Assembly (NCBI GenBank): GCA_963829055.1
Contig: CAWHHI010000005.1
Coordinates: 307,970-371,969 of the forward strand
Direction of reading: 5' to 3'
DNA length: 64,000 bases
Source: an uncultured Gemmatimonadaceae bacterium
GTDB taxonomy: Bacteria; Gemmatimonadota; Gemmatimonadetes; Gemmatimonadales; Gemmatimonadaceae
Part shown: piece by piece, positions 1-64,000 of the stretch
Layout of the letters: the number at the start of each line of letters is the position of its first letter
Numbering within the stretch: position 1 is the stretch's first letter
Notes under the pieces: generated by a model
The model's input: the letters and a program-made list of their open reading frames with translations, nothing else
Database searches by the model: none
What the model was told of the DNA's origin: nothing
Made by a program: the position numbers and the translations under genes

Positions 1-2282
1 AGATCATCACGAAGAAGGGACGTCCGGGCGCCAACCGGTTCGTGCAGAGCGTGCGCCTCGAGGCTGGCCGCACCGACCAGGATTACATGCCATACGACAA
101 CTATGGCAACTGCACGGAAGCGCTCGTCGCCCCCACGAGCACCAATCCTCTCTGCCGCGGGCAGGCGGTCGGCACGCTGGTCCACGACAACCCGCTCAAA
201 CGCGCTGACATCTTCCGCATCGGCAACGACTTCTCGTTAGGTTGGAACGCCACCGGCGGCGGCCAGAACTACGGGTACAACCTCACGTTCGGCAAGGAGA
301 GTGTGAACGGCACCCTGCCGAACAGCGGCCTGGACAAGCTCAACGCCCGCGTGAACTTCAACTTCGTTCCCGATCCCCGCCTAACGATCGATGCCGGGAT
401 TGGGCTCGTGCGGAACATGACGCAGCTGCCCAACCTGGACAACTCCGTCACCGGCTGGATCGCCGGAGGGATGCTCGGCTCCCCCCTGACGCGCACTGAC
501 CGGCCCGAAAACAGCAACGATGGTTGGTTCGGCTACAACCGCCAGTACAACGCGATCCGATCGGTCGACAACCGGTTGCGCACGAACCGGTCGATGCCGA
601 GCCTGACGGCGAACTATGGGCCGGTGTCCTGGTTCACCAACCGGTTTGTGCTGGGCGCCGACATCGCGACCGACCGTCAGGACGAGTACTACCCGAAGAA
701 CGACAGCTCGTGGTACACACCTGCGCTGCAGAACTCGGGTCAGGCGACCGAGGCGGCCCGCACCGCCGAACGGTACACGTTGGACTACCTCGGCAACATC
801 CGCCGCACGTTTGGAAAGGGGGACCAGTGGGAGGGCAACCTCTCCTTCGGGCTGCAGGCGGTGGCTACCAAGAACACGACCACCAACTCGCAGGGTGTCG
901 GGTTCGTGACGAACTCCAACAATACGATCACGTCCGCGGCAACGACCACCGGGGGTAGTCAGTTCACCGAGCAGACGCAGTACGGCTACCTCAGCCAGTT
1001 GCAGGTGGGCCTCAACAACCGTGCGTTCCTCCAGGTCGCGGTGCGCGTCGACAAGAACTCTGCGTTCGGTGAGACGGCGCCGGCGTTCGTGCTCCCCAAG
1101 GTGGGCGCCACATGGACGCTCTCCGAGGAACCGTTCTTCGAGGGCCTGACGAAATACGTGAATACGCTGCGAGTGCGCGGCTCGTGGGGCACGACGGGCC
1201 GTTCGCCGGCCCCCGGCGCGGCACTCTCCACGCTCATCGCCGCGCCGTACAACATCACGGGCACGACCGTCGCCGGGGCCAACCCCGGCAACCCTGGCAA
1301 CGCGGACTTGAGACCGGAGCGCGGCACCGAGTTCGAGGCCGGCTTCGACGCGAGCTTCTGGAAGGACCGGGTCACCGCTGAGCTCACGTACTTCGACAAG
1401 AAGACGACCGACCTGATCATCGCCAGGCCAATCCCGCCGTCGCTGGGCTTCAACACCAATCCGCTGGCGAACATTGGCGAGGTGATCAACCGAGGCATGG
1501 AGGCGGCGCTGAACGTGACCGCGGTCCAGACCACGAACTTCAGCTGGGACATCCGCGGCGGCCTCAACACGCTGCATAACGAGTTGACGGACCTGGGCGG
1601 CGTCGCGCCGTTCTCGCCCAGCACCAACGGCCGCACCCGCGCAATGAAGGGAGAGCAGATCGGCGTGTACGTGTCGAAGAAGATCCTGTCGATCGACGAT
1701 GCTTCGGGCGTAGTCACTGTCAGCGATACGCTCACGCCGATCGGTAACCTGTACCCGACGCTCGAGTGGAACCTCACGAACGGCGTCACGCTGATGAAGA
1801 ACTTCCGGATTACCGGGTCGTTCGACGCGAAGAAGGACTTCGTCGTCGACAACCTGCGGGATTGGTACACCGAGACGCTGCTCATTCACAGCCAGCGACG
1901 TCTCGATCCGAACTACTTGTCGCGCCACGAGCGACTGCGCCGCTACGGCAACGACGCGCCGGGCAAGCCGGCCTTCGTAACGCAGAAAGGTCTCTCGGCC
2001 ACGACGAGCGACGTCTACGAGGCCTTCGTTCAGCCGGGTGATTTCGTTCGATTCCGCGAGCTCTCGGCAACCTTCACGTTTCCGCAGAAGCTCGTGCGCA
2101 ACCTGGGCGCCAGAGTGCAAAACGTGTCAGTCGCCTTCGCGATGCAGAACATCAAGCTCTGGACCGACTACGAGGGCCCCGATCCGGAAGTCATCGCCCA
2201 GAACGGGACCTTCGATCGGCAGGATTTCTTCTCGCTGCCGCAACCGAAGCGGGCTCTCCTTCGGTTGAACTTCACCTTCTGA
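1..2282 (+). CDS. SusC/RagA-family TonB-dependent outer membrane receptor (5' end outside window)
   Basis: The frame begins 'IITKKG' at the window edge (end of plug). Motifs GNADLRPE..TEFEAG, YFDKKT.DLI, NIGEV.NRG.E, GDFVRFRE. C-terminal Phe. Directly followed by a SusD-like gene. Confidence 0.92.
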   Translation, partial: IITKKGRPGANRFVQSVRLEAGRTDQDYMPYDNYGNCTEALVAPTSTNPLCRGQAVGTLVHDNPLKRADIFRIGNDFSLGWNATGGGQNYGYNLTFGKESVNGTLPNSGLDKLNARVNFNFVPDPRLTIDAGIGLVRNMTQLPNLDNSVTGWIAGGMLGSPLTRTDRPENSNDGWFGYNRQYNAIRSVDNRLRTNRSMPSLTANYGPVSWFTNRFVLGADIATDRQDEYYPKNDSSWYTPALQNSGQATEAARTAERYTLDYLGNIRRTFGKGDQWEGNLSFGLQAVATKNTTTNSQGVGFVTNSNNTITSAATTTGGSQFTEQTQYGYLSQLQVGLNNRAFLQVAVRVDKNSAFGETAPAFVLPKVGATWTLSEEPFFEGLTKYVNTLRVRGSWGTTGRSPAPGAALSTLIAAPYNITGTTVAGANPGNPGNADLRPERGTEFEAGFDASFWKDRVTAELTYFDKKTTDLIIARPIPPSLGFNTNPLANIGEVINRGMEAALNVTAVQTTNFSWDIRGGLNTLHNELTDLGGVAPFSPSTNGRTRAMKGEQIGVYVSKKILSIDDASGVVTVSDTLTPIGNLYPTLEWNLTNGVTLMKNFRITGSFDAKKDFVVDNLRDWYTETLLIHSQRRLDPNYLSRHERLRRYGNDAPGKPAFVTQKGLSATTSDVYEAFVQPGDFVRFRELSATFTFPQKLVRNLGARVQNVSVAFAMQNIKLWTDYEGPDPEVIAQNGTFDRQDFFSLPQPKRALLRLNFTF

Positions 2283-2298
2283 CCCGCCGAGGACCGTC

Positions 2299-3546
2299 AT
2301 GCGAACCATCCGACGCGCGGTCTCGCGCACGCTGATCGCCACGGCCTTCGTCGTGGGCGCTTCCGCCTGTTCCGACAAATTTCTCGAAGTCGACAACCCT
2401 AACGTCATCGACGCCTCCACGGTCGATCCGAAGGAGGCTGCTGCCACTCTCGCCGCCTCCACGGAGCAGAACTTCAAAACGGCGGTTGGCACGTTCATTC
2501 AGTTCAGCTCGCACTTCACCGGCGAGACCTACATCATGGAGACCAGCGGAGCCCAGAACGAGTTCGGCCGCCGCGAGGTGTCCGAGCTGAACGGCCAGGC
2601 GTTGATCCAGTGGCGAGAGATGTCTCTGGCCGCGGCATCGGGCAAGCTGCTGCTGGACCTCACGCTGCCCGAGCCGACGACCAACATCAACATCGCGCGC
2701 GGCGCGACGTTCCGAGCCTACGCGATACTCTTTCTGGCGACCGATTTCTGCAGCGGTGCGCTCTCGTCGGGGCCCGAGCTCAACACCAACCAGATGCTCG
2801 ACACGGCGATCGTCTGGTTCACCAAGGCGATCGACGTGGGCAAGGCGAACGGCACCGCGACCGCGGTGAGCCTCGCCAATGCGTCGCTCGTCGGACGCGC
2901 TCGCGCGAAGCTGCAGAAGGGCGACAAGACCGGCGCGCTGGCCGATGCGAGTGCGGTGCCGGCGGGCTTTACCTTCATGATGACGTATCAGGACGACCTG
3001 GCGAATCGAACGCGCCTGTCGAACGCGCTCTGGCGCGGTACGGTCGACCGCAGTGTGATCAGCGTCCCGCCGTACTATCAAACCACCGATCCGCGCGTGA
3101 CGTGGCTCCCGCCGGGCAAGCACCCGTACAACGCGTGGGACGCGGCTGCGGGTCCGTACTTCATCCAGCAGAAGTACCCGGGGTACGCCTCGTCGATCCG
3201 GCTCGCCTCGAAGCTCGAGGCCGAGTACATCGCCGCCGAAGCGTCGGGCGACGTCACGGCGCAGCTCGCGCTGATCAACCGGCAACGTGCTGCCGCCCAG
3301 CTTCCGGCGTACAGCGGTCCCCAGGATGCCACGAGCGTGCTCACGGAACTGTTCAACCAGAAAGGCTTCGACTTCTGGCTCGAGGGGAAGCGGCTGGCCG
3401 ACTTCCGCCGCCAGCCGGTCGCCGCCGCGCGCTACGTGCCGGTCGCCGGAACTCCGTACTGGAGGCCGAACCTCGGGAATATTGGGGCGCAGACCTGCTA
3501 TCCGATGCCGTTCGCCGAGCGCGACAACAACCCGAACATTCCGTAG
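2299..3546 (+). CDS. RagB/SusD-family lipoprotein
   Basis: Lipobox ASAC, EAEYIAAEA and FWLEGKRLADFRR motifs, C-terminal PFAERDNNPN; immediately downstream of SusC. Confidence 0.9.
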   Translation: MRTIRRAVSRTLIATAFVVGASACSDKFLEVDNPNVIDASTVDPKEAAATLAASTEQNFKTAVGTFIQFSSHFTGETYIMETSGAQNEFGRREVSELNGQALIQWREMSLAAASGKLLLDLTLPEPTTNINIARGATFRAYAILFLATDFCSGALSSGPELNTNQMLDTAIVWFTKAIDVGKANGTATAVSLANASLVGRARAKLQKGDKTGALADASAVPAGFTFMMTYQDDLANRTRLSNALWRGTVDRSVISVPPYYQTTDPRVTWLPPGKHPYNAWDAAAGPYFIQQKYPGYASSIRLASKLEAEYIAAEASGDVTAQLALINRQRAAAQLPAYSGPQDATSVLTELFNQKGFDFWLEGKRLADFRRQPVAAARYVPVAGTPYWRPNLGNIGAQTCYPMPFAERDNNPNIP

Positions 3547-3570
3547 TAACCCCGGCCACTTGGAGGCCCC

Positions 3571-5658
3571 GTGAACCACTCCCGAACGTCCTCGAGCGCG
3601 GCGTCCTGTCTCGTCCTTCTTTGCGCGGCGTCTGCACTCCCGGCGCAGCCGCAGCAGCCGCCGCTGTCGAACAAGATCGTGCTCGAGCAGTACCTAGACT
3701 GGGAGGAAGTCCAGGCTCCGCAGCTCTCGCCCGATGGGACCCAGATCCTGTTCACGCGCCGGTGGGTGGACAAGATGAATGACCGGTGGGAAACCAGCGT
3801 CTGGCAGATGAACGCCGACGGGTCTCATCCCCGGTTCCTGGTGCAGGGGTCTAACGTCCAATGGTCGCCCGATGGCAAGCGGATCGCCTACATCGCTAAA
3901 GGCGAGCCGACCGGATCGCAGATCTGGGTACGGTGGATGGACGCCGAAGGCGCGGCGTCGCAGATCTCACACCTCACCGAAGCTCCGGCCGATCTCGAGT
4001 GGGCGCCCGATGGAAAGTCCATCGCGTTCACGATGATGGTACCGGTGCCGCAGCAGGGGTTCAAGATCCCGATGCCCACGCCGCCGAAGGGCGCGAAGTG
4101 GATCGAGCCGCCGAAGATTGTCACGCAACTCACCTTTCGAGCCGACCGGATCGGTTTCACCGACGAAGGATTCCGCCACATCTTCGTGATCCCGGCCGAC
4201 GGGGGCATGCCACGGCAGATCACCAACGGCAACTGGAGCCACAACTCGCCGAGCTTCTCGGCCGACGGCAAGTGGGTCGCGTTCTCTTCATACCGAGTCC
4301 CCGACGCGGAGCACGCGTTTGTCGGGCGCGGGCTCGAGACGGAGATCTATGTCGCGAGCACCGAGAATGGTGAGATCAAGCGGATCACGAACCATCCGGG
4401 CTCGGACGTCAATCCGACCTTCTCCCCGGACGGTCGGTACATCGCTTTCATGTCCGCCGACTCGATCGACCATTCCGCGTGGCCTGACACGAAGCTCATG
4501 CTGATGAACGCCGACGGGTCCGGCCGTCGCGTGATCTCGGGCGCCCTCGACCGCCCGATGTCCGACGTACGCTGGGCCCACGATGCCAGCGGCGTTTATT
4601 TCAACGTCGCGAGTGAGGGCTCGCAGAACCTCTACTTCGCGTCGGTCGGCGGCCAGGTGCGGGCGGTGACTACCGGAACGCACATGCTCGCGGTCAGCGA
4701 CATCAGCCGGAACGGCGTCGCCGTGGGCGTGCGCTCGACATCGCTCAAGCCTAACGACGTGGTGACGTTCACGATACCCAGGACGGGAACGGTGAGTACG
4801 TTCACGCAGGTCTCCGCCGTGAACGACGACGTGCTCGCCGGCAAGGCACTCGCGCAGACCGAGGAGGTGTGGTACACGTCGACGGACGGGCTCAAGATCC
4901 AGGGGTGGATTGTGAAGCCCGCTGATTTCGACGCGCGGAAGAAGTACCCGCTCATTCTCGAGATCCATGGCGGGCCACAGTCGATGTTCAATGTTGGGTT
5001 CAACTACGCCCGCCAGCACCACGCGGCTAACGGCTATGTGGTGTTGTACACGAACCCGCGCGGCAGCACCGGCTACGGCAACAAGTTCACGGACCTGATC
5101 AAGAACGCATACCCCGGCAAGGACTTCGATGACCTGATGGCGGGCGTGGACACGGTGATCGGCCGCGGCTACATCGACACGAAGAACATGTTCGTCTACG
5201 GTTGCTCCGGCGGTGGTGTACTCACGGCGTGGGTGGTGGGCCACACGGACCGCTTCGCCGCAGCCGCTTCGCTCTGCCCGGTGATCAACTGGATAAGCTT
5301 TGTCGGCCAGACGGACGGGTCAGGCTGGTATCAGACGTTCGACAAGCCGTTCTGGGAGGACCCGAGCGAGCACCTGCGCCGGTCGCCGATCATGTATGTG
5401 GGGCACGTGAAGACCCCGACGATCCTGATGACGGGGATCCTCGACCTGCGCACGCCGATGCCTCAGTCCGAGGAGTTCTACCGCGCGCTCGCCCTTCGCG
5501 GCATCCCGACAGCGCTCATCCGATTCAACAACGAGTACCACGGCACATCGAGCACGCCGTCGAACTATCTGCGCACGCAGCTCTATCTGCATAACTGGTT
5601 CGACAAGTACAGCACGAAGCCTGCGGCCCGCGCCACAACGTCGGGGGGCACGCCGTAG
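3571..5658 (+). CDS. S9 family peptidase (dipeptidyl/acylaminoacyl peptidase) with PD40/TolB-like propeller
   Basis: Signal peptide, WSPDG repeats, IHGGP, NPRGSTGYG, nucleophile GCSGGG, DLRTP and His in EYHG. Confidence 0.92.
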   Translation: MNHSRTSSSAASCLVLLCAASALPAQPQQPPLSNKIVLEQYLDWEEVQAPQLSPDGTQILFTRRWVDKMNDRWETSVWQMNADGSHPRFLVQGSNVQWSPDGKRIAYIAKGEPTGSQIWVRWMDAEGAASQISHLTEAPADLEWAPDGKSIAFTMMVPVPQQGFKIPMPTPPKGAKWIEPPKIVTQLTFRADRIGFTDEGFRHIFVIPADGGMPRQITNGNWSHNSPSFSADGKWVAFSSYRVPDAEHAFVGRGLETEIYVASTENGEIKRITNHPGSDVNPTFSPDGRYIAFMSADSIDHSAWPDTKLMLMNADGSGRRVISGALDRPMSDVRWAHDASGVYFNVASEGSQNLYFASVGGQVRAVTTGTHMLAVSDISRNGVAVGVRSTSLKPNDVVTFTIPRTGTVSTFTQVSAVNDDVLAGKALAQTEEVWYTSTDGLKIQGWIVKPADFDARKKYPLILEIHGGPQSMFNVGFNYARQHHAANGYVVLYTNPRGSTGYGNKFTDLIKNAYPGKDFDDLMAGVDTVIGRGYIDTKNMFVYGCSGGGVLTAWVVGHTDRFAAAASLCPVINWISFVGQTDGSGWYQTFDKPFWEDPSEHLRRSPIMYVGHVKTPTILMTGILDLRTPMPQSEEFYRALALRGIPTALIRFNNEYHGTSSTPSNYLRTQLYLHNWFDKYSTKPAARATTSGGTP

Positions 5659-5899
5659 CACGGTAGCACGGGTACTCATGGCGAGATTCGAGCGCGGGCG
5701 TCTCGACGCGAAGCGGCTGCTGTCCGCCGTCGCCGAGCGCCCGCGTCTCACTAGTCGGCCGGCTTGGCTGGTTTCGCCGCCGCCGATCCATCGAAGTTGC
5801 GCGCGTTCTGCCTGGTGATCTCTCACCGGTTGGTTGAGTAGTGCTACGAGTGCCGGCTGGACACATGCACTGATCGAACATCCCCCACGCGCGAATTCA

Positions 5900-6112
5900 A
5901 TGACTCGGGCACTGCTGCTCCTGACGGCCGTGATGACCACGGCAAGCCTAACGACGTCACTCGGTGCTCAAGGTGACGACGTCATCCTCGTTCGTGGCGC
6001 GACGATCTACACCGCGACTGGTGCACCCATCAGCAAGGGCAGCGTCCTGATCCGAGCCGGCGACTAACGTGGCGCCGCCCGCAGGGGCCAGGATCGTCGA
6101 AGCAGCCGGTCA
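5900..6112 (+). pseudogene. N-terminal remnant of an amidohydrolase, paralogous to 50695..51906
   Basis: LGAQGDDVILVRGATIYTATGAPISKGSVLIRAG, then NVAPPAGARIVEAAG after a frame change. This aligns to LGAQGDAILVRGGTINTATGAPITNGSILIRAG...NVTAPPGVRIVDAAG at 50695; similarity then stops. Confidence 0.8.
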
Positions 6113-6259
6113 TGGCTTAGAAGGGCGCGTCACACACGTCCGTTGCTCGAGCCAGCCTGGAACTCGCCTACGACCACGCCGGCGATGGGTAGTGCGAGCG
6201 ACGGCGTCCTGCGAAGATTGGATCTACAAAATGCGTCTGAACCGCGAGGAGGGACCAAC

Positions 6260-7934
6260 ATGCGCGCGCGATTCCTGAGCACGGCCGTGATCGCGTTAGG
6301 CCTGGCCGCTCGTCAGGCACCGACTCAACAGCCCGCACCGACGCGGCGACCCGTCGCCCAGCCGGCCAGTTCCGACACCGCAAGCCCAACGCGAAGCCCG
6401 CGATGACCCGCGCGTCGCACCGAAGCGCCGCGAGGGTGAAGGCCCGTTCCCGCGACTCATCATCAGGGGCACGACGCTGATCGACGGCACCGGCGCTCCA
6501 CCCCGCGGGCCCGTCGACATCGTGATCGAGAACAATCGCATCACGAACATCGCGAGCGTCGGGTACCCCGGCGTGCGGATCGACACAGCGGGACGCCCGC
6601 GCAATGCCACGCGCGAGATCGACGGGACAGGCATGTACGTGCTGCCCGGACTGGTGGACCTCCACGTCCATCAGGGCACCAAGCAGAAGGCGCCGGAGTC
6701 CGAGTACTACAACAAGCTCTGGCTCGCTCACGGTATCACGTCGGTGCGCGGCGTGCCGTTCGCGAGCTATGCCTATTCCATTGGCGAGAAGCGGCGGAGC
6801 GAGACGAACGAGATCACCGCACCGCGCTACTGGGTGTACCAGCGACCCGGCACCGGATGGCCGAAAGGCCAGGTCCAGAATCCGGAACAGGCGCGGGAGT
6901 GGGTTCGCTGGCTCGCGCAGAACGGAGGCGACGGCATCAAGCTCGGCGCCGAGAGACCCGACATCATGGCGGCGCTGCTCGACGAGGCGAAGAAACTCGG
7001 TCTGGGCAGCACCGCCCATCTGCAGCAGACCGGCGTCGCCCAGATGAACGCCGACGAGGCAACGCGACTCGGCCTCCAGACCGTGACGCACTTCTACGGG
7101 CTGTTCGAGAGCATGTACGAGAACAACTCCGTGCAGCCGTGGCCCGTCGACATGAACTACAACAACGAGCAGGACCGCTTCAGCCAGGTGGCTCGGCAAT
7201 GGTCGCTCGTAAAGCCGGGCGGCGAGAAGTGGAACGCGCTGCTCAACAAGTTCAAGGAACGCGACGTCACACTCGACCCGACCATGGTCGCGTACCTGAC
7301 GGGGCGTGACATGTTCCATCACATGAACGCGCCGTGGCATCAGAAATACACACTCCCCACGCTCTGGGCGTACTACCAGCCGAACCGTACGAATCACGGA
7401 TCGTACTGGTACTATTGGACCACCTGGGATGAGGTGGCGTGGCGCAACTTCTACCGGGTGTGGATGCAGTTCCTGAACGACTACAAGAACATGGGCGGGC
7501 GCGTCACGGCGAGCTCGGACGCCGGCTTCATCTACAACACGCCCGGATTCTCCACGATCCAGGAGATGGAACTGCTGCAGGAAGCGGGCTTTCACCCGCT
7601 CGAGGTCATTCGCGGCGCCACGCTCCACGCGGCCGAGACGCTGTTCAAGCCGAAGGGCCGCGAGGTCGAGCTGGGTGTCGTTAGGCGGGGCGCACTGGCC
7701 GACATCCTGATCGTCGATCAGAATCCGGTCGCGAACCTGAAGGTTCTCTATGGCATCGGGGCCCTCAAGCTCAACGACGAGACGGGGAAGCCGGAATGGG
7801 TGGGAGGCGTGAAATACACGATCAAGGACGGAATCGTCTACGACGCGAAGCAGCTGCTCGCCGACGTGGCCGCCATGGTCGACGAGCAGCGTAAGAAGAC
7901 GCCCGCGACGAACGAAGAAAGCGCGAAGCGTTAG
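6260..7934 (+). CDS. Secreted amidohydrolase family protein (frameshift near the 5' end)
   Basis: RBS GAGGAGG and ATG 6260 with signal peptide. IDGTGMYVLPGLVDLHVH (HxH), SSDAG, GALADILIVDQNP. Main ORF is 6522..7934. Confidence 0.85.
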
Positions 7935-7939
7935 GGCCG

Positions 7940-9301
7940 GTGGATCGGCGTGCGTTCCTCAGGACGGGCGCTCTCACCCTCTCGAGCGCCGCGCTTGTCG
8001 CGTGCGGGCGCGATCTGCCGCTGGCGCCGCGAGGCCCGGACCGCGAAGGCCGGCGCCTCTTCTTCGCCAGCGGCATCGAGAACAGCTATCCGCTGCTCCC
8101 GAATGGGCGGCGCGTCGACGAGATGGAGAAGTGCGACCACTACCGCCGGTGGCGCGAGGACTTCGGCCTGGCGCGAGAGCTCGGCCTCGACGCGCTCCGG
8201 TATGGGCCGGCCTACTACCGAACCAATCCCGCGCCGGGGCGCTACGACTGGTCGAGCGTGGATGATCAGATGGCATGGCTGCGCTCATCCGGCATCACGG
8301 TGATCGCGGACCTCTGTCATTTCGGGGTACCCTCGTGGTTAGGCGGCTTCCAGGATGTCGCGTTCCCAGCGCAGTTCGCCGCGTACGCTCGCGAGTTCGC
8401 CCGACGCTATCCGTGGGTGCGCTACTACACGCCCATCAACGAGATCTACGTAGCAGCCACCTTCTCGGCCTGGTTCGGGTGGTGGAACGAGAGCCTAACG
8501 AGCGAGGGCGCGTTCGCGACCGCGCTGCGGAACCTCTGCCTTGCCCACGAGCTCGCAGTGCTCGCGATTCTCGCGGAGCGGCCGGATGCGATCTTCGTGC
8601 AGGCCGAGTCGATCGAGCGCTACGAGCCGGCGGACGACAGCGCGGACGCGGCGCGTCAGGCAGCGTTCTGGAATGACGCGCGGTACGCCTCGCTCGACCT
8701 CACGCTCGGACGGCCGCCGTCACCCACCTCGATCGATCTCCTTCGCCGAGGGGCGACGAGCGACAGCGACCTCGCGTTTTTCCGTGAGCGGCGTGCGATG
8801 GGACAGCGCTGGCTCGGTGTCGACTACTACGTGACGTGCGAGCAGGTCGTCTACGGCGACGGGAGGCGGGCGCCGGCGCCGCGGCGCACCGGGCTGGCCA
8901 CGCTGGCGCGGGACTACCATCGTCGCTACGGGATCCCGCTCTTCGTGTCGGAGACCAACCGCGTCGACATGCTCGCCGTGGAATGGCTCGACGAGCAGTG
9001 GCGGGAGACACAGCTCCTGGATCGCGCGGGCGTCCCGGTGAACGGATTCACCTGGTATCCACTGACCGACGTGGTGGACTGGCGGCACGCGCTGCGCATC
9101 GAGCGGAATGACGTCGACCCGATCGGCCTCTGCGACCTCGGGCGCGCCGTGCGCCCGGTGGGAAGAGCCTACGCAGCGCTCATCGCGAGCGCCGAACCCG
9201 TGCTCGCTGTGCAACGCATTGACGATAGGACCTCGCCTAACGCGAGCCGACTTGCGCCCGGCGGCACGGCGCCCGCCGCCGTCCCCTCTCGCTCCGGTTG
9301 A
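7940..9301 (+). CDS. Glycoside hydrolase family 1-like protein with Tat-lipoprotein signal
   Basis: FASGIE, HYRRWREDF, DLCHFG, YTPINE (acid/base), SETN (nucleophile). N-terminus is MDRRAFL...LVAC. Confidence 0.8.
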   Translation: MDRRAFLRTGALTLSSAALVACGRDLPLAPRGPDREGRRLFFASGIENSYPLLPNGRRVDEMEKCDHYRRWREDFGLARELGLDALRYGPAYYRTNPAPGRYDWSSVDDQMAWLRSSGITVIADLCHFGVPSWLGGFQDVAFPAQFAAYAREFARRYPWVRYYTPINEIYVAATFSAWFGWWNESLTSEGAFATALRNLCLAHELAVLAILAERPDAIFVQAESIERYEPADDSADAARQAAFWNDARYASLDLTLGRPPSPTSIDLLRRGATSDSDLAFFRERRAMGQRWLGVDYYVTCEQVVYGDGRRAPAPRRTGLATLARDYHRRYGIPLFVSETNRVDMLAVEWLDEQWRETQLLDRAGVPVNGFTWYPLTDVVDWRHALRIERNDVDPIGLCDLGRAVRPVGRAYAALIASAEPVLAVQRIDDRTSPNASRLAPGGTAPAAVPSRSG

Positions 9302-9957
9302 TCCGCCTGGCGCAGGCAATCGGTGTTCAGCGACTCTGACTCGGCGGATGCGGTTGGGCTGCCCGGTTTGGGCAGCACTTGCAGCAGCGGCGTTGGCTTC
9401 ACCGCAGTCGGCCCAACGAATGGCCGATCGTTGGCAAGGATCAGGACGATCGAGACGGCGATCGCCGTCGAGAACAGGCCTAACGCGATGCGCGCCGTCG
9501 CGCGACTGTCCGAGTGCACCATCGCGACGCCCACCAGCATGCAGACGGCCTGCAGGAGGAGCGCTGTCCACTTCACGCCGTTCACCTGCGTCTCGCTCAC
9601 GAGAATCCGCTGTCGTCGCGCGTCCAGCGCATTCTCCAGCGCCGACACGATTTCCCGCTGCGCGGCGACCTGCCCGGCCCCCTCCACCGGTGCGCCGAAC
9701 GTGACCCGGAGCGCCTGGGCGAGCGCCATCGGGATCATCGCCAGCGTCACCTCGCGGCGCGCCATCGCGGGCCACTCCTGACGTTCCACTTGCTGGATGT
9801 GCTGGCGTATCAGATCGCGAAGCTGTCCCGCCGCATCCGCCGGGAGCGCCTCCGAGAGCAGAACCGCCGCGCGGAGCGACGATGCCTCTCGATTCACGGC
9901 GGCGTTCGCTCGCTCGACGTCGCCCCACGCCTGCGACGCCAGGAACGCGACGAGCGT
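9169..9957 (-). pseudogene. DUF4239/bestrophin-like membrane domain lacking its N-terminus, fused in frame to the upstream gene
   Basis: LVAFLASQAWGDVERANAAVNREASSLR...EWPAM...LDARRQR...DRPFVG are typical of this family; the N-terminal TM segment is missing. Confidence 0.7.
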
Positions 9958-10744
9958 TCCGTGCGGGCTGAATGCCCGCTGCAGCGCGGCGGTCACGTCG
10001 AGACCCGTCAGCCCGACGAACCGGCCGATCTCCTGCACGGTGACGCCGCCGCCGACCAGGAAGCGCTGGCCGCGACTCCACTCACGCCCGGTCGTACCCC
10101 ACGCGACAGCGAATGAGGGAGTGGCGAAGGGAACGACCCGGATGCTCTGCCCCACAGCGAGCGAGAGCGGGACGGTGATGTCCGCCGTCCAGTGCTGCCT
10201 CTCGCCGAACGCGGCGTCCGCCCACCCCGCGCCGAACTCCAGCGTCGCCGTTCCGGTCGCGTCGTTCTCCGTGAAGAACGGGACGCGAAGGAAAGGGCGT
10301 GTGGTGACCAGGTAGTTGCTGTAGCGGATGCCCGCCATCAGCCGGTTCGTGTCGCACGAGGATTCAATGCAGAACTCCCCGTCGCCGCGCTGATACCCCA
10401 CGGTGCCCGAGAGCAGCGGGCCGCCCTCGATCTGCAGGTTGCTGACGAGGCCGTATGACGTCAGGCTTCGCCCCGCATCCAGCGCGCGCGAGCCGTACTG
10501 CAGACGAAACCCGAACGAGCAGTCTGTCATCACGGCTCGTCGGCATCACTGGGCCGACCGGCGTCAGGGCGCCTAACGGCGTGCTCGCGATCGCCGCCAG
10601 CGTGCGGGAAAGTCCCGTCTCCGATTCCGTCGACTGAGCCCCGAGCATCCGGGACACGAGTAGCGCCAGCGACACCGATCCCGCGATGACGTGCGACCGG
10701 CCAATGGTCCAGCGGGTCCAGCGGGCGCGCGGTATGGTTCGCAT
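9958..10744 (-). CDS. Secreted beta-strand-rich (outer-membrane barrel-like) hypothetical protein, frameshift ~10533, C-terminus replaced
   Basis: Signal peptide in ORF 10364..10744 and alternating hydrophobic strands in ORF 9169..10533. Confidence 0.55.
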
Positions 10745-10747
10745 CGG

Positions 10748-11903
10748 CTATCTCCGCCCGCGCAGCCACCGTGAATACACTTCACCGTGCACGTGAGCGT
10801 CATAGCGATACACGCGCAGCAGTACACTGTCGCCCGCGGCGAAATCGAGACGCATGAAGCCGCTCGTCGCCTGACCTACGTACAGGCTCTGACGGAGCCG
10901 CGCCGCGCATTCGCCCTTGCCGATCGATCCGGCTCCGCTCACGAGCACGTAGCTCGACGTCCGCCCTTGCAGGACCTGGAGACTGTGGTCGTGACCCGCG
11001 GCAAAGATCGAGCGGAGGGCGCGTCGCGAGCGCGGCATTCACGGAGTCCCGCATCATCGTGTAGTTCTTGCCGAACAGATCCTGGCTCGTGTTCGCCCAG
11101 CGCCGGAACAGCGCGAACGCGCCACAGTAGCCTCCGTGCGGACCGCCTGTCATCAACGGATGGTGCGCGGCGACGATCACCGCTTGACCCGGGCGGGTCG
11201 TGCGCAGGGAATCGCGAATGGCTTGCGTGATCTCGCCGATGGTGTGCGTCGTGCAGCCGGTCGCGCGATCATCCGAGGCGGAGTCGCGGACGATGTAGTT
11301 GTGCAGCCACCATTGCGTGTCGAGCAGCACGAGACGTACGCGCTCCCTGTCCACGACGACGGGCCCGGGGCAACCGTTAGGCGGCACCACCATGACTGTC
11401 GCGCCCGGGTTCTTCGGTCGCTGTGGAACCAGCGCGCCCTGGCGTCTGATGATGAACAGACCGTCGGCCGCGGTGGCGGCACCGAAGAATCCGCCCTGGC
11501 CGCCGTCGGCCCAGTCATGGTTCCCGGGCACGAAGATGCCGGTGGCGCCACTGGGCACTGCCCGGATCTGCGCGTCCAGGCGACGCAACACGTCCGCATA
11601 GTTCGTGGCGATCTCCGGAGCGGTTCCGGCGGGGTACACGTTGTCGCCGAGGAAGAGGATCGTCGCGCGAGGCCCGACCGCCGCCGCATGCATTGCGAGC
11701 GAGTCCAGCACGGTCGCGGGCAAACGCGGGTCAGGCTCTCCGGCATCCCCAATGAGGAAGATGGTCTCGACGATCTCTTGAGGGGTCGGCGTCGGTACTC
11801 GCGCGCTTCGACAGCCAGCAATCGCGCCGATCGCGCCGAGCATCAGCGCGAGTCGGCCGACGCGACGTGCGCGTCGATGGACTTGAGACGTCCACTTCGA
11901 CAC
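10748..11903 (-). CDS. Calcineurin-like metallophosphoesterase lipoprotein (frameshift ~11010)
   Basis: Lipobox IAGC; motifs LIGDAG, LGDNVY, PGNHDW, AHHP, and GHDHSLQ in the second frame. Confidence 0.85.
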
Positions 11904-11938
11904 TCGAGCCTCGTGTCTTTCAGGTTGCGGATGACGTA

Positions 11939-14656
11939 TCAGAACAATCCGGCCTTCAGGTAAAAACGGTGCTGATCGCCCCTGGCGTAGGCCATGCTGA
12001 TCGTCGTGCCTAACGCCTCGACCCACGCGCCGCCGCCGAGGCCAGTGTGCCATCCGCCGTCGCTTTCCCCCGACGACCACACTCGGCCGGCGTCGGCGAG
12101 CCCGAAGATCCCGGCATTCCAACGCAGAAGGAGATTGACGGTTCCCACCGGCACCCGAAGCTCCGTCGAGCCATCGACCGACGCGTCGCCACTGAACCGC
12201 TCCGACGTGTAGCCGCGCACCGTCGACCATCCGCCGATCGACGCGGCATACTGGACTGGGAACGCGCCGGACGTCATGCTCGCTCCGCCGCGCACGGCAA
12301 GGTGCACCCTGTTCGGCAGCAACGGAACGTACACGCTCCCCGCGGCACGTGTCGTCGTGAATGACTGCGACTGGTCCCAGAGCGGCGGGAACCCGACGCA
12401 CGTCCGCCTCGAGTCGCCACCCTCGCATCGGGACGCCATCCGAGTCCGTTCGATCCAGCTCGAGGCTCGCGCGAACGCCCACGTGCCCGAACGCGCTGTT
12501 GCCAGGTCCGCTCGAGCGTCGCCAGCGGCGAGTTGGGAGCCGCGTCCGGATCGAACCATGAAACTACGGGGCCGGCTTCCAGGCGACCCGCGATGGGTCG
12601 TACGAGCGAGGTCGCGTCTTCTCTGAACGCCTCCGTTTTGTTCGTCTCTCGTTCGCGCCATCCGAGGTGAAGTACCACGGCTGGCTCGAAGGCCATCACG
12701 GTCTGATTCACGAGACTCGCGTCCCGACTGGCCGAAGGCGTCGTCGTTACCGTAGCCATAGAACCGGAACGCCTCGAGTCGTGAGACGCACGCGCCGCGA
12801 CCGTGAACGCGACGGGGGAATTCTCCCGTCGATAGTCCGCGTCGGCGTGCAGGGCAAATCGGCCATTCCGCATGCCGGCCAATGCCGTTCCCTTGACCTC
12901 CCACAGATGAGGAAGCCGGCGGAAACCATACGACCGCAGTGAACGGCTGACGCCAACGATGACGCCGGCACCTGTCTGATATGACCCGGTCGGCGCCCAA
13001 CCGCCGGCGCTGCCCCAATCAGGTCTCCACGAGCCCCAGACCCTCATCCCGTTCGCCACCGTCGGCTCCCGCCACGGTCGCTCGCTCACGTGCGTGCCGC
13101 GCGCTCGCACGAACTCGTTCTCACCATCGGAGTCGTAGAAATGCGTCGCGCCTCCGCCGGCCGAGTCGGCGAGGACGTCGTCGTCGTATCCGCCGATCAC
13201 CCTGACGGTGATGGCGCCGGAAGCAACGCCGCGAACCGTCGCGTGATCGGCTCCGCCGAGCAGAAAGACTCTCGACCTCCTCTGTCTCGGAGGGAATGAA
13301 CGTTCGCTCGTAGAACGGTCGCCGCGGCGCCTCCGCTCCGCCGTCGTTCTGATTCTGCGACGACTCCGGGGAGCTCGCCGTGGTGCGGACGTCTTCATCG
13401 CCGCCAATGGTGACGGTGACGCGCCCATCCTCGTGCCTGACGATTTCCGCGCGCTCGTCATCCTCGGTGCCGTAGATGTCGACGTCCGTCGCGAGCTGCC
13501 CGTAGAGCGCCATGGCAACGGATGGTATTGCGTCGCGGCGAGTCCGAAGCACGGACCGAAGTCGCGCTGGCGCGGAGGTCTGTTCACGCCACGCGGCCGG
13601 CAACGCCGCGATCCCCTGCTCTATGACCTCGTCGGTGATCGCCGCCTGGACTCGGCGCGCCACTGCGGTGAAGTCGTCGCGCGTGAGGCGCTGGAGCAAA
13701 CGCCGGTCGTGGAAGTGCGTGCTGTACGTGAGCGCTTTCAGATCGTACGTCGGAGCGAAGGTGACCACCTTCGGATAGAACGATCGCGTGAGGAATCGGT
13801 TGACCAGGCCACGCGCATCCATGAGCGCCCAGTCGCGATCCTTCGCCAGTGCACGCCATTGGTATTCGGTCGAGTCACCGAATCGAACGAAGTCGGAGTT
13901 GTCGGGGGTGCGATCGCCGTCGTTGATCAGCAAGTCGATCAATCGGATCGCGAGGAACTCCTTCTCGTCGAATCGGTGGGCACGGCTCGATCGCAGGTCC
14001 TCGAAGAACTCTTCGGATCCGGTGATCTTTGTCGAGCCGGCAAACCCTGGCTTATCGTTAGGCGCTTCCTCGGGCTTGAGCTCCATGGTCCCGAGCATCC
14101 CAGCCAGACTGTCACGATAGACGCCGAGGCGCGGATCGTCAGCGAGGCGGACCATCGTCGGGTCGAGGTGGAGCGCCTTGATGGCGTCGAGCAGCGGAGG
14201 GACGACGACCGGCGCGCCCGGGAAGAGCGCGCTCACCTGATCCTGGATGACGCGTCCGGTGGCCGTCTCACGGAGCGCCCGCGGCAGGGTCATCACCGGA
14301 AACTTGTTGACCGTTCGAAACCGGTACTCCTTCCATCCGGATTCTTCCTGGAGGTGCAGGGTGATGCTCTGATAGCCACCCCCGCGCTCGAGGACTTTGA
14401 GTCCGCCGGCGAACGTGGAGAGCTGAAGAGACGGTACCGAGACCGGTGTCAACCAGACGTCGCGCCATCCGGCTCCGAGCAGCGTTCGCTTGAAGCCGTC
14501 GGCCGCGTAGTGCTGGCCCGTTACGGTCGTGGTGAGACTATCCCTGCGTTTACCGCCCAGTGAGTCGACGGGTTTTTGCCCGTCGGCGTCGATTGGAAGG
14601 AAGGCAACGGTACCTGCTGCGGCAATTCTGAATGTCGCGACTCGCAATGCGCCCAT
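11939..14656 (-). CDS. Kinase-like N-terminal region + BamA/TamA (Omp85)-like barrel (several frameshifts)
   Basis: GGGYQS...FRTVNK and DLLINDGDRTPDN in the N-terminal part; LLGGADH/VRVIGGYDDD in the middle; VRGYTSERFSGD, DAGRVW, GWHTGLGGG and terminal GLF in the barrel. Confidence 0.75.
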
Positions 14657-14736
14657 GGTTCACTCCGGTAGGCGCCCGAAACGCAGGATGCGCGCCGATG
14701 AGTCTGGTGTCGATCTTGCTTTTGGGATTTGGCTCA

Positions 14737-16056
14737 ATGACCTCAGCGCGCACTTCGAGCTGCATGGCACTCGATACGCTTCAGCGAAACACGTTCGAGT
14801 ATTTCCTGAAGGAATCGAATCCGGCGAACGGACTCGTGCCGGACAACACGCGGCCTGGCGCGCCCTCGAGCATCGCGGCGGTCGGACTGGCGCTCGCCTG
14901 TTACCCCGTTGGGGCCGAGCGCGGATTCATCACGCGCGCCGACGCGATCCGGCGAACGCTCACCAGCCTGCGGTTCTTCCGAGACAGTCGGCACAGCGAG
15001 GAAAGCACGGCCACGGGCTACAAAGGGTTCTACTATCACTTCCTCGACATGCGAACCGGGGAGCGCACGTGGAACTCCGAGCTCTCGACGATCGACACGA
15101 CCTATCTGCTCGCCGGTGGCTTGCTGGCGGCCGCGTACTTCGACCGCGACACGAACGATGAACGCGAGATTCGTTCGACCGCCGTCGACCTCTACCACCG
15201 CGCTGACTGGCAGTGGGCACAGAACGGGGCGATGACCGTTTCGCACGGCTGGAAGCCCGAGCGTGGATTTCTGAAATACCGGTGGGAAGGCTATAACGAG
15301 GCGTTGCTGCTCTACGTGCTCGGATTGGGCTCTCCCACTCACCCGTTGCCTAACGACAGTTACGCCGCGTGGACGGCGAGTTATCGCTGGAAGAAACTCT
15401 ATGGGATCGAGTTTCTGTACGCTGGCCCGCTGTTCATCCACCAACTCTCGCACGTCTGGATCGACTTTCGCGCCATTCAGGACGACGTCATGCGTGGCCG
15501 CGGACTCGACTACTTCGAGAACAGCCGTCGCGCAGCACATGTGCAGCGGCAGTACGCGATCCGTAACCCGAGAGGATTCACGGGCTACAACGAAAACTGC
15601 TGGGGGATCACCGCGAGCGATGGCCCCGGTCCCGCACGACGGAAGGTGAATGGCATCGACCGCCGCTTCTATGACTACCGAGCGCGCAGCGTCCCGTTCG
15701 GGCTGGACGATGGTACCATCGCGCCGTGGGCAGTAGCCGCGTCGCTGCCCTTCGCGCCCGAGATCGTCCTGCCCGCACTCGAACACTTCAACGCGACGTA
15801 TCCCGAGATCACGAGTGAATACGGATTCAAGTGCAGCTTCAATCCGAGCTTCACGGTCGGAACGCCACGCGCCCGCGGTTGGATTTCCGAGGGCTACTAT
15901 GGACTCGATCAGGGCCCCGTCGTGTTGATGATCGAGAACTATCGATCGGGGTTGGTGTGGCAACTGATGCGCGAGTGTCCGTCCATCGTCACTGGGCTGC
16001 AGCGCGCCGGATTCACCGGAGGATGGTTGGGATCTGCATCATCCAACGGTGATTAG
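14737..16056 (+). CDS. Glucoamylase/glycoamylase-domain protein (GH144-like)
   Basis: SSIAAVG, GFYYHFLD, ELSTIDT, WEGYNE, GPLFIHQLSH, WGITASDGP, DDGTIAP, GLDQGP...IENYRSG. Confidence 0.88.
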   Translation: MTSARTSSCMALDTLQRNTFEYFLKESNPANGLVPDNTRPGAPSSIAAVGLALACYPVGAERGFITRADAIRRTLTSLRFFRDSRHSEESTATGYKGFYYHFLDMRTGERTWNSELSTIDTTYLLAGGLLAAAYFDRDTNDEREIRSTAVDLYHRADWQWAQNGAMTVSHGWKPERGFLKYRWEGYNEALLLYVLGLGSPTHPLPNDSYAAWTASYRWKKLYGIEFLYAGPLFIHQLSHVWIDFRAIQDDVMRGRGLDYFENSRRAAHVQRQYAIRNPRGFTGYNENCWGITASDGPGPARRKVNGIDRRFYDYRARSVPFGLDDGTIAPWAVAASLPFAPEIVLPALEHFNATYPEITSEYGFKCSFNPSFTVGTPRARGWISEGYYGLDQGPVVLMIENYRSGLVWQLMRECPSIVTGLQRAGFTGGWLGSASSNGD

Positions 16057-16189
16057 TGTGCATCACGAGACTATTCCGCTACCAAGGCAATGTCACAGGG
16101 AAAGTGCCGTGCAACGGGATCGACTGAGTCAACTGCTCCAGGATGGTCGCGCGCGACCCCGCGAAGATCGCCGACAGCTCGGCGCGAGC

Positions 16190-16504
16190 CTGTTCGAACG
16201 TTGGCGGTGACCGCGGTGCCTCCGATGCGAACCGGCTCGCCGAAGCCGACCAGGTTGACCTCGTTCCCGGTTAACGCGCCCCAGCCGCGCGTCCTGGTCA
16301 CCGTGGCGGCGACGTCGCGGAAGTTGGCTGGTGAGAGCTCGTTCATGCACCCCAGCCACCGCCGTCCTTCGGCCCTTCGCAGAGCCTAACGAGTGCGGTC
16401 GCGCCGGGGAACGGGAGCGGACGGCGGAGAACGGCATCGGCGACCGGACGAAGCCGCGCGAGCGGCTCATCGTGCGCATGGCATAATGCAGGTCGTGGCG
16501 TAGA
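16190..16504 (-). pseudogene. Fragments of an ABC-type (ADOP-like) permease N-terminus
   Basis: LRHDLHYAMRTMSRSRGF; DAVLRRPLPFPGATALVRL; SPANFRD...NLVGFGEPVRIGGTAVTAN. Internally deleted and frameshifted. Confidence 0.7.
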
Positions 16505-16666
16505 ATCGTCGAGGTCGAGAAGCGCCGCACGCGTCCCGACGACGAGCGCCGCCGGTACTATCGCATTACCCCGTTCGCCAACTCGGTCGCACGCGCGGTG
16601 GTTCGACGGCTCCTGCAGCTCGTGCGTCACGCGCAGGCGCGCGGTCTCACGCCACGAGCAGTCTGA
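16505..16666 (+). pseudogene. C-terminal half of a PadR-family regulator
   Basis: Manual translation: IVEVEKRRTRPDDERRRYYRITPFANSVARAVVRRLLQLVRHAQARGLTPRAV*. No N-terminus. Confidence 0.75.
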
Positions 16667-16785
16667 CCTCTTCGAGCGTCGCCGGCGGGTTCGGAGCGGG
16701 CCATCAGCGGCGTTAGGCAGAAACCGAACGGGCGCGAGTTATTGCCTGTATTGCAGATGGCTAGGGACGGAATCGAACCGCGGGC

Positions 16786-17685
16786 TCAGCGGAGGAGTTC
16801 GCCGAGCCGCTTCATGTCGAGACGTCCATGGCCGATCTCGCTGTCGTGTCCGGGAATGCCGTCCGGCCGATAAGCGGACAGCCTCAACAGCTCTCGCACA
16901 TCGCCCGGGGTCAGACTGGGCTTCTTTCGCCGCGCCAGCCATACCGCTGCGGTCACCATCGCGGCAGCGAAGGATGAACCGCTAAGGTACTTGTAGTCGA
17001 AGGGGTCGTCCCCGATCACGGTGAGAATGCTCTCTCCGGGCGCCGAAACCCGAATGTGCTCTCCCCTGTTCGAACCAGATGCCGGTCTGTCCTCCATGTT
17101 CGTGGCGCCGACGGCGATCACGTTAGGATTGGCTGCCGGGTAGATCGGTCCGTCGTCGGGATCGTTGCCGCTGCCCATTGCGGCGACGACTACAACGCCA
17201 TTTCGCACGCACGCCGCGATGGCGTCGTCGAGATCGCGCTGGTTCGGTAGTGCGATGCTCAAGCTCAGATTGACGACTGGAAGCTTCAACCGGGCGACTT
17301 CGAACAATGCCGTTCGAACGGCTCCGAGGTCGAATCGTTCGTCGGCATCCCATGCGCTATACACGCGCACTCTCGCGGAGCAGCAGCCGTCCATCCTGCC
17401 GTCGGCATCCCCTTCGTAGTCGTCGCGCCGCGCGGCAATGACGGCAGCAACGGCCGCGGCGTGCGCCGCCCGAGAGGTACATGACGGCGCAGGTTTGCGA
17501 GTGACGCGGCCAGCCAGCTCCCGGTGGTTCAGGCCCTTCTCACCCCGGTCGATGACCGCGATTTCCCCCGGATCTGGTCCCGTGTCGAGCGTCGGCCAGA
17601 CCGCTGGAAAGCCGCACCGATAGAGCGCCCACTGCCTGTCCGGGTCGGGTCCCGTCTGGACTCCTGAACGCAATGGAGCAGTCAT
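16786..17685 (-). CDS. S8 (subtilase) serine protease, catalytic domain only
   Basis: IAVIDRG (Asp), HAAAVAAVIAA (His), VVNLSL, YPAANPNVIAVGA, APGESI, SGSSFAA (Ser), GHGRLD. No signal or prodomain. Confidence 0.85.
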   Translation of the reverse strand: MTAPLRSGVQTGPDPDRQWALYRCGFPAVWPTLDTGPDPGEIAVIDRGEKGLNHRELAGRVTRKPAPSCTSRAAHAAAVAAVIAARRDDYEGDADGRMDGCCSARVRVYSAWDADERFDLGAVRTALFEVARLKLPVVNLSLSIALPNQRDLDDAIAACVRNGVVVVAAMGSGNDPDDGPIYPAANPNVIAVGATNMEDRPASGSNRGEHIRVSAPGESILTVIGDDPFDYKYLSGSSFAAAMVTAAVWLARRKKPSLTPGDVRELLRLSAYRPDGIPGHDSEIGHGRLDMKRLGELLR

Positions 17686-17757
17686 CGGACTCGCGGCAGC
17701 TCAGCCGCGCACTCCGTCCCACTGTGAACGGATGCGCGGCATGTCGCGTCGATCAGA

Positions 17758-18742
17758 TCAGGGGAGTCCGAATTGTCCGCCCGTGCACCCTGTGCTTCCC
17801 GTCGTGCGCGCTGGCCTATTCGTGAGCTTGGGATACGGAAACTTGTGCCCGCGCCCGCCAAATACCTCGAGAAGGCTACCGCCATCACTAGCCTCAAACA
17901 AACGGAACAGCCATTTGAAGTCGACGTCGTCCTTCTGGAATCTGTGCTCGAACTCCTTCCATTCGAGCGGGTTGGTCTCGCAAAGGTTGGCGATCTTGAG
18001 TTTGATGACTCCTTTCCGTCGCCGCCGGGGACCGGCCTAAGCGTAAGCGACGGATTCTCTTTACCCGGTTCCCAACTCTGAATTCGGATATTGATGGAAG
18101 CCCTCTGGGAGCGAGTCCGTTTTATTGGTCGCGTCCATATGATCGAGCCCGCCCAGTCAGCGTCGGGCTTGTCCCAATCGGCGGTCTTGACCTGTTGCGC
18201 GGCCGGATTGCTCCTGCCGGGTCCGCCGATTGTTGCTGCGGTGAGCTTACCTCCTCGCAGGAGTCGTCCGAACGTTTAGCTCTGTCGGGCGGGGTGGCTG
18301 AATCCAGGCCGACCTTGAGCTTGATCTGAGGCTTGTAGACGGAGAGGTCCGGCAAAGGGAGGGGGTCTGGGACAAGCTGGACGATCGATCCCTGTGACTC
18401 CTCCGGCTCGAAGAAGAGCTCTTCGCGGCTGAGTCGCCGCACGACTTGGAATCGTGGGCCATCGGCGACGAAGCCGGGCCTTACTCTCTTGGCAGATTCT
18501 GGCTCAAGGTTCGCCAGGTCCATCAGCAAGTACGGAACATGACGCGCACCTACGTCTTCATCCTCATGGTGGTTGCGGACCCGCTCATTTGGCACGCAGG
18601 TCGGGATCAGAACGCTGACGGTCGTCTCTTGCCCGGCCGACTTCGCGCGATCAATCACGTACAGACAGACGCCCGCAAACTCGACGGACAACGTGACCTC
18701 GTTCGTTTCCGACACGGACGTGTTGCTCTTGGTAGTGGCCAT
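17758..18742 (-). CDS. Hypothetical protein ~328 aa (frameshifts near 18270 and 18010)
   Basis: RBS GGGAGGG and ATG 18742. Manual re-framing continues LRGGKLTAATIGG...WAGSIIWTRP...VIKLKIANLCETNPLEWKEF...DDVDFKWLFRLF...FPYPKL...GCTGGQFGLP to TGA 17758. Confidence 0.7.
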
Positions 18743-18773
18743 CTCGCCCTCCCGGTCAATCGTGGTAGCCTGA

Positions 18774-21700
18774 CTAAGGACCCGTGTAGACGAACGCCCC
18801 CCACGCCCTCGGAGACCGCAACTCCGGACGCCGCGAGCTGAGCGCGTCCTGCTGCGCCAAGCGAAGCGCCTCGGCGGCGGGCATACCGCCTGCAAAACGG
18901 TTGTGAAACGACACCAGCAGCTCGGTTGTCGCCTCGTCGTCCACGTCCCACAACGTGCTCACCGTGGCCGGCGCGCCCGCGCGCAGGAAGCTGTACGCCA
19001 GGCCCGCGATCGCGCCCATACGACTCCGCCGCGGGTTGAGCGTGCTGCAGGCCGACAACACGACGATCTGCAGATTAGACAGACGCAGTCTTCCAATTTC
19101 CGCGGCGCGCAGTATTCCCACCTCGCCCGCGTGCTGGCTGGCGAGGGCGAGGTACGATAGCTCGGGTTGATCGCCGTTTGCCACCGCGTGACCGGCGAAG
19201 TGAAAGACGCCGTACTTCGGAAGGAGCTCCAGCACTGAATCACGCGACGCCTCGGCGCCCCTCAGGAGCTTCCCTCGACCGTACTGCCGAGCGACCTCCT
19301 CGGCCTCGCGGAACGCACCGGGAAGCGGTGGGAGCCCAGCCGCCGACGCGGCGTCGAGCTTCGGGATTCCCGATCACGAGCGCGCTCGAACGCGAGTTCC
19401 GTCGACGCAGCCCTCGACGCTGCGACGAGAAAGGCGGCGCTCGGCAGCGTACGAACCCGATAATCCTGGAGTACGTAGCGACCAGTCCCGCGATTCCAGA
19501 GCGCGGCGAACGGCACGCGAGCCAGCTCTCGATCCGGCACGACGACAATCTCTCCACGCCCAGCCAGCTCGCTCGCGAAAGGAGCCACGAGCAGATCGAA
19601 CAAACGTGCCCGCGCGCTCGCGGTATCGACATCGGGGTTACCCATCTCGCGCGTGAACCGCTCAACGAGCTGGGCGACGGAGTCCCGACGCACGGCAACC
19701 GTATGGGGCCGCGACCCGCGGGAAGACACGATCCACATCGCGAGCGTGTCGGGCAGCAGCGCATACTCCACGAACACCGCGTTGGCAGGCAGCAGCTCGC
19801 GGATGCGCGTTAGGCTCGCGGGCGTGCGCCCATTACCGAGCGCGAGGCGCGCGTCGGGAGCCCACGCGGCGACGCGCCCACGCTCCAGATATGCAAACGC
19901 CGAGTCGGACCTCTTGTTGGCGAGCTCGATCCGTATTTTCGCGTCGAAGACGCGCTCGACCGTCTCATACAGCGTGGCTCGCGTCTCTGGCAAAGCGAAG
20001 GACGCGCTCTGTCGCTCGATGGCATCGATGGCTTCCTGCAGCCGAGCGCGGGCGCCAACCTCGTCGCCGGCTGACTGTGCTGCCACAGCCTCCTGGTAGA
20101 GCGCCTCCGCGAGGAACCCGTCGGTCTTCAGGCCCCGGTAAACGCTAGCAACGTGTGCCAGCGTCCGCATGGCGGCCTGTGGATCCTCGGCACGTTCGAT
20201 TGCGCCGCGAACCAGGAGCAGATCCGCAAGCGTGCGATCATGCCCCGGTCCCGCGACAATGCTGTCCACCGATTGCAGCGCCTCATCGAGCTCCGCGCGG
20301 GCGGCGTTCAGGCGTCCGAGCGCGATGAGGTCCTTCGCCCGGAAGACATGCGCGAACGCGATATCTTTCGGGCGATTGAGCGTTGGCACTACTTCGAGCA
20401 CCTCGTCCGTGATGGCCAGCGCGGCGTGGCTCAAGCCGTCGGCGCGTGCGTAGGTGGCAACGGTCATTAGGAGGTTAATGAGGTTGCGATGACCGGCGAA
20501 ACGGTGAGAGACGCCGGAGCCCGACCAGCGCTTCGCTCTGTCCAGCGGGGATCTGTCCTGAGAACTGAAGCCCCTCTGCCAGGAGATAGGAGATCGCGCC
20601 GAGATTCTCCGGCTCGCCCGCTTTCTCGAAGAATGGCTCCGCTTCCCGGTAACGATTGTTCGCGACATCGTAGGCGCCGCGAAGGAGCTGTGACACGCCG
20701 AGGAACCAGAGGGCTTTGCCGACCAGCGCCGGCTCGTCTGGACCCGCAGTGCGTCGCACGTCGAGTAGCAGCCGGTCAGCAATGGTGTAGTGGCCACGAA
20801 AGATCTCTGTCGACCCGCGGAACAGCGCGGCCCATTGCGCCAGCGGTGACCCAGCGTCCCGAAGCGTTGGCTCCGCGTGTGCGAGTGCCGCCACCGCGTC
20901 GTTTTGCGCCCACGTGAAGCTTCCCGTCATACCATCCACGAACTCCACGTGAGCGCGGGCGAGGGCGGCCAAGTGTACGCCGGTCCCGTGAGTGCGTCTC
21001 GAGCGCGCGGACCGCGAGAATCACCGTGTGATCCGCGTTCATCGCCCCAAGCATCTCAGCGATCGCGCGGACTCGGCGCAACGCTTCCGCCGCAGCCGAC
21101 GCTGTCGCCGCGCTGGACGGCGTTGCCCCACCGGCTAAACAACGTGAACGAGGCGTCGCGAGCGCCCTCCGGCCAGCGCTCGACACGCGTGCGAAGCTCG
21201 CGACGCGCCGAACTGTCGTCACGCGCCGCCAACGAGTCGATGGCTTCGGGCCTCGCGTCGGTGTCGAGACGTGTGCGAACGAGTCGTAGTCGCGCTTCCC
21301 CCTCGGCTCTCCAAGGTGCGCGGCGCTCGGCGGCCGTGTACCGCGTCCAGGCTCGCTCCGCATCCCTGAGCAGGTAGAGTCGCTCGAGGATCAGCGCGCG
21401 ATTGAACAGCACTGCGGGGAGTGTACTGTCACACGCCATCGCTCGCTCAATGGCGTCGAGCGCCTTGAGCATCGGGAGAAGCTGCTGGTCCCGCTCGGCC
21501 ACCGCGAGGTAGGCAGCGGCGAGGTCATTGAGGAAACCGGCATTGTTCGGTGCAAGACGATTCGCGCGCTCCAGGCCTTCGACCGCCTGATCAATGCCTT
21601 GTGGATTCCCTTCCAGCGATCGAAGCGCGAGGAGCCCGTTCGCGTGGAGCGCGCGCGGAGTGGAGTCCGATCGGAGCCAGCGCCGCGCAGCACCGGCGAT

Positions 21701-21961
21701 GCCGGCAATGTGCTCGAGACTCTTGGAACGTGCCGCGGGCGCCTGGCCGCACCGCTCGCGGGTAATGCGCGCTGTGCCGTCGCTCGTGTCGCACGGGTGC
21801 CAGTTGGCTTCGCCGGCCAGGGTCGCGGCCATGAACCGGTCGCGGAGGAGCGCGCGCTCGAGCTGCTGGGCGCCGGATGCATCGTCGCGCGTGGCGCGAC
21901 ATGCGAGGAGTAGAACAAGGCCGGCGCACACGCCGGTGCTCACCCCGGCGCGGCCGTTCAT
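18774..21961 (-). CDS. TPR-repeat + CHAT (caspase-like) protease, lipoprotein-like N-terminus (several frameshifts)
   Basis: LVLLLAC; FLNDLAAAYL, LFNRALILERL TPRs; VVPDRELARVPFAAL; FHFAGH (His), VVLSACST (Cys), FLRAGA..VSTLWDVDD, WGAF. Confidence 0.85.
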
Positions 21962-22439
21962 TGCGGGCTGAGCTGCGTTACCGCGGAATCGAGCCAACTG
22001 GCCATGCCAACGAGCTCGTTAGGCGTTGAAGCTCCCGTTCGCCGCAGCCAGCGAAGACGCTCGACCGTTGCGCCGGCGTCGCCGCGGTCTTCGGAAGGAT
22101 AGCGCTCGAAGGCGCTGTCTCGCGTGGCGACCGGGAACTTCAGGTGTGCCCACCGCGCGCCGATCTGGAACGCGAGCGCCCGGGGGCCTAACGACGTGCC
22201 GTTCCCGTGGGCGCCGGGCAATCTCGGCTGCCGGTCGGGTCCGAAATTCGAGACCGTCCGCCGGGTGCGGGCCGTTGGCGACGGCGGCCGACAGATCGCC
22301 CACCACGGTGCGCCGGGCGCAAAGCCCCGGCAGCGCCAAGATGGCGAGGACCATCCTTGCTTGCATCGGGCAACGTTACGCCTCGCTCGCTCGGCGCGGA
22401 AGGGTCGTGCTGCTGCGCAGTCGTTTGACGGGACATCTC

Positions 22440-22665
22440 GAGCAGATCTCGCTCGACCTTATTGCGACGCGATGAGGTCCGACGGTGTGCCCGCCGACGC
22501 TGTCTCACTAGTGACCTATCTGTTCACCACCGTGCTCGATGGTCGCAACGCTGGCCTGGCAGACGGCGTCCAGCGCGCACTCGGCCGGGACCCGACTGAC
22601 TTCGCATCGTATGCGCGACGCGCCGCCGCCGCGGGCGCATGGAACGACTCAGCCTTGGCTACAAT
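22440..22665 (+). pseudogene. C-terminal remnant of an NmrA-family NAD(P)-binding protein
   Basis: LVTYLFTTVLDGRNAGLADGVQRALGRDPTDFASYARRAAAAGAW; no Rossmann N-terminus. Confidence 0.7.
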
Positions 22666-22777
22666 GCTTGGTGGGCGTCGTTGTCGATCGGGATCACTGA
22701 TTGCGCGCGACGATCGAACTACATCACTTTGAGTACCCGCGTCGTCATATTCGAGACGGCGCACAAAGGATGTGAGA

Positions 22778-23053
22778 ATGCCTCAGCTGCCGCGTCATCC
22801 CGAAGACACGCCGCCGGATCGCGCAAGTCGCACCGCGAAAGGGCCGCCGCCACATGCCCGTGACGGTTCGGACGTTGATGGTAGCCGGAAAAGCGGTCGC
22901 GAACCGCCACGATCTGACGCGGTGCTCGCAGACGAAACTGCGATTGACGAGGCGATCGAGATGACGTTTCCGGCAAGCGACCCGCCCGCGTGGACGTCGT
23001 CACGCATCGATCGCACGAGTGAAATCACGCCGGACGCAACGGACCAACCGTGA
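22778..23053 (+). CDS. Small hypothetical protein with FPASDPP motif
   Basis: IDEAIEMTFPASDPPAW, a motif recurrent in small uncharacterised bacterial proteins. Confidence 0.65.
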   Translation: MPQLPRHPEDTPPDRASRTAKGPPPHARDGSDVDGSRKSGREPPRSDAVLADETAIDEAIEMTFPASDPPAWTSSRIDRTSEITPDATDQP

Positions 23054-23060
23054 CACGGCG

Positions 23061-23096
23061 ACTCTGGGAACTCTGAGGACTCTGACGACTCTCCTC
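23061..23096. repeat. 9-bp period imperfect tandem repeat (ACTCT core) x4
   Basis: actctggga actctgagg actctgacg actctcctc between convergent genes. Confidence 0.7.
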
Positions 23097-23670
23097 AGCC
23101 GCCTCCTCGCGGTAGCGCCATGTACACGCGAGTGATGAACCCGTGGAACTCCGTCATGTAGGTCCGGAGGAACTCGGCCGTGGATTCGACGGTGACCTCT
23201 CCGTCGTCGGTGATGAGGCCGGGCGTGAACTGGATGTACGCCTCGATCGCGTTCATCTGCGGCGAGTTGCAGAAGCTGAGGATACTCTTGAGGTGTTGTT
23301 GGCCGACCGCCGTCCCGATCATCCCGGGCGACGTCCCGATCATCGCCGACGGCTTGCGCGCGAACGAGTTCTGGCCCCACGGGCGGCTGCCCCAGTCGAT
23401 CGCGTTCTTGAGCGCGCCCGGGATCGAGCGGTTGTACTCGGGCGTGACGAACAGGACGGCGTCGACCGCGGCGATCGCCTCCTTCAGCGCGCGCGCCGGC
23501 GGCGGATAGTCCGCGTCGTAGTCGTACGAGTACAGCGGCAGCTCGCCGATCGGGATCTCCCGCATCTCGAGCTCCGGCGGCGCGAGGCGCGTGAGCGCGC
23601 GCGCGAGCTTGCGATTGATCGAGGCCCGCGCGAGACTGCCAACGAAGTAGCCGACCGTGTAGGTGCTCAA
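23095..23670 (-). CDS. NAD(P)H-dependent FMN reductase (ChrR/SsuE-like)
   Basis: RBS GGGAGG and TTG start; VGSLARASINR, VTPEYNRSIPGALKNAIDW, SPGMIGTA. Confidence 0.9.
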   Translation of the reverse strand: MSTYTVGYFVGSLARASINRKLARALTRLAPPELEMREIPIGELPLYSYDYDADYPPPARALKEAIAAVDAVLFVTPEYNRSIPGALKNAIDWGSRPWGQNSFARKPSAMIGTSPGMIGTAVGQQHLKSILSFCNSPQMNAIEAYIQFTPGLITDDGEVTVESTAEFLRTYMTEFHGFITRVYMALPRGGG

Positions 23671-23757
23671 CCGTCCTCCCGCGCGTGGCGTGTGACCAGT
23701 CCGTTCTGACGCATCGAGCACGCAAGGGCCACACCGCTCCTGCGACGAGGCATCGCG

Positions 23758-24003
23758 TCAAGCGGCGTTGGCTCCGCTCCCACAGTCAATGCAGCAATGC
23801 ATGGAGCGCATCCCGTTCGCGTCCAGGTGCGGGTACCGCGCGCCCGGTGCGTCGAAGCCGATCGCGCCACTGGTCCGTTCGATCTCTGCCACCTCTTCCG
23901 GCGCGACGAACAGGAACGCCGCGTTAGGGTCGATGAAGCGGCGAATGAGCCACGCCGTCGCCGTTCGATTGACGCGTCTGCGCCTGCGCGTCACCCAGCG
24001 CAT
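23758..24003 (-). pseudogene. chrB: Chromate-resistance ChrB-type domain, apparently C-terminally truncated
   Basis: MRWVTRRRRRVNRTATAWLIRRFIDPNAAFLFV...FDAPGARYPH, after which the sequence degenerates. Confidence 0.75.
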
Positions 24004-24131
24004 CAGGCCACCCCTTTTACGAAAAGCCGATACACGTCGCGACCGACGGGTGACAGTCGGCACCTGACACGCTAATATCACAACTGAATCATCGTCGGTC
24101 CTGTCACTCGAGGTCGAGCGTGTCCCATCCC

Positions 24132-24542
24132 ATGAAAGTGCTGTTCGTCTGCCTGCACGGCGCCGCCAAGAGCGTCATCGCGGCGGAGCATTTCCGCCGC
24201 GCGGCGGCGGCCGCCGGTCTCAATGTCGAAGTGGCCTCAGCCGGGGTCGAGCCTGACGCCGAGATCCCGCCACCCGTCGTCCGTGGGCTCGCCGATGAGG
24301 GGTTCGATATCACCGGACTGGTCCCGCCAGCGCTCGACGACACCAGCCTCGCCAGTGCTGACCTGATCGTGTCGTTCGGCTGCGATCTCGTAGCCCCGCC
24401 GACGTCGCGGCCAGTAGTGCAATGGGACGACGTCCCGCTTGTCAGCGAGGGCTACGAGGCGGCTCGCGACACCATTGTTCAGCGGGTCGACGCACTTGTG
24501 GCCGCGGAGCTGTCGGACCGGGCACGAGCCTCGGGCGATTGA
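24132..24542 (+). CDS. LMW-PTP/ArsC-fold protein with variant P-loop
   Basis: VLFVCLHGAAKS (Cx5K), SAGVEP, ADLIVSFGC, WDDVP. Confidence 0.8.
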   Translation: MKVLFVCLHGAAKSVIAAEHFRRAAAAAGLNVEVASAGVEPDAEIPPPVVRGLADEGFDITGLVPPALDDTSLASADLIVSFGCDLVAPPTSRPVVQWDDVPLVSEGYEAARDTIVQRVDALVAAELSDRARASGD

Positions 24543-24610
24543 ATCGGACCCTGCCCCCGGCCAGATTGACGTATCAGTTGAATCAGCGCCAATGCGGCAA
24601 GGAGATCGTG

Positions 24611-25780
24611 ATGGCTTTCGTCCTGAAGGCCGTGCGCCGGACGGCGCTCGCGTTAGGCGACTGGGTGGCGATGAAAGCCGCGACCAGCGTCGTGATCTCG
24701 ACTCGCCTCGTCGCGCTGGCTGTATCTACCCTGCTCGCGTCGTCTGCACTCGGCGCACAGGCGCGAGGTGGCGCTTGCGCTGCGACCGCCACCTCAATGA
24801 CACCGACAGCCTGGGTGTCACCTAACGCGCGTGCGAGAACACCGTCGGCCGGATCGACGCCGCTCGCGCTGGTTGCCGATGTCCCGCTCCCCGGTCCGGC
24901 GAAACGCTTCGACTACCAGAGCTTCGACTCGACGACCGGGCGACTCTACATCTCGCACATGCGGGGCGACCGGCTCGTCGTGTTCGACACGCGCGCGCAG
25001 AAGCTCGTCGCGAGCAACGAGGGGTTCCCCGGCGCGACCGGCGTCTGGGCCGTCCCGGAGCTCCACCGCGTGTACGTGTCGGTGACCGGCCGTCACGAGG
25101 TCGCTGTCGTGGACGACCGCACGCTCGCCGTCGTGGCGCACGTCGGCGACGTGCGCTTCCCTGACGGTATCGCGTACGCGCCGGCCGAGCAGAAGGTCTT
25201 CGTCTCCGACGAATCCGGCGAGGCCGACGTCGTGATCGACGCACGCTCGAACACGAACGCCGGACGCATCGCGTTAGGTGGCGAAGCCGGCAACACGCAC
25301 TACGACGCCGTCTCCCACTGCATCGTCGTCGCCGTGCAGACGAAGAACGAGCTCGCCGCGATCGACCCGGCGAGCGAGCGGATCGTCGCTCGGTATCCCA
25401 TGGCGTGCGATCATCCGCACGGATTCCTCATCGACGAGCCGAACCGCCTGGCCTTCGTGACGTGTCAGGGCGACGCGAAGCTGCTCGTCGTCGACCTGCG
25501 CACCATGCGGACGACGGCCACGTTGCGGACGGCCGACGATCCCGACGTGCTCGCGCTCGATCCGGTCCTCGGCCGACTGTACGTCGGATGCGAGGGCGGA
25601 GCCGTGTCCGTGTTCGAGGAGCGCTTCAGCGGGCAGCAGGCATCCCTCGCCCCCCTTGGCGAATACCGCGCACCACACGCGCACAGCGTGTCGGTCGATC
25701 CCGCGACTCACCGCGTGTACGTGCCACTCCAGGATGTGAACGGAAAGCCGACGCTACGCATTCTGGAAGCTCGCCCGTAG
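24611..25780 (+). CDS. YncE-family secreted beta-propeller
   Basis: RBS AAGGAG; RFDY, RLYISH, FPDGIAY, PHG, DVLALDP, HSVSVDPATHRVY repeats. Confidence 0.85.
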   Translation: MAFVLKAVRRTALALGDWVAMKAATSVVISTRLVALAVSTLLASSALGAQARGGACAATATSMTPTAWVSPNARARTPSAGSTPLALVADVPLPGPAKRFDYQSFDSTTGRLYISHMRGDRLVVFDTRAQKLVASNEGFPGATGVWAVPELHRVYVSVTGRHEVAVVDDRTLAVVAHVGDVRFPDGIAYAPAEQKVFVSDESGEADVVIDARSNTNAGRIALGGEAGNTHYDAVSHCIVVAVQTKNELAAIDPASERIVARYPMACDHPHGFLIDEPNRLAFVTCQGDAKLLVVDLRTMRTTATLRTADDPDVLALDPVLGRLYVGCEGGAVSVFEERFSGQQASLAPLGEYRAPHAHSVSVDPATHRVYVPLQDVNGKPTLRILEARP

Positions 25781-25789
25781 CTTCAGCGC

Positions 25790-28019
25790 ATGAATGTCTT
25801 TCACGCGCGGCTGGTCGTCGTCGCGCTCTTCGTGACGGGTGCGTCCGCCGCACGCGCAAAGCGCCGGCGTCGTCGATCGGCCGGCGATTCGCATTGGCAC
25901 CTCGAGCCAGGGAATCAGGCTCGATGGCGAGCTGCGAGAGTCCGCGTGGCAGACCACCGATTCCATCGCGACGCTCACGCAAGTCGAGCCGCGACAGGGG
26001 AGCGCGCCGAGCGCGCGCACCGTCATCCGTGTGATCGATACGGGAGACGCGATCGTGTTCGGGGTTCGCGCCGAGAATCCGTCCGGCGTCGCGTCGGTGG
26101 CGTTCGCGCGGCAACGTGACGCGGTGCTCGACAGCGAGGACTACGTCAAGATCGTCCTCGACACGTATCTCGATGGACGCTCGGGTTACGTATTCGCCGT
26201 GAACCCGAATGGCGCGCGCTACGATGCGCTCGTGGCGAGTCAGGGCGAGGGCGAGGACAGCAACTGGGACGCGGTGTGGGAAGCCGCGACGTCTCGCTCG
26301 TCGAATGGCTGGTCGGCCGAGATCCGCATCCCGCTCAAGAGTCTGCTCTTCCGGCGGGGACTGGATCAGTGGGGGTTCAACGTCCAGCGCCGCATTCAAC
26401 GACTCCAGGAAACGGACCGGTGGTCGAGCGCGGAACATAACTACAAGGTGACGCACGTCGGGCGGGCGGGCCTCCTCACCGGGATCCAGGCGTTCGACCT
26501 CGGCGTGGGTCTGAGCGTGCGCCCCTCCGTCACCGCGAGCGCGGGGAAGCCGTCGCCTAACGTCGATACGGAGAGCGATGCGGACGCCAGCCTCGACGTG
26601 ACGCAGCGGCTCGGCTCGAATACGCTCGCGTCGCTCACGGTCAACACGGACTTCGCCGAGACGGAGGTCGACACACGGCGCACGAACCTGACGCGATTCC
26701 CGCTCGTGTTTCCCGAGAAGCGGACGTTCTTCCTCGAGGGGTCCGACACCTTCGCGTTCGGTCTCGGCACCAACGACGACGTGCGCCCGTTCTTCAGCCG
26801 GCGCATCGGCTTGCTGAACAACGAGGAAGTCCCGCTCAACGTAGGGCTCAAGGTGAACGGGCGTGAGCGGGCGACGAATTTCGGGGCGCTCCTCGTCCGC
26901 ACCGGCGATGCCGATGGCGGCAGCATCGACACGCTGCCGACCGCGAACACGATGGGCGCCGTGCGCGTGAAGCAGAACGTGCTGCATGAATCGTCGGCCG
27001 GGTTCATCGCGACAGTCGGCGACCCGTTAGGCCGCCCCAACGCATGGCTGGTCGGCCCCGACCTCACGTACCAGACGTCTCGCTTTCGTCGCGACAAGAA
27101 CTTCCTGGTCGGGCTCTGGGGGCTCGCCATGGATCGGGAGGGGCTCCAGGGGCGCAAGCAGGCGTGGGGCGGGAAGATCGACTACCCGAACGACCTCTGG
27201 GACATCGCCTTCACATACAAGTGGCTGGGAGACGGCTTCGACCCATCGTTAGGCTTCGTCCCGCGGCGCGGCGTGCAGATCGTGAACTTCAACGCGAACT
27301 TCCAGCCGCGTCCCAGGCACCCGATTCTCGGGCTTCACGTCCGGCAGATGTTCAACGAGTTCGAGAACACGCTCGTGACGGACCTGAGCGGCAAGTGGGA
27401 GAGCTACCGGGTCTTCATGGCGCCGGTGAACTGGCGGCTCGAGAGCGGCGACCGGTTCGAGTTCAACGTCGTGCCGGTGGGCGAGCGCCTGACGGCGCCG
27501 TTCGAGATCGCCGACGGCGTCGTGATCGATCCCGGCAGCTACCACTGGACGCGCTTCCGTCTCGAGGGCGGGCTGGCATCGAAGCGGAAACTGTCGGCGC
27601 AGCTGACGTGGTGGTTCGGCGACTTCTACACCGGGCGCCTCGACGAGCTGTCGCTCACCGCGAGCTGGAAGCCGTCACCGCTCTTCATCGTCGAGTTGAA
27701 CGGCACGCGCAACAACGGGCGGCTGGCCGAGGGCGACTTCGTTCAGGAAGTCGTGGGCACGCGGTTCCGCGTGAACATCTCGCCCGACCTCCAGGTCAAC
27801 AGCTACCTGCAGTACGACAACGGCAGCGACGACTTCGGGACGAACACGCGACTGCGGTGGACGTTCTCGCCGTTAGGCGAGCTGTTCGTGGTGTACAATC
27901 ACAACATGGCGCGCGAGCTGGTGGCAGGGGACGTTCCCAGCACGACCGCCGACCGCCGCCGCTGGGGGTTTGCGTCGAACGAGCTACTCGTGAAACTCCA
28001 GTACGCGTTCCGTTATTGA
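25790..28019 (+). CDS. CBM9-like + DUF5916 outer membrane protein (frameshift near 25845)
   Basis: LDGELRESAW, FAVNPNG, GWSAEIRIPLKSL, TVNTDFAETEVD, FPEKRTFFLEG, FFSRRIG; terminal KLQYAFRY. Confidence 0.88.
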
Positions 28020-28238
28020 GCGGGACGGCCCACGCACCGCGCCGAGCGGGGAGAGCCGGTACGATGCGTGCCAAGGACCAGGGGCGTCCCTATCCCACCG
28101 ACATCCAGGCCCCACCCGCCGCCCACATGCTCCAGACACTTCGCACGAGTTGGCGCGACCCCCGGCGCGCTCACCCAGGGCTGTTGTTAGGCCGCGCCGC
28201 AGCCGTCGCGGCCTGACGAGCGCGAGCGACGACGAGCC

Positions 28239-29573
28239 GTGAGGGGCGCGCTTTGGTTCGTCGTCGTCGGTACGCTGCTCGTGGGCATGGCGGCCGCGAG
28301 CACGGTGGTCCGCCGACTCCCGCTCACCACCGCGCTCCTCTACCTCGCCGCTGGTGTGGCGCTCGGCCCTGTGGGCGCGGGGTTCGTGCGGCTCGAGCCG
28401 GTGCGAGACTCGGCGCTGCTCGAACGGCTGGCCGAGGTGGCCGTGCTGATCTCCCTGTTCGGCGCCGGGCTCAAGCTCCGCACGGCCCTCAGCGACCGGC
28501 GCTGGCAACTCCCGGTCCGACTGGCCACCATCTCGATGGTGCTGACGGTCGCGCTCGTGGCGGCTGTCGGCGTCTACGGACTCGGGCTCCCGCTCGGCGC
28601 CGCCGTGCTGCTCGGCGCCATCCTCGCGCCCACCGACCCTGTTCTCGCCAGTGACGTTCAGGTCGAGCACCCGACCGACCGCGACCGGCTGCGCTTCGCC
28701 CTCACGGGCGAGGCCGCACTGAACGACGGCACCGCGTTCCCGTTCGTCATGCTCGGCCTCGGCCTGCTCGGCCACCACGAGCTCGGCGCGCTTGGCTGGC
28801 GATGGCTGACCATCGACGTGCTCTGGGCCGTGGCCTCCGGGCTTGGCGTCGGATGGGCGCTCGGATGGCTCGTGAGCCGCGTCGTGCTCTGGCTCCGCCG
28901 CGAGCGGAAGGAAGCGGTGGGGCTGGACGACCTGCTCGCCCTCGGGCTCATCGCGCTCGCCTACGGCGCCGCGCTGCTCGTGCAGGGCTACGGCTTCCTC
29001 GCGGTGTTCGCGGCGGGATTCGCGCTGCGCCGCGAGGAGCGCCGGACGACCAAGTCGCTGACCGGCGCGGACGTCCCGCCCGACGTGCGCGCCGCGGCGC
29101 AGTCCACGAGCGAGGATGAAGTCGCGACCGCACCCGAGACGGCGTCGGCGTACATGGCACAGGCCGCGCTCGGGTTCACCGAGCAGCTCGAGCGGCTCGC
29201 GGAGGTCGGCGTCGTCCTGCTCCTCGGCGGGATGCTGGCGCCTCGCACGCTCGCCGCGGACGCGTGGTGGTTCGTTCCCCTGCTCTTCCTGGTGATCCGC
29301 CCGCTTGCTGTGCTCGTCGGGGCGCCGATGCGCCGCGCGCCGGCGATCCAGCGCCGCCTAACGATGTGGTTCGGCATCCGCGGGATCGGCTCGGTCTACT
29401 ACCTGATGTACGCGCTGCAGCACGGCGTCGAACGCGCACTCGCCGACCGGCTCGTCGGCCTCGTGTTCACGACGATCGCCGCCTCGGTCGTCGTGCACGG
29501 CGTCTCTGTGACGCCACTCATGCGGCGCTACACGCGCGCCGCCGAGCGCGAGCGCGCGCCCACATCGTCGTAG
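28239..29573 (+). CDS. Cation:proton antiporter (CPA1/NhaP-type)
   Basis: LAPTDPVLA, GEAALNDG, WFGIRGIGS; multi-TM. Confidence 0.9.
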   Translation: MRGALWFVVVGTLLVGMAAASTVVRRLPLTTALLYLAAGVALGPVGAGFVRLEPVRDSALLERLAEVAVLISLFGAGLKLRTALSDRRWQLPVRLATISMVLTVALVAAVGVYGLGLPLGAAVLLGAILAPTDPVLASDVQVEHPTDRDRLRFALTGEAALNDGTAFPFVMLGLGLLGHHELGALGWRWLTIDVLWAVASGLGVGWALGWLVSRVVLWLRRERKEAVGLDDLLALGLIALAYGAALLVQGYGFLAVFAAGFALRREERRTTKSLTGADVPPDVRAAAQSTSEDEVATAPETASAYMAQAALGFTEQLERLAEVGVVLLLGGMLAPRTLAADAWWFVPLLFLVIRPLAVLVGAPMRRAPAIQRRLTMWFGIRGIGSVYYLMYALQHGVERALADRLVGLVFTTIAASVVVHGVSVTPLMRRYTRAAERERAPTSS

Positions 29574-29662
29574 TCCCGATGTGTCGCGTCGTTAGGCGTC
29601 GTCGGATGCTCCGCCTCTGATCCCTCCGCCGATGAGAACGGACGGCGCTCCCGTCGAGTACT

Positions 29663-30535
29663 CTATGGTCGTCGGCTCGCGTCAGGGGTCGTCCAGTGCG
29701 GCACACTCCCCCACGCACGCGCGTCGAAAAGCCGATCGTCGAGCGGGACGCCGGTGCGCACGTCGTAGTAGACTTCCAGGAACGCGCGTCGCCCGTCGCG
29801 GAAGAACTGCACCTCCTCCGCGATCCACCCGCCGCCCACCGGCCGGTAGCGGTTGAACTGGATCTCCGACGTCCCGGTCGCGTTAGGCCCCGCCGGCTGG
29901 ATGAGTCGCACGAACAGCAGACGCTCGCGATCGACCCAGAACTGCTTCGAGCGGAGATCACCCGCGGCCGCGCCGACCACGTACACCGGCGTGCCCATCC
30001 ACGTGTCCTCCCGCACGCGGGACAGGTCGAACCCGCTCTGTCGCAGTACCGCCAGTGTTCGGTCGGTCGGCTGCGCGTACACGTCGAAGCCGAGGACCAG
30101 GAGGTCGTTGAATCCCGGTGCCGCGCGGACGACCGAGCCACCGCGGACCGTGAACACGCTGTCGCGCGCGTAGACCGTGCCGTTGCGCGTCGCCATGGGC
30201 TCCATGTCGATGCGCAGCCGCCCAGGGAGCGAGAGCCCTTCGTGCCAGATCTCGGTCCTGGGCGCGCTGTCCGCCGGAAACGTGATCGCCGCCTGCGTGA
30301 ACGTGAGCGTTCGATACCACTGGTTCGCGTACCGGTCGTGCATGGCCCTGACCAGTTCCGCGCCATCAGTCACGGAAGACGTGCTGGCGGACGTGCCGCC
30401 GCCCTGGCGTGTGGAGGCACAGGCGGTGGCCGCGAGCATCAGAGCGGCCGAGACGAGCACCGCGCGCGAGGTCGCGGCGGGCAGGCGCGTACGGGAAGCG
30501 GAGAGTCCGCGCGTGGTGAGCGTGTGTGGAGGCAT
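29663..30535 (-). CDS. Hypothetical lipoprotein (LolA-like fold possible)
   Basis: Lipobox ATAC; MHDRYANQWYRTLTFTQ, PGRLRID, QFWVDRERLL. Confidence 0.7.
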   Translation of the reverse strand: MPPHTLTTRGLSASRTRLPAATSRAVLVSAALMLAATACASTRQGGGTSASTSSVTDGAELVRAMHDRYANQWYRTLTFTQAAITFPADSAPRTEIWHEGLSLPGRLRIDMEPMATRNGTVYARDSVFTVRGGSVVRAAPGFNDLLVLGFDVYAQPTDRTLAVLRQSGFDLSRVREDTWMGTPVYVVGAAAGDLRSKQFWVDRERLLFVRLIQPAGPNATGTSEIQFNRYRPVGGGWIAEEVQFFRDGRRAFLEVYYDVRTGVPLDDRLFDARAWGSVPHWTTPDASRRP

Positions 30536-30689
30536 GCGCCCGATGTCAGTGTCGTTGAGGTCGCAACATGCCGCGGTGACGCGACCGGCGGAAGGCGCGC
30601 GTGGTTGGTGCCTAGCAACACGGCGCGTCCTCATCTCGGGCTCGCTTGTCCGGTACGGCGGACGAATCTGGGCCCTGCTCGGACTCTGG

Positions 30690-30926
30690 ACACGGCAACG
30701 CGAGCACCGCACCCACGAGCGCACCCAGCACGCTGCCCCACGCCGTCTCTTCCTTCGTCGTTAGGTACACACTCCGGTCGACGCGCAGCTTCCCGTCACG
30801 CCCCCGGTAGACTGCGACCCCGTCCTTCAGGTCCAGCGTCAGCCCCGCGTTCAGCTGCTACAGCTGATCGAGGACTTCCGCTGCGCGATGGGTTCCCTGG
30901 AACCCGACTGCAATGAGCTCTGCCAT
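30690..30926 (-). pseudogene. Degenerate duplicate of the DUF1269 gene at 31606..32166
   Basis: Manual translation: MAELIAVGFQGTHRAAEVLDQL*QLNAGLTLDLKDGVAVYR(fs)DGKLRVDRSVYLTTKEETAWGSVLGALVGA. In-frame TAG, a frameshift and truncation. Confidence 0.85.
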
Positions 30927-30992
30927 GACACGTTCTCCTCTCGTATGTGATCGGGCCTGCGCCGCCCGGCGGTCGCCGGGCGGCGCTACGAC

Positions 30993-31579
30993 TCAGGTTG
31001 TCCCGTAGCGCTCGACCGCGGCATCGTACGCCTGGTCGAAGTACCGCTCCGATTCCTCGAGCGCCGCACGCGCCTTCGCGCTGTACCGCTCGTTCTTCGC
31101 CGCGGCCGCCCGCGCCCTTGCGAGCGCGATCTTCTCCTCCAGCGCCGCGAGGTCGTCGTGCGACTTCATGGCGACATCCGCGCGCTTCTGGTTGGTCTGT
31201 GCGTTCCAGACCTGGAGCCGCGCTTCCGCCTCATCGAGCCGCGCGTAGAACTGCCGCTCGCGCGCCGAGTCCCAGGCGGTGACGCGCTCGTTCACGCGCT
31301 GGATGTCGGCTTGCAGGTCCTTGATCTCCTTCTCCACCTCGCGTTTCGTCGCCGCGTAATCGGCGGCGGCCTGCTGCTTGAGGTTCGCGATGTTCTTCTT
31401 TACGCGCTCCTTCGCGGCGGCGAGGCCGGAGATCTCATCCATCTCGGCCTTTGCCTTCTTCGCTTCGGCCTTGGGCCTGGAGCACTGTCAGCCTCGCGTC
31501 AGCCTCTCGGACCTCGGCCTCGAACTTCGCGGCGACGAGGTCGTTCTCTCGTTGTATTTGTGGCGTTGTCATCTTTCAT
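30993..31579 (-). CDS. Coiled-coil hypothetical protein (frameshifted 5' part)
   Basis: ATG 31579 after GGAG; Ala/Glu/Lys-rich heptads in ORF 30993..31442. Confidence 0.6.
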
Positions 31580-31605
31580 CTCCAATCGTTGATGGACGGC
31601 GGCGC

Positions 31606-32166
31606 CTAACGCGCTGCGGTCGCAGGGGTCATCACCTGCTCGAACTTCGCGGCCGACTCCTTCGGCAGCGTCGTCCGCAGGACCTTGCCGCCGTATCCGC
31701 GGAACTTCTCGGCGGTCGCCACGGGGTTCGCCGCGCGCGCGAGCACGAACACTGCCGACTGCCCCGGCTGCACCATCCCGCCAACTTCCTTCACGAAGTC
31801 GTCGGAGATGCCGTAGGTCTTCTTCCACGTGTCGGCATCGTCGCCGCCGATCGCCGCGCCGGTCACGCCGCCGGTGAACAGTCCGGCGCCGAGTGTCGTC
31901 GCCGCCACGGCCGCGCTCGCGCCGAGGGTGAACGGAGCCAGGAGGGCAGCCCCAACGAGCCCGCCGAGCATGGCGCCCCATGCAGCGCCTTCCTTCGTCG
32001 TCGGCTGCGCACTCTGGTCGACGCGCAGCTTCCCGTCGTCAGTGCGATACACCGCGACAGCGTCCTTCAAGTCGATCTCGAAGGACAGGTCGATGTCCTC
32101 CAGCTGGTTCAGCACCTCCGCTGCGCGGTGCTTCCCCTCGAACCCCACTACCATGAGCTCTGCCAT
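31606..32166 (-). CDS. DUF1269 family membrane protein
   Basis: RBS GGAG; MAELMVVGF, Gly-zipper GAMLGGLVG, GISDDFVKEV, GKVLRTTL. Confidence 0.85.
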   Translation of the reverse strand: MAELMVVGFEGKHRAAEVLNQLEDIDLSFEIDLKDAVAVYRTDDGKLRVDQSAQPTTKEGAAWGAMLGGLVGAALLAPFTLGASAAVAATTLGAGLFTGGVTGAAIGGDDADTWKKTYGISDDFVKEVGGMVQPGQSAVFVLARAANPVATAEKFRGYGGKVLRTTLPKESAAKFEQVMTPATAAR

Positions 32167-32215
32167 TGTTCGGTTCTCCAGTATGTGTGTATTTGTGTGT
32201 CTTCGTGTGTCCATC

Positions 32216-32666
32216 TCACCGCTGGCGCGGCGTCGCGCCTAACGTGTCCGCGGGCGGCGGCAACGCCCGCAGGTGTTGCCGGATGTTCTGGAACTCCGGC
32301 GTATCGCTGGCCAGCGCTCCGTGCGGCGAGCGAGCGACCTTCGCGATCTGACGGTCGAGGGAGACGATCCTCGCCTGGTCCGTCGGATGTGTCGCGAAGA
32401 ACGCGTCGATCGGCGTGGGCTGATCTGTTCGCTGGTCCAGCATCCACTGCAGGAAAGCGGGCAGCCCCTCCGGATCGAAGCCGGCGCGGACGGTGTTGAT
32501 GACGGCTTCCGAGTCCGCCTCCGTCTCATCGCGCTGACTGTATCGGGCCGTCATTGCGTCGGCGCCGGTCTGCACGGCGATGGCCCCGCCGAGCGTGTGG
32601 CAGGCGCTCGTTAGGGTGCAGAGCAGCACCACGCCGACGTCGCGCTTCGCCGCCTTCTGCAGCTGC
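32216..32666 (-). pseudogene. C-terminal half of an M48 (BepA-like) metalloprotease
   Basis: YSQRDETEAD, AGFDPEG, FFATHP...R. HExxH and the N-terminus are absent. Confidence 0.8.
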
Positions 32667-34412
32667 CTCGAGCCGCAGGCCGTCAAGAGCAAGGTCTTTC
32701 ATCTCCGTCGCGTGCTCGACGACGATCCCAGGCAGCCCCGCTACATCGAGACGGTCTCTCGCCGTGGCTACCGCTTCGTGGCCAGGCTCGCGGACGTCGC
32801 GGTCTCCGACTCGCCCGCGCCCCCGCCGACACCGGCTGAGGAAGTCCACCTCGTGGGTCGCGCTGCCGCTCTCGCCGAGCTATGGCAATGCGTTCGCAAC
32901 GCGAGCACGGGAAAGGTCGAGATCGTCTTCATCACCGGCGAGCCGGGCATCGGGAAGACCGCGCTGGTGGAGGAGCTCGGCGCGACAGGTCGCCGCGACG
33001 CGCCCCGAGATACGCATCGCGCACGGCCAGTGCGTCGAGGGATTCGGAAGCAAGGAGGCGTTCTATCCCGTGCTCCAGGCGATCGGTCAGCTCTGTCGCG
33101 GGCCGCTCGGAGCAGCGGTGGTCGACACACTCGCCTCCCACGCGCCGACATGGCTCGTGCAGTTCCCTGCGCTCCTCACGCGCGAGCATCGCGAAACCCT
33201 CAAGCAGGAGATCCTCGGCGCCACGAGAGAGCGGATGCTGCGCGAGATCTGCGAGGCGCTCGAGACGATCGCCGCATCTGCCCCGCTGCTGCTGATCCTG
33301 GAGGACCTCCACTGGGCGGACTCCTCCACCCTCGACTTGATCTCTGCGCTCGCGCGCCACCGCGTGGCCGCGAAGGTCCTGGTCGTCGCCACGTACCGGC
33401 CCACGGATGTCGCGCGCTCGTCGCAACCGTTGCATGCCCTCAAGCGCGACCTGGTCGCGCGACACCTGTCCCGCGAGATCGTGCTGGAGCCGCTCGCGGA
33501 GTCCGAGATCGTCGAGTACCTGACGTTAGGCAACACGACGGCCGGTGTGCCGGAGGCGCTCGCGTCGTTGCTCCACCGCCACACCGAGGGCAATCCGCTG
33601 TTCATGATCGCCGTGCTGGAGCACCTGATCGGGCGCGGGCTCGTGGAGCGCGATCGCGATGGGTGGCGCTTACGACGCCCAGCCGAGGAGATCTCCCTCG
33701 AGCTCCCGGAGAGCCTGCGGCAGATGATCGGGGCGCAGATCGAGCGCCTCACCGAGACCGAGCAGCGCGTACTGGAAGTCGCCGCGATCGCGGGCATGTC
33801 GTTCGCGCCGGCGATCAGCGCGCCGACGGCCGACATGGACCCCGGCGGCGTTCGAGGAGTGCTGCGACGCGCTCGCGCGGCGCGGCCACATCCTGCGCCT
33901 CGCCGACACGCAGGAACTGCCCGACGGCACGCATCGTCCAGCGCTACGCGTTCGCGCACGCGCTCTACCGCGAAGCGCTCTACGAGCGCCAGTCGCCGGC
34001 GCGACGCGCGATGCTGCATCGCCGGCGCGCCGAGCGGCTGGAGGAGATCTTCGCCGCATCGCTCGACGAGGTCGCACCGGAGCTGGCGCATCACTTCGAG
34101 AAGGGCGCCGACTGGACTCGCGCCGTGAAATACCTCCGGCTGGCCGCGAACCGCGGCGCACTCGACGGGGCGAGAGCCAACCTCGAGCACGCGCTCGCGC
34201 TGGCGGGAAAGCTGCCGATCGCGGAGCGTGCGACTGCGGAGACGGAGGTGCTCGAGGCACTCGCTGACATGGACCTCGCGACCTTCGACCCGAGCGTGTT
34301 CGACACGCTGACGCTGCTGCGGGAGCGGGCAGCCGAGTACGGGATGGTCGACGTCGAGGCGAAGGCGCTCGTCGATCTCGCCTTCCCATTGGGTTGGAAC
34401 GCGAGCGAGCGG
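32667..34412 (+). pseudogene. Internal fragment of a winged-helix (Trans_reg_C) + AAA ATPase regulator; both ends missing, frameshifts ~32985 and ~33850-33930
   Basis: LRRVLDDDPRQPRYIETVSRRGYRF; Walker A GEPGIGKT; LILEDLHWAD; TEGNPLF; FAHALYREALY; ELAHHF. Confidence 0.82.
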
Positions 34413-34416
34413 AAGG

Positions 34417-36550
34417 TTACGGTACGAACCTCCGATCGCGATCCATCAGCTGGCGGGCGAAGTACGTGTACTCGAGCGCCGTCGTGCGTGCCTGCTGTGC
34501 GATGTTGGCGCCCGAGCCGTGTCCGCCTTCGATCACTTCGAAGAAGTAGTACGGCAATCCCATGGCGGCCATCTTCGCGGCAAACTTGCGCGCGTGCTGC
34601 GGACCGACGCGGTCGTCCTTCGTCGTGGTCCAGATCAGCGGCGTCGGGTACTTCACGCCTGGCTTGAGATTGTTGTACGGCGAGATCGACGCGAGGAACG
34701 CGCGCTCGTCCGGGTTCGACACGCTGCCGTATTCGCCGACCCATGACGCGCCGGCCTGGATCTTCTCGAATCGCAGCATGTCGAGGAGCGGCACCTGAAT
34801 GTCGACCGCGTTCCACAGCTCCGGACGCTGGGTGAACTGCACGCCCATCAGCAGCCCGCCGTTGGAGCCGCCCTGAATCCCGAGGTGTCGCGGTGAGGTG
34901 ATTTTCTTCGCGATGAGATCCTCGGCGACCGCCGCGAAATCATCGTAGATGACCTGACGACGGGTCTTGAGCCCGGCGTCGTGCCATGCCGGGCCGAACT
35001 CGCCGCCACCGCGAATGTTCGCGAGCACGTACACGCCGCCCTGCTCGACCCAGAGCTTGCCGACATCGGGATCATAACGCGGCGTCATCGAGGCGTTGAA
35101 GCCGCCGTACGCGTAGAGGATCGTCGGGTTGGCGCCGTCGCGGGCCATCGACTTGGGATGCACGATGAAGTACGGGACCTTCGTTCCATCCTTCGAGGTC
35201 GCCTCCATCTGTTCGACGACGCTGCGCGACGCATCGAACCGCGGGGCGAGTGTCTTGAGCTGCGACGCCGTGCCGCGAGCGGCATCGGCAAGCCAGATGC
35301 TGCTCGGCGTCAGGAACCCGGTCACGCCGACGAACGCATCGTTCGTCTTCGTGTCCGCAGCCGATGACGTTGGTCGACACGTTGTCCGGGAGGGCCATCG
35401 GCGTGCGGGACCATGAATCGTCGGGCGCGCGCGTTGCGACGAGCACCCTGCCCTTCACGTTCTGGTACACATCGATGAGGAGCTTGTCCCTGGTGGCGGA
35501 AACGCCGTCGACGGATTCGCGCGGACCGGGCTCGAAGACGGGGACCGGCGCTAACGCGTTAGGCGTCGTGAGCGCCGTGTTTCCGTCGAACGCCGCCACC
35601 GAACCCCCACGAATCGTCGTGGCGCCGTTCTTCCAGTCTTCGTACAGGTGGACGATCACCTGTCCATCGATCAGCTCCGCGAAGTTGCCCTTGGCCGGCA
35701 TGGCCAGGCGGGCGACATCCTTCGGCCTGACGATGTAGTGCTCGGCCTCGAACGTGCTCGTGGGGCGGTCGATGAAGCTGAACCGGTGCCCTGCGGCATC
35801 GACCAGGGTCACCGGCGATACACCGTAGCCGCCGTCGTTCGCCGAGCCGCGGAAGATCTCGACCGCGTCCGCGAGCGGCTTTCCGCGAGCGAGCTTCTTG
35901 ACAATGAACGCGTAGCCGGAGCTCGTCACCTCACCAGGGTTCCACTCGCGAGAGACGAGGATCGTGTCCTGGCTCGTCCACGCCACCCGCTGCTTTCCTT
36001 TGGGGAGATAGAACCCGTTCTTCACGAACGAGCGCGACTCCAGGTCGAACTCCCGGTCGGTGCTCGCGTCTTCACCGCCATCGGAGAGGGAGATCAGGCA
36101 GCGCTTCTCTGCGGGCTGCTGGCACGTGTAGCCATGAAAGACCCAGTTCGCCTTCTCGGCCTTGGCGAGCGCGTCGAGATCGAGCACCGTGGTCCACTTG
36201 GGCGAGGCGCTGCGATAGCTCGCGAGCGACGTCTTGCGCCAGATGCCGCGGACGTGGGCCGAGTCCCGCCAGAAGTTGTAGAGCTCCCCGCCGATGTAGC
36301 TGACGTACGCGAGTCGGTCCTTGGCCTGCGCCATGGTGAGCGCCGCTTTGTAGATGCCCTCCCACCGCGGATCCTTCTCCAGAACCGCGGTGGTCTTCGC
36401 GTTTTCGGCATTCACCCAGGCCATGGCGCGCTCGCCGTGGACCTCCTCGAGCCAGAGATACGGGTCGGTGGTGTCAGCCTTGGTGGCCTGTGCGGAGGCG
36501 CGAGTCGGAAGGAAGGCTGCGCAGCAGGCGAGGAGGACGAGAGTTCGCAT
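34417..36550 (-). CDS. Prolyl oligopeptidase (S9A), frameshift ~35360
   Basis: Signal peptide, DPYLWLE, YGGF, NIRGGGEFG, GGSNGGLL, DDRV, GGH. Confidence 0.92.
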
Positions 36551-36568
36551 GGCGGAGACCGCGTGAGG

Positions 36569-36674
36569 GTGGAAGAGTCGATCAGAAACTTACGAGGAAT
36601 GGACCGCGACGGACACGATCGCCCGCTGCGGGCACATTCGAGCGCCCGCGTCGAACGGGAGCCGACTCTTCCAC
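36569..36674. repeat. Perfect 12-bp inverted repeat with 82-bp spacer
   Basis: GTGGAAGAGTCG (36569-36580) and CGACTCTTCCAC (36663-36674). Confidence 0.75.
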
Positions 36675-36893
36675 ATAGCTCATGCGTCAGGCGTACGGTG
36701 CCACCTACGAGGCTGCCGCCACGCGCCCGTGTAACCGTCGCTGGTCGCGCCGTGACCCTGACGCGCGACCGGCCCGCACCCAACCATCGCGTCGGCGAAT
36801 CCAGCCCGTCGACGGAATGCGCGCGCGTGGGGATGATTGGAGAATTGAGTTGCCCATTAGGGGCGACTCACCTCCACTCCACGGTAGCGAACA

Positions 36894-37721
36894 ATGCGAA
36901 ACACGACACACCTGATCGCCGCGCTCGGTGGCGCGGTCATGCTGATTGGCTGCGACGACGCGGCGCCGGCAACCGGCCCGAGCGCACCTAACGCCGTCGT
37001 TGCGACGGGTACGGGCTCAGCCGACAAGAAGGCAGTGAAGGACAAGGGCGACGCGAGGATCGTGAGCGCCACGGGCGACATCCTTCCGACGGTCGACGAG
37101 TTCCGCAATCTGCTCGGTGCCCTCAACCCGAACGTGGTCGGCGAGCAGCCCGGCGGTCGCCGCGAAGTCAACTGGGATGGCGTTGGCGCGGCGAACACGA
37201 ACAACGAAGCCTTCCCCGGCAACTTCTTCAACGTGAACTCGCCTCGCGGCATCCTGCTCAGCACGCCGTCGGGACTCTTCCGTATCAGCAGCAACGGCTA
37301 CACGGACGTCAACCCGAACTACGCCGACGAGTTCAGCGTTTTCAGCCCGCCACGGTTGTTCGTCGCCCGTGGCAGCACGATCACCGACGTCGCGTTCGTC
37401 GTCGCGGGCTCGAACACGCCGGCAACCGTTACTGGGTTCGGCGCAGTTTTCGCCGACGTGGGCCGGGCACACTCGACGCGGATCGAGTACTACGACGCCA
37501 ACGGCAAGCGGTTGCTCACGGTCGCGGCGCCTCGACGAAGCGACGACAGAGGGCTGTCGTTCGTCGGGGCGGTCTTCGACTCGCGCATCGTCGCGCGCGT
37601 GCGAGTGATCTCCGGAGATACGCCGATCGGTCCCGATGACAACGTTCACGGCGCGGGGAAGAAGCGCGACGTCGTGGCCATGGACGACTTCATTTACGGC
37701 GAGCCGCGAGCTATCAACTGA
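36894..37721 (+). CDS. Hypothetical lipoprotein (GRREVNWDG family)
   Basis: Lipobox LIGC; GRREVNWDGV, FSPPRLF, GFGAVFADV, VAMDDFIYGEP. Confidence 0.75.
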   Translation: MRNTTHLIAALGGAVMLIGCDDAAPATGPSAPNAVVATGTGSADKKAVKDKGDARIVSATGDILPTVDEFRNLLGALNPNVVGEQPGGRREVNWDGVGAANTNNEAFPGNFFNVNSPRGILLSTPSGLFRISSNGYTDVNPNYADEFSVFSPPRLFVARGSTITDVAFVVAGSNTPATVTGFGAVFADVGRAHSTRIEYYDANGKRLLTVAAPRRSDDRGLSFVGAVFDSRIVARVRVISGDTPIGPDDNVHGAGKKRDVVAMDDFIYGEPRAIN

Positions 37722-37923
37722 CCAATGGACCGAAGCGAGGCGCATGATGCCGCCGGCTCATGGGCCTCGCTTCGCCGCCGGTACGGTGATTGTTGTCCCC
37801 CGCGGCCATCTGGCAGCCAGGCGATGCGGTCTGCCTAACGCTGATCCAGAGGAACATCGCGGGCCGGCACCGCAGTGGCCGCGCGATCTCCTGCCTCGCG
37901 TCGCTGGCCCGCATCGCCTAACG

Positions 37924-38448
37924 TCATCGACCGAGACCGATGGTGCCGTCGAACGAACCGGACGAATTACGATCTGCCGCGATGTTCACTTGCCTGAGGA
38001 TGAAGCTCCCCGTCGCGCCCGCGAACCGGCCCGTGCCTCCGGTGATCGTCAGGCTCTCGAGTGAGCTGAGGCTCTGCCCGTCCTCACTCGGCGTTCCCTG
38101 CGCTGTCCCTTCCGCGGTGAGAACGTCCCCGTTGGCCGCCGTCAGGGTCATTCGCTCGGACCCCGCGACCGTTACGAGACTCAGCTCGTAGTCGATCACC
38201 AACGTGTAGCGGCCGAGGTGGGTCGCGGTGCCGGCGCCGACCAGGTGAATGAAGGCGGTGTTGGTCCCGAAGTCGTACACCGCCACGTGGGACGCTGAGT
38301 CCACCGTGCCGTGGAACGGCAACGCTGCCGCGTTCGCGGCCGCGCGGGCGGTGGCCCCGCCGCCAGTGGAGAGCGCGGTGGGCGCGTCGCTGGTGCAGCC
38401 GGCAACGGCGCAGATGAGGACCAGCATGGGGAGCGTGGGAGTGCGCAT
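37924..38448 (-). CDS. Hypothetical beta-rich lipoprotein
   Basis: Lipobox VAGC; GTATHLGRY, TAANGD, ITGGTGRFAGATG. Confidence 0.75.
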   Translation of the reverse strand: MRTPTLPMLVLICAVAGCTSDAPTALSTGGGATARAAANAAALPFHGTVDSASHVAVYDFGTNTAFIHLVGAGTATHLGRYTLVIDYELSLVTVAGSERMTLTAANGDVLTAEGTAQGTPSEDGQSLSSLESLTITGGTGRFAGATGSFILRQVNIAADRNSSGSFDGTIGLGR

Positions 38449-38590
38449 AGGGAATCTCCAGTTGGGGTAGAGTGGGATGGGGCGCGGTCGCGACATCCGC
38501 ATTGCCGCCTCGGTGGGGTGGTCATAGGTTTGCCGACGGGCTGCCGTGATCTCGCCCGCCTACACGCGCAGAACCCACGTGATTTCAGAC

Positions 38591-39190
38591 ATGGCAGCGC
38601 TCGCCCAACAGCACGCGGTCACGGACGCGCTGGGCGCGGTGCGGGACGGAGCGCCGGGCGCAGTGGACCGACTCATCGCTCTCGTCTACGCCGATCTGTC
38701 GCGCATCGCGCGCCGCCAGCTCGGGCTCGAAGCGCCCGGCCATACGCTCTCCACGACGGCGCTCGTTCACGAGGCATATCTCCGTCTCGTCGACCAGACG
38801 CGGGCTCAGTGGGCCGACCGCGTGCAGTTCTTCGCCGTCGCTGCGCACGTGATGCGACGCGTGCTGGTGGACTACGCCCGGCGTCATCGCGCCGCGCGGC
38901 GGGGAGGCTCGCAGCGGAGGGCCGTTTCGCTGGAGGCGCTCGAGTCGATCGACACCGCGAGTCTCGCCGTGGCCGAACGCGCCGACGTGCTCCTGGCGCT
39001 GGACGAGGCGCTCGACCGGCTCGCCGCGCTGGACGCGCGACAGGCGCGGGTCGTCGAGTGCCGGTTCTTCGGGGGACTCACGGAAGCGGAGACGGCGGCG
39101 GCGCTGGGCGTCACGAGCCGCACCGTGACTCGCGACTGGGTCAAGGCGCGCGGGTGGCTATACCAGGAGTTGCGCAGTGACGCCTCCTGA
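38591..39190 (+). CDS. ECF sigma factor (TIGR02999-type, kinase-associated)
   Basis: VYADLSRIA, HTLSTTALVHEAYLRL, MRRVLVDYAR, VVECRFFGGLT..E.A, TVTRDW..ARGWL. Confidence 0.92.
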   Translation: MAALAQQHAVTDALGAVRDGAPGAVDRLIALVYADLSRIARRQLGLEAPGHTLSTTALVHEAYLRLVDQTRAQWADRVQFFAVAAHVMRRVLVDYARRHRAARRGGSQRRAVSLEALESIDTASLAVAERADVLLALDEALDRLAALDARQARVVECRFFGGLTEAETAAALGVTSRTVTRDWVKARGWLYQELRSDAS

Positions 39191-41973
39191 GCCGCCGGAG
39201 GACTCGGCCGGCGCCGCCGGGCCCGCAATTCCGTCAGCGCGGTGGCGCGACGTTCAGGCCGTGGTCGATGGCGCACTCGATCTCGCGCCCGACTCGCGCG
39301 CCGCCTATCTCAATGTCGCGTGCGGTGCGAACTCCGTGCTCCGCGAGCAGGCGGCGCAGCTGCTCGACGCTTGCGAGCGCGCGGCCGGTACCGGTGGACT
39401 CCTCGCGGCGCCGGTGGCGGAGCTCGTCGCTCCCCTCGTCGCGCATGTCGCGGAGCAGGACGCCGCGCGGGAAGGCGAGCGGCGTGCGAGCCTCGCCGCC
39501 GGGTTCAGGGCCGCCCTCGCCGGGCGGTACGACGTCGAGCGCGAGCTCGGACGTGGCGGCATGGCGACAGTCTATCTCGCGCACGACGCGCGACACCGCA
39601 GGCGCGTCGCGCTCAAGGTGCTCGACCCGGCGCTGCTCGACGCAGTGAGCGGTGAGCGCTTCCTGCGCGAGATCCGCATCACGGCGGCGCTCACGCACCC
39701 TCACGTCTTGCCGCTCCACGACTCCGGCGAGGCCGCGGGACTGCTCTACTACGTGATGCCATACGTCGGAGGGCGAGACGCTTCGTGCGCGCCTAACGCG
39801 CGATGGCGCACTCCCGCTCGCGGACGCGACGCGCCTCATCCGCGAGCTGGCCGACGCACTCGCGCACGCGCACGGCAAGGGCGTGATCCACCGCGACCTG
39901 AAGCCGGAGAACGTCCTCCTGGCGGGCGGCCATGCGGTCGTCGCCGATTTCGGTATCGCACGCGCCGTCCGCCGCGCCCGGGACACGCGCGCGCCGGTGT
40001 CCGCCCATGACGCACCGGGCGGGGCAGCGACGCTGACGGAAGTGGGGATGTCGTTAGGCACGCCGGCGTACATGGCACCCGAGCAGGTCGTCGGCGATGC
40101 CGCCGTCGACCACCGCGCCGACCTGTACGCCCTCGGCGTCGTCGCATACGAGGTGCTCGCCGGCACGCACCCGTTCGGCCCGCGCTCACCGCAGGCGCTC
40201 GTCGCGGCGCACCTCACCGAGATCCCGCCGCCACTCACGGCGAAGCGCCGCGACGTGCCGCCTACCCTCGCGGCGCTCGTCGCGCGGCTGCTCGCCAAGG
40301 ACCCCGCCGATCGGCCGCCTAACGCAGAGGCCGTGTTGCAGGTGCTCGATGGAGTACCGGCGAAGCCGACGAGGGTAGCGGCCATCCGCCGCTGGACGGT
40401 ACTCGCGTCCGCGGCGCTGCTCTTGACGTTAGGCGCCGGAGCGTACGCCGTGTGGCGCGGCACGGCGGCGCCGGGCGCTGGCCGCGCGCGGGGCGCCCCG
40501 ATGATCCGCAGGCTGGCCGTGCTGCCGTTCGCGAACACGAGCGGTGACCGGCAGGACGACTTCTTCAGCGACGGCCTGACCGACGAGCTGGCGCACGCAC
40601 TCGCCAACCTCCCCGGGCTGCGGCTCGCCGGACGCACCGAGAGCTATACGTTCAAGGGGAAGGCCGCTGCGGCGCAGTCGGTCGGGCGGGCGCTCGGCGT
40701 CGACGCGTTCGTCAGCGCGACGGTGCGGCGGTCGGGCGACCGCCTGCGCGTGAACCCGCAGCTCGTGAGCACGTCCGACGGGACGGTGCTGTGGGACAGT
40801 GTGTACGAGACTCGCTCGGGCGACTTCTTCGCCGTGCAGGACTCGCTGACGCGCGCGGTCGTCGCTGCGCTGGCGCCGGCGTTAGGCGTTCGCGACACCG
40901 CGGACGCGCGGGGAGACCGCGGCGCGAGACCGGTCGCGGTCGACGTGGGGCGTGGCACGACGGACGAGGGGGCCTACGAGCTGTACCTCAAGGGGCGCTA
41001 CTACTATCACGAGCGCGGCGCCGAGAACGTCATCCGCTCCATCGCGTACTTCCAGCAGGCCATCGGGCGCGACCCGGCGTTCGCGCGCGCGTACGCGGCG
41101 TTGGCGCTCGCCTACGTCGTGCTCCCGGTGTACGTCCCCGACCCGGCCGACTCGACGACGCCGCTGATCAAGAAGAGCGCGCGCAGTGCGATGACGCTCG
41201 ACTCCACGCTCGCCGACGCGCAGCTCGCGACGGCCACCGGCCTCGAGCGCGACTTCCGGTTCGCGGAGGCAGAGGCGCACTACCGCGCGGCGGTCGGCAT
41301 CGAGCCGTGGAACGAGAACGCGCACCACGGCTACAGTTGGCTGCTCACGGCCGTCGGGCGCACGGACGAGGCGCTCGCGGAGGCTCGTGAGGCGGCGCGA
41401 CTCGACCCGTTGGCCAAGTCGTCGGGGACCTCGGTGGCGGAGGCGCTCATCGATGCACGTCGGTTCCGGGAGGCGGAGGCGGAGGCACGCCGCGTCCTCG
41501 CGATGGACCCCACCTTCTCGCTCGGGCTCTACAGCCTCGGGCTCGCCCAGGCGTTAGGCGGCCAGCCGGACAGCGGGGTGCGGACGCTGGAGCTGGGCGT
41601 GCGGCTCTACCCCGAGAGCGTCCCGCTGCGGGGGAGACTGCTCTTCGCGTACGCTGTCGCGGGCCGTTGGGGCAATGTGGAGCGGATGCGAAAGGAGCTC
41701 GGTCGGCCTGGCGGCGACCCCACCGGTGGCGCCCTGCCGGCGTTCGCGGACCTCGTGCTCGGAGACCGCGCGCCGCTCCTGCGCCTGGTTACGACGCGCG
41801 CCGGGCAGCGCCTGTGGTTCCGCATATTGCGGGGGACGGCCGTCGGAACCGGCTGCAACCCGCTCGCCGACCCGCTGTGGACCGACGCGGGCTACCGCGC
41901 CGCGATGCGCGACCTCGGCATGGCCCCGTGTCCGCAGGCGCGGCCGTGGACGCTGCCGCCGCGTCCGGCGTGA
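39177..41973 (+). CDS. Hanks-type Ser/Thr kinase with TM, TolB-like and TPR domains (frameshift ~39770)
   Basis: [50 protein letters not shown]. Overlaps the sigma stop codon. Confidence 0.9.
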
Positions 41974-42202
41974 GCCTGAAGCCGCGAACCAAGGGCTGTA
42001 CGCGTTAGGCGCTGCCGGCCATTCGAGATCGTAGCCCGGCATTGACGCGCGCGTACACGAGCTCGGCCGCACCCAGAGACACGGCCGTTCATCCCCCTAC
42101 GGGAATACGCCGCCAGTGTTCGGAGTCTATGGCATTGAGCAACTGCAATGACGCAGTGCCATGAACCACTGCCGTTGGACTCTCGCTGGAGAACGATCTC
42201 AT

Positions 42203-43321
42203 ATGATTTCCATACATGCTATGCCGTCGCAGGGCGCGGCCGCGCTCGGGTTCGCGGTGCTGACACTTGGCGGCGCGACTGCACTGCGCCATGCGCCGAG
42301 CGACCCCGCGGCAGTGAGCGCCAGGCTGTCCGAGTGGAAGGTCGAGCTGTCGCAGCCCAGCATCACCGCCGGCGTCGTGAATTTCACCGTCACGAATGCA
42401 GGCAGCGTTCCCCACGCCTTCGAGGTCGAGGGCCAGGGTATCGAGAAGGAGACCCCGGTCATTCAGCCGGGGGCGAGCGCTACCCTGAAGCTCACGCTCA
42501 AGGCCGGGAACTACGAGGTGTACTGTCCGGTCGGGGGTGACTCGCACAAGCACCTGGGGATGGAGACCCATCTCACGGTCGTCGGTGCCAAAGGCGCGAC
42601 CGCGGCGCCTAACGCTGAAGCGGCGAAGGCAACGCCCCGCAATGGTGCGAGCGAGGCGTCACCGAAGGTCCAGGCGATCCGCGTCAGGGGCGCGGGGCCA
42701 GTCGTTCAGATTCTTCCCGGGCCGTTCCCGTTTCCCGACAGCGCGGCCCCGATTCTCCGCCGATTTGGCGACGAGCGCGAAGGCCTCGAGTCGCAGGTGA
42801 AGGACGGCCCGTACTCGAACAACGTGTCGCCCATCGGGGGCACCTTCAACTTCACGGCCTGGGACAAGGGCGCGGTTCGCGATTCGGTAGACGGCGTCGC
42901 CGAATTCACCACGCAGGACGGGGCGAAGTGGAAGCTCGTACTCGACCGCGTCCAGACGAAGGACGTGGTCCATCATCCGCGCTTCGGCGGCGTGATCATG
43001 GGGCTCTACTACCACGGGAACACGGAGGTCCACACGCCGCTCGTACCGACGATCAACAGCGCGGTCGCGCTGTGGGCGGTCGGGCACCTGTACAAGAACG
43101 ACGCGCTCGCGACCGACAACGCGATGGTGCACGTGATGCTGCTGTCGCGGACCCGTCGCGACGGCGATTTCGCGCTCGAGTGCTGGGACTGCTCCAGGAA
43201 CAAGATCGAGGAGCTGCAGCTGCAAATCCTCCCCGGACCGGGCGAGCCGAAGCTGGATGCGCCCGGCGGATTCCTGTTCGTCAATTGGGAGAAGTCGAGC
43301 TCCCTCGAGCCCGCGACCTGA
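42203..43321 (+). CDS. Cupredoxin domain + unknown His/Cys-containing C-terminal domain
   Basis: NAGSVPHAF...YCPVGGDSHKHLGM (type-1 Cu H/C/H/M). C-domain has HHPRFGG, HGNT.VH, HVM, CWDC. Confidence 0.75.
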   Translation: MISIHAMPSQGAAALGFAVLTLGGATALRHAPSDPAAVSARLSEWKVELSQPSITAGVVNFTVTNAGSVPHAFEVEGQGIEKETPVIQPGASATLKLTLKAGNYEVYCPVGGDSHKHLGMETHLTVVGAKGATAAPNAEAAKATPRNGASEASPKVQAIRVRGAGPVVQILPGPFPFPDSAAPILRRFGDEREGLESQVKDGPYSNNVSPIGGTFNFTAWDKGAVRDSVDGVAEFTTQDGAKWKLVLDRVQTKDVVHHPRFGGVIMGLYYHGNTEVHTPLVPTINSAVALWAVGHLYKNDALATDNAMVHVMLLSRTRRDGDFALECWDCSRNKIEELQLQILPGPGEPKLDAPGGFLFVNWEKSSSLEPAT

Positions 43322-43333
43322 GGGGATGACCCG

Positions 43334-43756
43334 ATGCGTCTTCGCACAGCAGTGATCGGGTGTCTCGCGCTCGCGTCGCTCGCGTCGCTCGCGAGCTGCA
43401 AGGCTCCGACTCGACCGGCGTTTACGGGGGTGGTACGGGTGGGAACCAGGGGGCGCTGTGGGAGGCGGCGGCCCCGTGGGGGCGGTCACGATCGGTCCGA
43501 GCATTCGATTCATGAGTGCCCAAACGGAACCCAGAACCCGGCCGTGGACACCATCCCGGTCGGCGCCACGGTGACATGGACCTGGACCGGCTCGCTGCCG
43601 CACGGCGTCCAGTCGTTAGGCGCGACGAGCTTTGCCAGCAGCGGCATCAGGACGGGGAGCGGAACGCATGCGGTCACGTTCACCGCGCGGGGCACGTACC
43701 AGTACGACTGCGCGGTGCACGGCACGGCGATGAGGGGGACGATCGTCGTCGAGTAG
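43334..43756 (+). CDS. Plastocyanin/azurin-family lipoprotein (probable internal compensating frameshifts)
   Basis: Lipobox LASC; GATVTW..PHGV; YDCAVHGTAMRGTIVV. Confidence 0.8.
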   Translation: MRLRTAVIGCLALASLASLASCKAPTRPAFTGVVRVGTRGRCGRRRPRGGGHDRSEHSIHECPNGTQNPAVDTIPVGATVTWTWTGSLPHGVQSLGATSFASSGIRTGSGTHAVTFTARGTYQYDCAVHGTAMRGTIVVE

Positions 43757-43781
43757 GACCGGTCGCTGCCGGCCGCGGCGT

Positions 43782-45573
43782 TTATGGTTGAGCGCCGCGG
43801 CAGACGGCGACCGACACGCCGGGCACGCGCGACCACTGCCACGACTCGTTGATCATCGGACGTGTCATGTAGGTGAGGTACAGCAATTCTCCGTCGCGCG
43901 CGACGTCGAGTTTCATCGGTTGAACCCGATCGCTGACGAGCAGTTCGGCCGCGATAGGTGTCGTGACCACATCCCCGTTTCGAAGTCCCGCGTCTGCCGC
44001 AGCCGACGACGGAACCAGGCTCACGACAGTCTGCACTCCCGGCGTGCGTCGATCGAACGCGAAATCCGGCACCACTACCTGCGTCCACGAATGCGTGAAG
44101 CACGGACCGAACGCGTCAGGCGGCAGGAACACGGTTTTCGTCCCGCGGACGACAACGGAGTCGAGCTCCGCGGCAACACCAGGGCCTAACTCTTTCGCCA
44201 GCGCGTCGGTGAAGGTCCGCACGCTGACCGTCCCACCTTCCGCGCGTCGAGCAAACAGGTCGAGCAGGATGTCGTCGAGCGACCGTGCGCCGCCCGACGC
44301 CTGACGAATCGCGGCATCCAGCGCGAAGAAGTAAAGCGACCCGCGCACGTACGGCAGTAACTCACCGTTCTTGTCGGCCCAGAACGCCGCGCTGGCGGCG
44401 TCGTTCGTCGCGTTGCGGTACGGATTCCCATTGTACTGCCGTGATAGCCGATTCAGCTCGGCGACGAACACTTTGAGAGGCTGCAGTTCGAGCCGTCGCT
44501 GGAGATTCGCGGTGAAGTACGTCGCCAGTCCTTCACTCGCCCACGGACCCGCGCCCTGGAACGAGCCGGCCCAGCCGTGGATCATCTCGTGGGCGACAAT
44601 GCTCCGCAGTCCCGTACCGTCACCGCCGGACGTCGAGCGCCGAGGATGCCTAACGGGAACCTGCAGCATGAACGAGCGGTTCCCTGCCGTGCCCCCCGAC
44701 GTGGTGGACTCTGGAAGGACGCGCAGGAAGAATCGGTACGGGCGTTGGGCGGTGTCCCCGAAGTACGTGCTGAGCGTCTTGTAGGCCTTGGCCGCCCACG
44801 CCATGTCGGCGCGAAGGTCGAGCGCTGGCGATGAACCCAGCCACGCCGCGCTGAACCCGCCGGTGTTTCCGGCCGCGGGATACCTGCCTAACGGCCCTGC
44901 CATGAACCAGCTCGATTGGAGGCCCGCGAGTGCCATGGTCGCTTCGGCGTCCCCGTCCCCGAGGCTGGAGATGCCAACGGAGCCGCGCCGGAGGGCGCGG
45001 AGATCCCAGTGGATGCGCACTCGGTACTGCCGCGCATCCTGCGGCAGCGCGAGGAAACCGGCACCACCACCGCTCACGCCTCCAGCGAACGTGCGCAGGT
45101 CGAAAGGCGGACCTGCACGAAGACGGCCTGGCGGAACGGTCGCGCTGTAGTTGCACCGTGACCGGAAAGGAAACGGAACGCGCGGTCCGCCAGCGACGAC
45201 TGTAGCCGAACCCGCTCGCGTCCACCGAATCGTCCGCCCTCGTCATCAGGACCGGCCCTATGCCGTCATCGACGCGGAAGCCTCTGATGCGATCGGCGAT
45301 GCCGGGGATGTTGTTCAGTACGATCGGCGCGCGAAACTCCAGCATCGGTGCCACGCGCACCGTGTCGGTGAGATGGAAGGTGACGAGCACGGCTGCGACG
45401 TTGCCGGCTTTGTTTCGCTCGGGCCGCAGGACGATCTCAATGCCGGGCGTAACCACGGTGTCCGCCACCGCGTCCTGCGCGAACGCCGCCACGGGCGCGA
45501 CAAGCGCGAGGAAGGCGACCGTCGCCCACCCGCGCACGCCGGCGGACCGACCAATCAGACCACCGTCAAGCAT
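43782..45573 (-). CDS. Zinc metallopeptidase (M61/M1-like) with C-terminal PDZ-like domain, frameshift ~45100-45150
   Basis: Signal peptide; AHEMIHGW (HExxH), W..EGLATY, PYVRG, SAAADAGLRNGD. Confidence 0.8.
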
Positions 45574-45632
45574 TACGATCGATGCACGCCGTGAACTGCG
45601 GGTTCGTGAGTTCCGCACTGCTCACATCGTAG

Positions 45633-45656
45633 TTCACGTCTGTATTCACGTCTGTA
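45633..45656. repeat. Perfect 12-bp tandem direct repeat in the upstream region of the M61-like gene
   Basis: TTCACGTCTGTA x2. Confidence 0.75.
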
Positions 45657-45810
45657 TGGTAGCACCCCGCCGCCACGCTGCCTCTGTCATTCCGAGCGAA
45701 GCACCCGCCCTGGAGTTGTTAGGTGCCAATTTACTGCAGCAGCTGATGGTGGCGAACCGCCGCTGAGTCCCCGGATTGCGCAGCAAATCCGCACATGGGG
45801 GCAACGCGTG

Positions 45811-45851
45811 ACCCCCGGGATGCTCATCGAATCGATGAGCATCCCGGGGGT
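45811..45851 (-). terminator. Perfect 20-bp hairpin downstream of susD (terminator or mRNA-stabilising stem)
   Basis: ACCCCCGGGATGCTCATCGA-A-TCGATGAGCATCCCGGGGGT, ~48 bp past the susD stop; no U-tract. Confidence 0.65.
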
Positions 45852-45898
45852 TGTGTTCCTCGCGGCTCGAGGCTCGAGCCGCGATCCTCACGCTCGCG

Positions 45899-47179
45899 CT
45901 ATGCGTCGCGATTGATACAACCCGTGAACTTCGGATTGTTTCGCTCGGGCGTCGGAACGACGAAGTTCACGTCCGTTCCGAACTTGAGGCCATCCTTGTG
46001 ATAGTTGCCGGTCGGGAAGACCGACTCGGCTGGACGTGCATACTGGCGCACCAGGCGTCGCATATCGCCAAGCCGATGCGACGTGGCGAACAACGTGAAT
46101 GCTCGCTCTCGGAAGAGCAGATCAATGCGCGCCGCCGACGAGCCGGGATCCGTCACCGGGCCCAGTTTCTGGAACGCACGGAGATCGTTGACCTTCTGCA
46201 GGAACGTGGCGGTGTTCCCCTTCCGAAGCTCCGCCTCGGCCTCGATCAGCCGCGCTTCCGCTCCACTCGCGATCGTCGACGGTGAATCGAACCCCGTGAG
46301 CAGGGCGAAATAGTACCGCGGCGTCGTGGCATCGAACCGTGATGGCGAGCCGTTGCCAGTGATCGGAACACGCGGATCGTTCGCCGTGGCGTAGTTCAGT
46401 CCGTTCGTGCCTTCCTTCTCCGACACCAGCAGGCCGTCGCTGTTGAACATGTAGTTCCAGTAGAGGTTCTGCTGATACGGCGTCGTCGCCGAATGGAACG
46501 TCGTGTACTTGAAGTCGGTCGGAACGGATCCAACGGCCGTCGCCGCCGCATCGAACTGGCCGAGGTCGAGAAGCGCACGGGCCTTGAGCACGGCCGCGAG
46601 GCTTTTGATCCGCGCATCGCTCCCCGCAGCGGTATTGGCCGCGTCCAGCTTCGCAATGCCACCCTGGAATACTGCGGTGGTGGCGAGCGGCTCCGCTTCC
46701 TCTCCAATGTTGCCGATCGGAATACCGGAGCAGAACAACTCGGCGAGCAGCACGTAGGACAACCCCGAGATCGCGTTCATCTCGCCAATGCGCGGGTCCG
46801 ACGCGCTGACCACCTTGAGCGCCTCAGCCGCGCGATCGGCTTGACCGCGGAGCTGCTGGACGTTGCGGTAGACTGCCCACAGCAGGGTGTTCTGTTCAAT
46901 GAGTGAGCGCGTATCGAACTGCTTGATCTCCGGCGGCGTCGCACCGAAGCGCAGCTCGTCGGTGAACAGCCCGACCGTGGCGTTCACGCCCATGGCGGCG
47001 TCCATATACGCCGCGAGGTCGCCGATTACACCGGCATGAAGTGCGGTAACGCCCGCCGGATTGTTCAACCCGGTCGGATCGATGATGTCCGGTCGGTCGA
47101 CCTGGAGTATCCGGTCGGTGGAGCACCCGGTGAGCGCGATCGCCGTGATCACCAGCGCGCGTTTCGCGGTGAGGGTCAT
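45899..47179 (-). CDS. RagB/SusD-family lipoprotein
   Basis: Lipobox LTGC; EARLIEAEA, LFRERAFTLF..SHRLGDMRRL, ERNNPKF. Confidence 0.9.
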   Translation of the reverse strand: MTLTAKRALVITAIALTGCSTDRILQVDRPDIIDPTGLNNPAGVTALHAGVIGDLAAYMDAAMGVNATVGLFTDELRFGATPPEIKQFDTRSLIEQNTLLWAVYRNVQQLRGQADRAAEALKVVSASDPRIGEMNAISGLSYVLLAELFCSGIPIGNIGEEAEPLATTAVFQGGIAKLDAANTAAGSDARIKSLAAVLKARALLDLGQFDAAATAVGSVPTDFKYTTFHSATTPYQQNLYWNYMFNSDGLLVSEKEGTNGLNYATANDPRVPITGNGSPSRFDATTPRYYFALLTGFDSPSTIASGAEARLIEAEAELRKGNTATFLQKVNDLRAFQKLGPVTDPGSSAARIDLLFRERAFTLFATSHRLGDMRRLVRQYARPAESVFPTGNYHKDGLKFGTDVNFVVPTPERNNPKFTGCINRDA

Positions 47180-47219
47180 GTATGGCTCCAGTCGTCTCGT
47201 TGTCGTGTCGAGTCGCATG

Positions 47220-50200
47220 TCAGTAGCCCAGGTTGAACCGGATGATGAACGTCCTCGGCTGTCCCTGCTGCACGAAGTTGTAAGGAGTCGCATCCGTGCC
47301 CGTCGTGAGGATCTCGGGATCCCAGCCCGTGAAGTCGTTCGCCGTCCAGAGCCCCACGTTCCGGGCGCTCAACACGATCGTCGCCGAGCGCGAGCGCACG
47401 ATGCGCGTGACCGACTGCGGGAGGTCGTAGACCGCCGCGATCTCACGCACGCGAACGAAATCGCCCTTCTCCCAGTACGCGCCGAGCGCACGACCGACCG
47501 CCATCGCGCGCGCCTGGTCGAACTGTGGCGCTTTCGGGTCGTGAATGGCGCGGCAGTTGTTCGGGCCGAGTCCGCACGAGAATCCGGTGCTCACCTCGTG
47601 CGTCGTGAATCCGCCGCGGTAGTCGACGAGGGCCGAGAGACGGAGGTGATCGTTGAACAGGCCGACGGTGTTGTTGAACCCGATCGTCCGCGTGGGAACC
47701 GTGCTGCCACCGAAGACAGAGCCACTCGACACCTGAACCTCGCTAGGCTCGATGACGCCGTTGTTGTTCGCGTCGCTGTAGCCGGTCATGGTGGGCCAGT
47801 ACGCGGCGAACAGCGGCTGGCCTGGTTCGTTGCGATACCCGAAGCCACCGAAGGGCGAAACGCCAGGCGCCAGTGACTCGAGGCGGTTCTTGTTCCACGC
47901 CGCTTCGACCTGCAGGTCGTAGCGGAACGAGGTGAACTCGAGCACGCGCGCGTTGAGCGACACCTCGAGGCCTTTGTTCGTCACGACGCCGACGTTGTCG
48001 AAGACGTTGATGCCGGCGGTCTGCAATGGCGCGAGATCGCGCTGCACGATCGCGTCGGTCGTCTTCTTGTCGTAGTACGTCGTCTGCAGGTTGACCCGAC
48101 TGTGTAACGTGGTGACATCGAAGCCAAGCTCGATCTCACGCGACCGCTCGGGTTTCAGGTCCGTGTTGCCGAGCCGGCCGCCGAACGCCCCGAACGTCAC
48201 GGCGGGCACGGCACCGCTCAGGATCAATGCCGTCACCGGCGCAACGTAGGTGAACGCCGCGTTCACGTCGGGTTGCTGCCCCGACTCACCGAACGCGCCA
48301 CGCAGACGAAGGTTGTTGAGCCAGCGTGCCGCGCCGTTTTCCGCGGCGACCCACGACACGGTCGCCTTGGGATAGATCGCCGCACCGAAGTCGGCGCCGA
48401 ACGCGCTGTTCTCGTCGCGCCTAACGGCACCCGTGACGAACAGCCGGTCGTGCCATCCGAACTGCTGCTCGAGATACGCGCCCAGCGTGACGGCGTCGAC
48501 GGTCTGTTCGCTGGACTGCTTCTGCGCGCCCGCGTCGAGCGTCGAGCCGCCTGGCGGAAGAATGCGCGCATCGTTGAACGTCACCGCGCGCTTGTCGCGG
48601 TTCCACTGGGCGCCGATCAATGTCTTCGACGTCAGGTCGTTGCTGATGTTCCTGTTCGCCGTGGCACCGAGATCGACGGAGTACTTGCCGTTGTTGTACT
48701 TGCTGATGCCGCGAAGGCCTTGCCACTCAATGCCGCAGATCTGGCATCCCTCGCCTGCCCGCACTTTCGCCTCGTCGTTCCACATGATGTAGTCGATACC
48801 CACGGTTGCCCGTGTCTGGATCCAGTCGACCGGCCGCCAGTTGGCGTTCGCCGAGTTCGTGAACTGGTTCTGTGTGCGCGTGACTGACTTCGAGAAGCCC
48901 TGACGCGGCGGGGCGAAGCCCCACACGTTTGGCACGTTTGGATTCGCCGTCCCGAACAGCGCCGAGCCGACCACGCCCTGCAGATTGTCACCCGTCTGCG
49001 GAAGCAGGTTGCTCATCGTGTTCATGCCGGCGGAGATCGCGAGGTCGGACTTCGGGGTCATTGTGACGTTGAAGTTGCCGCGAAGCCCCGTCCTCGACAT
49101 TTGATTCGGTAATCGCTGATCCCGCGGGATGGACGTCGTGTTGCGAATGCGATACAGCGAATCCAGCTCGCTGTCCGGCATCTTCAGCACGCCGACTTCG
49201 CCTTCCCACGTCCCCGAGACGAAGTAGCGAAGCTGGTCCGAGCCACCGGACACCTGGGCGCCATACTGCTGGCGATTCCCCGTGCCGAACGGCGTCGTCT
49301 CCTTGTCCTCGAGGAGATTGCGCGAGTAGCGCTGCTGCACCGTGCAGAGCCCCTGCACCTCACGCCAGCTCACACAATCGATCGGCTGGCCCGCCGTTGT
49401 TGTACCCTTGTTGTAGTACTGGCCTGGGTAGTCGTAGGGATCGACGCTCGTGCCCAGCACGGCGAAGAGGTCCCACCGCGGCGCGCCGGTCCTTCCACGC
49501 TTCGTGGTGACGACAATGACGCCGTTCGCCGACTGCGTGCCGTAGAGCGTCGCGGCCAATGGGCCCTTCACGATCTCGATGGTCTCGATCTCTTCCGGAT
49601 TCAGGTTGTTGAGAAAGCTCGGGCGCCCGCCACCGACACCCGTCTGCCCAACCGTCAATGGATTGATGTTGGGACTTCCGTTCTCGACGCGCACGCCGTC
49701 GACGATCACGAGTGGATCGTTCGACAGCGAAGCGGAGCTGATGCCGCGAACTCGAACGCGCGATCCACCGCCAACGGTGCCGTTCGACTGGATCAACGTG
49801 ACGCCGGCGGTGCGCCCGTTCAGCACATCCTGCATCGCCGTGATCGGCTGCTCCTGCACCAGCTTCGCGGTCTCGATCTTCGCGATCGAGTTTCCAAGCT
49901 CGCGGGTGAGTTGTTGTCCCGTCGCCGTCGTGACGACCGTCTCGAGTTGGAACGCGGCCTTGGCGAGCACGAAATCGAGTGTCGTCTCCTGTGCGGCGCT
50001 GACGGTCACGCTTTGTTGGCTGGACTGATAGCCGAGCGCGATCACGCGCACCGTGTGCCCGCCCGCGGGCAGACCGCGCACGAGGTAGACGCCTTGCTGG
50101 TTCGTTTGGGTGCCGAGGTTTGTTCCGACGATCTGAATCTGCGCAAACGGGATGGGTTGTCCGGACTCTTTTTCGGTGATCTTGCCTGTGAGTCGGACTT

Positions 50201-50291
50201 GATTGGCTTGCGCGAGAGCCGTCCCGCTGCCGAGAGCAGCGGCCAGCACGACGACCAACGCGCGTCGAGAGAACATCACGACGCAGGGCAT
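47220..50291 (-). CDS. SusC/RagA-family TonB-dependent receptor
   Basis: Carboxypeptidase-regulatory-like N-domain, LETVVTTATG, VRVRG...DPLVIVDGV, LNPEEIETIEIVKG..AATLYG..ANGVIVVTTKRG. Confidence 0.93.
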   Translation of the reverse strand: MPCVVMFSRRALVVVLAAALGSGTALAQANQVRLTGKITEKESGQPIPFAQIQIVGTNLGTQTNQQGVYLVRGLPAGGHTVRVIALGYQSSQQSVTVSAAQETTLDFVLAKAAFQLETVVTTATGQQLTRELGNSIAKIETAKLVQEQPITAMQDVLNGRTAGVTLIQSNGTVGGGSRVRVRGISSASLSNDPLVIVDGVRVENGSPNINPLTVGQTGVGGGRPSFLNNLNPEEIETIEIVKGPLAATLYGTQSANGVIVVTTKRGRTGAPRWDLFAVLGTSVDPYDYPGQYYNKGTTTAGQPIDCVSWREVQGLCTVQQRYSRNLLEDKETTPFGTGNRQQYGAQVSGGSDQLRYFVSGTWEGEVGVLKMPDSELDSLYRIRNTTSIPRDQRLPNQMSRTGLRGNFNVTMTPKSDLAISAGMNTMSNLLPQTGDNLQGVVGSALFGTANPNVPNVWGFAPPRQGFSKSVTRTQNQFTNSANANWRPVDWIQTRATVGIDYIMWNDEAKVRAGEGCQICGIEWQGLRGISKYNNGKYSVDLGATANRNISNDLTSKTLIGAQWNRDKRAVTFNDARILPPGGSTLDAGAQKQSSEQTVDAVTLGAYLEQQFGWHDRLFVTGAVRRDENSAFGADFGAAIYPKATVSWVAAENGAARWLNNLRLRGAFGESGQQPDVNAAFTYVAPVTALILSGAVPAVTFGAFGGRLGNTDLKPERSREIELGFDVTTLHSRVNLQTTYYDKKTTDAIVQRDLAPLQTAGINVFDNVGVVTNKGLEVSLNARVLEFTSFRYDLQVEAAWNKNRLESLAPGVSPFGGFGYRNEPGQPLFAAYWPTMTGYSDANNNGVIEPSEVQVSSGSVFGGSTVPTRTIGFNNTVGLFNDHLRLSALVDYRGGFTTHEVSTGFSCGLGPNNCRAIHDPKAPQFDQARAMAVGRALGAYWEKGDFVRVREIAAVYDLPQSVTRIVRSRSATIVLSARNVGLWTANDFTGWDPEILTTGTDATPYNFVQQGQPRTFIIRFNLGY

Positions 50292-50694
50292 GGCAAGTTG
50301 GGCTGTCGGTGATGAATCGTCCCGGAGCGGACCGGGCGGGGTCGGCGGGAGGCGGTCGCCCGCCGTTCGAGTGTGCTCCTCCTCGCGCGATTGGCGTTAG
50401 GCAATCAGAGGGACTAGCGGAGGCGCTTCGTGCCCAAGACTGGCAACAATTGAGACCGCCCGCAAGCAGTATGGTCCATTCTCACTGAATCAGCTCGCTC
50501 GCCGGCGCACTCACGGCTCCCCGCGTGCCGGACGCGCAAGCCCACGGACATGCGCCGCGCCGTGCCGGTCACGCGACGCGCTGTTGACGCGACCGCCGCT
50601 GACACGTAAGACATGTCGTGCTCGAGCAACTCGCGCCGAGCGACCGTCGTGCTGCGCTGCCACGCGTACGATCGAACCCTGTCTATTCGATCTC

Positions 50695-51906
50695 ATGATC
50701 CCGACATTCCTGCGCCTGACGTCCGTCGTAGCGGCGACCGTCGTCCTGACGCTGCCTCTTGGCGCTCAAGGCGACGCCATCCTCGTTCGTGGCGGAACCA
50801 TCAACACGGCGACGGGGGCACCGATTACGAACGGCAGCATCCTGATCCGGGCCGGCAAGATCGTCGCGGTCGGAACGAACGTGACGGCGCCGCCAGGCGT
50901 CAGGATCGTCGATGCGGCAGGGAAGGTCGTCATCCCCGGCATGATCGACAATCACTCCCACATCGGCGCTCGGTCAACCGATCTGAACGACTCCCCGATG
51001 TTGATCGGGCCGCAGCATCGGTTCATCGACGCGCTCGACTGGAACGATCCCGATTTTCAGGATGCCGTCGAAGGCGGTGTCACCACCGTCGTGACCGGCC
51101 CCGGGAGCGGTGAGAACGTCAGTGGGATGGCCGCGGTGATCAAGACGTTCGGCGCCGACTACACGAGGCGGATGCTCCTCGAGAAGGGCGGGATGAAGTT
51201 CGCGATGGGCCCCAAGGGACGGGCACGCTACCCCGCGACGGCGATGGGCGTCGCCGCCAACCTTCGTCAGTACCTGATCAAGACGCAGGAGTACATGGCG
51301 GCGCAGAAGAAGTGGGAGGATGACGGGAAGAAGGGAAACCCGCCGGCGCGCGATCTCGGCTACGAGGCAATGTCCGACGTCCTGACGAAGAAGACGTACG
51401 TGCGTGCGCACGTGCACTCGGCGACGGACGTGATGACCCTGACGCGGCTCAAGGACGAGTTCGGATTCGACCTGACCATGCATCACTCGACGGAGGCGTA
51501 CAAAGTCGCGCCGGAGCTGGCCAAGCGCGGCATCTCCGCCGTCGTGCTCCCGTTAGGCCCCCGCATTGGCGTGGGCGAGGATGCCATGGCCGGCCCCTAC
51601 ATCTTGTGGAAGGCCGGCGTCAAGATCGCGATGCACACCGACGCCCCGGTCATCAGCGAGAAGTGGCTTCGGCTCTGCGCCGCGCTGGCGATGCGCTACG
51701 GGATTCCCGAGGACGAAGCACTCAAAATGGTGACCTTGAATGCCGCGGAGATCGCGCGCGTCGCCGACCGCGTCGGCAGCATCGCCGTCGGCAAGGACGC
51801 CGATCTGGTGATCTTCAATGGGCCGTGGTACGAGCCCAGGTCGCGGGTCGATTTCGTGATCGGAGACGGCGTGGTGATCTACGATCGCGCGAAGGAGGCC
51901 AAGTAA
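50695..51906 (+). CDS. Secreted amidohydrolase
   Basis: PGMIDNHSH, GGVTT, HVH, MHH, HTDAP, GSIAVGKDADLV. Confidence 0.88.
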   Translation: MIPTFLRLTSVVAATVVLTLPLGAQGDAILVRGGTINTATGAPITNGSILIRAGKIVAVGTNVTAPPGVRIVDAAGKVVIPGMIDNHSHIGARSTDLNDSPMLIGPQHRFIDALDWNDPDFQDAVEGGVTTVVTGPGSGENVSGMAAVIKTFGADYTRRMLLEKGGMKFAMGPKGRARYPATAMGVAANLRQYLIKTQEYMAAQKKWEDDGKKGNPPARDLGYEAMSDVLTKKTYVRAHVHSATDVMTLTRLKDEFGFDLTMHHSTEAYKVAPELAKRGISAVVLPLGPRIGVGEDAMAGPYILWKAGVKIAMHTDAPVISEKWLRLCAALAMRYGIPEDEALKMVTLNAAEIARVADRVGSIAVGKDADLVIFNGPWYEPRSRVDFVIGDGVVIYDRAKEAK

Positions 51907-51907
51907 C

Positions 51908-53188
51908 ATGTCCCACGCTCCTCGCAGCTCTCAGCTCGCTGCATCCATCGCGACCGCACTGCTCGTCTTCTCCGCATCGGCCTCGGCCCAGGAGCGGGCG
52001 ATCGCGATCCGTGGCGGCACTGTGCTGCCCATTAGCGGGCCCGCGATCCCCAACGGCACCGTCGTCATTCGCGGCGGGAAGATCGTAGCCGTCGGTGCCA
52101 ACGTCACCGTGCCCGCCGGCGCGGAGATCGTCGACGCGGCGGGGAAGTATGTCATGCCCGGGGTGATCGACGCCGTGTCACACATCGGCATCGACGCCAA
52201 CGACCTGAACGAGCCCACGGACCCGATGACGCCCCAGAATCGCGCGTGGGAGGCCTACAACCCGTTCGGCACATTCGGCTCGGGGCAGGTTGCTCCGCTC
52301 CGCAACAAGGAAGCGCTGTCGGGCGGCGTTACCACTCAGTACATCGCGCCGGCCGACGCCCAGTTGTTAGGCGGCCAGGGGGCGGTGGTGAAAACCGCTG
52401 GTGCCACGCTCGACGGCGTCCTGCTGCGCGAGCCGGCCGCCATGGACATGGCGCTCGGGACCCCGCCCAAGACGCCCGCACGCGCAGCGAACCGGGATCC
52501 GTTCACCCGCATGGCCGAGGCCGCAATGTTGCGGCAGTTGTTCGTGAAAGCGCAGGAGTATCAGCGCAACAAGACCGCGAACGCGACGACTCCGCGCGAC
52601 CTCGGCATGGAAGCGTTAGGCAGGATGCTGCGCAAGGAAATCCCGGCGCGGATCGAGGCGAACAACGCGACGGATATTCGCATGGCCTTGCGGCTGGCCC
52701 AGGAGTTCGGCTTCGACGTCGTGATCGACGGCGGCGCCGGCGCGTGGGAGCTCAAGGACGAGCTGGTGGCGAAAAAGGTGGCCGTCGTCCTTGGCCAGGT
52801 GTCCCACGAGTACATCAGCAACGAAGAGATCCCCGACAAGCAGGACTACCCCAAGCCTGACGAACGTCTCGCTGCGAGGCTGACGAACGCTGGCATTCCC
52901 ACCGCGATAGCGACGTTCTCCCGCGCGTTCGGTACGCTCGCGCCTGCAGGGACCGGGAAATGGTTGCTGATCGACGCGGCGATCGCGGCGGGCTATGGCA
53001 TGACGGATGATCAGGTGCTGAGAGCGGTGACATTGGTGCCGGCCCAGATCCTCGGCGTCGCCGATCGTGTGGGCTCGCTGGAAGTCGGCAAGGACGCGGA
53101 CGTCGTCGTGCTCGATGGACCGCCGCTGAGTGTGAAGACGTGGGTGCAGCGGGTGTACGTGAGTGGGGAGCTCGTGTACACGAAGTGA
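51908..53188 (+). CDS. Secreted amidohydrolase-like protein with degenerate metal ligands
   Basis: PGVIDAVSH (first His lost), GGVTT, GSLEVGKDADVV; starts 1 bp after the upstream stop. Confidence 0.85.
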   Translation: MSHAPRSSQLAASIATALLVFSASASAQERAIAIRGGTVLPISGPAIPNGTVVIRGGKIVAVGANVTVPAGAEIVDAAGKYVMPGVIDAVSHIGIDANDLNEPTDPMTPQNRAWEAYNPFGTFGSGQVAPLRNKEALSGGVTTQYIAPADAQLLGGQGAVVKTAGATLDGVLLREPAAMDMALGTPPKTPARAANRDPFTRMAEAAMLRQLFVKAQEYQRNKTANATTPRDLGMEALGRMLRKEIPARIEANNATDIRMALRLAQEFGFDVVIDGGAGAWELKDELVAKKVAVVLGQVSHEYISNEEIPDKQDYPKPDERLAARLTNAGIPTAIATFSRAFGTLAPAGTGKWLLIDAAIAAGYGMTDDQVLRAVTLVPAQILGVADRVGSLEVGKDADVVVLDGPPLSVKTWVQRVYVSGELVYTK

Positions 53189-53473
53189 GAGCGAGGCGTC
53201 CTGGAGGCTCAGCCGCGCTGGACGCCGCCGCTCACCCTGGGCGGCGCCTAACGAGTCATTCGTTGACGGTCCTGTATTTCCCTTGAGAAGATTCACGAAA
53301 CCCGACGGCTTCGCTCTTCAAAGCGTCGGTGAACAAGGCGTGTAGCCGAACACTCGGATCCGCCCCAGCCAAGCTTGATTGGCGGCAGCATTTTACTGCC
53401 CTCACGCGTTGCCGCTCGACAAGCCGTGTGCCCCCACGGTAAGATGGAGACGTCTCTCCACCCAGAGCCGCCC

Positions 53474-55682
53474 ATGTCGCCAAAGGCCCGGATCGTCCCC
53501 GTCGCGGTCCTCCTCCTCGCTGCCGGCATTGCTCAGGACGCCGCTGCGCAGGCCTCGTACAAGAGTGACCCGCCACGCCGCGCGTTCCTCTTCAAGGACG
53601 CCCGCGGGGAAATCGCCGCCGCGCGCGCGCGTGGCGACACCACCGTCACCCTCGTCGTGGCGTCGATGGCCGGCCAGAACGCCAAGGTCGCTGCCCTCGT
53701 CAAGAAGCTCGGTGGCACGATCCGTTACCGCGAAGACATGGTGGATTACCTTCGCGTCCACGTGCCGGTCGACAGCGTGGAGTCTCTCGTGCGGAGTCCG
53801 CTCGTGCACTCGAGCGACGTGTCGATCAGAGGCCGCTCGAGCCGCGCGTTAGGCCTCGCGGATGGCGCCGGTACGCCCGCAGCTCAACCGTCGTCGACGC
53901 TGCCCTTTGCGCCCGACACGGCGAAGCCCGCGTGGCCGCCGGTGCTCTCGGACGCGCCCCTCGTGGATCGGTACGACCCAGTGACCGACATGGGTGGCGC
54001 CGAGTGGCGCAAGGCGAACCCCACGTTCGACGGACGTGGCGTCACGATCGCGATCATCGACCAGAGCCTCGACGCGCTGCTGCCGGAGCTGCAGGTCGCG
54101 AAGACCCTCGCGGGCGCGTCGACGAGGAAGATCGTCGGCTATCGCACCGTCGTCGACTTGGACGAGGAGAATGACGGGCAGTGGTTCCGCATGAAGGACG
54201 TGGTGAGTACCACCGACGGCAAGATCTCCTGGGGCGGAAAGACCTACACTGCGCCTGCAGTCGGCACCTATCGCATCGACCAGCTCGACGAGGCCCTCTT
54301 CGATTCGCTCAACCGCGCCGGCATCGAGAAGGACGTGAATCGCGACGGCAACCTGCCGGGCTCGAGTCGTTTGTTCGGGATCCTCTGGAACGAAACCACG
54401 AACGACGTCTGGGTCGACACCGACCAGGACAACGATTTTAGCGACGAGAAGGCTTACACGGACTGGGCCACCCGTCCCGAGTTCGGCACGATCGGGAAAG
54501 ACAAGCCGGAGACACCGATTCGCGAGAGCGTCTCCTTTGCGATCCAGATCGACAAGGCGCGCAAGCTCGTCGCCCTCAACCTCGGCGTCGCGTCACACGC
54601 GTCGTTGGTAGTCGGCGCGGCGGTGGCCAGCCGTGGCACCGCCGGTCGCTTTGACGGCGTGGCGCCGGGCGCTCAGCTCGTGAACATGGCCGAAGGAGGT
54701 GCCGCCTACGGGCAGACCGAAGCGGTGATCGAAGCGGCGAAGATTCCGCAGGTCGACGTGATCTTCACCGAGCAGAGCTCCGTCATCGCGCGGAACTACC
54801 TGCTGTTCGACGGCCGGCTCGTGCCGACTGTCATCTACGGTCGAGTGATCGAGAAGTACGGCAAGTCGATCATCCTGCCGACGCACAACTACGCGGTGCT
54901 GGCGGCGATCGACGACTACGCCCTCGCACCGGGCGCCATTTCCATCGGTGCCCACGAGAGCAAGGCGAATTTCTTTGCAAACCACGGCGTGCGGGTGCAG
55001 TACGACGACAACCTGCTCATCACCGGCGGCTACGGCCCGATGGGCAATGGCGCGCTCAAGCCCGACATCATCGCGCCATCCAACTACGTGAGCACGGGCC
55101 GCGGCTTCCTCGAGGGCACTGCGATTCCCGGCCTGATGCAGCTGCCTCCGGGCTACAACATCGCCGGTGGGACTTCGACCGCGACGCCGACCACGGCGGG
55201 TGCCGTCGCACTCCTCATCAGCGCCGCACGCCAGTCGAACGTGAAGTTCGACCCGTACCGCCTGCGGCAGGCGATCATGACCTCGGGTCGCTGGGTCTCG
55301 CACATCGCGGCGAACAAGCAGGGGAACGGCGTGGTGAACATCGCCGCGGCCTTCGAGGCGCTGAAGGCGATGGACACGGTGAAGACGCCGATCACGATCG
55401 TGAGCCGAGCGCCCGTGAAGCATGCAATGGCGCACCTCCTCGCGACGCCTAACGAAGGCGTCGGCATCTTCGAGCGCGAGGGGTGGGCCGCTGGCGACCG
55501 CGGCGACCGGACGGTGACGTTCACGCGCACGACGGGTCCCAAAGGCGCCCTGCCCTTCACGGTCGGCTGGAATGGCAACGACGGGACGTTCACGTCGGCC
55601 ACCGCGGTGAGCCTCCCGTTAGGCAGACCCGTACCGGTCACGGTCGGCGTCGCGCCGACGACCGCTGGTGTACACACGGCGA
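53474..55682 (+). CDS. Secreted S8 serine protease, C-terminally truncated at the junction
   Basis: DGRGVTIAIID, SHASLV, GVAPGA, LKPDIIAP, GGTSTATP, QGNG. After VHTA the sequence switches to an unrelated gene. Confidence 0.85.
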
Positions 55683-56720
55683 CGCCGAGCGGGTGGTCGT
55701 CGAGTGGATGTGCGAGAAGGTGGGCTGGCCGGCCGACGCGGGCGGCGTGCTGACGCACGGCGGGTCGCTCGCGACCCTGACCGTCCTGCTCGCCGCGCGA
55801 GCGGTGGCCGCGCCCGACGCCTGGGTCGACGGCGTGGACGGTACGCTCGCGGTGCTCGCCCCGCCGGGCAGCCACTACTCGGTCAAGCGGAGCGTGGCGA
55901 TGCTCGGCCTCGGCGAGCGCGCGATGGTGGAGCTCGAGGTCGACGAGTACGAGCGCATCCGGCCGGACCGGCTCGGCGACGCGCTGGAGCGGTGCGAGGC
56001 CGCGGGGCTGCGGCCGATGGCGCTGGTGGCTGCCGCGTGCGCCACGAGCACGGGGCTCCACGACGACCTCGAGTCGATCGGCGCCTTTTGCCGGGAGCAC
56101 GGGATCTGGTTCCACGTGGACGCGGCGCACGGCGCGAGCGCGCTGCTGTCGCCGGCGCACCGCCACCTGCTGAACGGAATAGAGCCTCGGCGACTCGGTG
56201 ATCTGGGACGCCCACAAGATGATGCGGACGCCCGCGCCTCGCCGCCGCGGTCCTCCTTCGCGAGGAGCGCCTGCTCGAAGCCGCGTTCCGCCAGAAGGCC
56301 GCATACCTGATCTACGAGGGGTCGGATGAGGAGTCCACCAGCCTGCTCGAGCGTCAGGTGGAGTGCACGAAGGCGGCGATAGGCATGCGGATCTTCATGA
56401 ACCTGGCGTTCCGCGGTGAGGACGGGATCGGTGCCTACGTCGCCGACCGCTACGACCTAACGGCGCGCTTCCACGAGCTGATCGAGGCGCGGCCGGGCTT
56501 CGAGACGCTGTGCCCGCCCGAGTCGAACATCCTCTGCTTCCGCTACGGGCGCGACGGCGACGAGCAGGTGCGGCTGCGTGAGCGGCTGCTGGATGAGCGG
56601 CGCTTCCACCTCAGCTCGACCGAGGTGAACGGCGAGCGCTGGCTCAGGATGACGGTGACCGCCCCGGCCACGACCGAGGAGACCATCGAGGAGCTGCTGG
56701 CCGCGATCGAGGGCCTCTAG
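55683..56720 (+). pseudogene. Group II PLP-dependent decarboxylase, N-terminus missing, frameshifted
   Basis: ERVVVEWM..GVLTHGGS, HYSVKRS, FHVDAAHG, WDAHK (PLP Lys, shifted frame), NILCFR, WLRMT. Confidence 0.82.
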
Positions 56721-57535
56721 CGGGCGCGCAGCGCTTCGGCGACCATCCGGCGGGCCGCGACGAGCGGCCCGCGCTCCAGCCGCGAGGGCGTGTCGCAGCG
56801 CATGTGGCGGCAGGGCTCGCCGCCGGCGCCCACGCCCAGCTTCGCCGCGGGCAGGCCGAGCAGCTGGAACTCGCGGTGGTCGGAGTTGCCGGTGCTCTCG
56901 TCGCGCACCCAGCTCACCTGGGTGCCCACACGCTCGGCGGCGTCGAGCAGGAAGCCTTCGACCTTGGGGCGCGCCACGCTCGCCGGGGAGCGGAGCCAGA
57001 ACGGGTAGTCGCGGCCGACCTCGTCGAGCGACAGCGCAAGGTGCAGCCGCCTGCGCGCGTGATGGGCGCGGGCGCGGCGAGCGAGCTGAAGCGCTCCGAG
57101 GTGGTCCGGCGAGCCCGTGTAGCCGCGCTCCTCGGCCCCGGTGGCCACGAGCCAGACGTCGCACCACGGCTTGATCAGCTGCAGCCGGCCGGCGAGCTCC
57201 GCGACCACACCCAGCCCGGACGCGTTGTCGTTGGCGCCGGGAGCCGGCGGCAGCGAGTCCGAGTGCGCCATCACGATCCGAAGGCAGCTGCGCGGCGTGT
57301 CGTATACCCCGATTACGTTGCGCGAGCGGCCCTTCCGCGGCACGCGGAACTCCTGGACGCCCACGCGGAGCCCGGCTTCGCGGAACGACCGCCGGATCAG
57401 CCGCTGGACCTTCGCCTCGCGCGCGCTCGCGGCCGGCCGCGGACCCCACGTAGCGATCTTCGTCGCGATCCCGTAGGCGTCGGCGGGAACAGGAGCCGCG
57501 GCGACCGCGGCGATGGCGAGAGCGGTGGCGATCAA
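56717..57535 (-). CDS. M28 family peptidase
   Basis: [29 protein letters not shown]. Confidence 0.85.
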
Positions 57536-59509
57536 GTCAGGAGGGCTTCGAGCTCGTCCGGCTCGGTGACGGGCGCCCGGCAGGCGAACTGCTGGCAGAC
57601 GTAGGCGGTGGCCCGGCCGTCCACGGGATCGCGGCCCTCGAGCAGCGGCACGCCGTCGCCGGCTCGCCGCCCGCCAGGACGAGGTGGGGCCGGAATCCGG
57701 CGCGCACCACTCGCTCGAGCGGGCCGAGCTCGTCGCCCACGAGCGCGACCTCCTTCACCTGCGCGAGGCGGAAGTCGAGCGCCTGGAGCAGGTGGCCGAA
57801 CGCCTGCGGGTGCTCGGGCGGCGAGCCTCGTGCAGGAGCCGCAGCACCGACTCGGCGCGCTCGCGCGTAGTCGTGCTCGCCCGTGAGCGCGGCGAGCCGC
57901 AGCAGCCCATACGCGGCGCTCGAGTTGCCCGACGGGATCGGGTGGTCCTCGAGGTCCTTGCGGCGCGCGACGAGCTGCTCGTGGTCGGTCGAGGTCTCGA
58001 AGAAGCCGCCGTTCTCGTCGTCGGCGAAGCGATCGATCATCGTGTCGGCGAGCGCGCGTGCCTCGGCGAACCAGCGCGGCTCGAAGGTGGCCTCGTAGAG
58101 CGACGATCAGCGCCTCGAGCAGGAACGCGTGGTCCTCGAGGTAGGCGTTCAGCTTCGCCTGGCCGTCCTTCCAGGTGCGCAGCAGACGGCCGTCCGGGCC
58201 GCGCAGCTCGCTCAGGACGAAGTCGGCGCGCTGGCGCGCGCGGCGTCGAGGTAGTCCTCGCGCTCGAGCGCGGCGCCGGCGTCCGCGAGCGCGGCGATCA
58301 TCAGCGCGTTCCAGGAGGTCGAGCCGCTTGTCGTCGAGGCCCGGGCCAGACCCGCTTCGAGCGCACCTCGTAGAGCCGCTCCCGCCAGACGCCGCGCCGC
58401 TCCGGGTCGCCGGGCGCCGCGGACCGGGATGTTCCTGCCCTCGAAGTTGCCGCGGTCGGTGGCGCCGAACCAGCGCGATCGCCTCGTCGGCATCCGGCTC
58501 GCCGGCGAGCGCGTCGCGCAGCTCGTCGACGGTCCAGACGTAGAACTGCCCCTCCTCGCCCTCCGAGTCGGCGTCGAGCGCGGAGTAGAAGCCGCCCTCC
58601 GGCCCGCGCATCTCGCGGAGCGCCCAGTCGAGCGTCTCCTCGCAGACGCTGCGGAACAGCGGCTCGCCGGTGACCTGCCAGCCGTGCAGGTAGGCGCGCG
58701 CGAGGAGCGCGTTGTCGTAGAGCATCTTCTCGAAGTGGGGGACCAGCCAGTACGGCGTCGACCGAGTAGCGCGCGAAGCCGCCGCCCACCTGGTCGTACA
58801 TGCCGCCCGAGGCCATGGCCGCGCAGCGTGTGGCGCGGTCATGTCGGCTCTCGCCGCGGCGCGAGCAGGAACTCGAGCGCGGAGGCCGGCGGGAACTTCG
58901 GCGCGCGGCCGAAGCCTCCGTTCGCGCGGTCGTAGTTGCGTCCTCAGGGTGTCCACGGCCGCGTCGAGGCCGCCCGCGTCGAGGTCCGTCTCGACGGCCG
59001 GAGGAGCGCCCCGCCGCGCGAGGCGCTCGGCGATGCGGGAGCCCCCTCGCGGATCTCGTCGCGGCGCTCGTCCCAGGCGGTCGGCCACCGCCTCGAGCAC
59101 CGAGCGCCAGCTCGGCATGCCCATGCGCGAGTCGGGCGGGAAGTACGTGCCGGCGAAGAACGGCACCTGCTCCGGGGTCGAGGAAGACGTTGAGCGGCCA
59201 GCCGCCCTGCCCGGTCATCGCCTGGCAGGCCTCCATGTAGATGGAGTCGAGGTCGGGCCGCTCCTCGCGGTCGAGCTTGATGGAGACGAAGCGCTCGTTC
59301 ATCAGCGCCGCGGTCTCGGGGTCCTCGAACGACTCCCGCTCCATGACGTGGCACCAGTGGCAGGCGGAATAGCCGATCGAGAGCAGGATCGGCCGCTCCT
59401 CGTCGCGCGCGCGCGCGAGCGCGTCCTCGCCCCACGGGTACCAGTCCACGGGGTTGTCCTTGTGCTGGAGGAGGTACGGCGAGGTCTCGTCAGCCAGCCG
59501 GTTGGCCAT
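57532..59509 (-). CDS. yyaL: Thioredoxin-domain / SSP411-like protein YyaL (many frameshifts)
   Basis: [65 protein letters not shown]. Confidence 0.9.
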
Positions 59510-59518
59510 TCCCGGAGG

Positions 59519-60950
59519 CTACCCGGGCGCGCTCGGCTGACGGCGCAGCTCGGCTCGCTTGATCTTCCCGGTCGGCGTTCGGCAGCTCGGCCGCGAAGTC
59601 CACGATGCGCGGGTACTTGTAGGGCGCGGTCTCCGCCTTCACGTGTTCCTGGAGCTCGGCGGCGAGCGCGGGGCCGGGGGAGTGGCCGTCGCGCAGGACG
59701 ACCACGGCGCGCACCACCTGGCCGCGCACCTCGTCGGGCGCGGCGACCGCGGCCGCCTCCGCCACCGCCGGGTGCGACACCAGGGCGGACTCCACCTCGA
59801 ACGGGCCGATGCGGTAGCCGGCGGAGATGATCACGTCGTCCGTCCGGCCCTCGAACCAGAGGTAGCCGTCCTCGTCCTCGCTGACCCGGTCGCCGGTGCG
59901 CCAGGGGCGCTCGCGCGGTCCGTCGATGAAGAAGGTGGGCACCGACTCGGGGTCCACGACCAGCTCGCCTGCGTCGATCCGGGCGCGGAAGCCGGGCAGG
60001 GGCCTGCCCATCGAGCCGGGCCGCACCGGCGGGCCGATCGGCATCCCGGTCAGATGGCCGGTCTCCGTCTGGCCGTAGCCGTCGTGCACCGCCACGCCGG
60101 CGCCCTCCTGCCACGCGCGCACCACCTCGGGGTTGAGCGGCTCGCCGGCGGCGCAGGCGTGCCGCAGCCCGGAGGGCGGGCGGAGCTCGCAGCCCTTCGC
60201 GATGGCCCGGTACTCGGTGGGGGACATGCACAGCACGTTCACCCGCTCGCTGTCGAGCACGGCCAGTCGCTCCTCCGGGTCGAAGCGAGCGTCGTGCAGG
60301 AGCGCCGCCGCGCCGCGAAGCCACGCCGCGACGAAGGCGTTCCGCGCGGACAGCGACCAGCCGCTCGCGGCCGTGCACCAGCACAGCTCGCCAGACCGCG
60401 CGCCGTACCAGTGCTCGGCCTGCACGCTCTGCCCGCGCAGGTAGCGGTGGCCGTGCCGGATCGGCTTCGGCTCGCCGGCGGTCCCCGACGTGAACACGAT
60501 CAGCGCCGGGTGGTCGTCCGCGAGCTGCGCGGCCGCGACGGGGTCATGCTCGTAGAGCCGCTCGTCCGGCACGGCGAGCACAGGCCCGTCGTAGCCGGTC
60601 GCGGCCACCAGGTCGAGGTCGCGCTCGTCGGCCACCACGGCCGCAGGCCCGACGCTCTCCATGCGCGCGCGCAGGTCGGCCGGCCGCAGCTGCTCCGAGC
60701 AGGGTTGCGCCACCGCGCCGAGGCGCCAGCAGGCGAGCATCGCGTACGCCCACTCGGGCCGGTTGCCGACCACGGTCATCACGACGTCGCCGGCGCGGAC
60801 CCCGCGTGCAGCCAGCGCGCCGGCCACGCGCGCGGAGCGGTCGGCCACCTCCCCGAACGTCAGCTCGCGCCGCTCGCCGTCGCGGGCGACGGCCACGAGG
60901 GCGAGCCGCGACGGGTCCGCCGCGTCGACGAGCTCGCCGACGAAGCTCAT
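59519..60950 (-). CDS. AMP-binding acyl-CoA synthetase (medium-chain/acetate-like), frameshift ~59575
   Basis: FTSGTAGEPK, AGEPL, GYGQTE, TGD, GRTDDVI.SAGYRIGPFEVES; terminal GKIKR in the shifted frame. Confidence 0.9.
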
Positions 60951-61588
60951 TCAGACGGCGACCAGCGCTCGCCGCGGCTGAGGCGCTCCAGCCCGAGCCA
61001 GGCGAAGTCCATCGCGCGATGCAGGAGCTCGGACGCGAATACGTCCGGGTGATCGGTCCACCAGTTGGCCATCGCCTGCGCTCCGCCCACGAGCATCTCG
61101 GCGAGGAGCCGCAGCGAGCGGTCGTCCGCCATGCCGCCGAGCTGGCGGGCGGCCGGGGTCCTGCGCGATCAGCACGGTCACCTCCGCGGTCACCTGCTCG
61201 ACCATCCGGTCGAGCACCGCGGCGGTCTCCGGGTCGGAGGGGTCGCGGAACAGCATGCGCCAGGCGTCGCGCCGCTCCTCCACGAACGCGAAGAACGCCT
61301 CGAGGCCCGTGGCGAGCCTGTCGGCGGTCGCCTCCACCTCCAGACCGGACAGGGCACCGCCACGCGCTGCGTCAGATCGCGCGCGTTCCGGGCGATCAAT
61401 TCGGCGTACAGCTCCTGCTTCGAGGCGAAGTGCTCGTAGATCAGCGCCTTCGAGACGCCGGCCTCGCCGGCGATCTCGTCGATTGACGATTCGTGGTAAC
61501 CGCGCCGGGAGAAGACGGCGAGCGCGGCGTCGAGGATCCCGGTCCTCCGTTCCTCGGCTGTGAGGCGGCGTTTGGGAGTTGTCGACAT
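60947..61588 (-). CDS. TetR/AcrR family regulator (frameshifted)
   Basis: ERRTGILDAALAVFSRRGYHESSIDEIAGEAGVSKALIYEHFASKQEL. Confidence 0.9.
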
Positions 61589-61605
61589 GGGCTAAAAGCG
61601 CTCTG

Positions 61606-61623
61606 TGACTGATGCCACAGTCA
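61606..61623. promoter_or_regulatory. Putative TetR operator TGACTG-N6-CAGTCA
   Basis: Inverted repeat between divergent tetR and the membrane-protein gene; an extra TGACTG half-site at 61625. Confidence 0.6.
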
Positions 61624-61707
61624 ATGACTGACCGTTCGTTAGGTTTTCCCCGGCGAACTGGGCAAACCAGTCTCGTGGGCGGGATCGACTCGAGAGGAGC
61701 TAAGCAC

Positions 61708-63627
61708 ATGCGTGGCGGGATCATCGGGGCTGCAACTGGCGTATTCGGGATGCTCGTCGCGGCCGGACCCGCCTTGGCGCAGGCGCAGGCCAACGGCACG
61801 CAGCCGGCCGGCGGCGCGGCGCTCGGCGAGGCGCTCGGCGCCACCGCCGGCGCCATGGTCGCGACTGCGCTCGTGGTGCTGCTCATCTCGAGGCACCGCG
61901 CCGGGGCGCACGGACATCCTGAATCGCTTCGGGCGCTGGGCCGAGAAGCAGACCGGGCTGCCCGCCTGGGCGTCCGTGCCCTCGATGCTCGTGGGGCATC
62001 TCGCTGCTCGTGGCCGTGCTCGGGATGTACTGGGACATCTCCCTGCACATCGACAACGGCCGCGACCCCGGTCCGCTCGCCAACCCCTGCGCACTACCTG
62101 ATCCTGGTCGGCCTCTACGGCGTGCTTGTCGCGGGCGTGATGTCGATCGGTGCTGTCCGGCACCGAGCGCCCGGTCAAGACCGCCGTGCACCTCGGCGGC
62201 GACTGGTGGGCCCCGATCGGCGGTCTCGTCATGACCGCATGCGGAGGCTTCGCGCTGGCCGGCTTCCCGCTGGACGACATCTGGCACCGGCTGTTCGGCC
62301 AGGACGTGACCCTCTGGGGCCCGACCCACCTGAGCTGACTCGGCGGCGGCGTCGCTCGCGACCCTCGGCGGCATGATGCTGATGGGCGAGGCGATCACGC
62401 CTGGGCTCGACCCCGAGCGCGATAAGGCCACCTGGCTCTACGAGATGCGCCGCGTGCTGCTCATGGGGAGCCTCCTCGTCGCGCTCTCCACCTTCCAGGC
62501 CGAGTTCGACTTCGGCGTGCCGCAGTTCCCGGTACGTCTACCAGCCGATCCTGGTCATGCTCGCCGCCGGCATCGGTCTGGTGGCCTGCCGCCTGTACGT
62601 GGGCCGCTTCGGCGCGATCATGGCCGTGCTCGGCTACATCGCCATCCGCGGCTTCCTCACGCTCATGGTCGGCGGGTTCTGGGGCGAGGTCACGCCTCAC
62701 TTCCCGCTCTACATCGTGGAGGCGCTGATCGTGGAGGCGGTGTTCACGCGGGCGGCCGGCCGCAGCCCGGTCGTGAACGGCGCGATCGCGGGCCTCGGCA
62801 TCGGCACGATCGGCCTCGCGGCCGAATGGCTGTGGAGCCACATCTGGATGCCGATCCCGTGGAACGAGTCGTTGCTGCCGGAGGCGGCGATCGCGGGCAT
62901 CATCACCGCTGTATGCGCCGGCATGGTCGGCGGGTTCATCGGCGCCTCGCTGGTCGGCAAGAGCGGCGCCCTGATCAGCCGCGAGGACGGCAGGCGGCTC
63001 GAATCGTGGGACCGTCGCGGCGCGCTCCTCGCGGGGATCACTCTGATGGCCGTGATCGGCTGGGCGCTGCCGCTGACGACGACCGGCCCCGACCACGCCC
63101 AGGTGGCGCTGAAGGACATCGACTCCGGTTCGAAGCGCACGGTGCAGGCGACGGTCAAGCTCGACCCGCGCGACTCGGCGACGAATCCGGACTTCATCAA
63201 CGTGACCGCCTGGCAGGGCGGCGAGCCGCGTGTCCTCGACCCGCTCGAGAAGGTGAGCGAGGGCGTCTACCGGACCACCAAGCCAATCCCGGTTTACGGC
63301 GGCTGGAAGGCGACGTTCCGGATCCAGCAGGGCAACTCGCTGATCTCAATGCCGATCTTCATGCCGAAGGATCAGGCGATCCCGGCGCCCGAGGTGCCGG
63401 CGAAGGCGAGCTTCACACGCGGCTTCCTGAAGGACAAGAAGGTGCTGCAGCGCGAGCAGAAGAAGGGGGTGCCGGGCTTCCTCACGCTGGTCGCCTACCT
63501 CACGGTCCTCGCGATCGCGCTCGCGATGATCGCGATGATCGCGTGGGCGCTGCTCCGGCTGGACCGGGGCGAGGCGCGCTCGCCGCGGTCGAGCAGGACT
63601 GGGCGCAAGCGGGCCGAACTCGTGTGA
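61708..63627 (+). CDS. Multi-pass membrane protein of actinobacterial type (several frameshifts)
   Basis: RBS GAGGAG; GMYWDISLHIDNGRDPGPLANP, GFPLDDIWHRLFGQDVTLWGPTHL, STFQAEFDFGVPQF, AWQGG. Confidence 0.78.
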
Positions 63628-63681
63628 TACCGCATTAAAGAAGCGGCGACGGCCGCCGAAACATCTGATAGCTTCACCGCC

Positions 63682-63810
63682 ACGCCGAGTCCGCGGTAAC
63701 GCGGAACGGGGGAACCAAGGTGGCCTTGCCAGGCCATTGGGGCGAACCTTCCGTCCAGGAAGGCGCGCAAGCTCTTTCAGCGCGAGCCCGTCAGCTAACC
63801 CCGTAGGCGT
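63682..63810 (+). ncRNA. c-di-AMP riboswitch (ydaO-yuaA class)
   Basis: ACGCC..GAGTCC..GGAACGGGGGAACC...TTGGGGCGAA...CCCGTCAGCTAACCCCGTAGGCGT, with closing ACGCC/GGCGT pairing; directly before an RBS and ATG. Confidence 0.88.
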
Positions 63811-63820
63811 TCGAAAGAGA

Positions 63821-64000
63821 ATGCCTTCCACCTTTGTCAACAGGTTGCTTTTCGCCGTGCTGGCGCTCGCCTGCGCGCTCGTCGCCGTGCCGAGCGCGAT
63901 GGCGCAGACCTCGGCGTCGACCGGCGGTGGCGCCGCCTTCCAGCCGCCTCCGCCTCCGCCCGCCAAGGCGAAGCTGGTGAACGGCCGCCTGCTCGCCCCC
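63821..64000 (+). CDS. Secreted protein, partial (likely cell-wall hydrolase, NlpC/P60-like)
   Basis: MPSTFVNRLLFAVLALACALVAVPSAMAQ...PPPPPPAKAKLVNGRLLAP. Function is inferred from the riboswitch context only. Confidence 0.6.
   Translation, partial: MPSTFVNRLLFAVLALACALVAVPSAMAQTSASTGGGAAFQPPPPPPAKAKLVNGRLLAP

What the first reader, a model, noticed from the sequence alone, without database searches (positions are those of the whole stretch)
379..55624. Segment saturated with a non-palindromic octamer GCCTAACG: candidate DNA-uptake/self-marking signal
Seen: GCCTAACG at 379, 4749, 5946, 8493, 9235, 9478, 10571, 12008, 15348, 16384, 22186, 26555, 29356, 31604, 32237, 37833, 37916, 39791, 40317, 42607, 44648, 44886, 48419, 53246, 55447. 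CGTTAGGC at 6294, 7679, 11375, 14056, 16711, 19808, 22017, 24651, 27025, 27247, 27871, 29590, 29881, 33524, 35557, 40052, 40427, 40880, 41552, 42003, 43614, 50395, 51551, 52614, 53847, 55617. One-mismatch copies also occur (e.g. 235, 2397, 7929, 17121, 23922, 24821, 25272, 30759, 32609, 36987). That is about one per 1.1 kb. A zero-order estimate at ~68% GC (eyeballed) gives ~2 expected, so roughly 25-fold enrichment. There is no strand bias (25:26), unlike Chi/KOPS, and it is not a palindrome, unlike HIP1 or most type II sites. Established: Neisseria DUS and Pasteurellaceae USS show this pattern (asymmetric, unbiased, ~1/kb, inside genes). Inference: an undescribed uptake sequence, nucleoid-protein site or DNA-modification target in a Gemmatimonadota-like lineage. 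I know of no description but cannot search.
Basis: partly seen in the sequence, partly recalled or inferred. Interest (0 to 1): 0.9.

Follow-up and report, generated by a model that had tools for sequence, protein, structure and literature searches.

The report
Genome-wide DNA word in Gemmatimonadaceae
One eight-letter DNA word is written about five thousand times through the genes and spacers of this uncultured soil bacterium, much like the tags some bacteria use to recognise their own DNA, but what reads the word is unknown.

Summary
GCCTAACG occurs 51 times in the window (25+/26-) against 1.2 expected. It occurs 5004 times in the 7.78-Mb genome, on all 20 contigs. The excess survives a synonymous-codon shuffle (3346 in genes against 154-174). 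The word uses rare codons and amino-acid changes. It shows no bias to strand, transcription or replication, is spaced more evenly than chance, and is kept between species beyond background. It is missing from foreign or chimeric blocks. The same word is enriched in 38 of 151 Gemmatimonadaceae genomes (21 of 77 genera) and depleted in 88. It equals the core (R') box of this order's integron cassette sites. However, integron integrase, AddAB/RecBCD, Vsr and DNA methylases do not track it, and this genome has no attC sites. My best reading, at about 40%, is an uptake-sequence-like drive. No reader protein was found. This scan reported the same word earlier in four other Gemmatimonadaceae genomes. 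I found no published description.

The parts
379..386 (+). GCCTAACG copy
4749..4756 (+). GCCTAACG copy
5946..5953 (+). GCCTAACG copy
6294..6301 (-). GCCTAACG copy (CGTTAGGC on +)
7679..7686 (-). GCCTAACG copy (CGTTAGGC on +)
8493..8500 (+). GCCTAACG copy
9235..9242 (+). GCCTAACG copy
9478..9485 (+). GCCTAACG copy
10571..10578 (+). GCCTAACG copy
11375..11382 (-). GCCTAACG copy (CGTTAGGC on +)
12008..12015 (+). GCCTAACG copy
14056..14063 (-). GCCTAACG copy (CGTTAGGC on +)
15348..15355 (+). GCCTAACG copy
16384..16391 (+). GCCTAACG copy
16711..16718 (-). GCCTAACG copy (CGTTAGGC on +)
19808..19815 (-). GCCTAACG copy (CGTTAGGC on +)
22017..22024 (-). GCCTAACG copy (CGTTAGGC on +)
22186..22193 (+). 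GCCTAACG copy
24651..24658 (-). GCCTAACG copy (CGTTAGGC on +)
26555..26562 (+). GCCTAACG copy
27025..27032 (-). GCCTAACG copy (CGTTAGGC on +)
27247..27254 (-). GCCTAACG copy (CGTTAGGC on +)
27871..27878 (-). GCCTAACG copy (CGTTAGGC on +)
29356..29363 (+). GCCTAACG copy
29590..29597 (-). GCCTAACG copy (CGTTAGGC on +)
29881..29888 (-). GCCTAACG copy (CGTTAGGC on +)
31604..31611 (+). GCCTAACG copy
32237..32244 (+). GCCTAACG copy
33524..33531 (-). GCCTAACG copy (CGTTAGGC on +)
35557..35564 (-). GCCTAACG copy (CGTTAGGC on +)
37833..37840 (+). GCCTAACG copy
37916..37923 (+). GCCTAACG copy
39791..39798 (+). GCCTAACG copy
40052..40059 (-). GCCTAACG copy (CGTTAGGC on +)
40317..40324 (+). GCCTAACG copy
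40427..40434 (-). GCCTAACG copy (CGTTAGGC on +)
40880..40887 (-). GCCTAACG copy (CGTTAGGC on +)
41552..41559 (-). GCCTAACG copy (CGTTAGGC on +)
42003..42010 (-). GCCTAACG copy (CGTTAGGC on +)
42607..42614 (+). GCCTAACG copy
43614..43621 (-). GCCTAACG copy (CGTTAGGC on +)
44648..44655 (+). GCCTAACG copy
44886..44893 (+). GCCTAACG copy
48419..48426 (+). GCCTAACG copy
50395..50402 (-). GCCTAACG copy (CGTTAGGC on +)
51551..51558 (-). GCCTAACG copy (CGTTAGGC on +)
52614..52621 (-). GCCTAACG copy (CGTTAGGC on +)
53246..53253 (+). GCCTAACG copy
53847..53854 (-). GCCTAACG copy (CGTTAGGC on +)
55447..55454 (+). GCCTAACG copy
55617..55624 (-). GCCTAACG copy (CGTTAGGC on +)
55625..64000 (.). Word-free tail at the contig end. 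GC is 72.3%. It holds ordinary metabolic genes (DUF255 thioredoxin-like, AMP-binding enzyme, TetR-like) and is not conserved in the genus.
   Evidence: Five congeners give only 68-72% matches over ~1-kb pieces, against 76-92% for parts of the first 20 kb.

Best explanation
SHOWN: GCCTAACG/CGTTAGGC is a real signal at the DNA level. It is written into native DNA of this Gemmatimonadaceae genus at about 0.6 per kb. It appears on both strands, in every reading frame that does not make an in-frame stop, at stop codons and in spacers. It is created by substitutions, including rare codons and amino-acid changes. It is kept between species more than the surrounding sequence, and it is spaced more evenly than chance. 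INFERRED (about 40%): it works like the uptake sequences of Neisseriaceae and Pasteurellaceae. A surface or periplasmic part of the type IV pilus/ComEA/ComEC uptake route would prefer DNA carrying the double-stranded word. Fragments from kin that carry the word would then be taken up and recombined more often, and this transmission bias would spread the word through all DNA that recombines within the lineage. Such a drive would yield one word per fragment-sized stretch and leave recently acquired DNA unmarked. The word's identity with the integron attC core box is shown. Whether that identity is causal is open.
For: Genome-wide excess: 5004 copies, 49x an order-2 Markov expectation, 13x the reversed control word, and 21x a synonymous-codon shuffle. 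The signal acts on DNA, not protein or RNA. Frame counts are: nnG CCT AAC G 936; nGC CTA ACG 612; antisense nCG TTA GGC 1328; antisense C GTT AGG C 455; intergenic or edge 1645. Of TTA codons, 1330 of 2927 lie in the word, and 38.5% of Pro-Asn pairs are CCTAAC. No polarity. Spacing is more even than chance: gaps under 200 bp are at 0.16-0.56x expectation, gaps of 500-1500 bp at 1.26x, and gaps over 3 kb at 0.77-0.87x. Maintenance: 47 of 86 word positions are identical between G000 and G005, against 22% of all 8-column windows and 20 of 80 control words. Turnover also occurs, with 39 + 39 species-specific copies, mostly opposite ungapped multi-mismatch words. polA shows word births by synonymous plus amino-acid changes. 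Absence from non-native DNA: 14 zero-count 10-kb windows against 1.2 expected; a 49.6-kb word-free block carries second, 47-60% identical copies of housekeeping genes; and the window tail is not conserved in congeners. The trait follows clades: all 7 genus genomes are enriched, and there are two well-supported rich clades on a PolA tree. An uptake route is encoded: ComEC in 21/21, ComEA-type HHH in 21/21, pilins in 21/21, and PilT and DprA in 5/5.
Against: No uptake or transformation data exist for this lineage, and I found none in print (listing only, plus passages of PMC7305173). The competence genes are equally present in word-poor relatives, so they explain nothing specific. No ComP_DUS-type receptor was found, though that search rang in no control genome either and is therefore inconclusive. 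A pilin cluster specific to the word-rich pair of genus g54 has no homologue in G000. Unlike DUS, there are no dialects: the same word recurs in 21 of 77 genera, and three sampled word-poor genomes have no substitute word. G000's own comEA/pilB region is frameshifted in this assembly. Every positive feature would also fit a chromosomal binding site under weak selection.
Confidence: 0.4

Rival explanations
1. The word is the binding site of an unidentified chromosomal protein that works in place. Examples would be a mark of own DNA read by a scanning repair, defence or nucleoid system. Each copy would be kept by weak selection rather than by uptake bias.
For: This reading explains the same features: no dependence on orientation, even spacing with an exclusion zone under ~200 bp, conservation between species, and absence from foreign blocks. 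It needs no competence.
Against: I recall no known protein that needs ~5000 orientation-free copies of one exact 8-mer. Selection per site would have to overcome rare-codon and amino-acid costs at thousands of sites. No candidate gene was found.
Confidence: 0.25
2. The word is read by the integron system or a relative of it. Genome-wide copies would be single R-box half-sites for the integron integrase or a derived recombinase. They could serve as landing sites for cassettes (attG-like) or as decoys.
For: The word is the R' box plus one base in 31 of 31 aligned attC sites of cassette arrays in two related genomes, and it fits the recalled core consensus GTTRRRY. By my count, about 0.4% of octamers would fit that consensus by chance. 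Integrases can insert cassettes at genomic sites (10.1101/2022.09.11.507474, passages read).
Against: Integrase (TIGR02249, E<=1e-50) is found in 26 of 38 word-rich and 70 of 113 other genomes (Fisher p=0.56). It was not found in any of the 3 genomes of the richest genus, g14. G000 has no attC: nhmmer gave 0 hits and a structural scan gave 1 hairpin. There is no excess of R''...R'-like convergent pairs. The tolerated variants (position 1 G>A and G>C, position 3 C>A, position 8 G>A) do not follow RYYYAAC; C>T at positions 2 and 3 and T>C at position 4 are depleted. Cassette ORFs in the arrays hold no internal words. The published attG sites need only GWT.
Confidence: 0.1
3. The word is a by-product or target of DNA modification plus biased repair, as in a HIP1-like or very-short-patch-repair-like process.
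For: Hyper-abundant words such as HIP1 have been linked to methylases (recalled). The word has adenines on both strands.
Against: Vsr was found in 0 of 5 genomes. C5 methylase was found only in word-poor G120. G000 and G062 have no PF02384 or PF01555 hit. PF02384 occurs in 14/38 rich against 43/113 other genomes; PF01555 in 9/38 against 54/113; and 21 of 38 rich genomes have neither. Repair bias at a single position could at most about double a word, not raise it 20-50x (inference). A mutational process would not create the short-gap deficit. Dam-type PF02086 and the Eco57I family were not tested.
Confidence: 0.07
4. The word is a Chi-like recombination signal for a helicase-nuclease. It would lack polarity because breaks in these soil bacteria are mostly two-ended.
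For: Chi is also an over-represented 8-mer that marks own DNA (recalled). Density per orientation (~1 per 3 kb) is of a similar order.
Against: No polarity at any scale. RecC was found in 0 of 5 genomes. The AddAB-type nuclease domain PDDEXK_1 was found in G000, G120 and G008, but not in the word-rich G062 (96% complete) or G022 (92% complete). AdnAB was not tested.
Confidence: 0.05
5. The word is an artefact of composition, codon usage, a dispersed repeat, or sequencing and assembly.
For: G000 is an error-prone assembly with frameshifts.
Against: Three independent nulls all fail to explain it. Flanks are not conserved. The same word is found in 38 separate assemblies of very different contiguity, from 4 to 1170 contigs. 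Copies are conserved at orthologous positions.
Confidence: 0.01

Closest known systems
Uptake signal sequences of Pasteurellaceae (USS) and DNA uptake sequences of Neisseriaceae (DUS). Properties recalled, not from a call.
   Same: A short, non-palindromic word at ~0.5-1 per kb. It lies on both strands equally, inside genes in several frames and in spacers. It is clade-specific, spaced more evenly than chance, and scarce in acquired DNA. A type IV pilus/ComEA/ComEC/DprA gene set is present.
   Different: Different phylum and different word. No demonstration of competence or uptake bias. No ComP-type receptor found. No dialects: one word recurs in 21 of 77 genera while 88 of 151 genomes avoid it. 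It is not paired into terminators. The word equals the integron attC core box.
Integron attC core (R') box GTTRRRY / inverse core RYYYAAC, and genomic attG sites
   Same: GTTAGGC within the word fits the core consensus (recalled). The full octamer is invariant at the 3' end of 31 of 31 attC sites in arrays of related genomes.
   Different: Genome-wide copies are lone half-sites with no L boxes, hairpin partner or cassette. They arose by substitution inside conserved genes. Integrase presence does not track them. Published attG sites need only GWT.
HIP1 (GCGATCGC) of cyanobacteria. Recalled.
   Same: An octamer written through genes at roughly 1 per kb, overriding codon preferences, with its function still unsettled.
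   Different: HIP1 is a palindrome linked to methylase sites. This word is asymmetric, and no methylase family tracks it.
Chi (GCTGGTGG in E. coli) and KOPS (GGGNAGGG). Recalled.
   Same: Over-represented 8-mers of native DNA that are read by a DNA-processing machine.
   Different: Both are polar with respect to replication; this word is not. RecBCD/AddAB was not found in two of the richest genomes.

Membership tests
Uptake sequences (USS/DUS type) | One short word hyper-abundant genome-wide beyond composition and codon nulls | tested here: met
   5004 copies. Excess is 49x over an order-2 Markov expectation, 13x over the reversed control, and 3346 against 154-174 after synonymous shuffling.
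Uptake sequences (USS/DUS type) | Equal use of both strands; no replication or transcription polarity | tested here: met
   2457+/2547-. In genes, 1576 sense and 1783 antisense. No link to GC skew. No polarity domains.
Uptake sequences (USS/DUS type) | Shared by a clade of related species and kept at orthologous sites | tested here: met
   7 of 7 genus genomes are enriched. 47 of 86 positions are kept between G000 and G005 against a 22% background.
Uptake sequences (USS/DUS type) | Spacing more even than chance | tested here: met
   Both short and long gaps are depleted, and gaps of 0.5-1.5 kb are enriched.
Uptake sequences (USS/DUS type) | Scarce in recently acquired DNA | tested here: met
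   14 zero-count 10-kb windows against 1.2 expected. The word-free C6 block carries divergent duplicate housekeeping genes. The window tail is not conserved in congeners.
Uptake sequences (USS/DUS type) | Natural competence with preferential uptake of word-bearing DNA | not testable with these tools
   This needs uptake assays. I found no report of transformation in this phylum in the held library.
Uptake sequences (USS/DUS type) | A specific receptor (ComP-type minor pilin in Neisseria) | tested here: inconclusive
   PF16732 was not found in G000, but it rang in no control genome either. Comparison of pilins in genus g54 gave no candidate shared with G000.
Uptake sequences (USS/DUS type) | Lineage-specific dialects of the word in related genera | tested here: not met
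   The same octamer is enriched in 21 of 77 genera. No alternative hyper-abundant 8-mer appears in samples of G007, G008 or G009. G010 shows a weak second word, GCCAAACG.
Integron attC site | Core box fitting GTTRRRY | tested here: met
   The word contains GTTAGGC, and it ends 31 of 31 attC sites in related arrays.
Integron attC site | Imperfect inverted repeat R''-L''...L'-R' that folds into a hairpin, arranged in arrays next to cassettes | tested here: not met
   G000 gave 0 nhmmer hits to the attC profile, and a structural scan found 1 hairpin. Convergent pairs at 50-150 nt number 25, against 21 divergent.
Integron attC site | Co-occurrence with an integron integrase | tested here: not met
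   26/38 word-rich against 70/113 other genomes, p=0.56.
Chi / KOPS (polar architecture words) | Strand skew that switches with the direction of replication | tested here: not met
   Samples of G119 (38/36) and G086 (23/16) show no clear skew.
Chi | RecBCD or AddAB present in the genomes that carry the word | tested here: not met
   RecC was found in 0/5. PDDEXK_1 was not found in word-rich G062 or G022.
HIP1-type iterated palindrome | Palindromic word tied to a methylase site | tested here: not met
   The word is not a palindrome. No methylase family tracks it.
Very-short-patch repair by-product | Vsr endonuclease plus a C5 methylase | tested here: not met
   Vsr was found in 0/5. C5 methylase was found only in word-poor G120.

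The most novel reading that the evidence does not exclude
Some Gemmatimonadaceae carry a still-unknown reader that is not the integron integrase but recognises the integron core box as double-stranded DNA. If it sits in the DNA-uptake route, these bacteria would preferentially take in both their own kind's DNA and the cassette arrays of the whole order. The genome-wide spread of the word would then be the footprint of that bias. This would link natural transformation and integron cassette traffic through one shared DNA word. It would fit the order of events seen here: the word is already fixed in attC sites of word-poor lineages, while genome-wide spread occurs only in some clades.
Probability: 0.1. 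Interest if true: 0.85.

Novelty: new variant of a known kind. Interest (0 to 1): 0.65.

Why it matters
Uptake-sequence-like words are experimentally established in only two proteobacterial families (recalled). A third case, in an abundant but barely cultured soil phylum, would show that self-recognition of DNA is more widespread. It would also give a handle on gene flow in soil. The word is useful in practice: it flags native against foreign or mis-binned DNA in metagenome-assembled genomes. Here it exposed a 49.6-kb block with duplicate housekeeping genes. Its identity with the integron core box raises a testable link between cassette exchange and whatever reads the word.

Tried and rejected
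1. Replichore polarity. The place list seemed to show one-strand runs in G061, G119, G161 and G086. Fetching the DNA showed mixed strands (G119 38/36, G086 23/16, G022 75/48), so the impression came from how the list is ordered. Only G010:C1 is lopsided (6/19, small sample).
2. Rejected on phyletic pattern and on the variant spectrum.
3. attC copies as the source of the words. Rejected. The covariance-model search scored only 150 of ~8000-9800 candidates in genus g1, so I do not rely on it there.
4. Chi-like reading.
5. Vsr or methylase-linked drive.
6. Pilins as receptor. A minor-pilin cluster present in G062 and G162 has no G120 counterpart, but it also has no G000 homologue. G000's own pilin cluster at C12:~401.4-403 kb was described but not profiled.
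7. ComEA as receptor. Not pursued, because G000's copy is frameshifted.
8. Hidden-stop ("ambush") selection. The word supplies an off-frame stop in either orientation, but this explains neither the exact flanks, nor the spacer enrichment, nor the clade pattern (reasoning).
9. Dialects in word-poor relatives. None found in samples of 85-200 kb.
10. The maximal-order Markov ranking cannot rank the word, because its own sub-words absorb the signal. Lower orders were used instead.

Full report
OBSERVATION. Dinucleotide-preserving shuffles give 1.19 on average and at most 4. Eight of the ten one-mismatch positions are right, and the window has 60 such copies. The window is G000:C5:307970-371969, so it ends at the contig end.

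GENOME-WIDE. The 7,784,024-base assembly (20 contigs, 66.7% GC) has 5004 copies (2457+/2547-) on every contig, at 0.48-0.80 per kb. The word is about the 31st most frequent of 65,147 octamers by raw count, although it is half A+T in a 67% GC genome. About 80% of all CTAA in the genome lie inside CCTAAC (7103 of 8933). It is 49x an order-2 Markov expectation and 13x its reversed control word. Flanks carry no conserved sequence beyond weak preferences at -1 and +8, so it is not part of a longer repeat.

A SIGNAL IN THE DNA, NOT IN PROTEIN OR RNA. I used a crude gene caller of my own (7652 calls, 78% coding; the assembly has frameshifts, see below). With it the word lies in every frame that makes no in-frame stop, in both orientations relative to the gene:
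- nnG CCT AAC G: 936
- nGC CTA ACG: 612
- antisense nCG TTA GGC: 1328
- antisense C GTT AGG C: 455
- the stop frame: 28
- intergenic or gene edge: 1645

Shuffling synonymous codons within genes leaves 154-174 copies against 3346 observed (5 shuffles). Of all TTA codons, 1330 of 2927 sit in the word. CCTAAC is the commonest way to write Pro-Asn (1391 of 3615), although CCT is a rare codon. At gene ends, 246 genes stop with GCC TAA CG and 201 with CGT TAG GC. The first 60 nt after stops are 2-3x enriched in both orientations.

NO POLARITY, EVEN SPACING. Strand choice is unrelated to GC skew (919/976 and 1382/1387). Neighbouring copies share a strand in 2589 of 4984 pairs. No run of 20, 40, 100 or 300 copies is more lopsided than permutations. 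Gaps under 200 bp occur at 0.16-0.56x the exponential expectation, gaps of 0.5-1.5 kb at 1.26x, and gaps over 3 kb at 0.77-0.87x. The copies therefore avoid each other and also avoid leaving long stretches bare. Ten-kb windows are otherwise Poisson-like (mean 6.43, variance 6.49), but 14 of 771 are empty against 1.2 expected, and these empty windows sit at atypical GC.

WHAT LACKS THE WORD. The largest gap, C6:5440-55037 (49.6 kb, GC 0.70), encodes aromatic amino-acid genes, ftsK, pepA and others. These are second copies, only 47-60% identical to copies elsewhere in G000. The block is therefore foreign, either a chimeric join, contamination, or a large transfer. The window's own word-free tail (55625-64000, GC 72.3%) has only 68-72% matches over ~1-kb pieces in five congeners. 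Parts of the first 20 kb match at 76-92%.

EVOLUTION. All 7 genomes of the genus have 2501-5112 copies. Other genera of the family among the 21 relatives have 6-38, which is below their reversed control, except G010 with 605. In 160 kb of G000-G005 alignment, 47 copies are shared and 39 + 39 are species-specific. The opposite words are mostly ungapped and differ at several positions. Word positions are fully conserved in 47 of 86 cases, against 22% of all 8-column windows and 20 of 80 control words. Between genera, positions are mostly not shared: 2 of 23 G000 copies with G119, 2 of 22 with G086, and 2 of 44 with G010, all at or below background. One result runs against simple independence: 9 of 23 are shared with G022. 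In polA, different lineages made the word at different codons. Each birth combined a synonymous change to a rare codon with an amino-acid change, for example GTC/GTG ACG to GTT AGG, or CCG GAC to CCT AAC.

FAMILY SURVEY. In 151 genomes of the family (77 genera), 38 genomes (21 genera) have at least 3x the reversed control, up to 1.33 per kb in genus g14. Another 88 have at most one third of the control, and 25 lie between. Four genomes flagged unpublished are inside these tallies only. Genera are mostly uniform, but g54 is split (G062 3896 and G162 4141 copies; G120 66). In an independent sample of named records around PolA, 9 of 45 Gemmatimonadota loci have 0.35-0.66 copies per kb, one has 0.13, and 35 have at most 0.08. 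I built a PolA tree with 46 rows. I left out three loci with several stops in the match, and six short, partial or distant loci were never tabulated. Only the quick tree was used, because the careful search did not finish. On it the rich loci form two well-supported clades: G000+L160, and an 8-member clade whose sister L166 is poor. The backbone is unresolved. Samples of word-poor G007, G008 and G009 show no substitute word.

THE INTEGRON LINK. One-strand clusters in word-poor relatives are integron cassette arrays. The attC sites are 88-103 nt long, start with GYCTAACA and end with CGTTAGGC, and the octamer is invariant in 31 of 31 aligned sites. The link does not explain the genome-wide copies, for five reasons:
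- Integrase is found in 26 of 38 rich and 70 of 113 other genomes (p=0.56), and in none of the three g14 genomes.
- G000 has no attC. Its integrase-like gene, which scores exactly at the cut-off, has no array beside it.
- Lone words show no hairpin partner.
- The tolerated variants (position 1 G>A 17x, G>C 9x; position 8 G>A 15x; position 3 C>A 7.7x) do not follow the recalled RYYYAAC degeneracy.
- Cassette ORFs in the arrays have no internal words.

In the attG preprint I read only the passages returned by a term search. They report genomic insertion sites with a GWT consensus. For PMC12614218 I saw the abstract, outline and passages. It reports that natural transformation feeds cassettes to a chromosomal integron.

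OTHER CANDIDATE READERS.
- ComEC, ComEA-type HHH and pilins are in all 21 relatives. PilT and DprA are in all 5 tested genomes. A pilT-pilB-comEA cluster exists in both G000 and word-poor G008. The uptake route is therefore encoded but is not specific to word-rich genomes.
- RecC was found in 0 of 5 genomes. The AddAB-type nuclease domain was found in G000, G120 and G008, but not in word-rich G062 or G022.
- Vsr was found in 0 of 5. C5 methylase was found only in word-poor G120.
- PF02384 occurs in 14/38 rich against 43/113 other genomes. PF01555 occurs in 9/38 against 54/113 (p=0.013, but related genomes are not independent). Of the 38 rich genomes, 21 have neither.
- Pilin comparison in g54 gave no candidate shared with G000.
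No reader was identified.

READING. A single-position repair bias cannot raise a word 20-50x, and a mutational process would not space copies evenly. The force must therefore recognise the whole double-stranded word, either as a transmission bias or as selection per site. The complete pattern matches what is known of USS and DUS (recalled). I therefore put an uptake-sequence-like drive first at about 0.4, a chromosomal binding site under selection second at 0.25, and integron-linked, modification-linked and Chi-like readings lower. Function is untested throughout.

PRIOR WORK. String searches for both orientations returned only primers and unrelated hits (listings only). Searches combining Gemmatimonad terms with integron/attC, natural transformation, and uptake sequence found nothing relevant. 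Supplements were not consulted. This scan itself had already noted the same word in four other Gemmatimonadaceae genomes. The present report adds another genus, plus tests of polarity, spacing, conservation, integrase, nuclease and methylase association, and the PolA-tree view.

Noticed in passing
window 55625-64000: The last 8.4 kb of the contig has no word and GC of 72.3%. It encodes ordinary enzymes (DUF255 thioredoxin-like, AMP-binding, TetR-like). Five congeners match it only at 68-72% over ~1-kb pieces. It is accessory, foreign or mis-joined DNA.
   Followed up: partly
G000:C6:5440-55037 (loci L080-L082): A 49.6-kb word-free block at a contig start. It carries second copies, 47-60% identical, of aroC, trpG/D/B, DAHP synthase, pepA and ftsK. 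This is probably a chimeric join or contaminant in this metagenome-assembled genome.
   Followed up: yes
L122 (G000:C12:490001-498000); L080:16577-17801: The assembly has frameshifts. The pilB-like and comEA-like genes read out of frame part-way through, and chorismate synthase is split in two. This lowers gene-call quality (78% coding by my caller) and may explain the 85.9% completeness.
   Followed up: partly
L001-L005 (G015:C95:1-32000, G015:C80, G015:C43, G013:C3): Large integron cassette arrays in word-poor relatives. They have about one attC per 0.4-1.3 kb in two attC subtypes (~90 and ~102 nt), and the covariance model gave 51 matches in G015.
   Followed up: partly
G000:C20:208041-208958 (in L083): An integron-integrase-like gene scores exactly at the family cut-off (265.7 against 265 bits). 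No attC array lies beside it. Words on its two sides happen to run in opposite orientations, but this is not significant genome-wide.
   Followed up: partly
G000:C18:97494-97548: A perfect 55-nt hairpin whose two ends are the word and its complement. It is the only attC-like or terminator-like pairing of words found in the genome.
   Followed up: no
L060-L069 (G010:C1:1-200000): The intermediate genome G010 has 25 copies of the word with a strand imbalance (6+/19-). It also has a second enriched word, GCCAAACG (48 copies against 9.4 expected).
   Followed up: no
G062, G162, G120 (genus g54): Within one genus, two genomes have ~0.95 words per kb and the third 0.013. The poor genome is also rather distant: its pilins are 50-62% identical, against 83-95% between the rich pair.
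   Followed up: partly
G000 genome-wide: Other over-represented oligomers were not explained. Examples are GAATGACA/TGTCATTC, CATTCCGA and ATTCCGAG, and longer forms such as AGTCGAGGAAT and TCCGAGCGGA. They may belong to a dispersed repeat or regulatory element.
   Followed up: no
family panel of 151 genomes: N6/N4 methylases (PF01555) were found less often in word-rich genomes: 9/38 against 54/113, p=0.013 uncorrected for relatedness. PF02384 shows no difference.
   Followed up: partly
G000:C12:490840-494800 and G008:C2:789039-792477: A pilT, pilB-like and comEA-like gene neighbourhood is shared by a word-rich and a word-poor genome.
   Followed up: no

What the first reader, a model, noticed from the sequence alone, without database searches (positions are those of the whole stretch)
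379..52621. The octamer is written into coding sequence in several frames through rare codons and stop codons
Seen: CGC CTA ACG (R-L-T, 378), AAG CCT AAC GAC (K-P-N-D, 4747), GTT AGG (V-R, 7680), CCG TTA GGC (P-L-G, 51550) and GCG TTA GGC (A-L-G, 52613). The motif also supplies the TAG stops of the DUF1269 gene (31606) and, as the variant CGTTAGGG, of the amidohydrolase (7932). TTA, CTA and AGG look otherwise scarce in these GC-rich genes. Inference: the motif is maintained at DNA level regardless of frame (selection or molecular drive) and is not a protein motif.
Basis: partly seen in the sequence, partly recalled or inferred. Interest (0 to 1): 0.72.

Follow-up and report, generated by a model that had tools for sequence, protein, structure and literature searches.

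The report
Shared DNA word, two soil phyla
This soil bacterium has written the eight-letter DNA word CGTTAGGC thousands of times into ordinary genes against its own codon habits, an unrelated group of soil bacteria and a few phages carry the same word, and it looks like a DNA-uptake self tag spelled like the end of integron gene cassettes, though what reads it is still unknown.

Summary
Confirmed. CGTTAGGC/GCCTAACG occurs 51 times in the window (2.5 expected) and 5,004 times genome-wide. It fills all four stop-free frames and many stop codons. Leu between xCG and GGC is TTA in 1,268 of 2,854 cases, against 0.45% elsewhere. Sites arise by substitution, persist between congeners, show no replichore skew, and avoid each other within about 300 bp in every orientation. 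A triple-word scan of the GTDB species collection hit only Gemmatimonadota and Verrucomicrobiota (mostly Chthoniobacterales), where the word is TCGTTAGGC and integron attC ends beside intI read CTCGTTAG. Two tailed phages use nearly every codon opportunity. Methylation, Chi/KOPS, ComP and attC membership fail. Best reading (0.5): an uptake-type self tag spread by molecular drive; uptake is untested. A FimT-like pilin is a weak receptor lead. The scan found this word before on other DNA, in both phyla. New here: the codon tests, the variant map, the two-phylum limit, the attC flank match and the candidates ruled out.

The parts
379..55624 (.). 51 exact copies of CGTTAGGC/GCCTAACG dispersed on both strands (first at 379, last at 55617); part of 5,004 genome-wide copies
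379..386 (+). GCCTAACG read as CGC CTA ACG (R-L-T) in a TonB-dependent receptor gene
4749..4756 (+). GCCTAACG read as AAG CCT AAC GAC (K-P-N-D) in an S9 peptidase gene
7679..7686 (+). CGTTAGGC read as GTC GTT AGG CGG (V-V-R-R) in the amidohydrolase gene 6522-7934
7929..7936 (+). variant CGTTAGGG supplying the TAG stop of the amidohydrolase gene; this variant is enriched and is avoided near exact sites
31604..31611 (-). CGTTAGGC on the minus strand supplying the TAG stop of the DUF1269 gene 31606-32166
51551..51558 (+). CGTTAGGC read as CCG TTA GGC (P-L-G) in an amidohydrolase gene
52614..52621 (+). CGTTAGGC read as GCG TTA GGC (A-L-G) in an amidohydrolase gene

Best explanation
The word is a self tag read on double-stranded DNA in either orientation, most likely at the DNA-uptake step of natural transformation, as DUS and USS are. 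Fragments bearing it are taken up and recombined more often, so point mutations that complete the word spread by molecular drive wherever the protein tolerates them. A second copy within about 200-300 bp adds little, which would match short DNA fragments. Shown: over-representation, frame independence, origin by substitution, conservation, orientation-free spacing, dialects, an intact comEC in relatives and a FimT-fold pilin. Inferred: uptake itself, drive, the receptor and the fragment size.
For: Synonymous choice follows the word only (2741 of 5123 codon opportunities used in G000; 0 of 26 in G016 and 0 of 18 in G147). Sites are kept in congeners although 4-fold sites are only 53-57% identical: 27 of 48 vs G005 and 26 of 56 vs G004, against matched common-codon words 7 of 24 and 12 of 50; no gap lay opposite a G000 site. 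Pairs under 200 bp number 213 vs 630 expected, decay length about 186 bp, while control words are not depleted; the depletion holds in all four orientations. Edge variants CGTTAGGT, TGTTAGGC, CGTTAGGG and CGTTATGC are enriched 2.7-12x and avoid exact sites (0.36-0.45); CGTCAGGC and CGTTCGGC do not (1.04, 1.06). No replichore skew: 1186 of 2282, against 122 of 154 for a KOPS-like control. Density falls in low-GC3 genes (38 vs 72 per 100 kb). Dialects exist: G119 frees the first base, G000 and G014 the last, Chthoniobacterales add a T (462 of 474). comEC is found in 50 of 51 genomes. A basic minor pilin with an invariant C-terminal R-x-G-R has the FimU/GspH/FimT fold (Z 13.2 to FimU, 9.6 to FimT). 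DUS and USS show the same traits: point-mutation origin, scarcity in newly acquired DNA, and spacing tied to fragment size (PMC7811141, PMC2397512, passages).
Against: Uptake was not tested. comEC and the FimT-like pilin occur in word-rich and word-poor genomes alike, so no gene tracks the word by presence. No ComP over the Pfam cut-off (0 of 5). No close FimT-like orthologue was found in five word-rich Chthoniobacterales. Two tailed phages use 9 of 9 and 12 of 14 codon opportunities, more than hosts do (they were found by a word-based scan, so biased upward), and no close prophage of one of them was found in 301 family genomes; drive by transformation explains this only if they are temperate. 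Short-range exclusion is weak in G398. In DUS/USS genomes the preferred frames use common codons (PMC2817400, section read), whereas here the top frame uses the rare TTA. Paired copies in terminators are rare.
Confidence: 0.5

Rival explanations
1. Intracellular licence tag: a host protein binds the word on incoming or resident DNA and shields a few hundred bases from a nuclease or silencer. Tagged transforming DNA then survives (drive at a later step) and phages are selected to mimic the tag.
For: Phage L098/L109 has a site about every 310 bp with CV 0.4, near the exclusion length. Its 78 other relatives have 2 sites in about 850 kb. Phages use more codon opportunities than hosts.
Against: Only 48% of the host genome lies within 300 bp of a site, variants included. 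Phage tail-fibre genes run over 1.5 kb without one. No nuclease tracking the word was found; none was searched for systematically.
Confidence: 0.18
2. HIP1-like chromosomal binding site: a nucleoid or repair protein needs one site per few hundred bases, and selection on chromosome function keeps it.
For: Conservation beyond codons, even spacing, and similar density on a megaplasmid of a named type strain (36 in 50 kb). A structural role has been proposed for HIP1 (PMC5861425, abstract).
Against: Density ranges from under 10 to 1,250 per Mb among kin, and one genus holds both states (G119 3,896, G151 4,141, G147 66). Word-poor G147 and G016 show no dispersed replacement word. No candidate protein was found.
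Confidence: 0.12
3. The integron integrase itself drives the word: IntI binds its core on incoming DNA and favours recombination of word-bearing alleles.
For: The word fits the attC core GTTRRRY, and GCCTAAC is the R'' of attC-aadB (PMC12901181, passages). In word-poor relatives the copies are attC ends. IntI was found in 9 of 10 word-rich vs 38 of 64 other family genomes (p 0.08) and in 5 of 6 very rich Verrucomicrobiota genomes.
Against: At most 62 of 5,002 G000 sites have even a loose attC-like hairpin. Word-poor genomes have intact intI and long arrays. G000 holds only a divergent and a partial intI, G014 a frameshifted one, and 5 of 24 word-rich Gemmatimonadales show none. IntI trees follow the phylum, not the word. 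Chthoniobacterales attC cores mostly read GTTAGAC/T (9 of 13), which the genome does not favour (4 vs 462).
Confidence: 0.1
4. Methylation-linked or purely mutational origin, as in the methyl-directed repair model for HIP1 (recalled).
For: A type IIG-like adenine methyltransferase with an SNF2 partner is present in every word-rich Gemmatimonadales genome in which it was found.
Against: That gene is order-wide (153 of 161 genomes, rich and poor alike) and has no orthologue in five word-rich Chthoniobacterales. The published methylome of Gemmatirosa kalamazoonensis, whose plasmid carries the word, lists only RGATCY, ATGCAC and CCAGN7TCA (PMC3974934, whole text). No m5C methylase in 4 of 5 rich genomes. 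Mutation alone does not give mutual exclusion.
Confidence: 0.05

Closest known systems
DNA uptake sequences: USS of Pasteurellaceae and DUS of Neisseriaceae
   Same: Thousands of copies of a short non-palindromic word, about one per 1-1.5 kb, on both strands, inside genes in several frames, made by point mutation, scarce in recently acquired DNA, with dialects between genera.
   Different: Different word and phyla. No ComP. Few terminator pairs. The top frame uses a rare codon. The same core occurs in two unrelated phyla, is patchy within a family, equals an integron core, and is dense in some phages. Uptake is unshown.
HIP1 (GCGATCGC) of cyanobacteria
   Same: Octamer over-represented 20-fold or more, conserved beyond codons, non-random spacing; recently linked to transformation genes (PMC13756078, abstract and discussion).
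   Different: HIP1 is a palindrome holding methylase sites. This word is asymmetric and not among the methylated motifs reported for a carrier strain.
Integron attC core sites (R' GTTRRRY, R'' RYYYAAC)
   Same: Identical spelling. In word-poor relatives the copies are attC ends. In word-rich Chthoniobacterales the T before the word matches the CTCGTTAG of attC ends next to intI (13 of 16).
   Different: Genome-wide copies are single, lie in core genes, and lack the partner box and hairpin (at most 62 of 5,002 have one).
Chi and KOPS
   Same: Abundant asymmetric octamer; phage mimicry of Chi is recalled, not found in my search.
   Different: No replichore skew, and opposite-orientation pairs exclude each other as strongly as same-orientation pairs.
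FimT (Legionella, Xylella) and PpdA/ComN (predicted USS receptor)
   Same: The family-wide pilin has the GspH/FimT fold and a C-terminal GRxR-like motif, which binds DNA in FimT (PMC8897410, passages). A PpdA cluster is among its Atlas look-alikes.
   Different: FimT is described as non-specific (10.1101/2025.06.16.659825, abstract). The pilin is present in word-poor genomes too, and binding was not tested.

Membership tests
DUS/USS uptake sequences | Strong genome-wide over-representation on both strands, in genes in several frames | tested here: met
DUS/USS uptake sequences | Arises by substitution and is conserved beyond synonymous sites | tested here: met
   27 of 48 and 26 of 56 kept vs controls 7 of 24 and 12 of 50; no gaps opposite G000 sites
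DUS/USS uptake sequences | Competence machinery present | tested here: met
   comEC 50 of 51, ComEA-type HhH 5 of 5, type IV pilins; also present in word-poor genomes
DUS/USS uptake sequences | Word-dependent DNA uptake | not testable with these tools
   needs an uptake assay
DUS (Neisseriaceae) | ComP receptor | tested here: not met
   PF16732 over its cut-off in 0 of 5 word-rich genomes
DUS/USS uptake sequences | Sequence-specific pilin receptor tracking the word | tested here: inconclusive
   FimT-like pilin matched in 28 of 30 and 28 of 30 genomes. Leu in its R-x-G-R motif: 22 of 22 poor vs 5 of 11 rich genera; permutation p 0.13 and 0.027 with a second statistic chosen afterwards
HIP1 | Palindromic word | tested here: not met
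   CGTTAGGC differs from its reverse complement GCCTAACG
HIP1 | Methylated by a cognate methylase | tested here: not met
   PMC3974934 lists three other motifs for a strain whose plasmid carries the word; partial or m5C modification is not excluded
Chi / KOPS | Polarity along replichores | tested here: not met
   52% vs 79% for the GGGCAGGG control
Integron attC site | R'' and R' boxes 55-140 bp apart that fold into a hairpin | tested here: not met
   at most 62 of 5,002 G000 sites; the same test recovers the arrays in L003 and L004
Integron attC site | Core spelled GTTRRRY | tested here: met
   sequence; consensus from PMC12901181 (passages)
GspH/FimT minor pilins (candidate receptor) | GspH/FimT fold and C-terminal GRxR motif | tested here: met
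   model pLDDT 93; FimU Z 13.2, rmsd 2.3, 113 aligned; FimT Z 9.6, rmsd 3.0, 100 aligned; invariant R129 G131 R132 in 54 of 54

The most novel reading that the evidence does not exclude
Two unrelated, abundant soil phyla converged on the same uptake signal because each evolved a DNA receptor that prefers the end of integron gene cassettes, fishing cassettes out of environmental DNA. Molecular drive then wrote that cassette end through the chromosome and turned it into a self tag shared across phyla and copied by phages. This would explain an identical octamer with no shared receptor gene found so far, its repeated appearance within Gemmatimonadales, and the match between the Chthoniobacterales T and their attC flank. 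Transformation does feed cassettes to chromosomal integrons in Vibrio (PMC12614218, abstract).
Probability: 0.2. Interest if true: 0.92.

Novelty: new variant of a known kind. Interest (0 to 1): 0.74.

Why it matters
Sequence-specific DNA uptake is established in only two bacterial families. A third signal, shared by soil Gemmatimonadaceae and Chthoniobacterales and spelled like an integron crossover core, would show biased gene exchange among major soil groups and could tie transformation to cassette capture. It is testable now, because a cultured type strain carries the word. It is also a practical marker: word-free blocks flag likely foreign DNA in this assembly, and word-rich phages point to their host group.

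Tried and rejected
Insertion or MITE origin: no gaps opposite G000 sites. attC remnants: at most 62 of 5,002. Chi/KOPS: no skew. Helical phasing of pairs: none. Type IIG-like methylase + SNF2 pair: looked promising in five rich genomes, but is order-wide, has no clean discriminating residue, and no orthologue was found in Chthoniobacterales. Divergent IntI of G000 (L008): its closest relative is in word-poor G147. comEC residues: no convincing column. ComEA and pilin inventories of 5 genomes: nothing specific to rich genomes. Shared-gene hunt: ORFs from 391 kb of G398 (about 12% of it) plus 33 smaller loci against G000 gave only housekeeping genes and one unannotated 130-aa protein at 74% as top hits; most of that genome was not examined. 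Population polymorphism at sites: one search showed 40 of 1,381 differences, none in a site (0.3 expected), so it is uninformative. Prophage search for phage L098: only distant matches in 2 of 301 genomes, without the word. Of the viral loci from five scans (38, 48, 80 of 122, 8 and 35), most were chance pairs or attC arrays; four contig groups had dispersed high density (L081/L098/L109, L470/L471, L188/L413, L637). The ML tree did not finish; FastTree gene trees are rough and are not species trees. The search for a paper on Chi mimicry by phages returned nothing.
Full report
OBSERVATION. The octamer is CGTTAGGC/GCCTAACG. The window has 51 copies against 2.5 expected. The genome G000 (7.78 Mb, 20 contigs) has 5,004, split 2,547 and 2,457 by strand. 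Named Gemmatimonadota records match G000 proteins at a median 64% identity and named Verrucomicrobiota records at 38%, which fits the family Gemmatimonadaceae given in earlier notes. Gene calls are my own hexamer-model calls on an assembly with frameshifts.

(1) Codon shares: the exact word holds 1200 of 2449 TTA, 533 of 3123 CTA and 381 of 4672 AGG. With four variants it holds 1827 of 2704 TTA (second gene set). The claim is strong for TTA, modest for CTA and weak for AGG. (2) Synonymous choice: TTA in xCG-Leu-GGC 1268 of 2854 vs 554 of 123,623 in unrelated contexts; CTA in xGC-Leu-ACG 599 of 1114 vs 2766 of 155,825; CCT in xxG-Pro-AAC 997 of 1635 vs 3153 of 45,228; AGG after xxC GTT 507 of 1862 vs 195 of 4846. 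CDS copies number 3,153 against 128-156 in five synonymous shuffles. All four stop-free frames are used, and the other two supply 165 of 661 TAA and 129 of 1327 TAG stops. (3) Orthologues (pairs below an identity floor were dropped, leaving 62 of 103, 109 of 179, 71 of 110 and 69 of 113): G000 sites are identical in congeners G005 (27 of 48) and G004 (26 of 56) although 4-fold sites are only 57% and 53% identical; matched common-codon words are kept 7 of 24 and 12 of 50. Against word-rich G014 of another genus only 4 of 31 are identical (6 more are variants), and against word-poor G016 0 of 21. No gap lies opposite a G000 site, so sites come and go by substitution.

SPATIAL SIGNATURE. Pairs closer than 100 and 200 bp number 67 and 213 against 302 and 630 expected. 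The fitted decay length is about 186 bp, and two control words show no deficit. The deficit is the same for direct, convergent and divergent pairs. Using that deficit as a read-out, CGTTAGGT, TGTTAGGC, CGTTAGGG and CGTTATGC behave as functional variants, while CGTCAGGC, CGTTCGGC, CGTGAGGC and CGTTGGGC do not. There is no replichore skew (1186 of 2282; KOPS-like control 122 of 154). Density is 38 per 100 kb in the lowest GC3 sextile and 72 in the highest. Three word-free blocks of 31-50 kb lie at or near contig ends. They hold fragmented housekeeping-type genes, two of them at 70-73% GC, and are probably foreign DNA joined in the assembly (inference).

RANGE. All six congeners have 2,501-5,112 copies and G014 has 6,360. 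In an order-wide sample, 12 of 160 other genomes reach 100 per Mb, in all three families; most have under 20 per Mb, and one genus holds both states. On comEC and methylase gene trees the rich state is scattered over at least seven branches (rough trees). A named record, Gemmatirosa kalamazoonensis plasmid NZ_CP007129.1, has 36 copies in 50 kb. A scan of the GTDB genome collection for three copies in mixed orientation returned 37 loci and only two groups: 19 loci from 8 Gemmatimonadota genomes and 18 from 16 Verrucomicrobiota genomes, 12 named Chthoniobacterales or Spartobacteria and 4 Verrucomicrobiae. After removing the three selecting copies, density is 9.6 and 9.0 per 10 kb. The scan detects only very rich genomes, so weaker cases elsewhere are not excluded. 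Five of the Verrucomicrobiota genomes hold 2,494-4,562 copies, but only 2 of 150 others of that class are rich. There the word is TCGTTAGGC (462 of 474 in 391 kb of G398), it uses the same four frames, and short-range exclusion is weak. G119 keeps GTTAGGC and frees the first base.

INTEGRON LINK. The word fits the attC core GTTRRRY (PMC12901181, passages). In word-poor relatives the copies are attC ends in cassette arrays (L003, L004). In G000 at most 62 of 5,002 sites have even a loose hairpin partner. Beside intI in five loci from four word-rich Chthoniobacterales genomes, 13 of 16 CGTTAG-R-Y ends are preceded by CT, matching that lineage's extra T. Against this, 9 of those 13 end in AC or AT rather than GC, and a T is also common at that place in some Gemmatimonadales arrays (8 of 10 in L004). 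IntI is only weakly commoner in rich genomes (9 of 10 vs 38 of 64, p 0.08; 19 of 24 counting partial copies, p 0.13), and IntI trees follow the phylum.

PHAGES. One tailed phage (L081, L098, L109) has a site about every 310 bp through its lysis and virion genes but few in its tail-fibre genes; 78 relatives have 2 sites in about 850 kb. A second (L470: portal, terminase) has 31 in 17 kb. They use 9 of 9 and 12 of 14 codon opportunities; a third (L413) uses 5 of 11, G000 2741 of 5123 and G014 68 of 89. These phages were found by word-based scans, the counts are small, and their hosts and lifestyles are unknown.

WHAT READS IT. Not found. Methylases fail: a type IIG-like methylase with an SNF2 partner is order-wide (153 of 161) and has no orthologue in the five Chthoniobacterales searched, m5C methylases are missing from 4 of 5 rich genomes, and the published methylome of the named carrier strain lists three other motifs (PMC3974934, whole text). 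comEC matches in 50 of 51 genomes; ComP is not found over its cut-off. A single-copy basic minor pilin (G000 C8, about 164.9-165.3 kb, frameshifted in this assembly) has the FimU/GspH/FimT fold and ends in an invariant R-x-G-R. The x is Leu in 22 of 22 word-poor genera and 5 of 11 rich ones, but the richest lineages keep Leu, the test gave p 0.13 and then 0.027 with a second statistic (4 mid-density genomes left out, one genome per genus, kinship above genus not modelled), and no close orthologue exists in the Chthoniobacterales searched. It is a weak lead.

MECHANISM. An orientation-free reader with diminishing returns over a few hundred bases, graded variants, dialects, scarcity in atypical genes and substitution origin is the DUS/USS pattern (PMC2397512 and PMC7811141, passages; PMC2817400, abstract and one section). 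I put uptake-type drive at 0.5. The phage data keep an intracellular licence tag alive (0.18). The same octamer in two phyla needs either a transferred reader or convergence on one outside template. No shared gene was found in three candidates or a 12% genome sample, and attC ends are such a template; that is the novel case (0.2).

NOVELTY. Full-text searches found no paper with either octamer, none describing the heptamers as a genome-wide word (two hits, one an attC mutation, one seen only as a listing of an unrelated cancer paper), no Gemmatimonadota uptake-sequence paper among the 20 listed of 267, and nothing for Chthoniobacterales. Subscription papers are not covered and no supplements were read. 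Other papers seen: PMC5861425 (abstract), PMC13756078 (abstract and discussion), PMC8897410 (passages), 10.1101/2025.06.16.659825 (abstract), PMC12614218 (abstract). The scan's own notes already report the word in both phyla and in a phage; they are leads, not independent support.

Noticed in passing
G000:C8:73.5-78.3 kb; L302-L305, L322-L368: Type IIG-like N6-adenine methylase followed by an SNF2 helicase; the methylase is found, mostly once, in 153 of 161 Gemmatimonadales genomes, unusual for a restriction-type enzyme. Earlier notes report it too.
   Followed up: partly
L008:1468-2445 (G000:C20): Divergent IntI-like protein just over the TIGR02249 cut-off. By eye (recalled motif) it lacks the catalytic Lys and has Arg for the first His; its closest match is in G147.
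   Followed up: partly
G000:C6:5440-55037, C6:591808-623330, C11:1-46789: Word-free blocks at or near contig ends with fragmented housekeeping-type genes, two at 70-73% GC; probably foreign DNA in the assembly.
   Followed up: partly
L420, L424, L431/L432, L437, L448, L469: Viral contigs with runs of attC-like hairpins spaced about 350 bp between short genes, i.e. phage-borne cassette-like arrays.
   Followed up: partly
L116, L129 and other relatives of phage L098: GGCGGTGG is over-represented 45-75x and strictly on one strand (27:0, 30:0); Chi-like or Gly-rich coding, not resolved.
   Followed up: no
L406:132-4010: Fourteen same-strand copies of CCGTTAGGCGATGG between short genes of a 42% GC phage contig; a promoter-like repeat.
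   Followed up: no
window 63673-63824 (+): c-di-AMP riboswitch aptamer (RF00379, 82 bits).
   Followed up: no
G000 genome-wide: Other repeated words: GGAATGACA (536 copies) and GACAGGATTG-type repeats enriched near the octamer; REP-like by recall.
   Followed up: no
L314-L321 (G147): The word-poor congener carries short repeat words (AGAAAGCA, AGGGTTCA, ACAGGAAA) and no copy or variant of the octamer in 142 kb.
   Followed up: no
G000:C18:97493-97548: One terminator-like hairpin closed by an inverted pair of the word, the DUS-type arrangement that is otherwise rare here.
   Followed up: no
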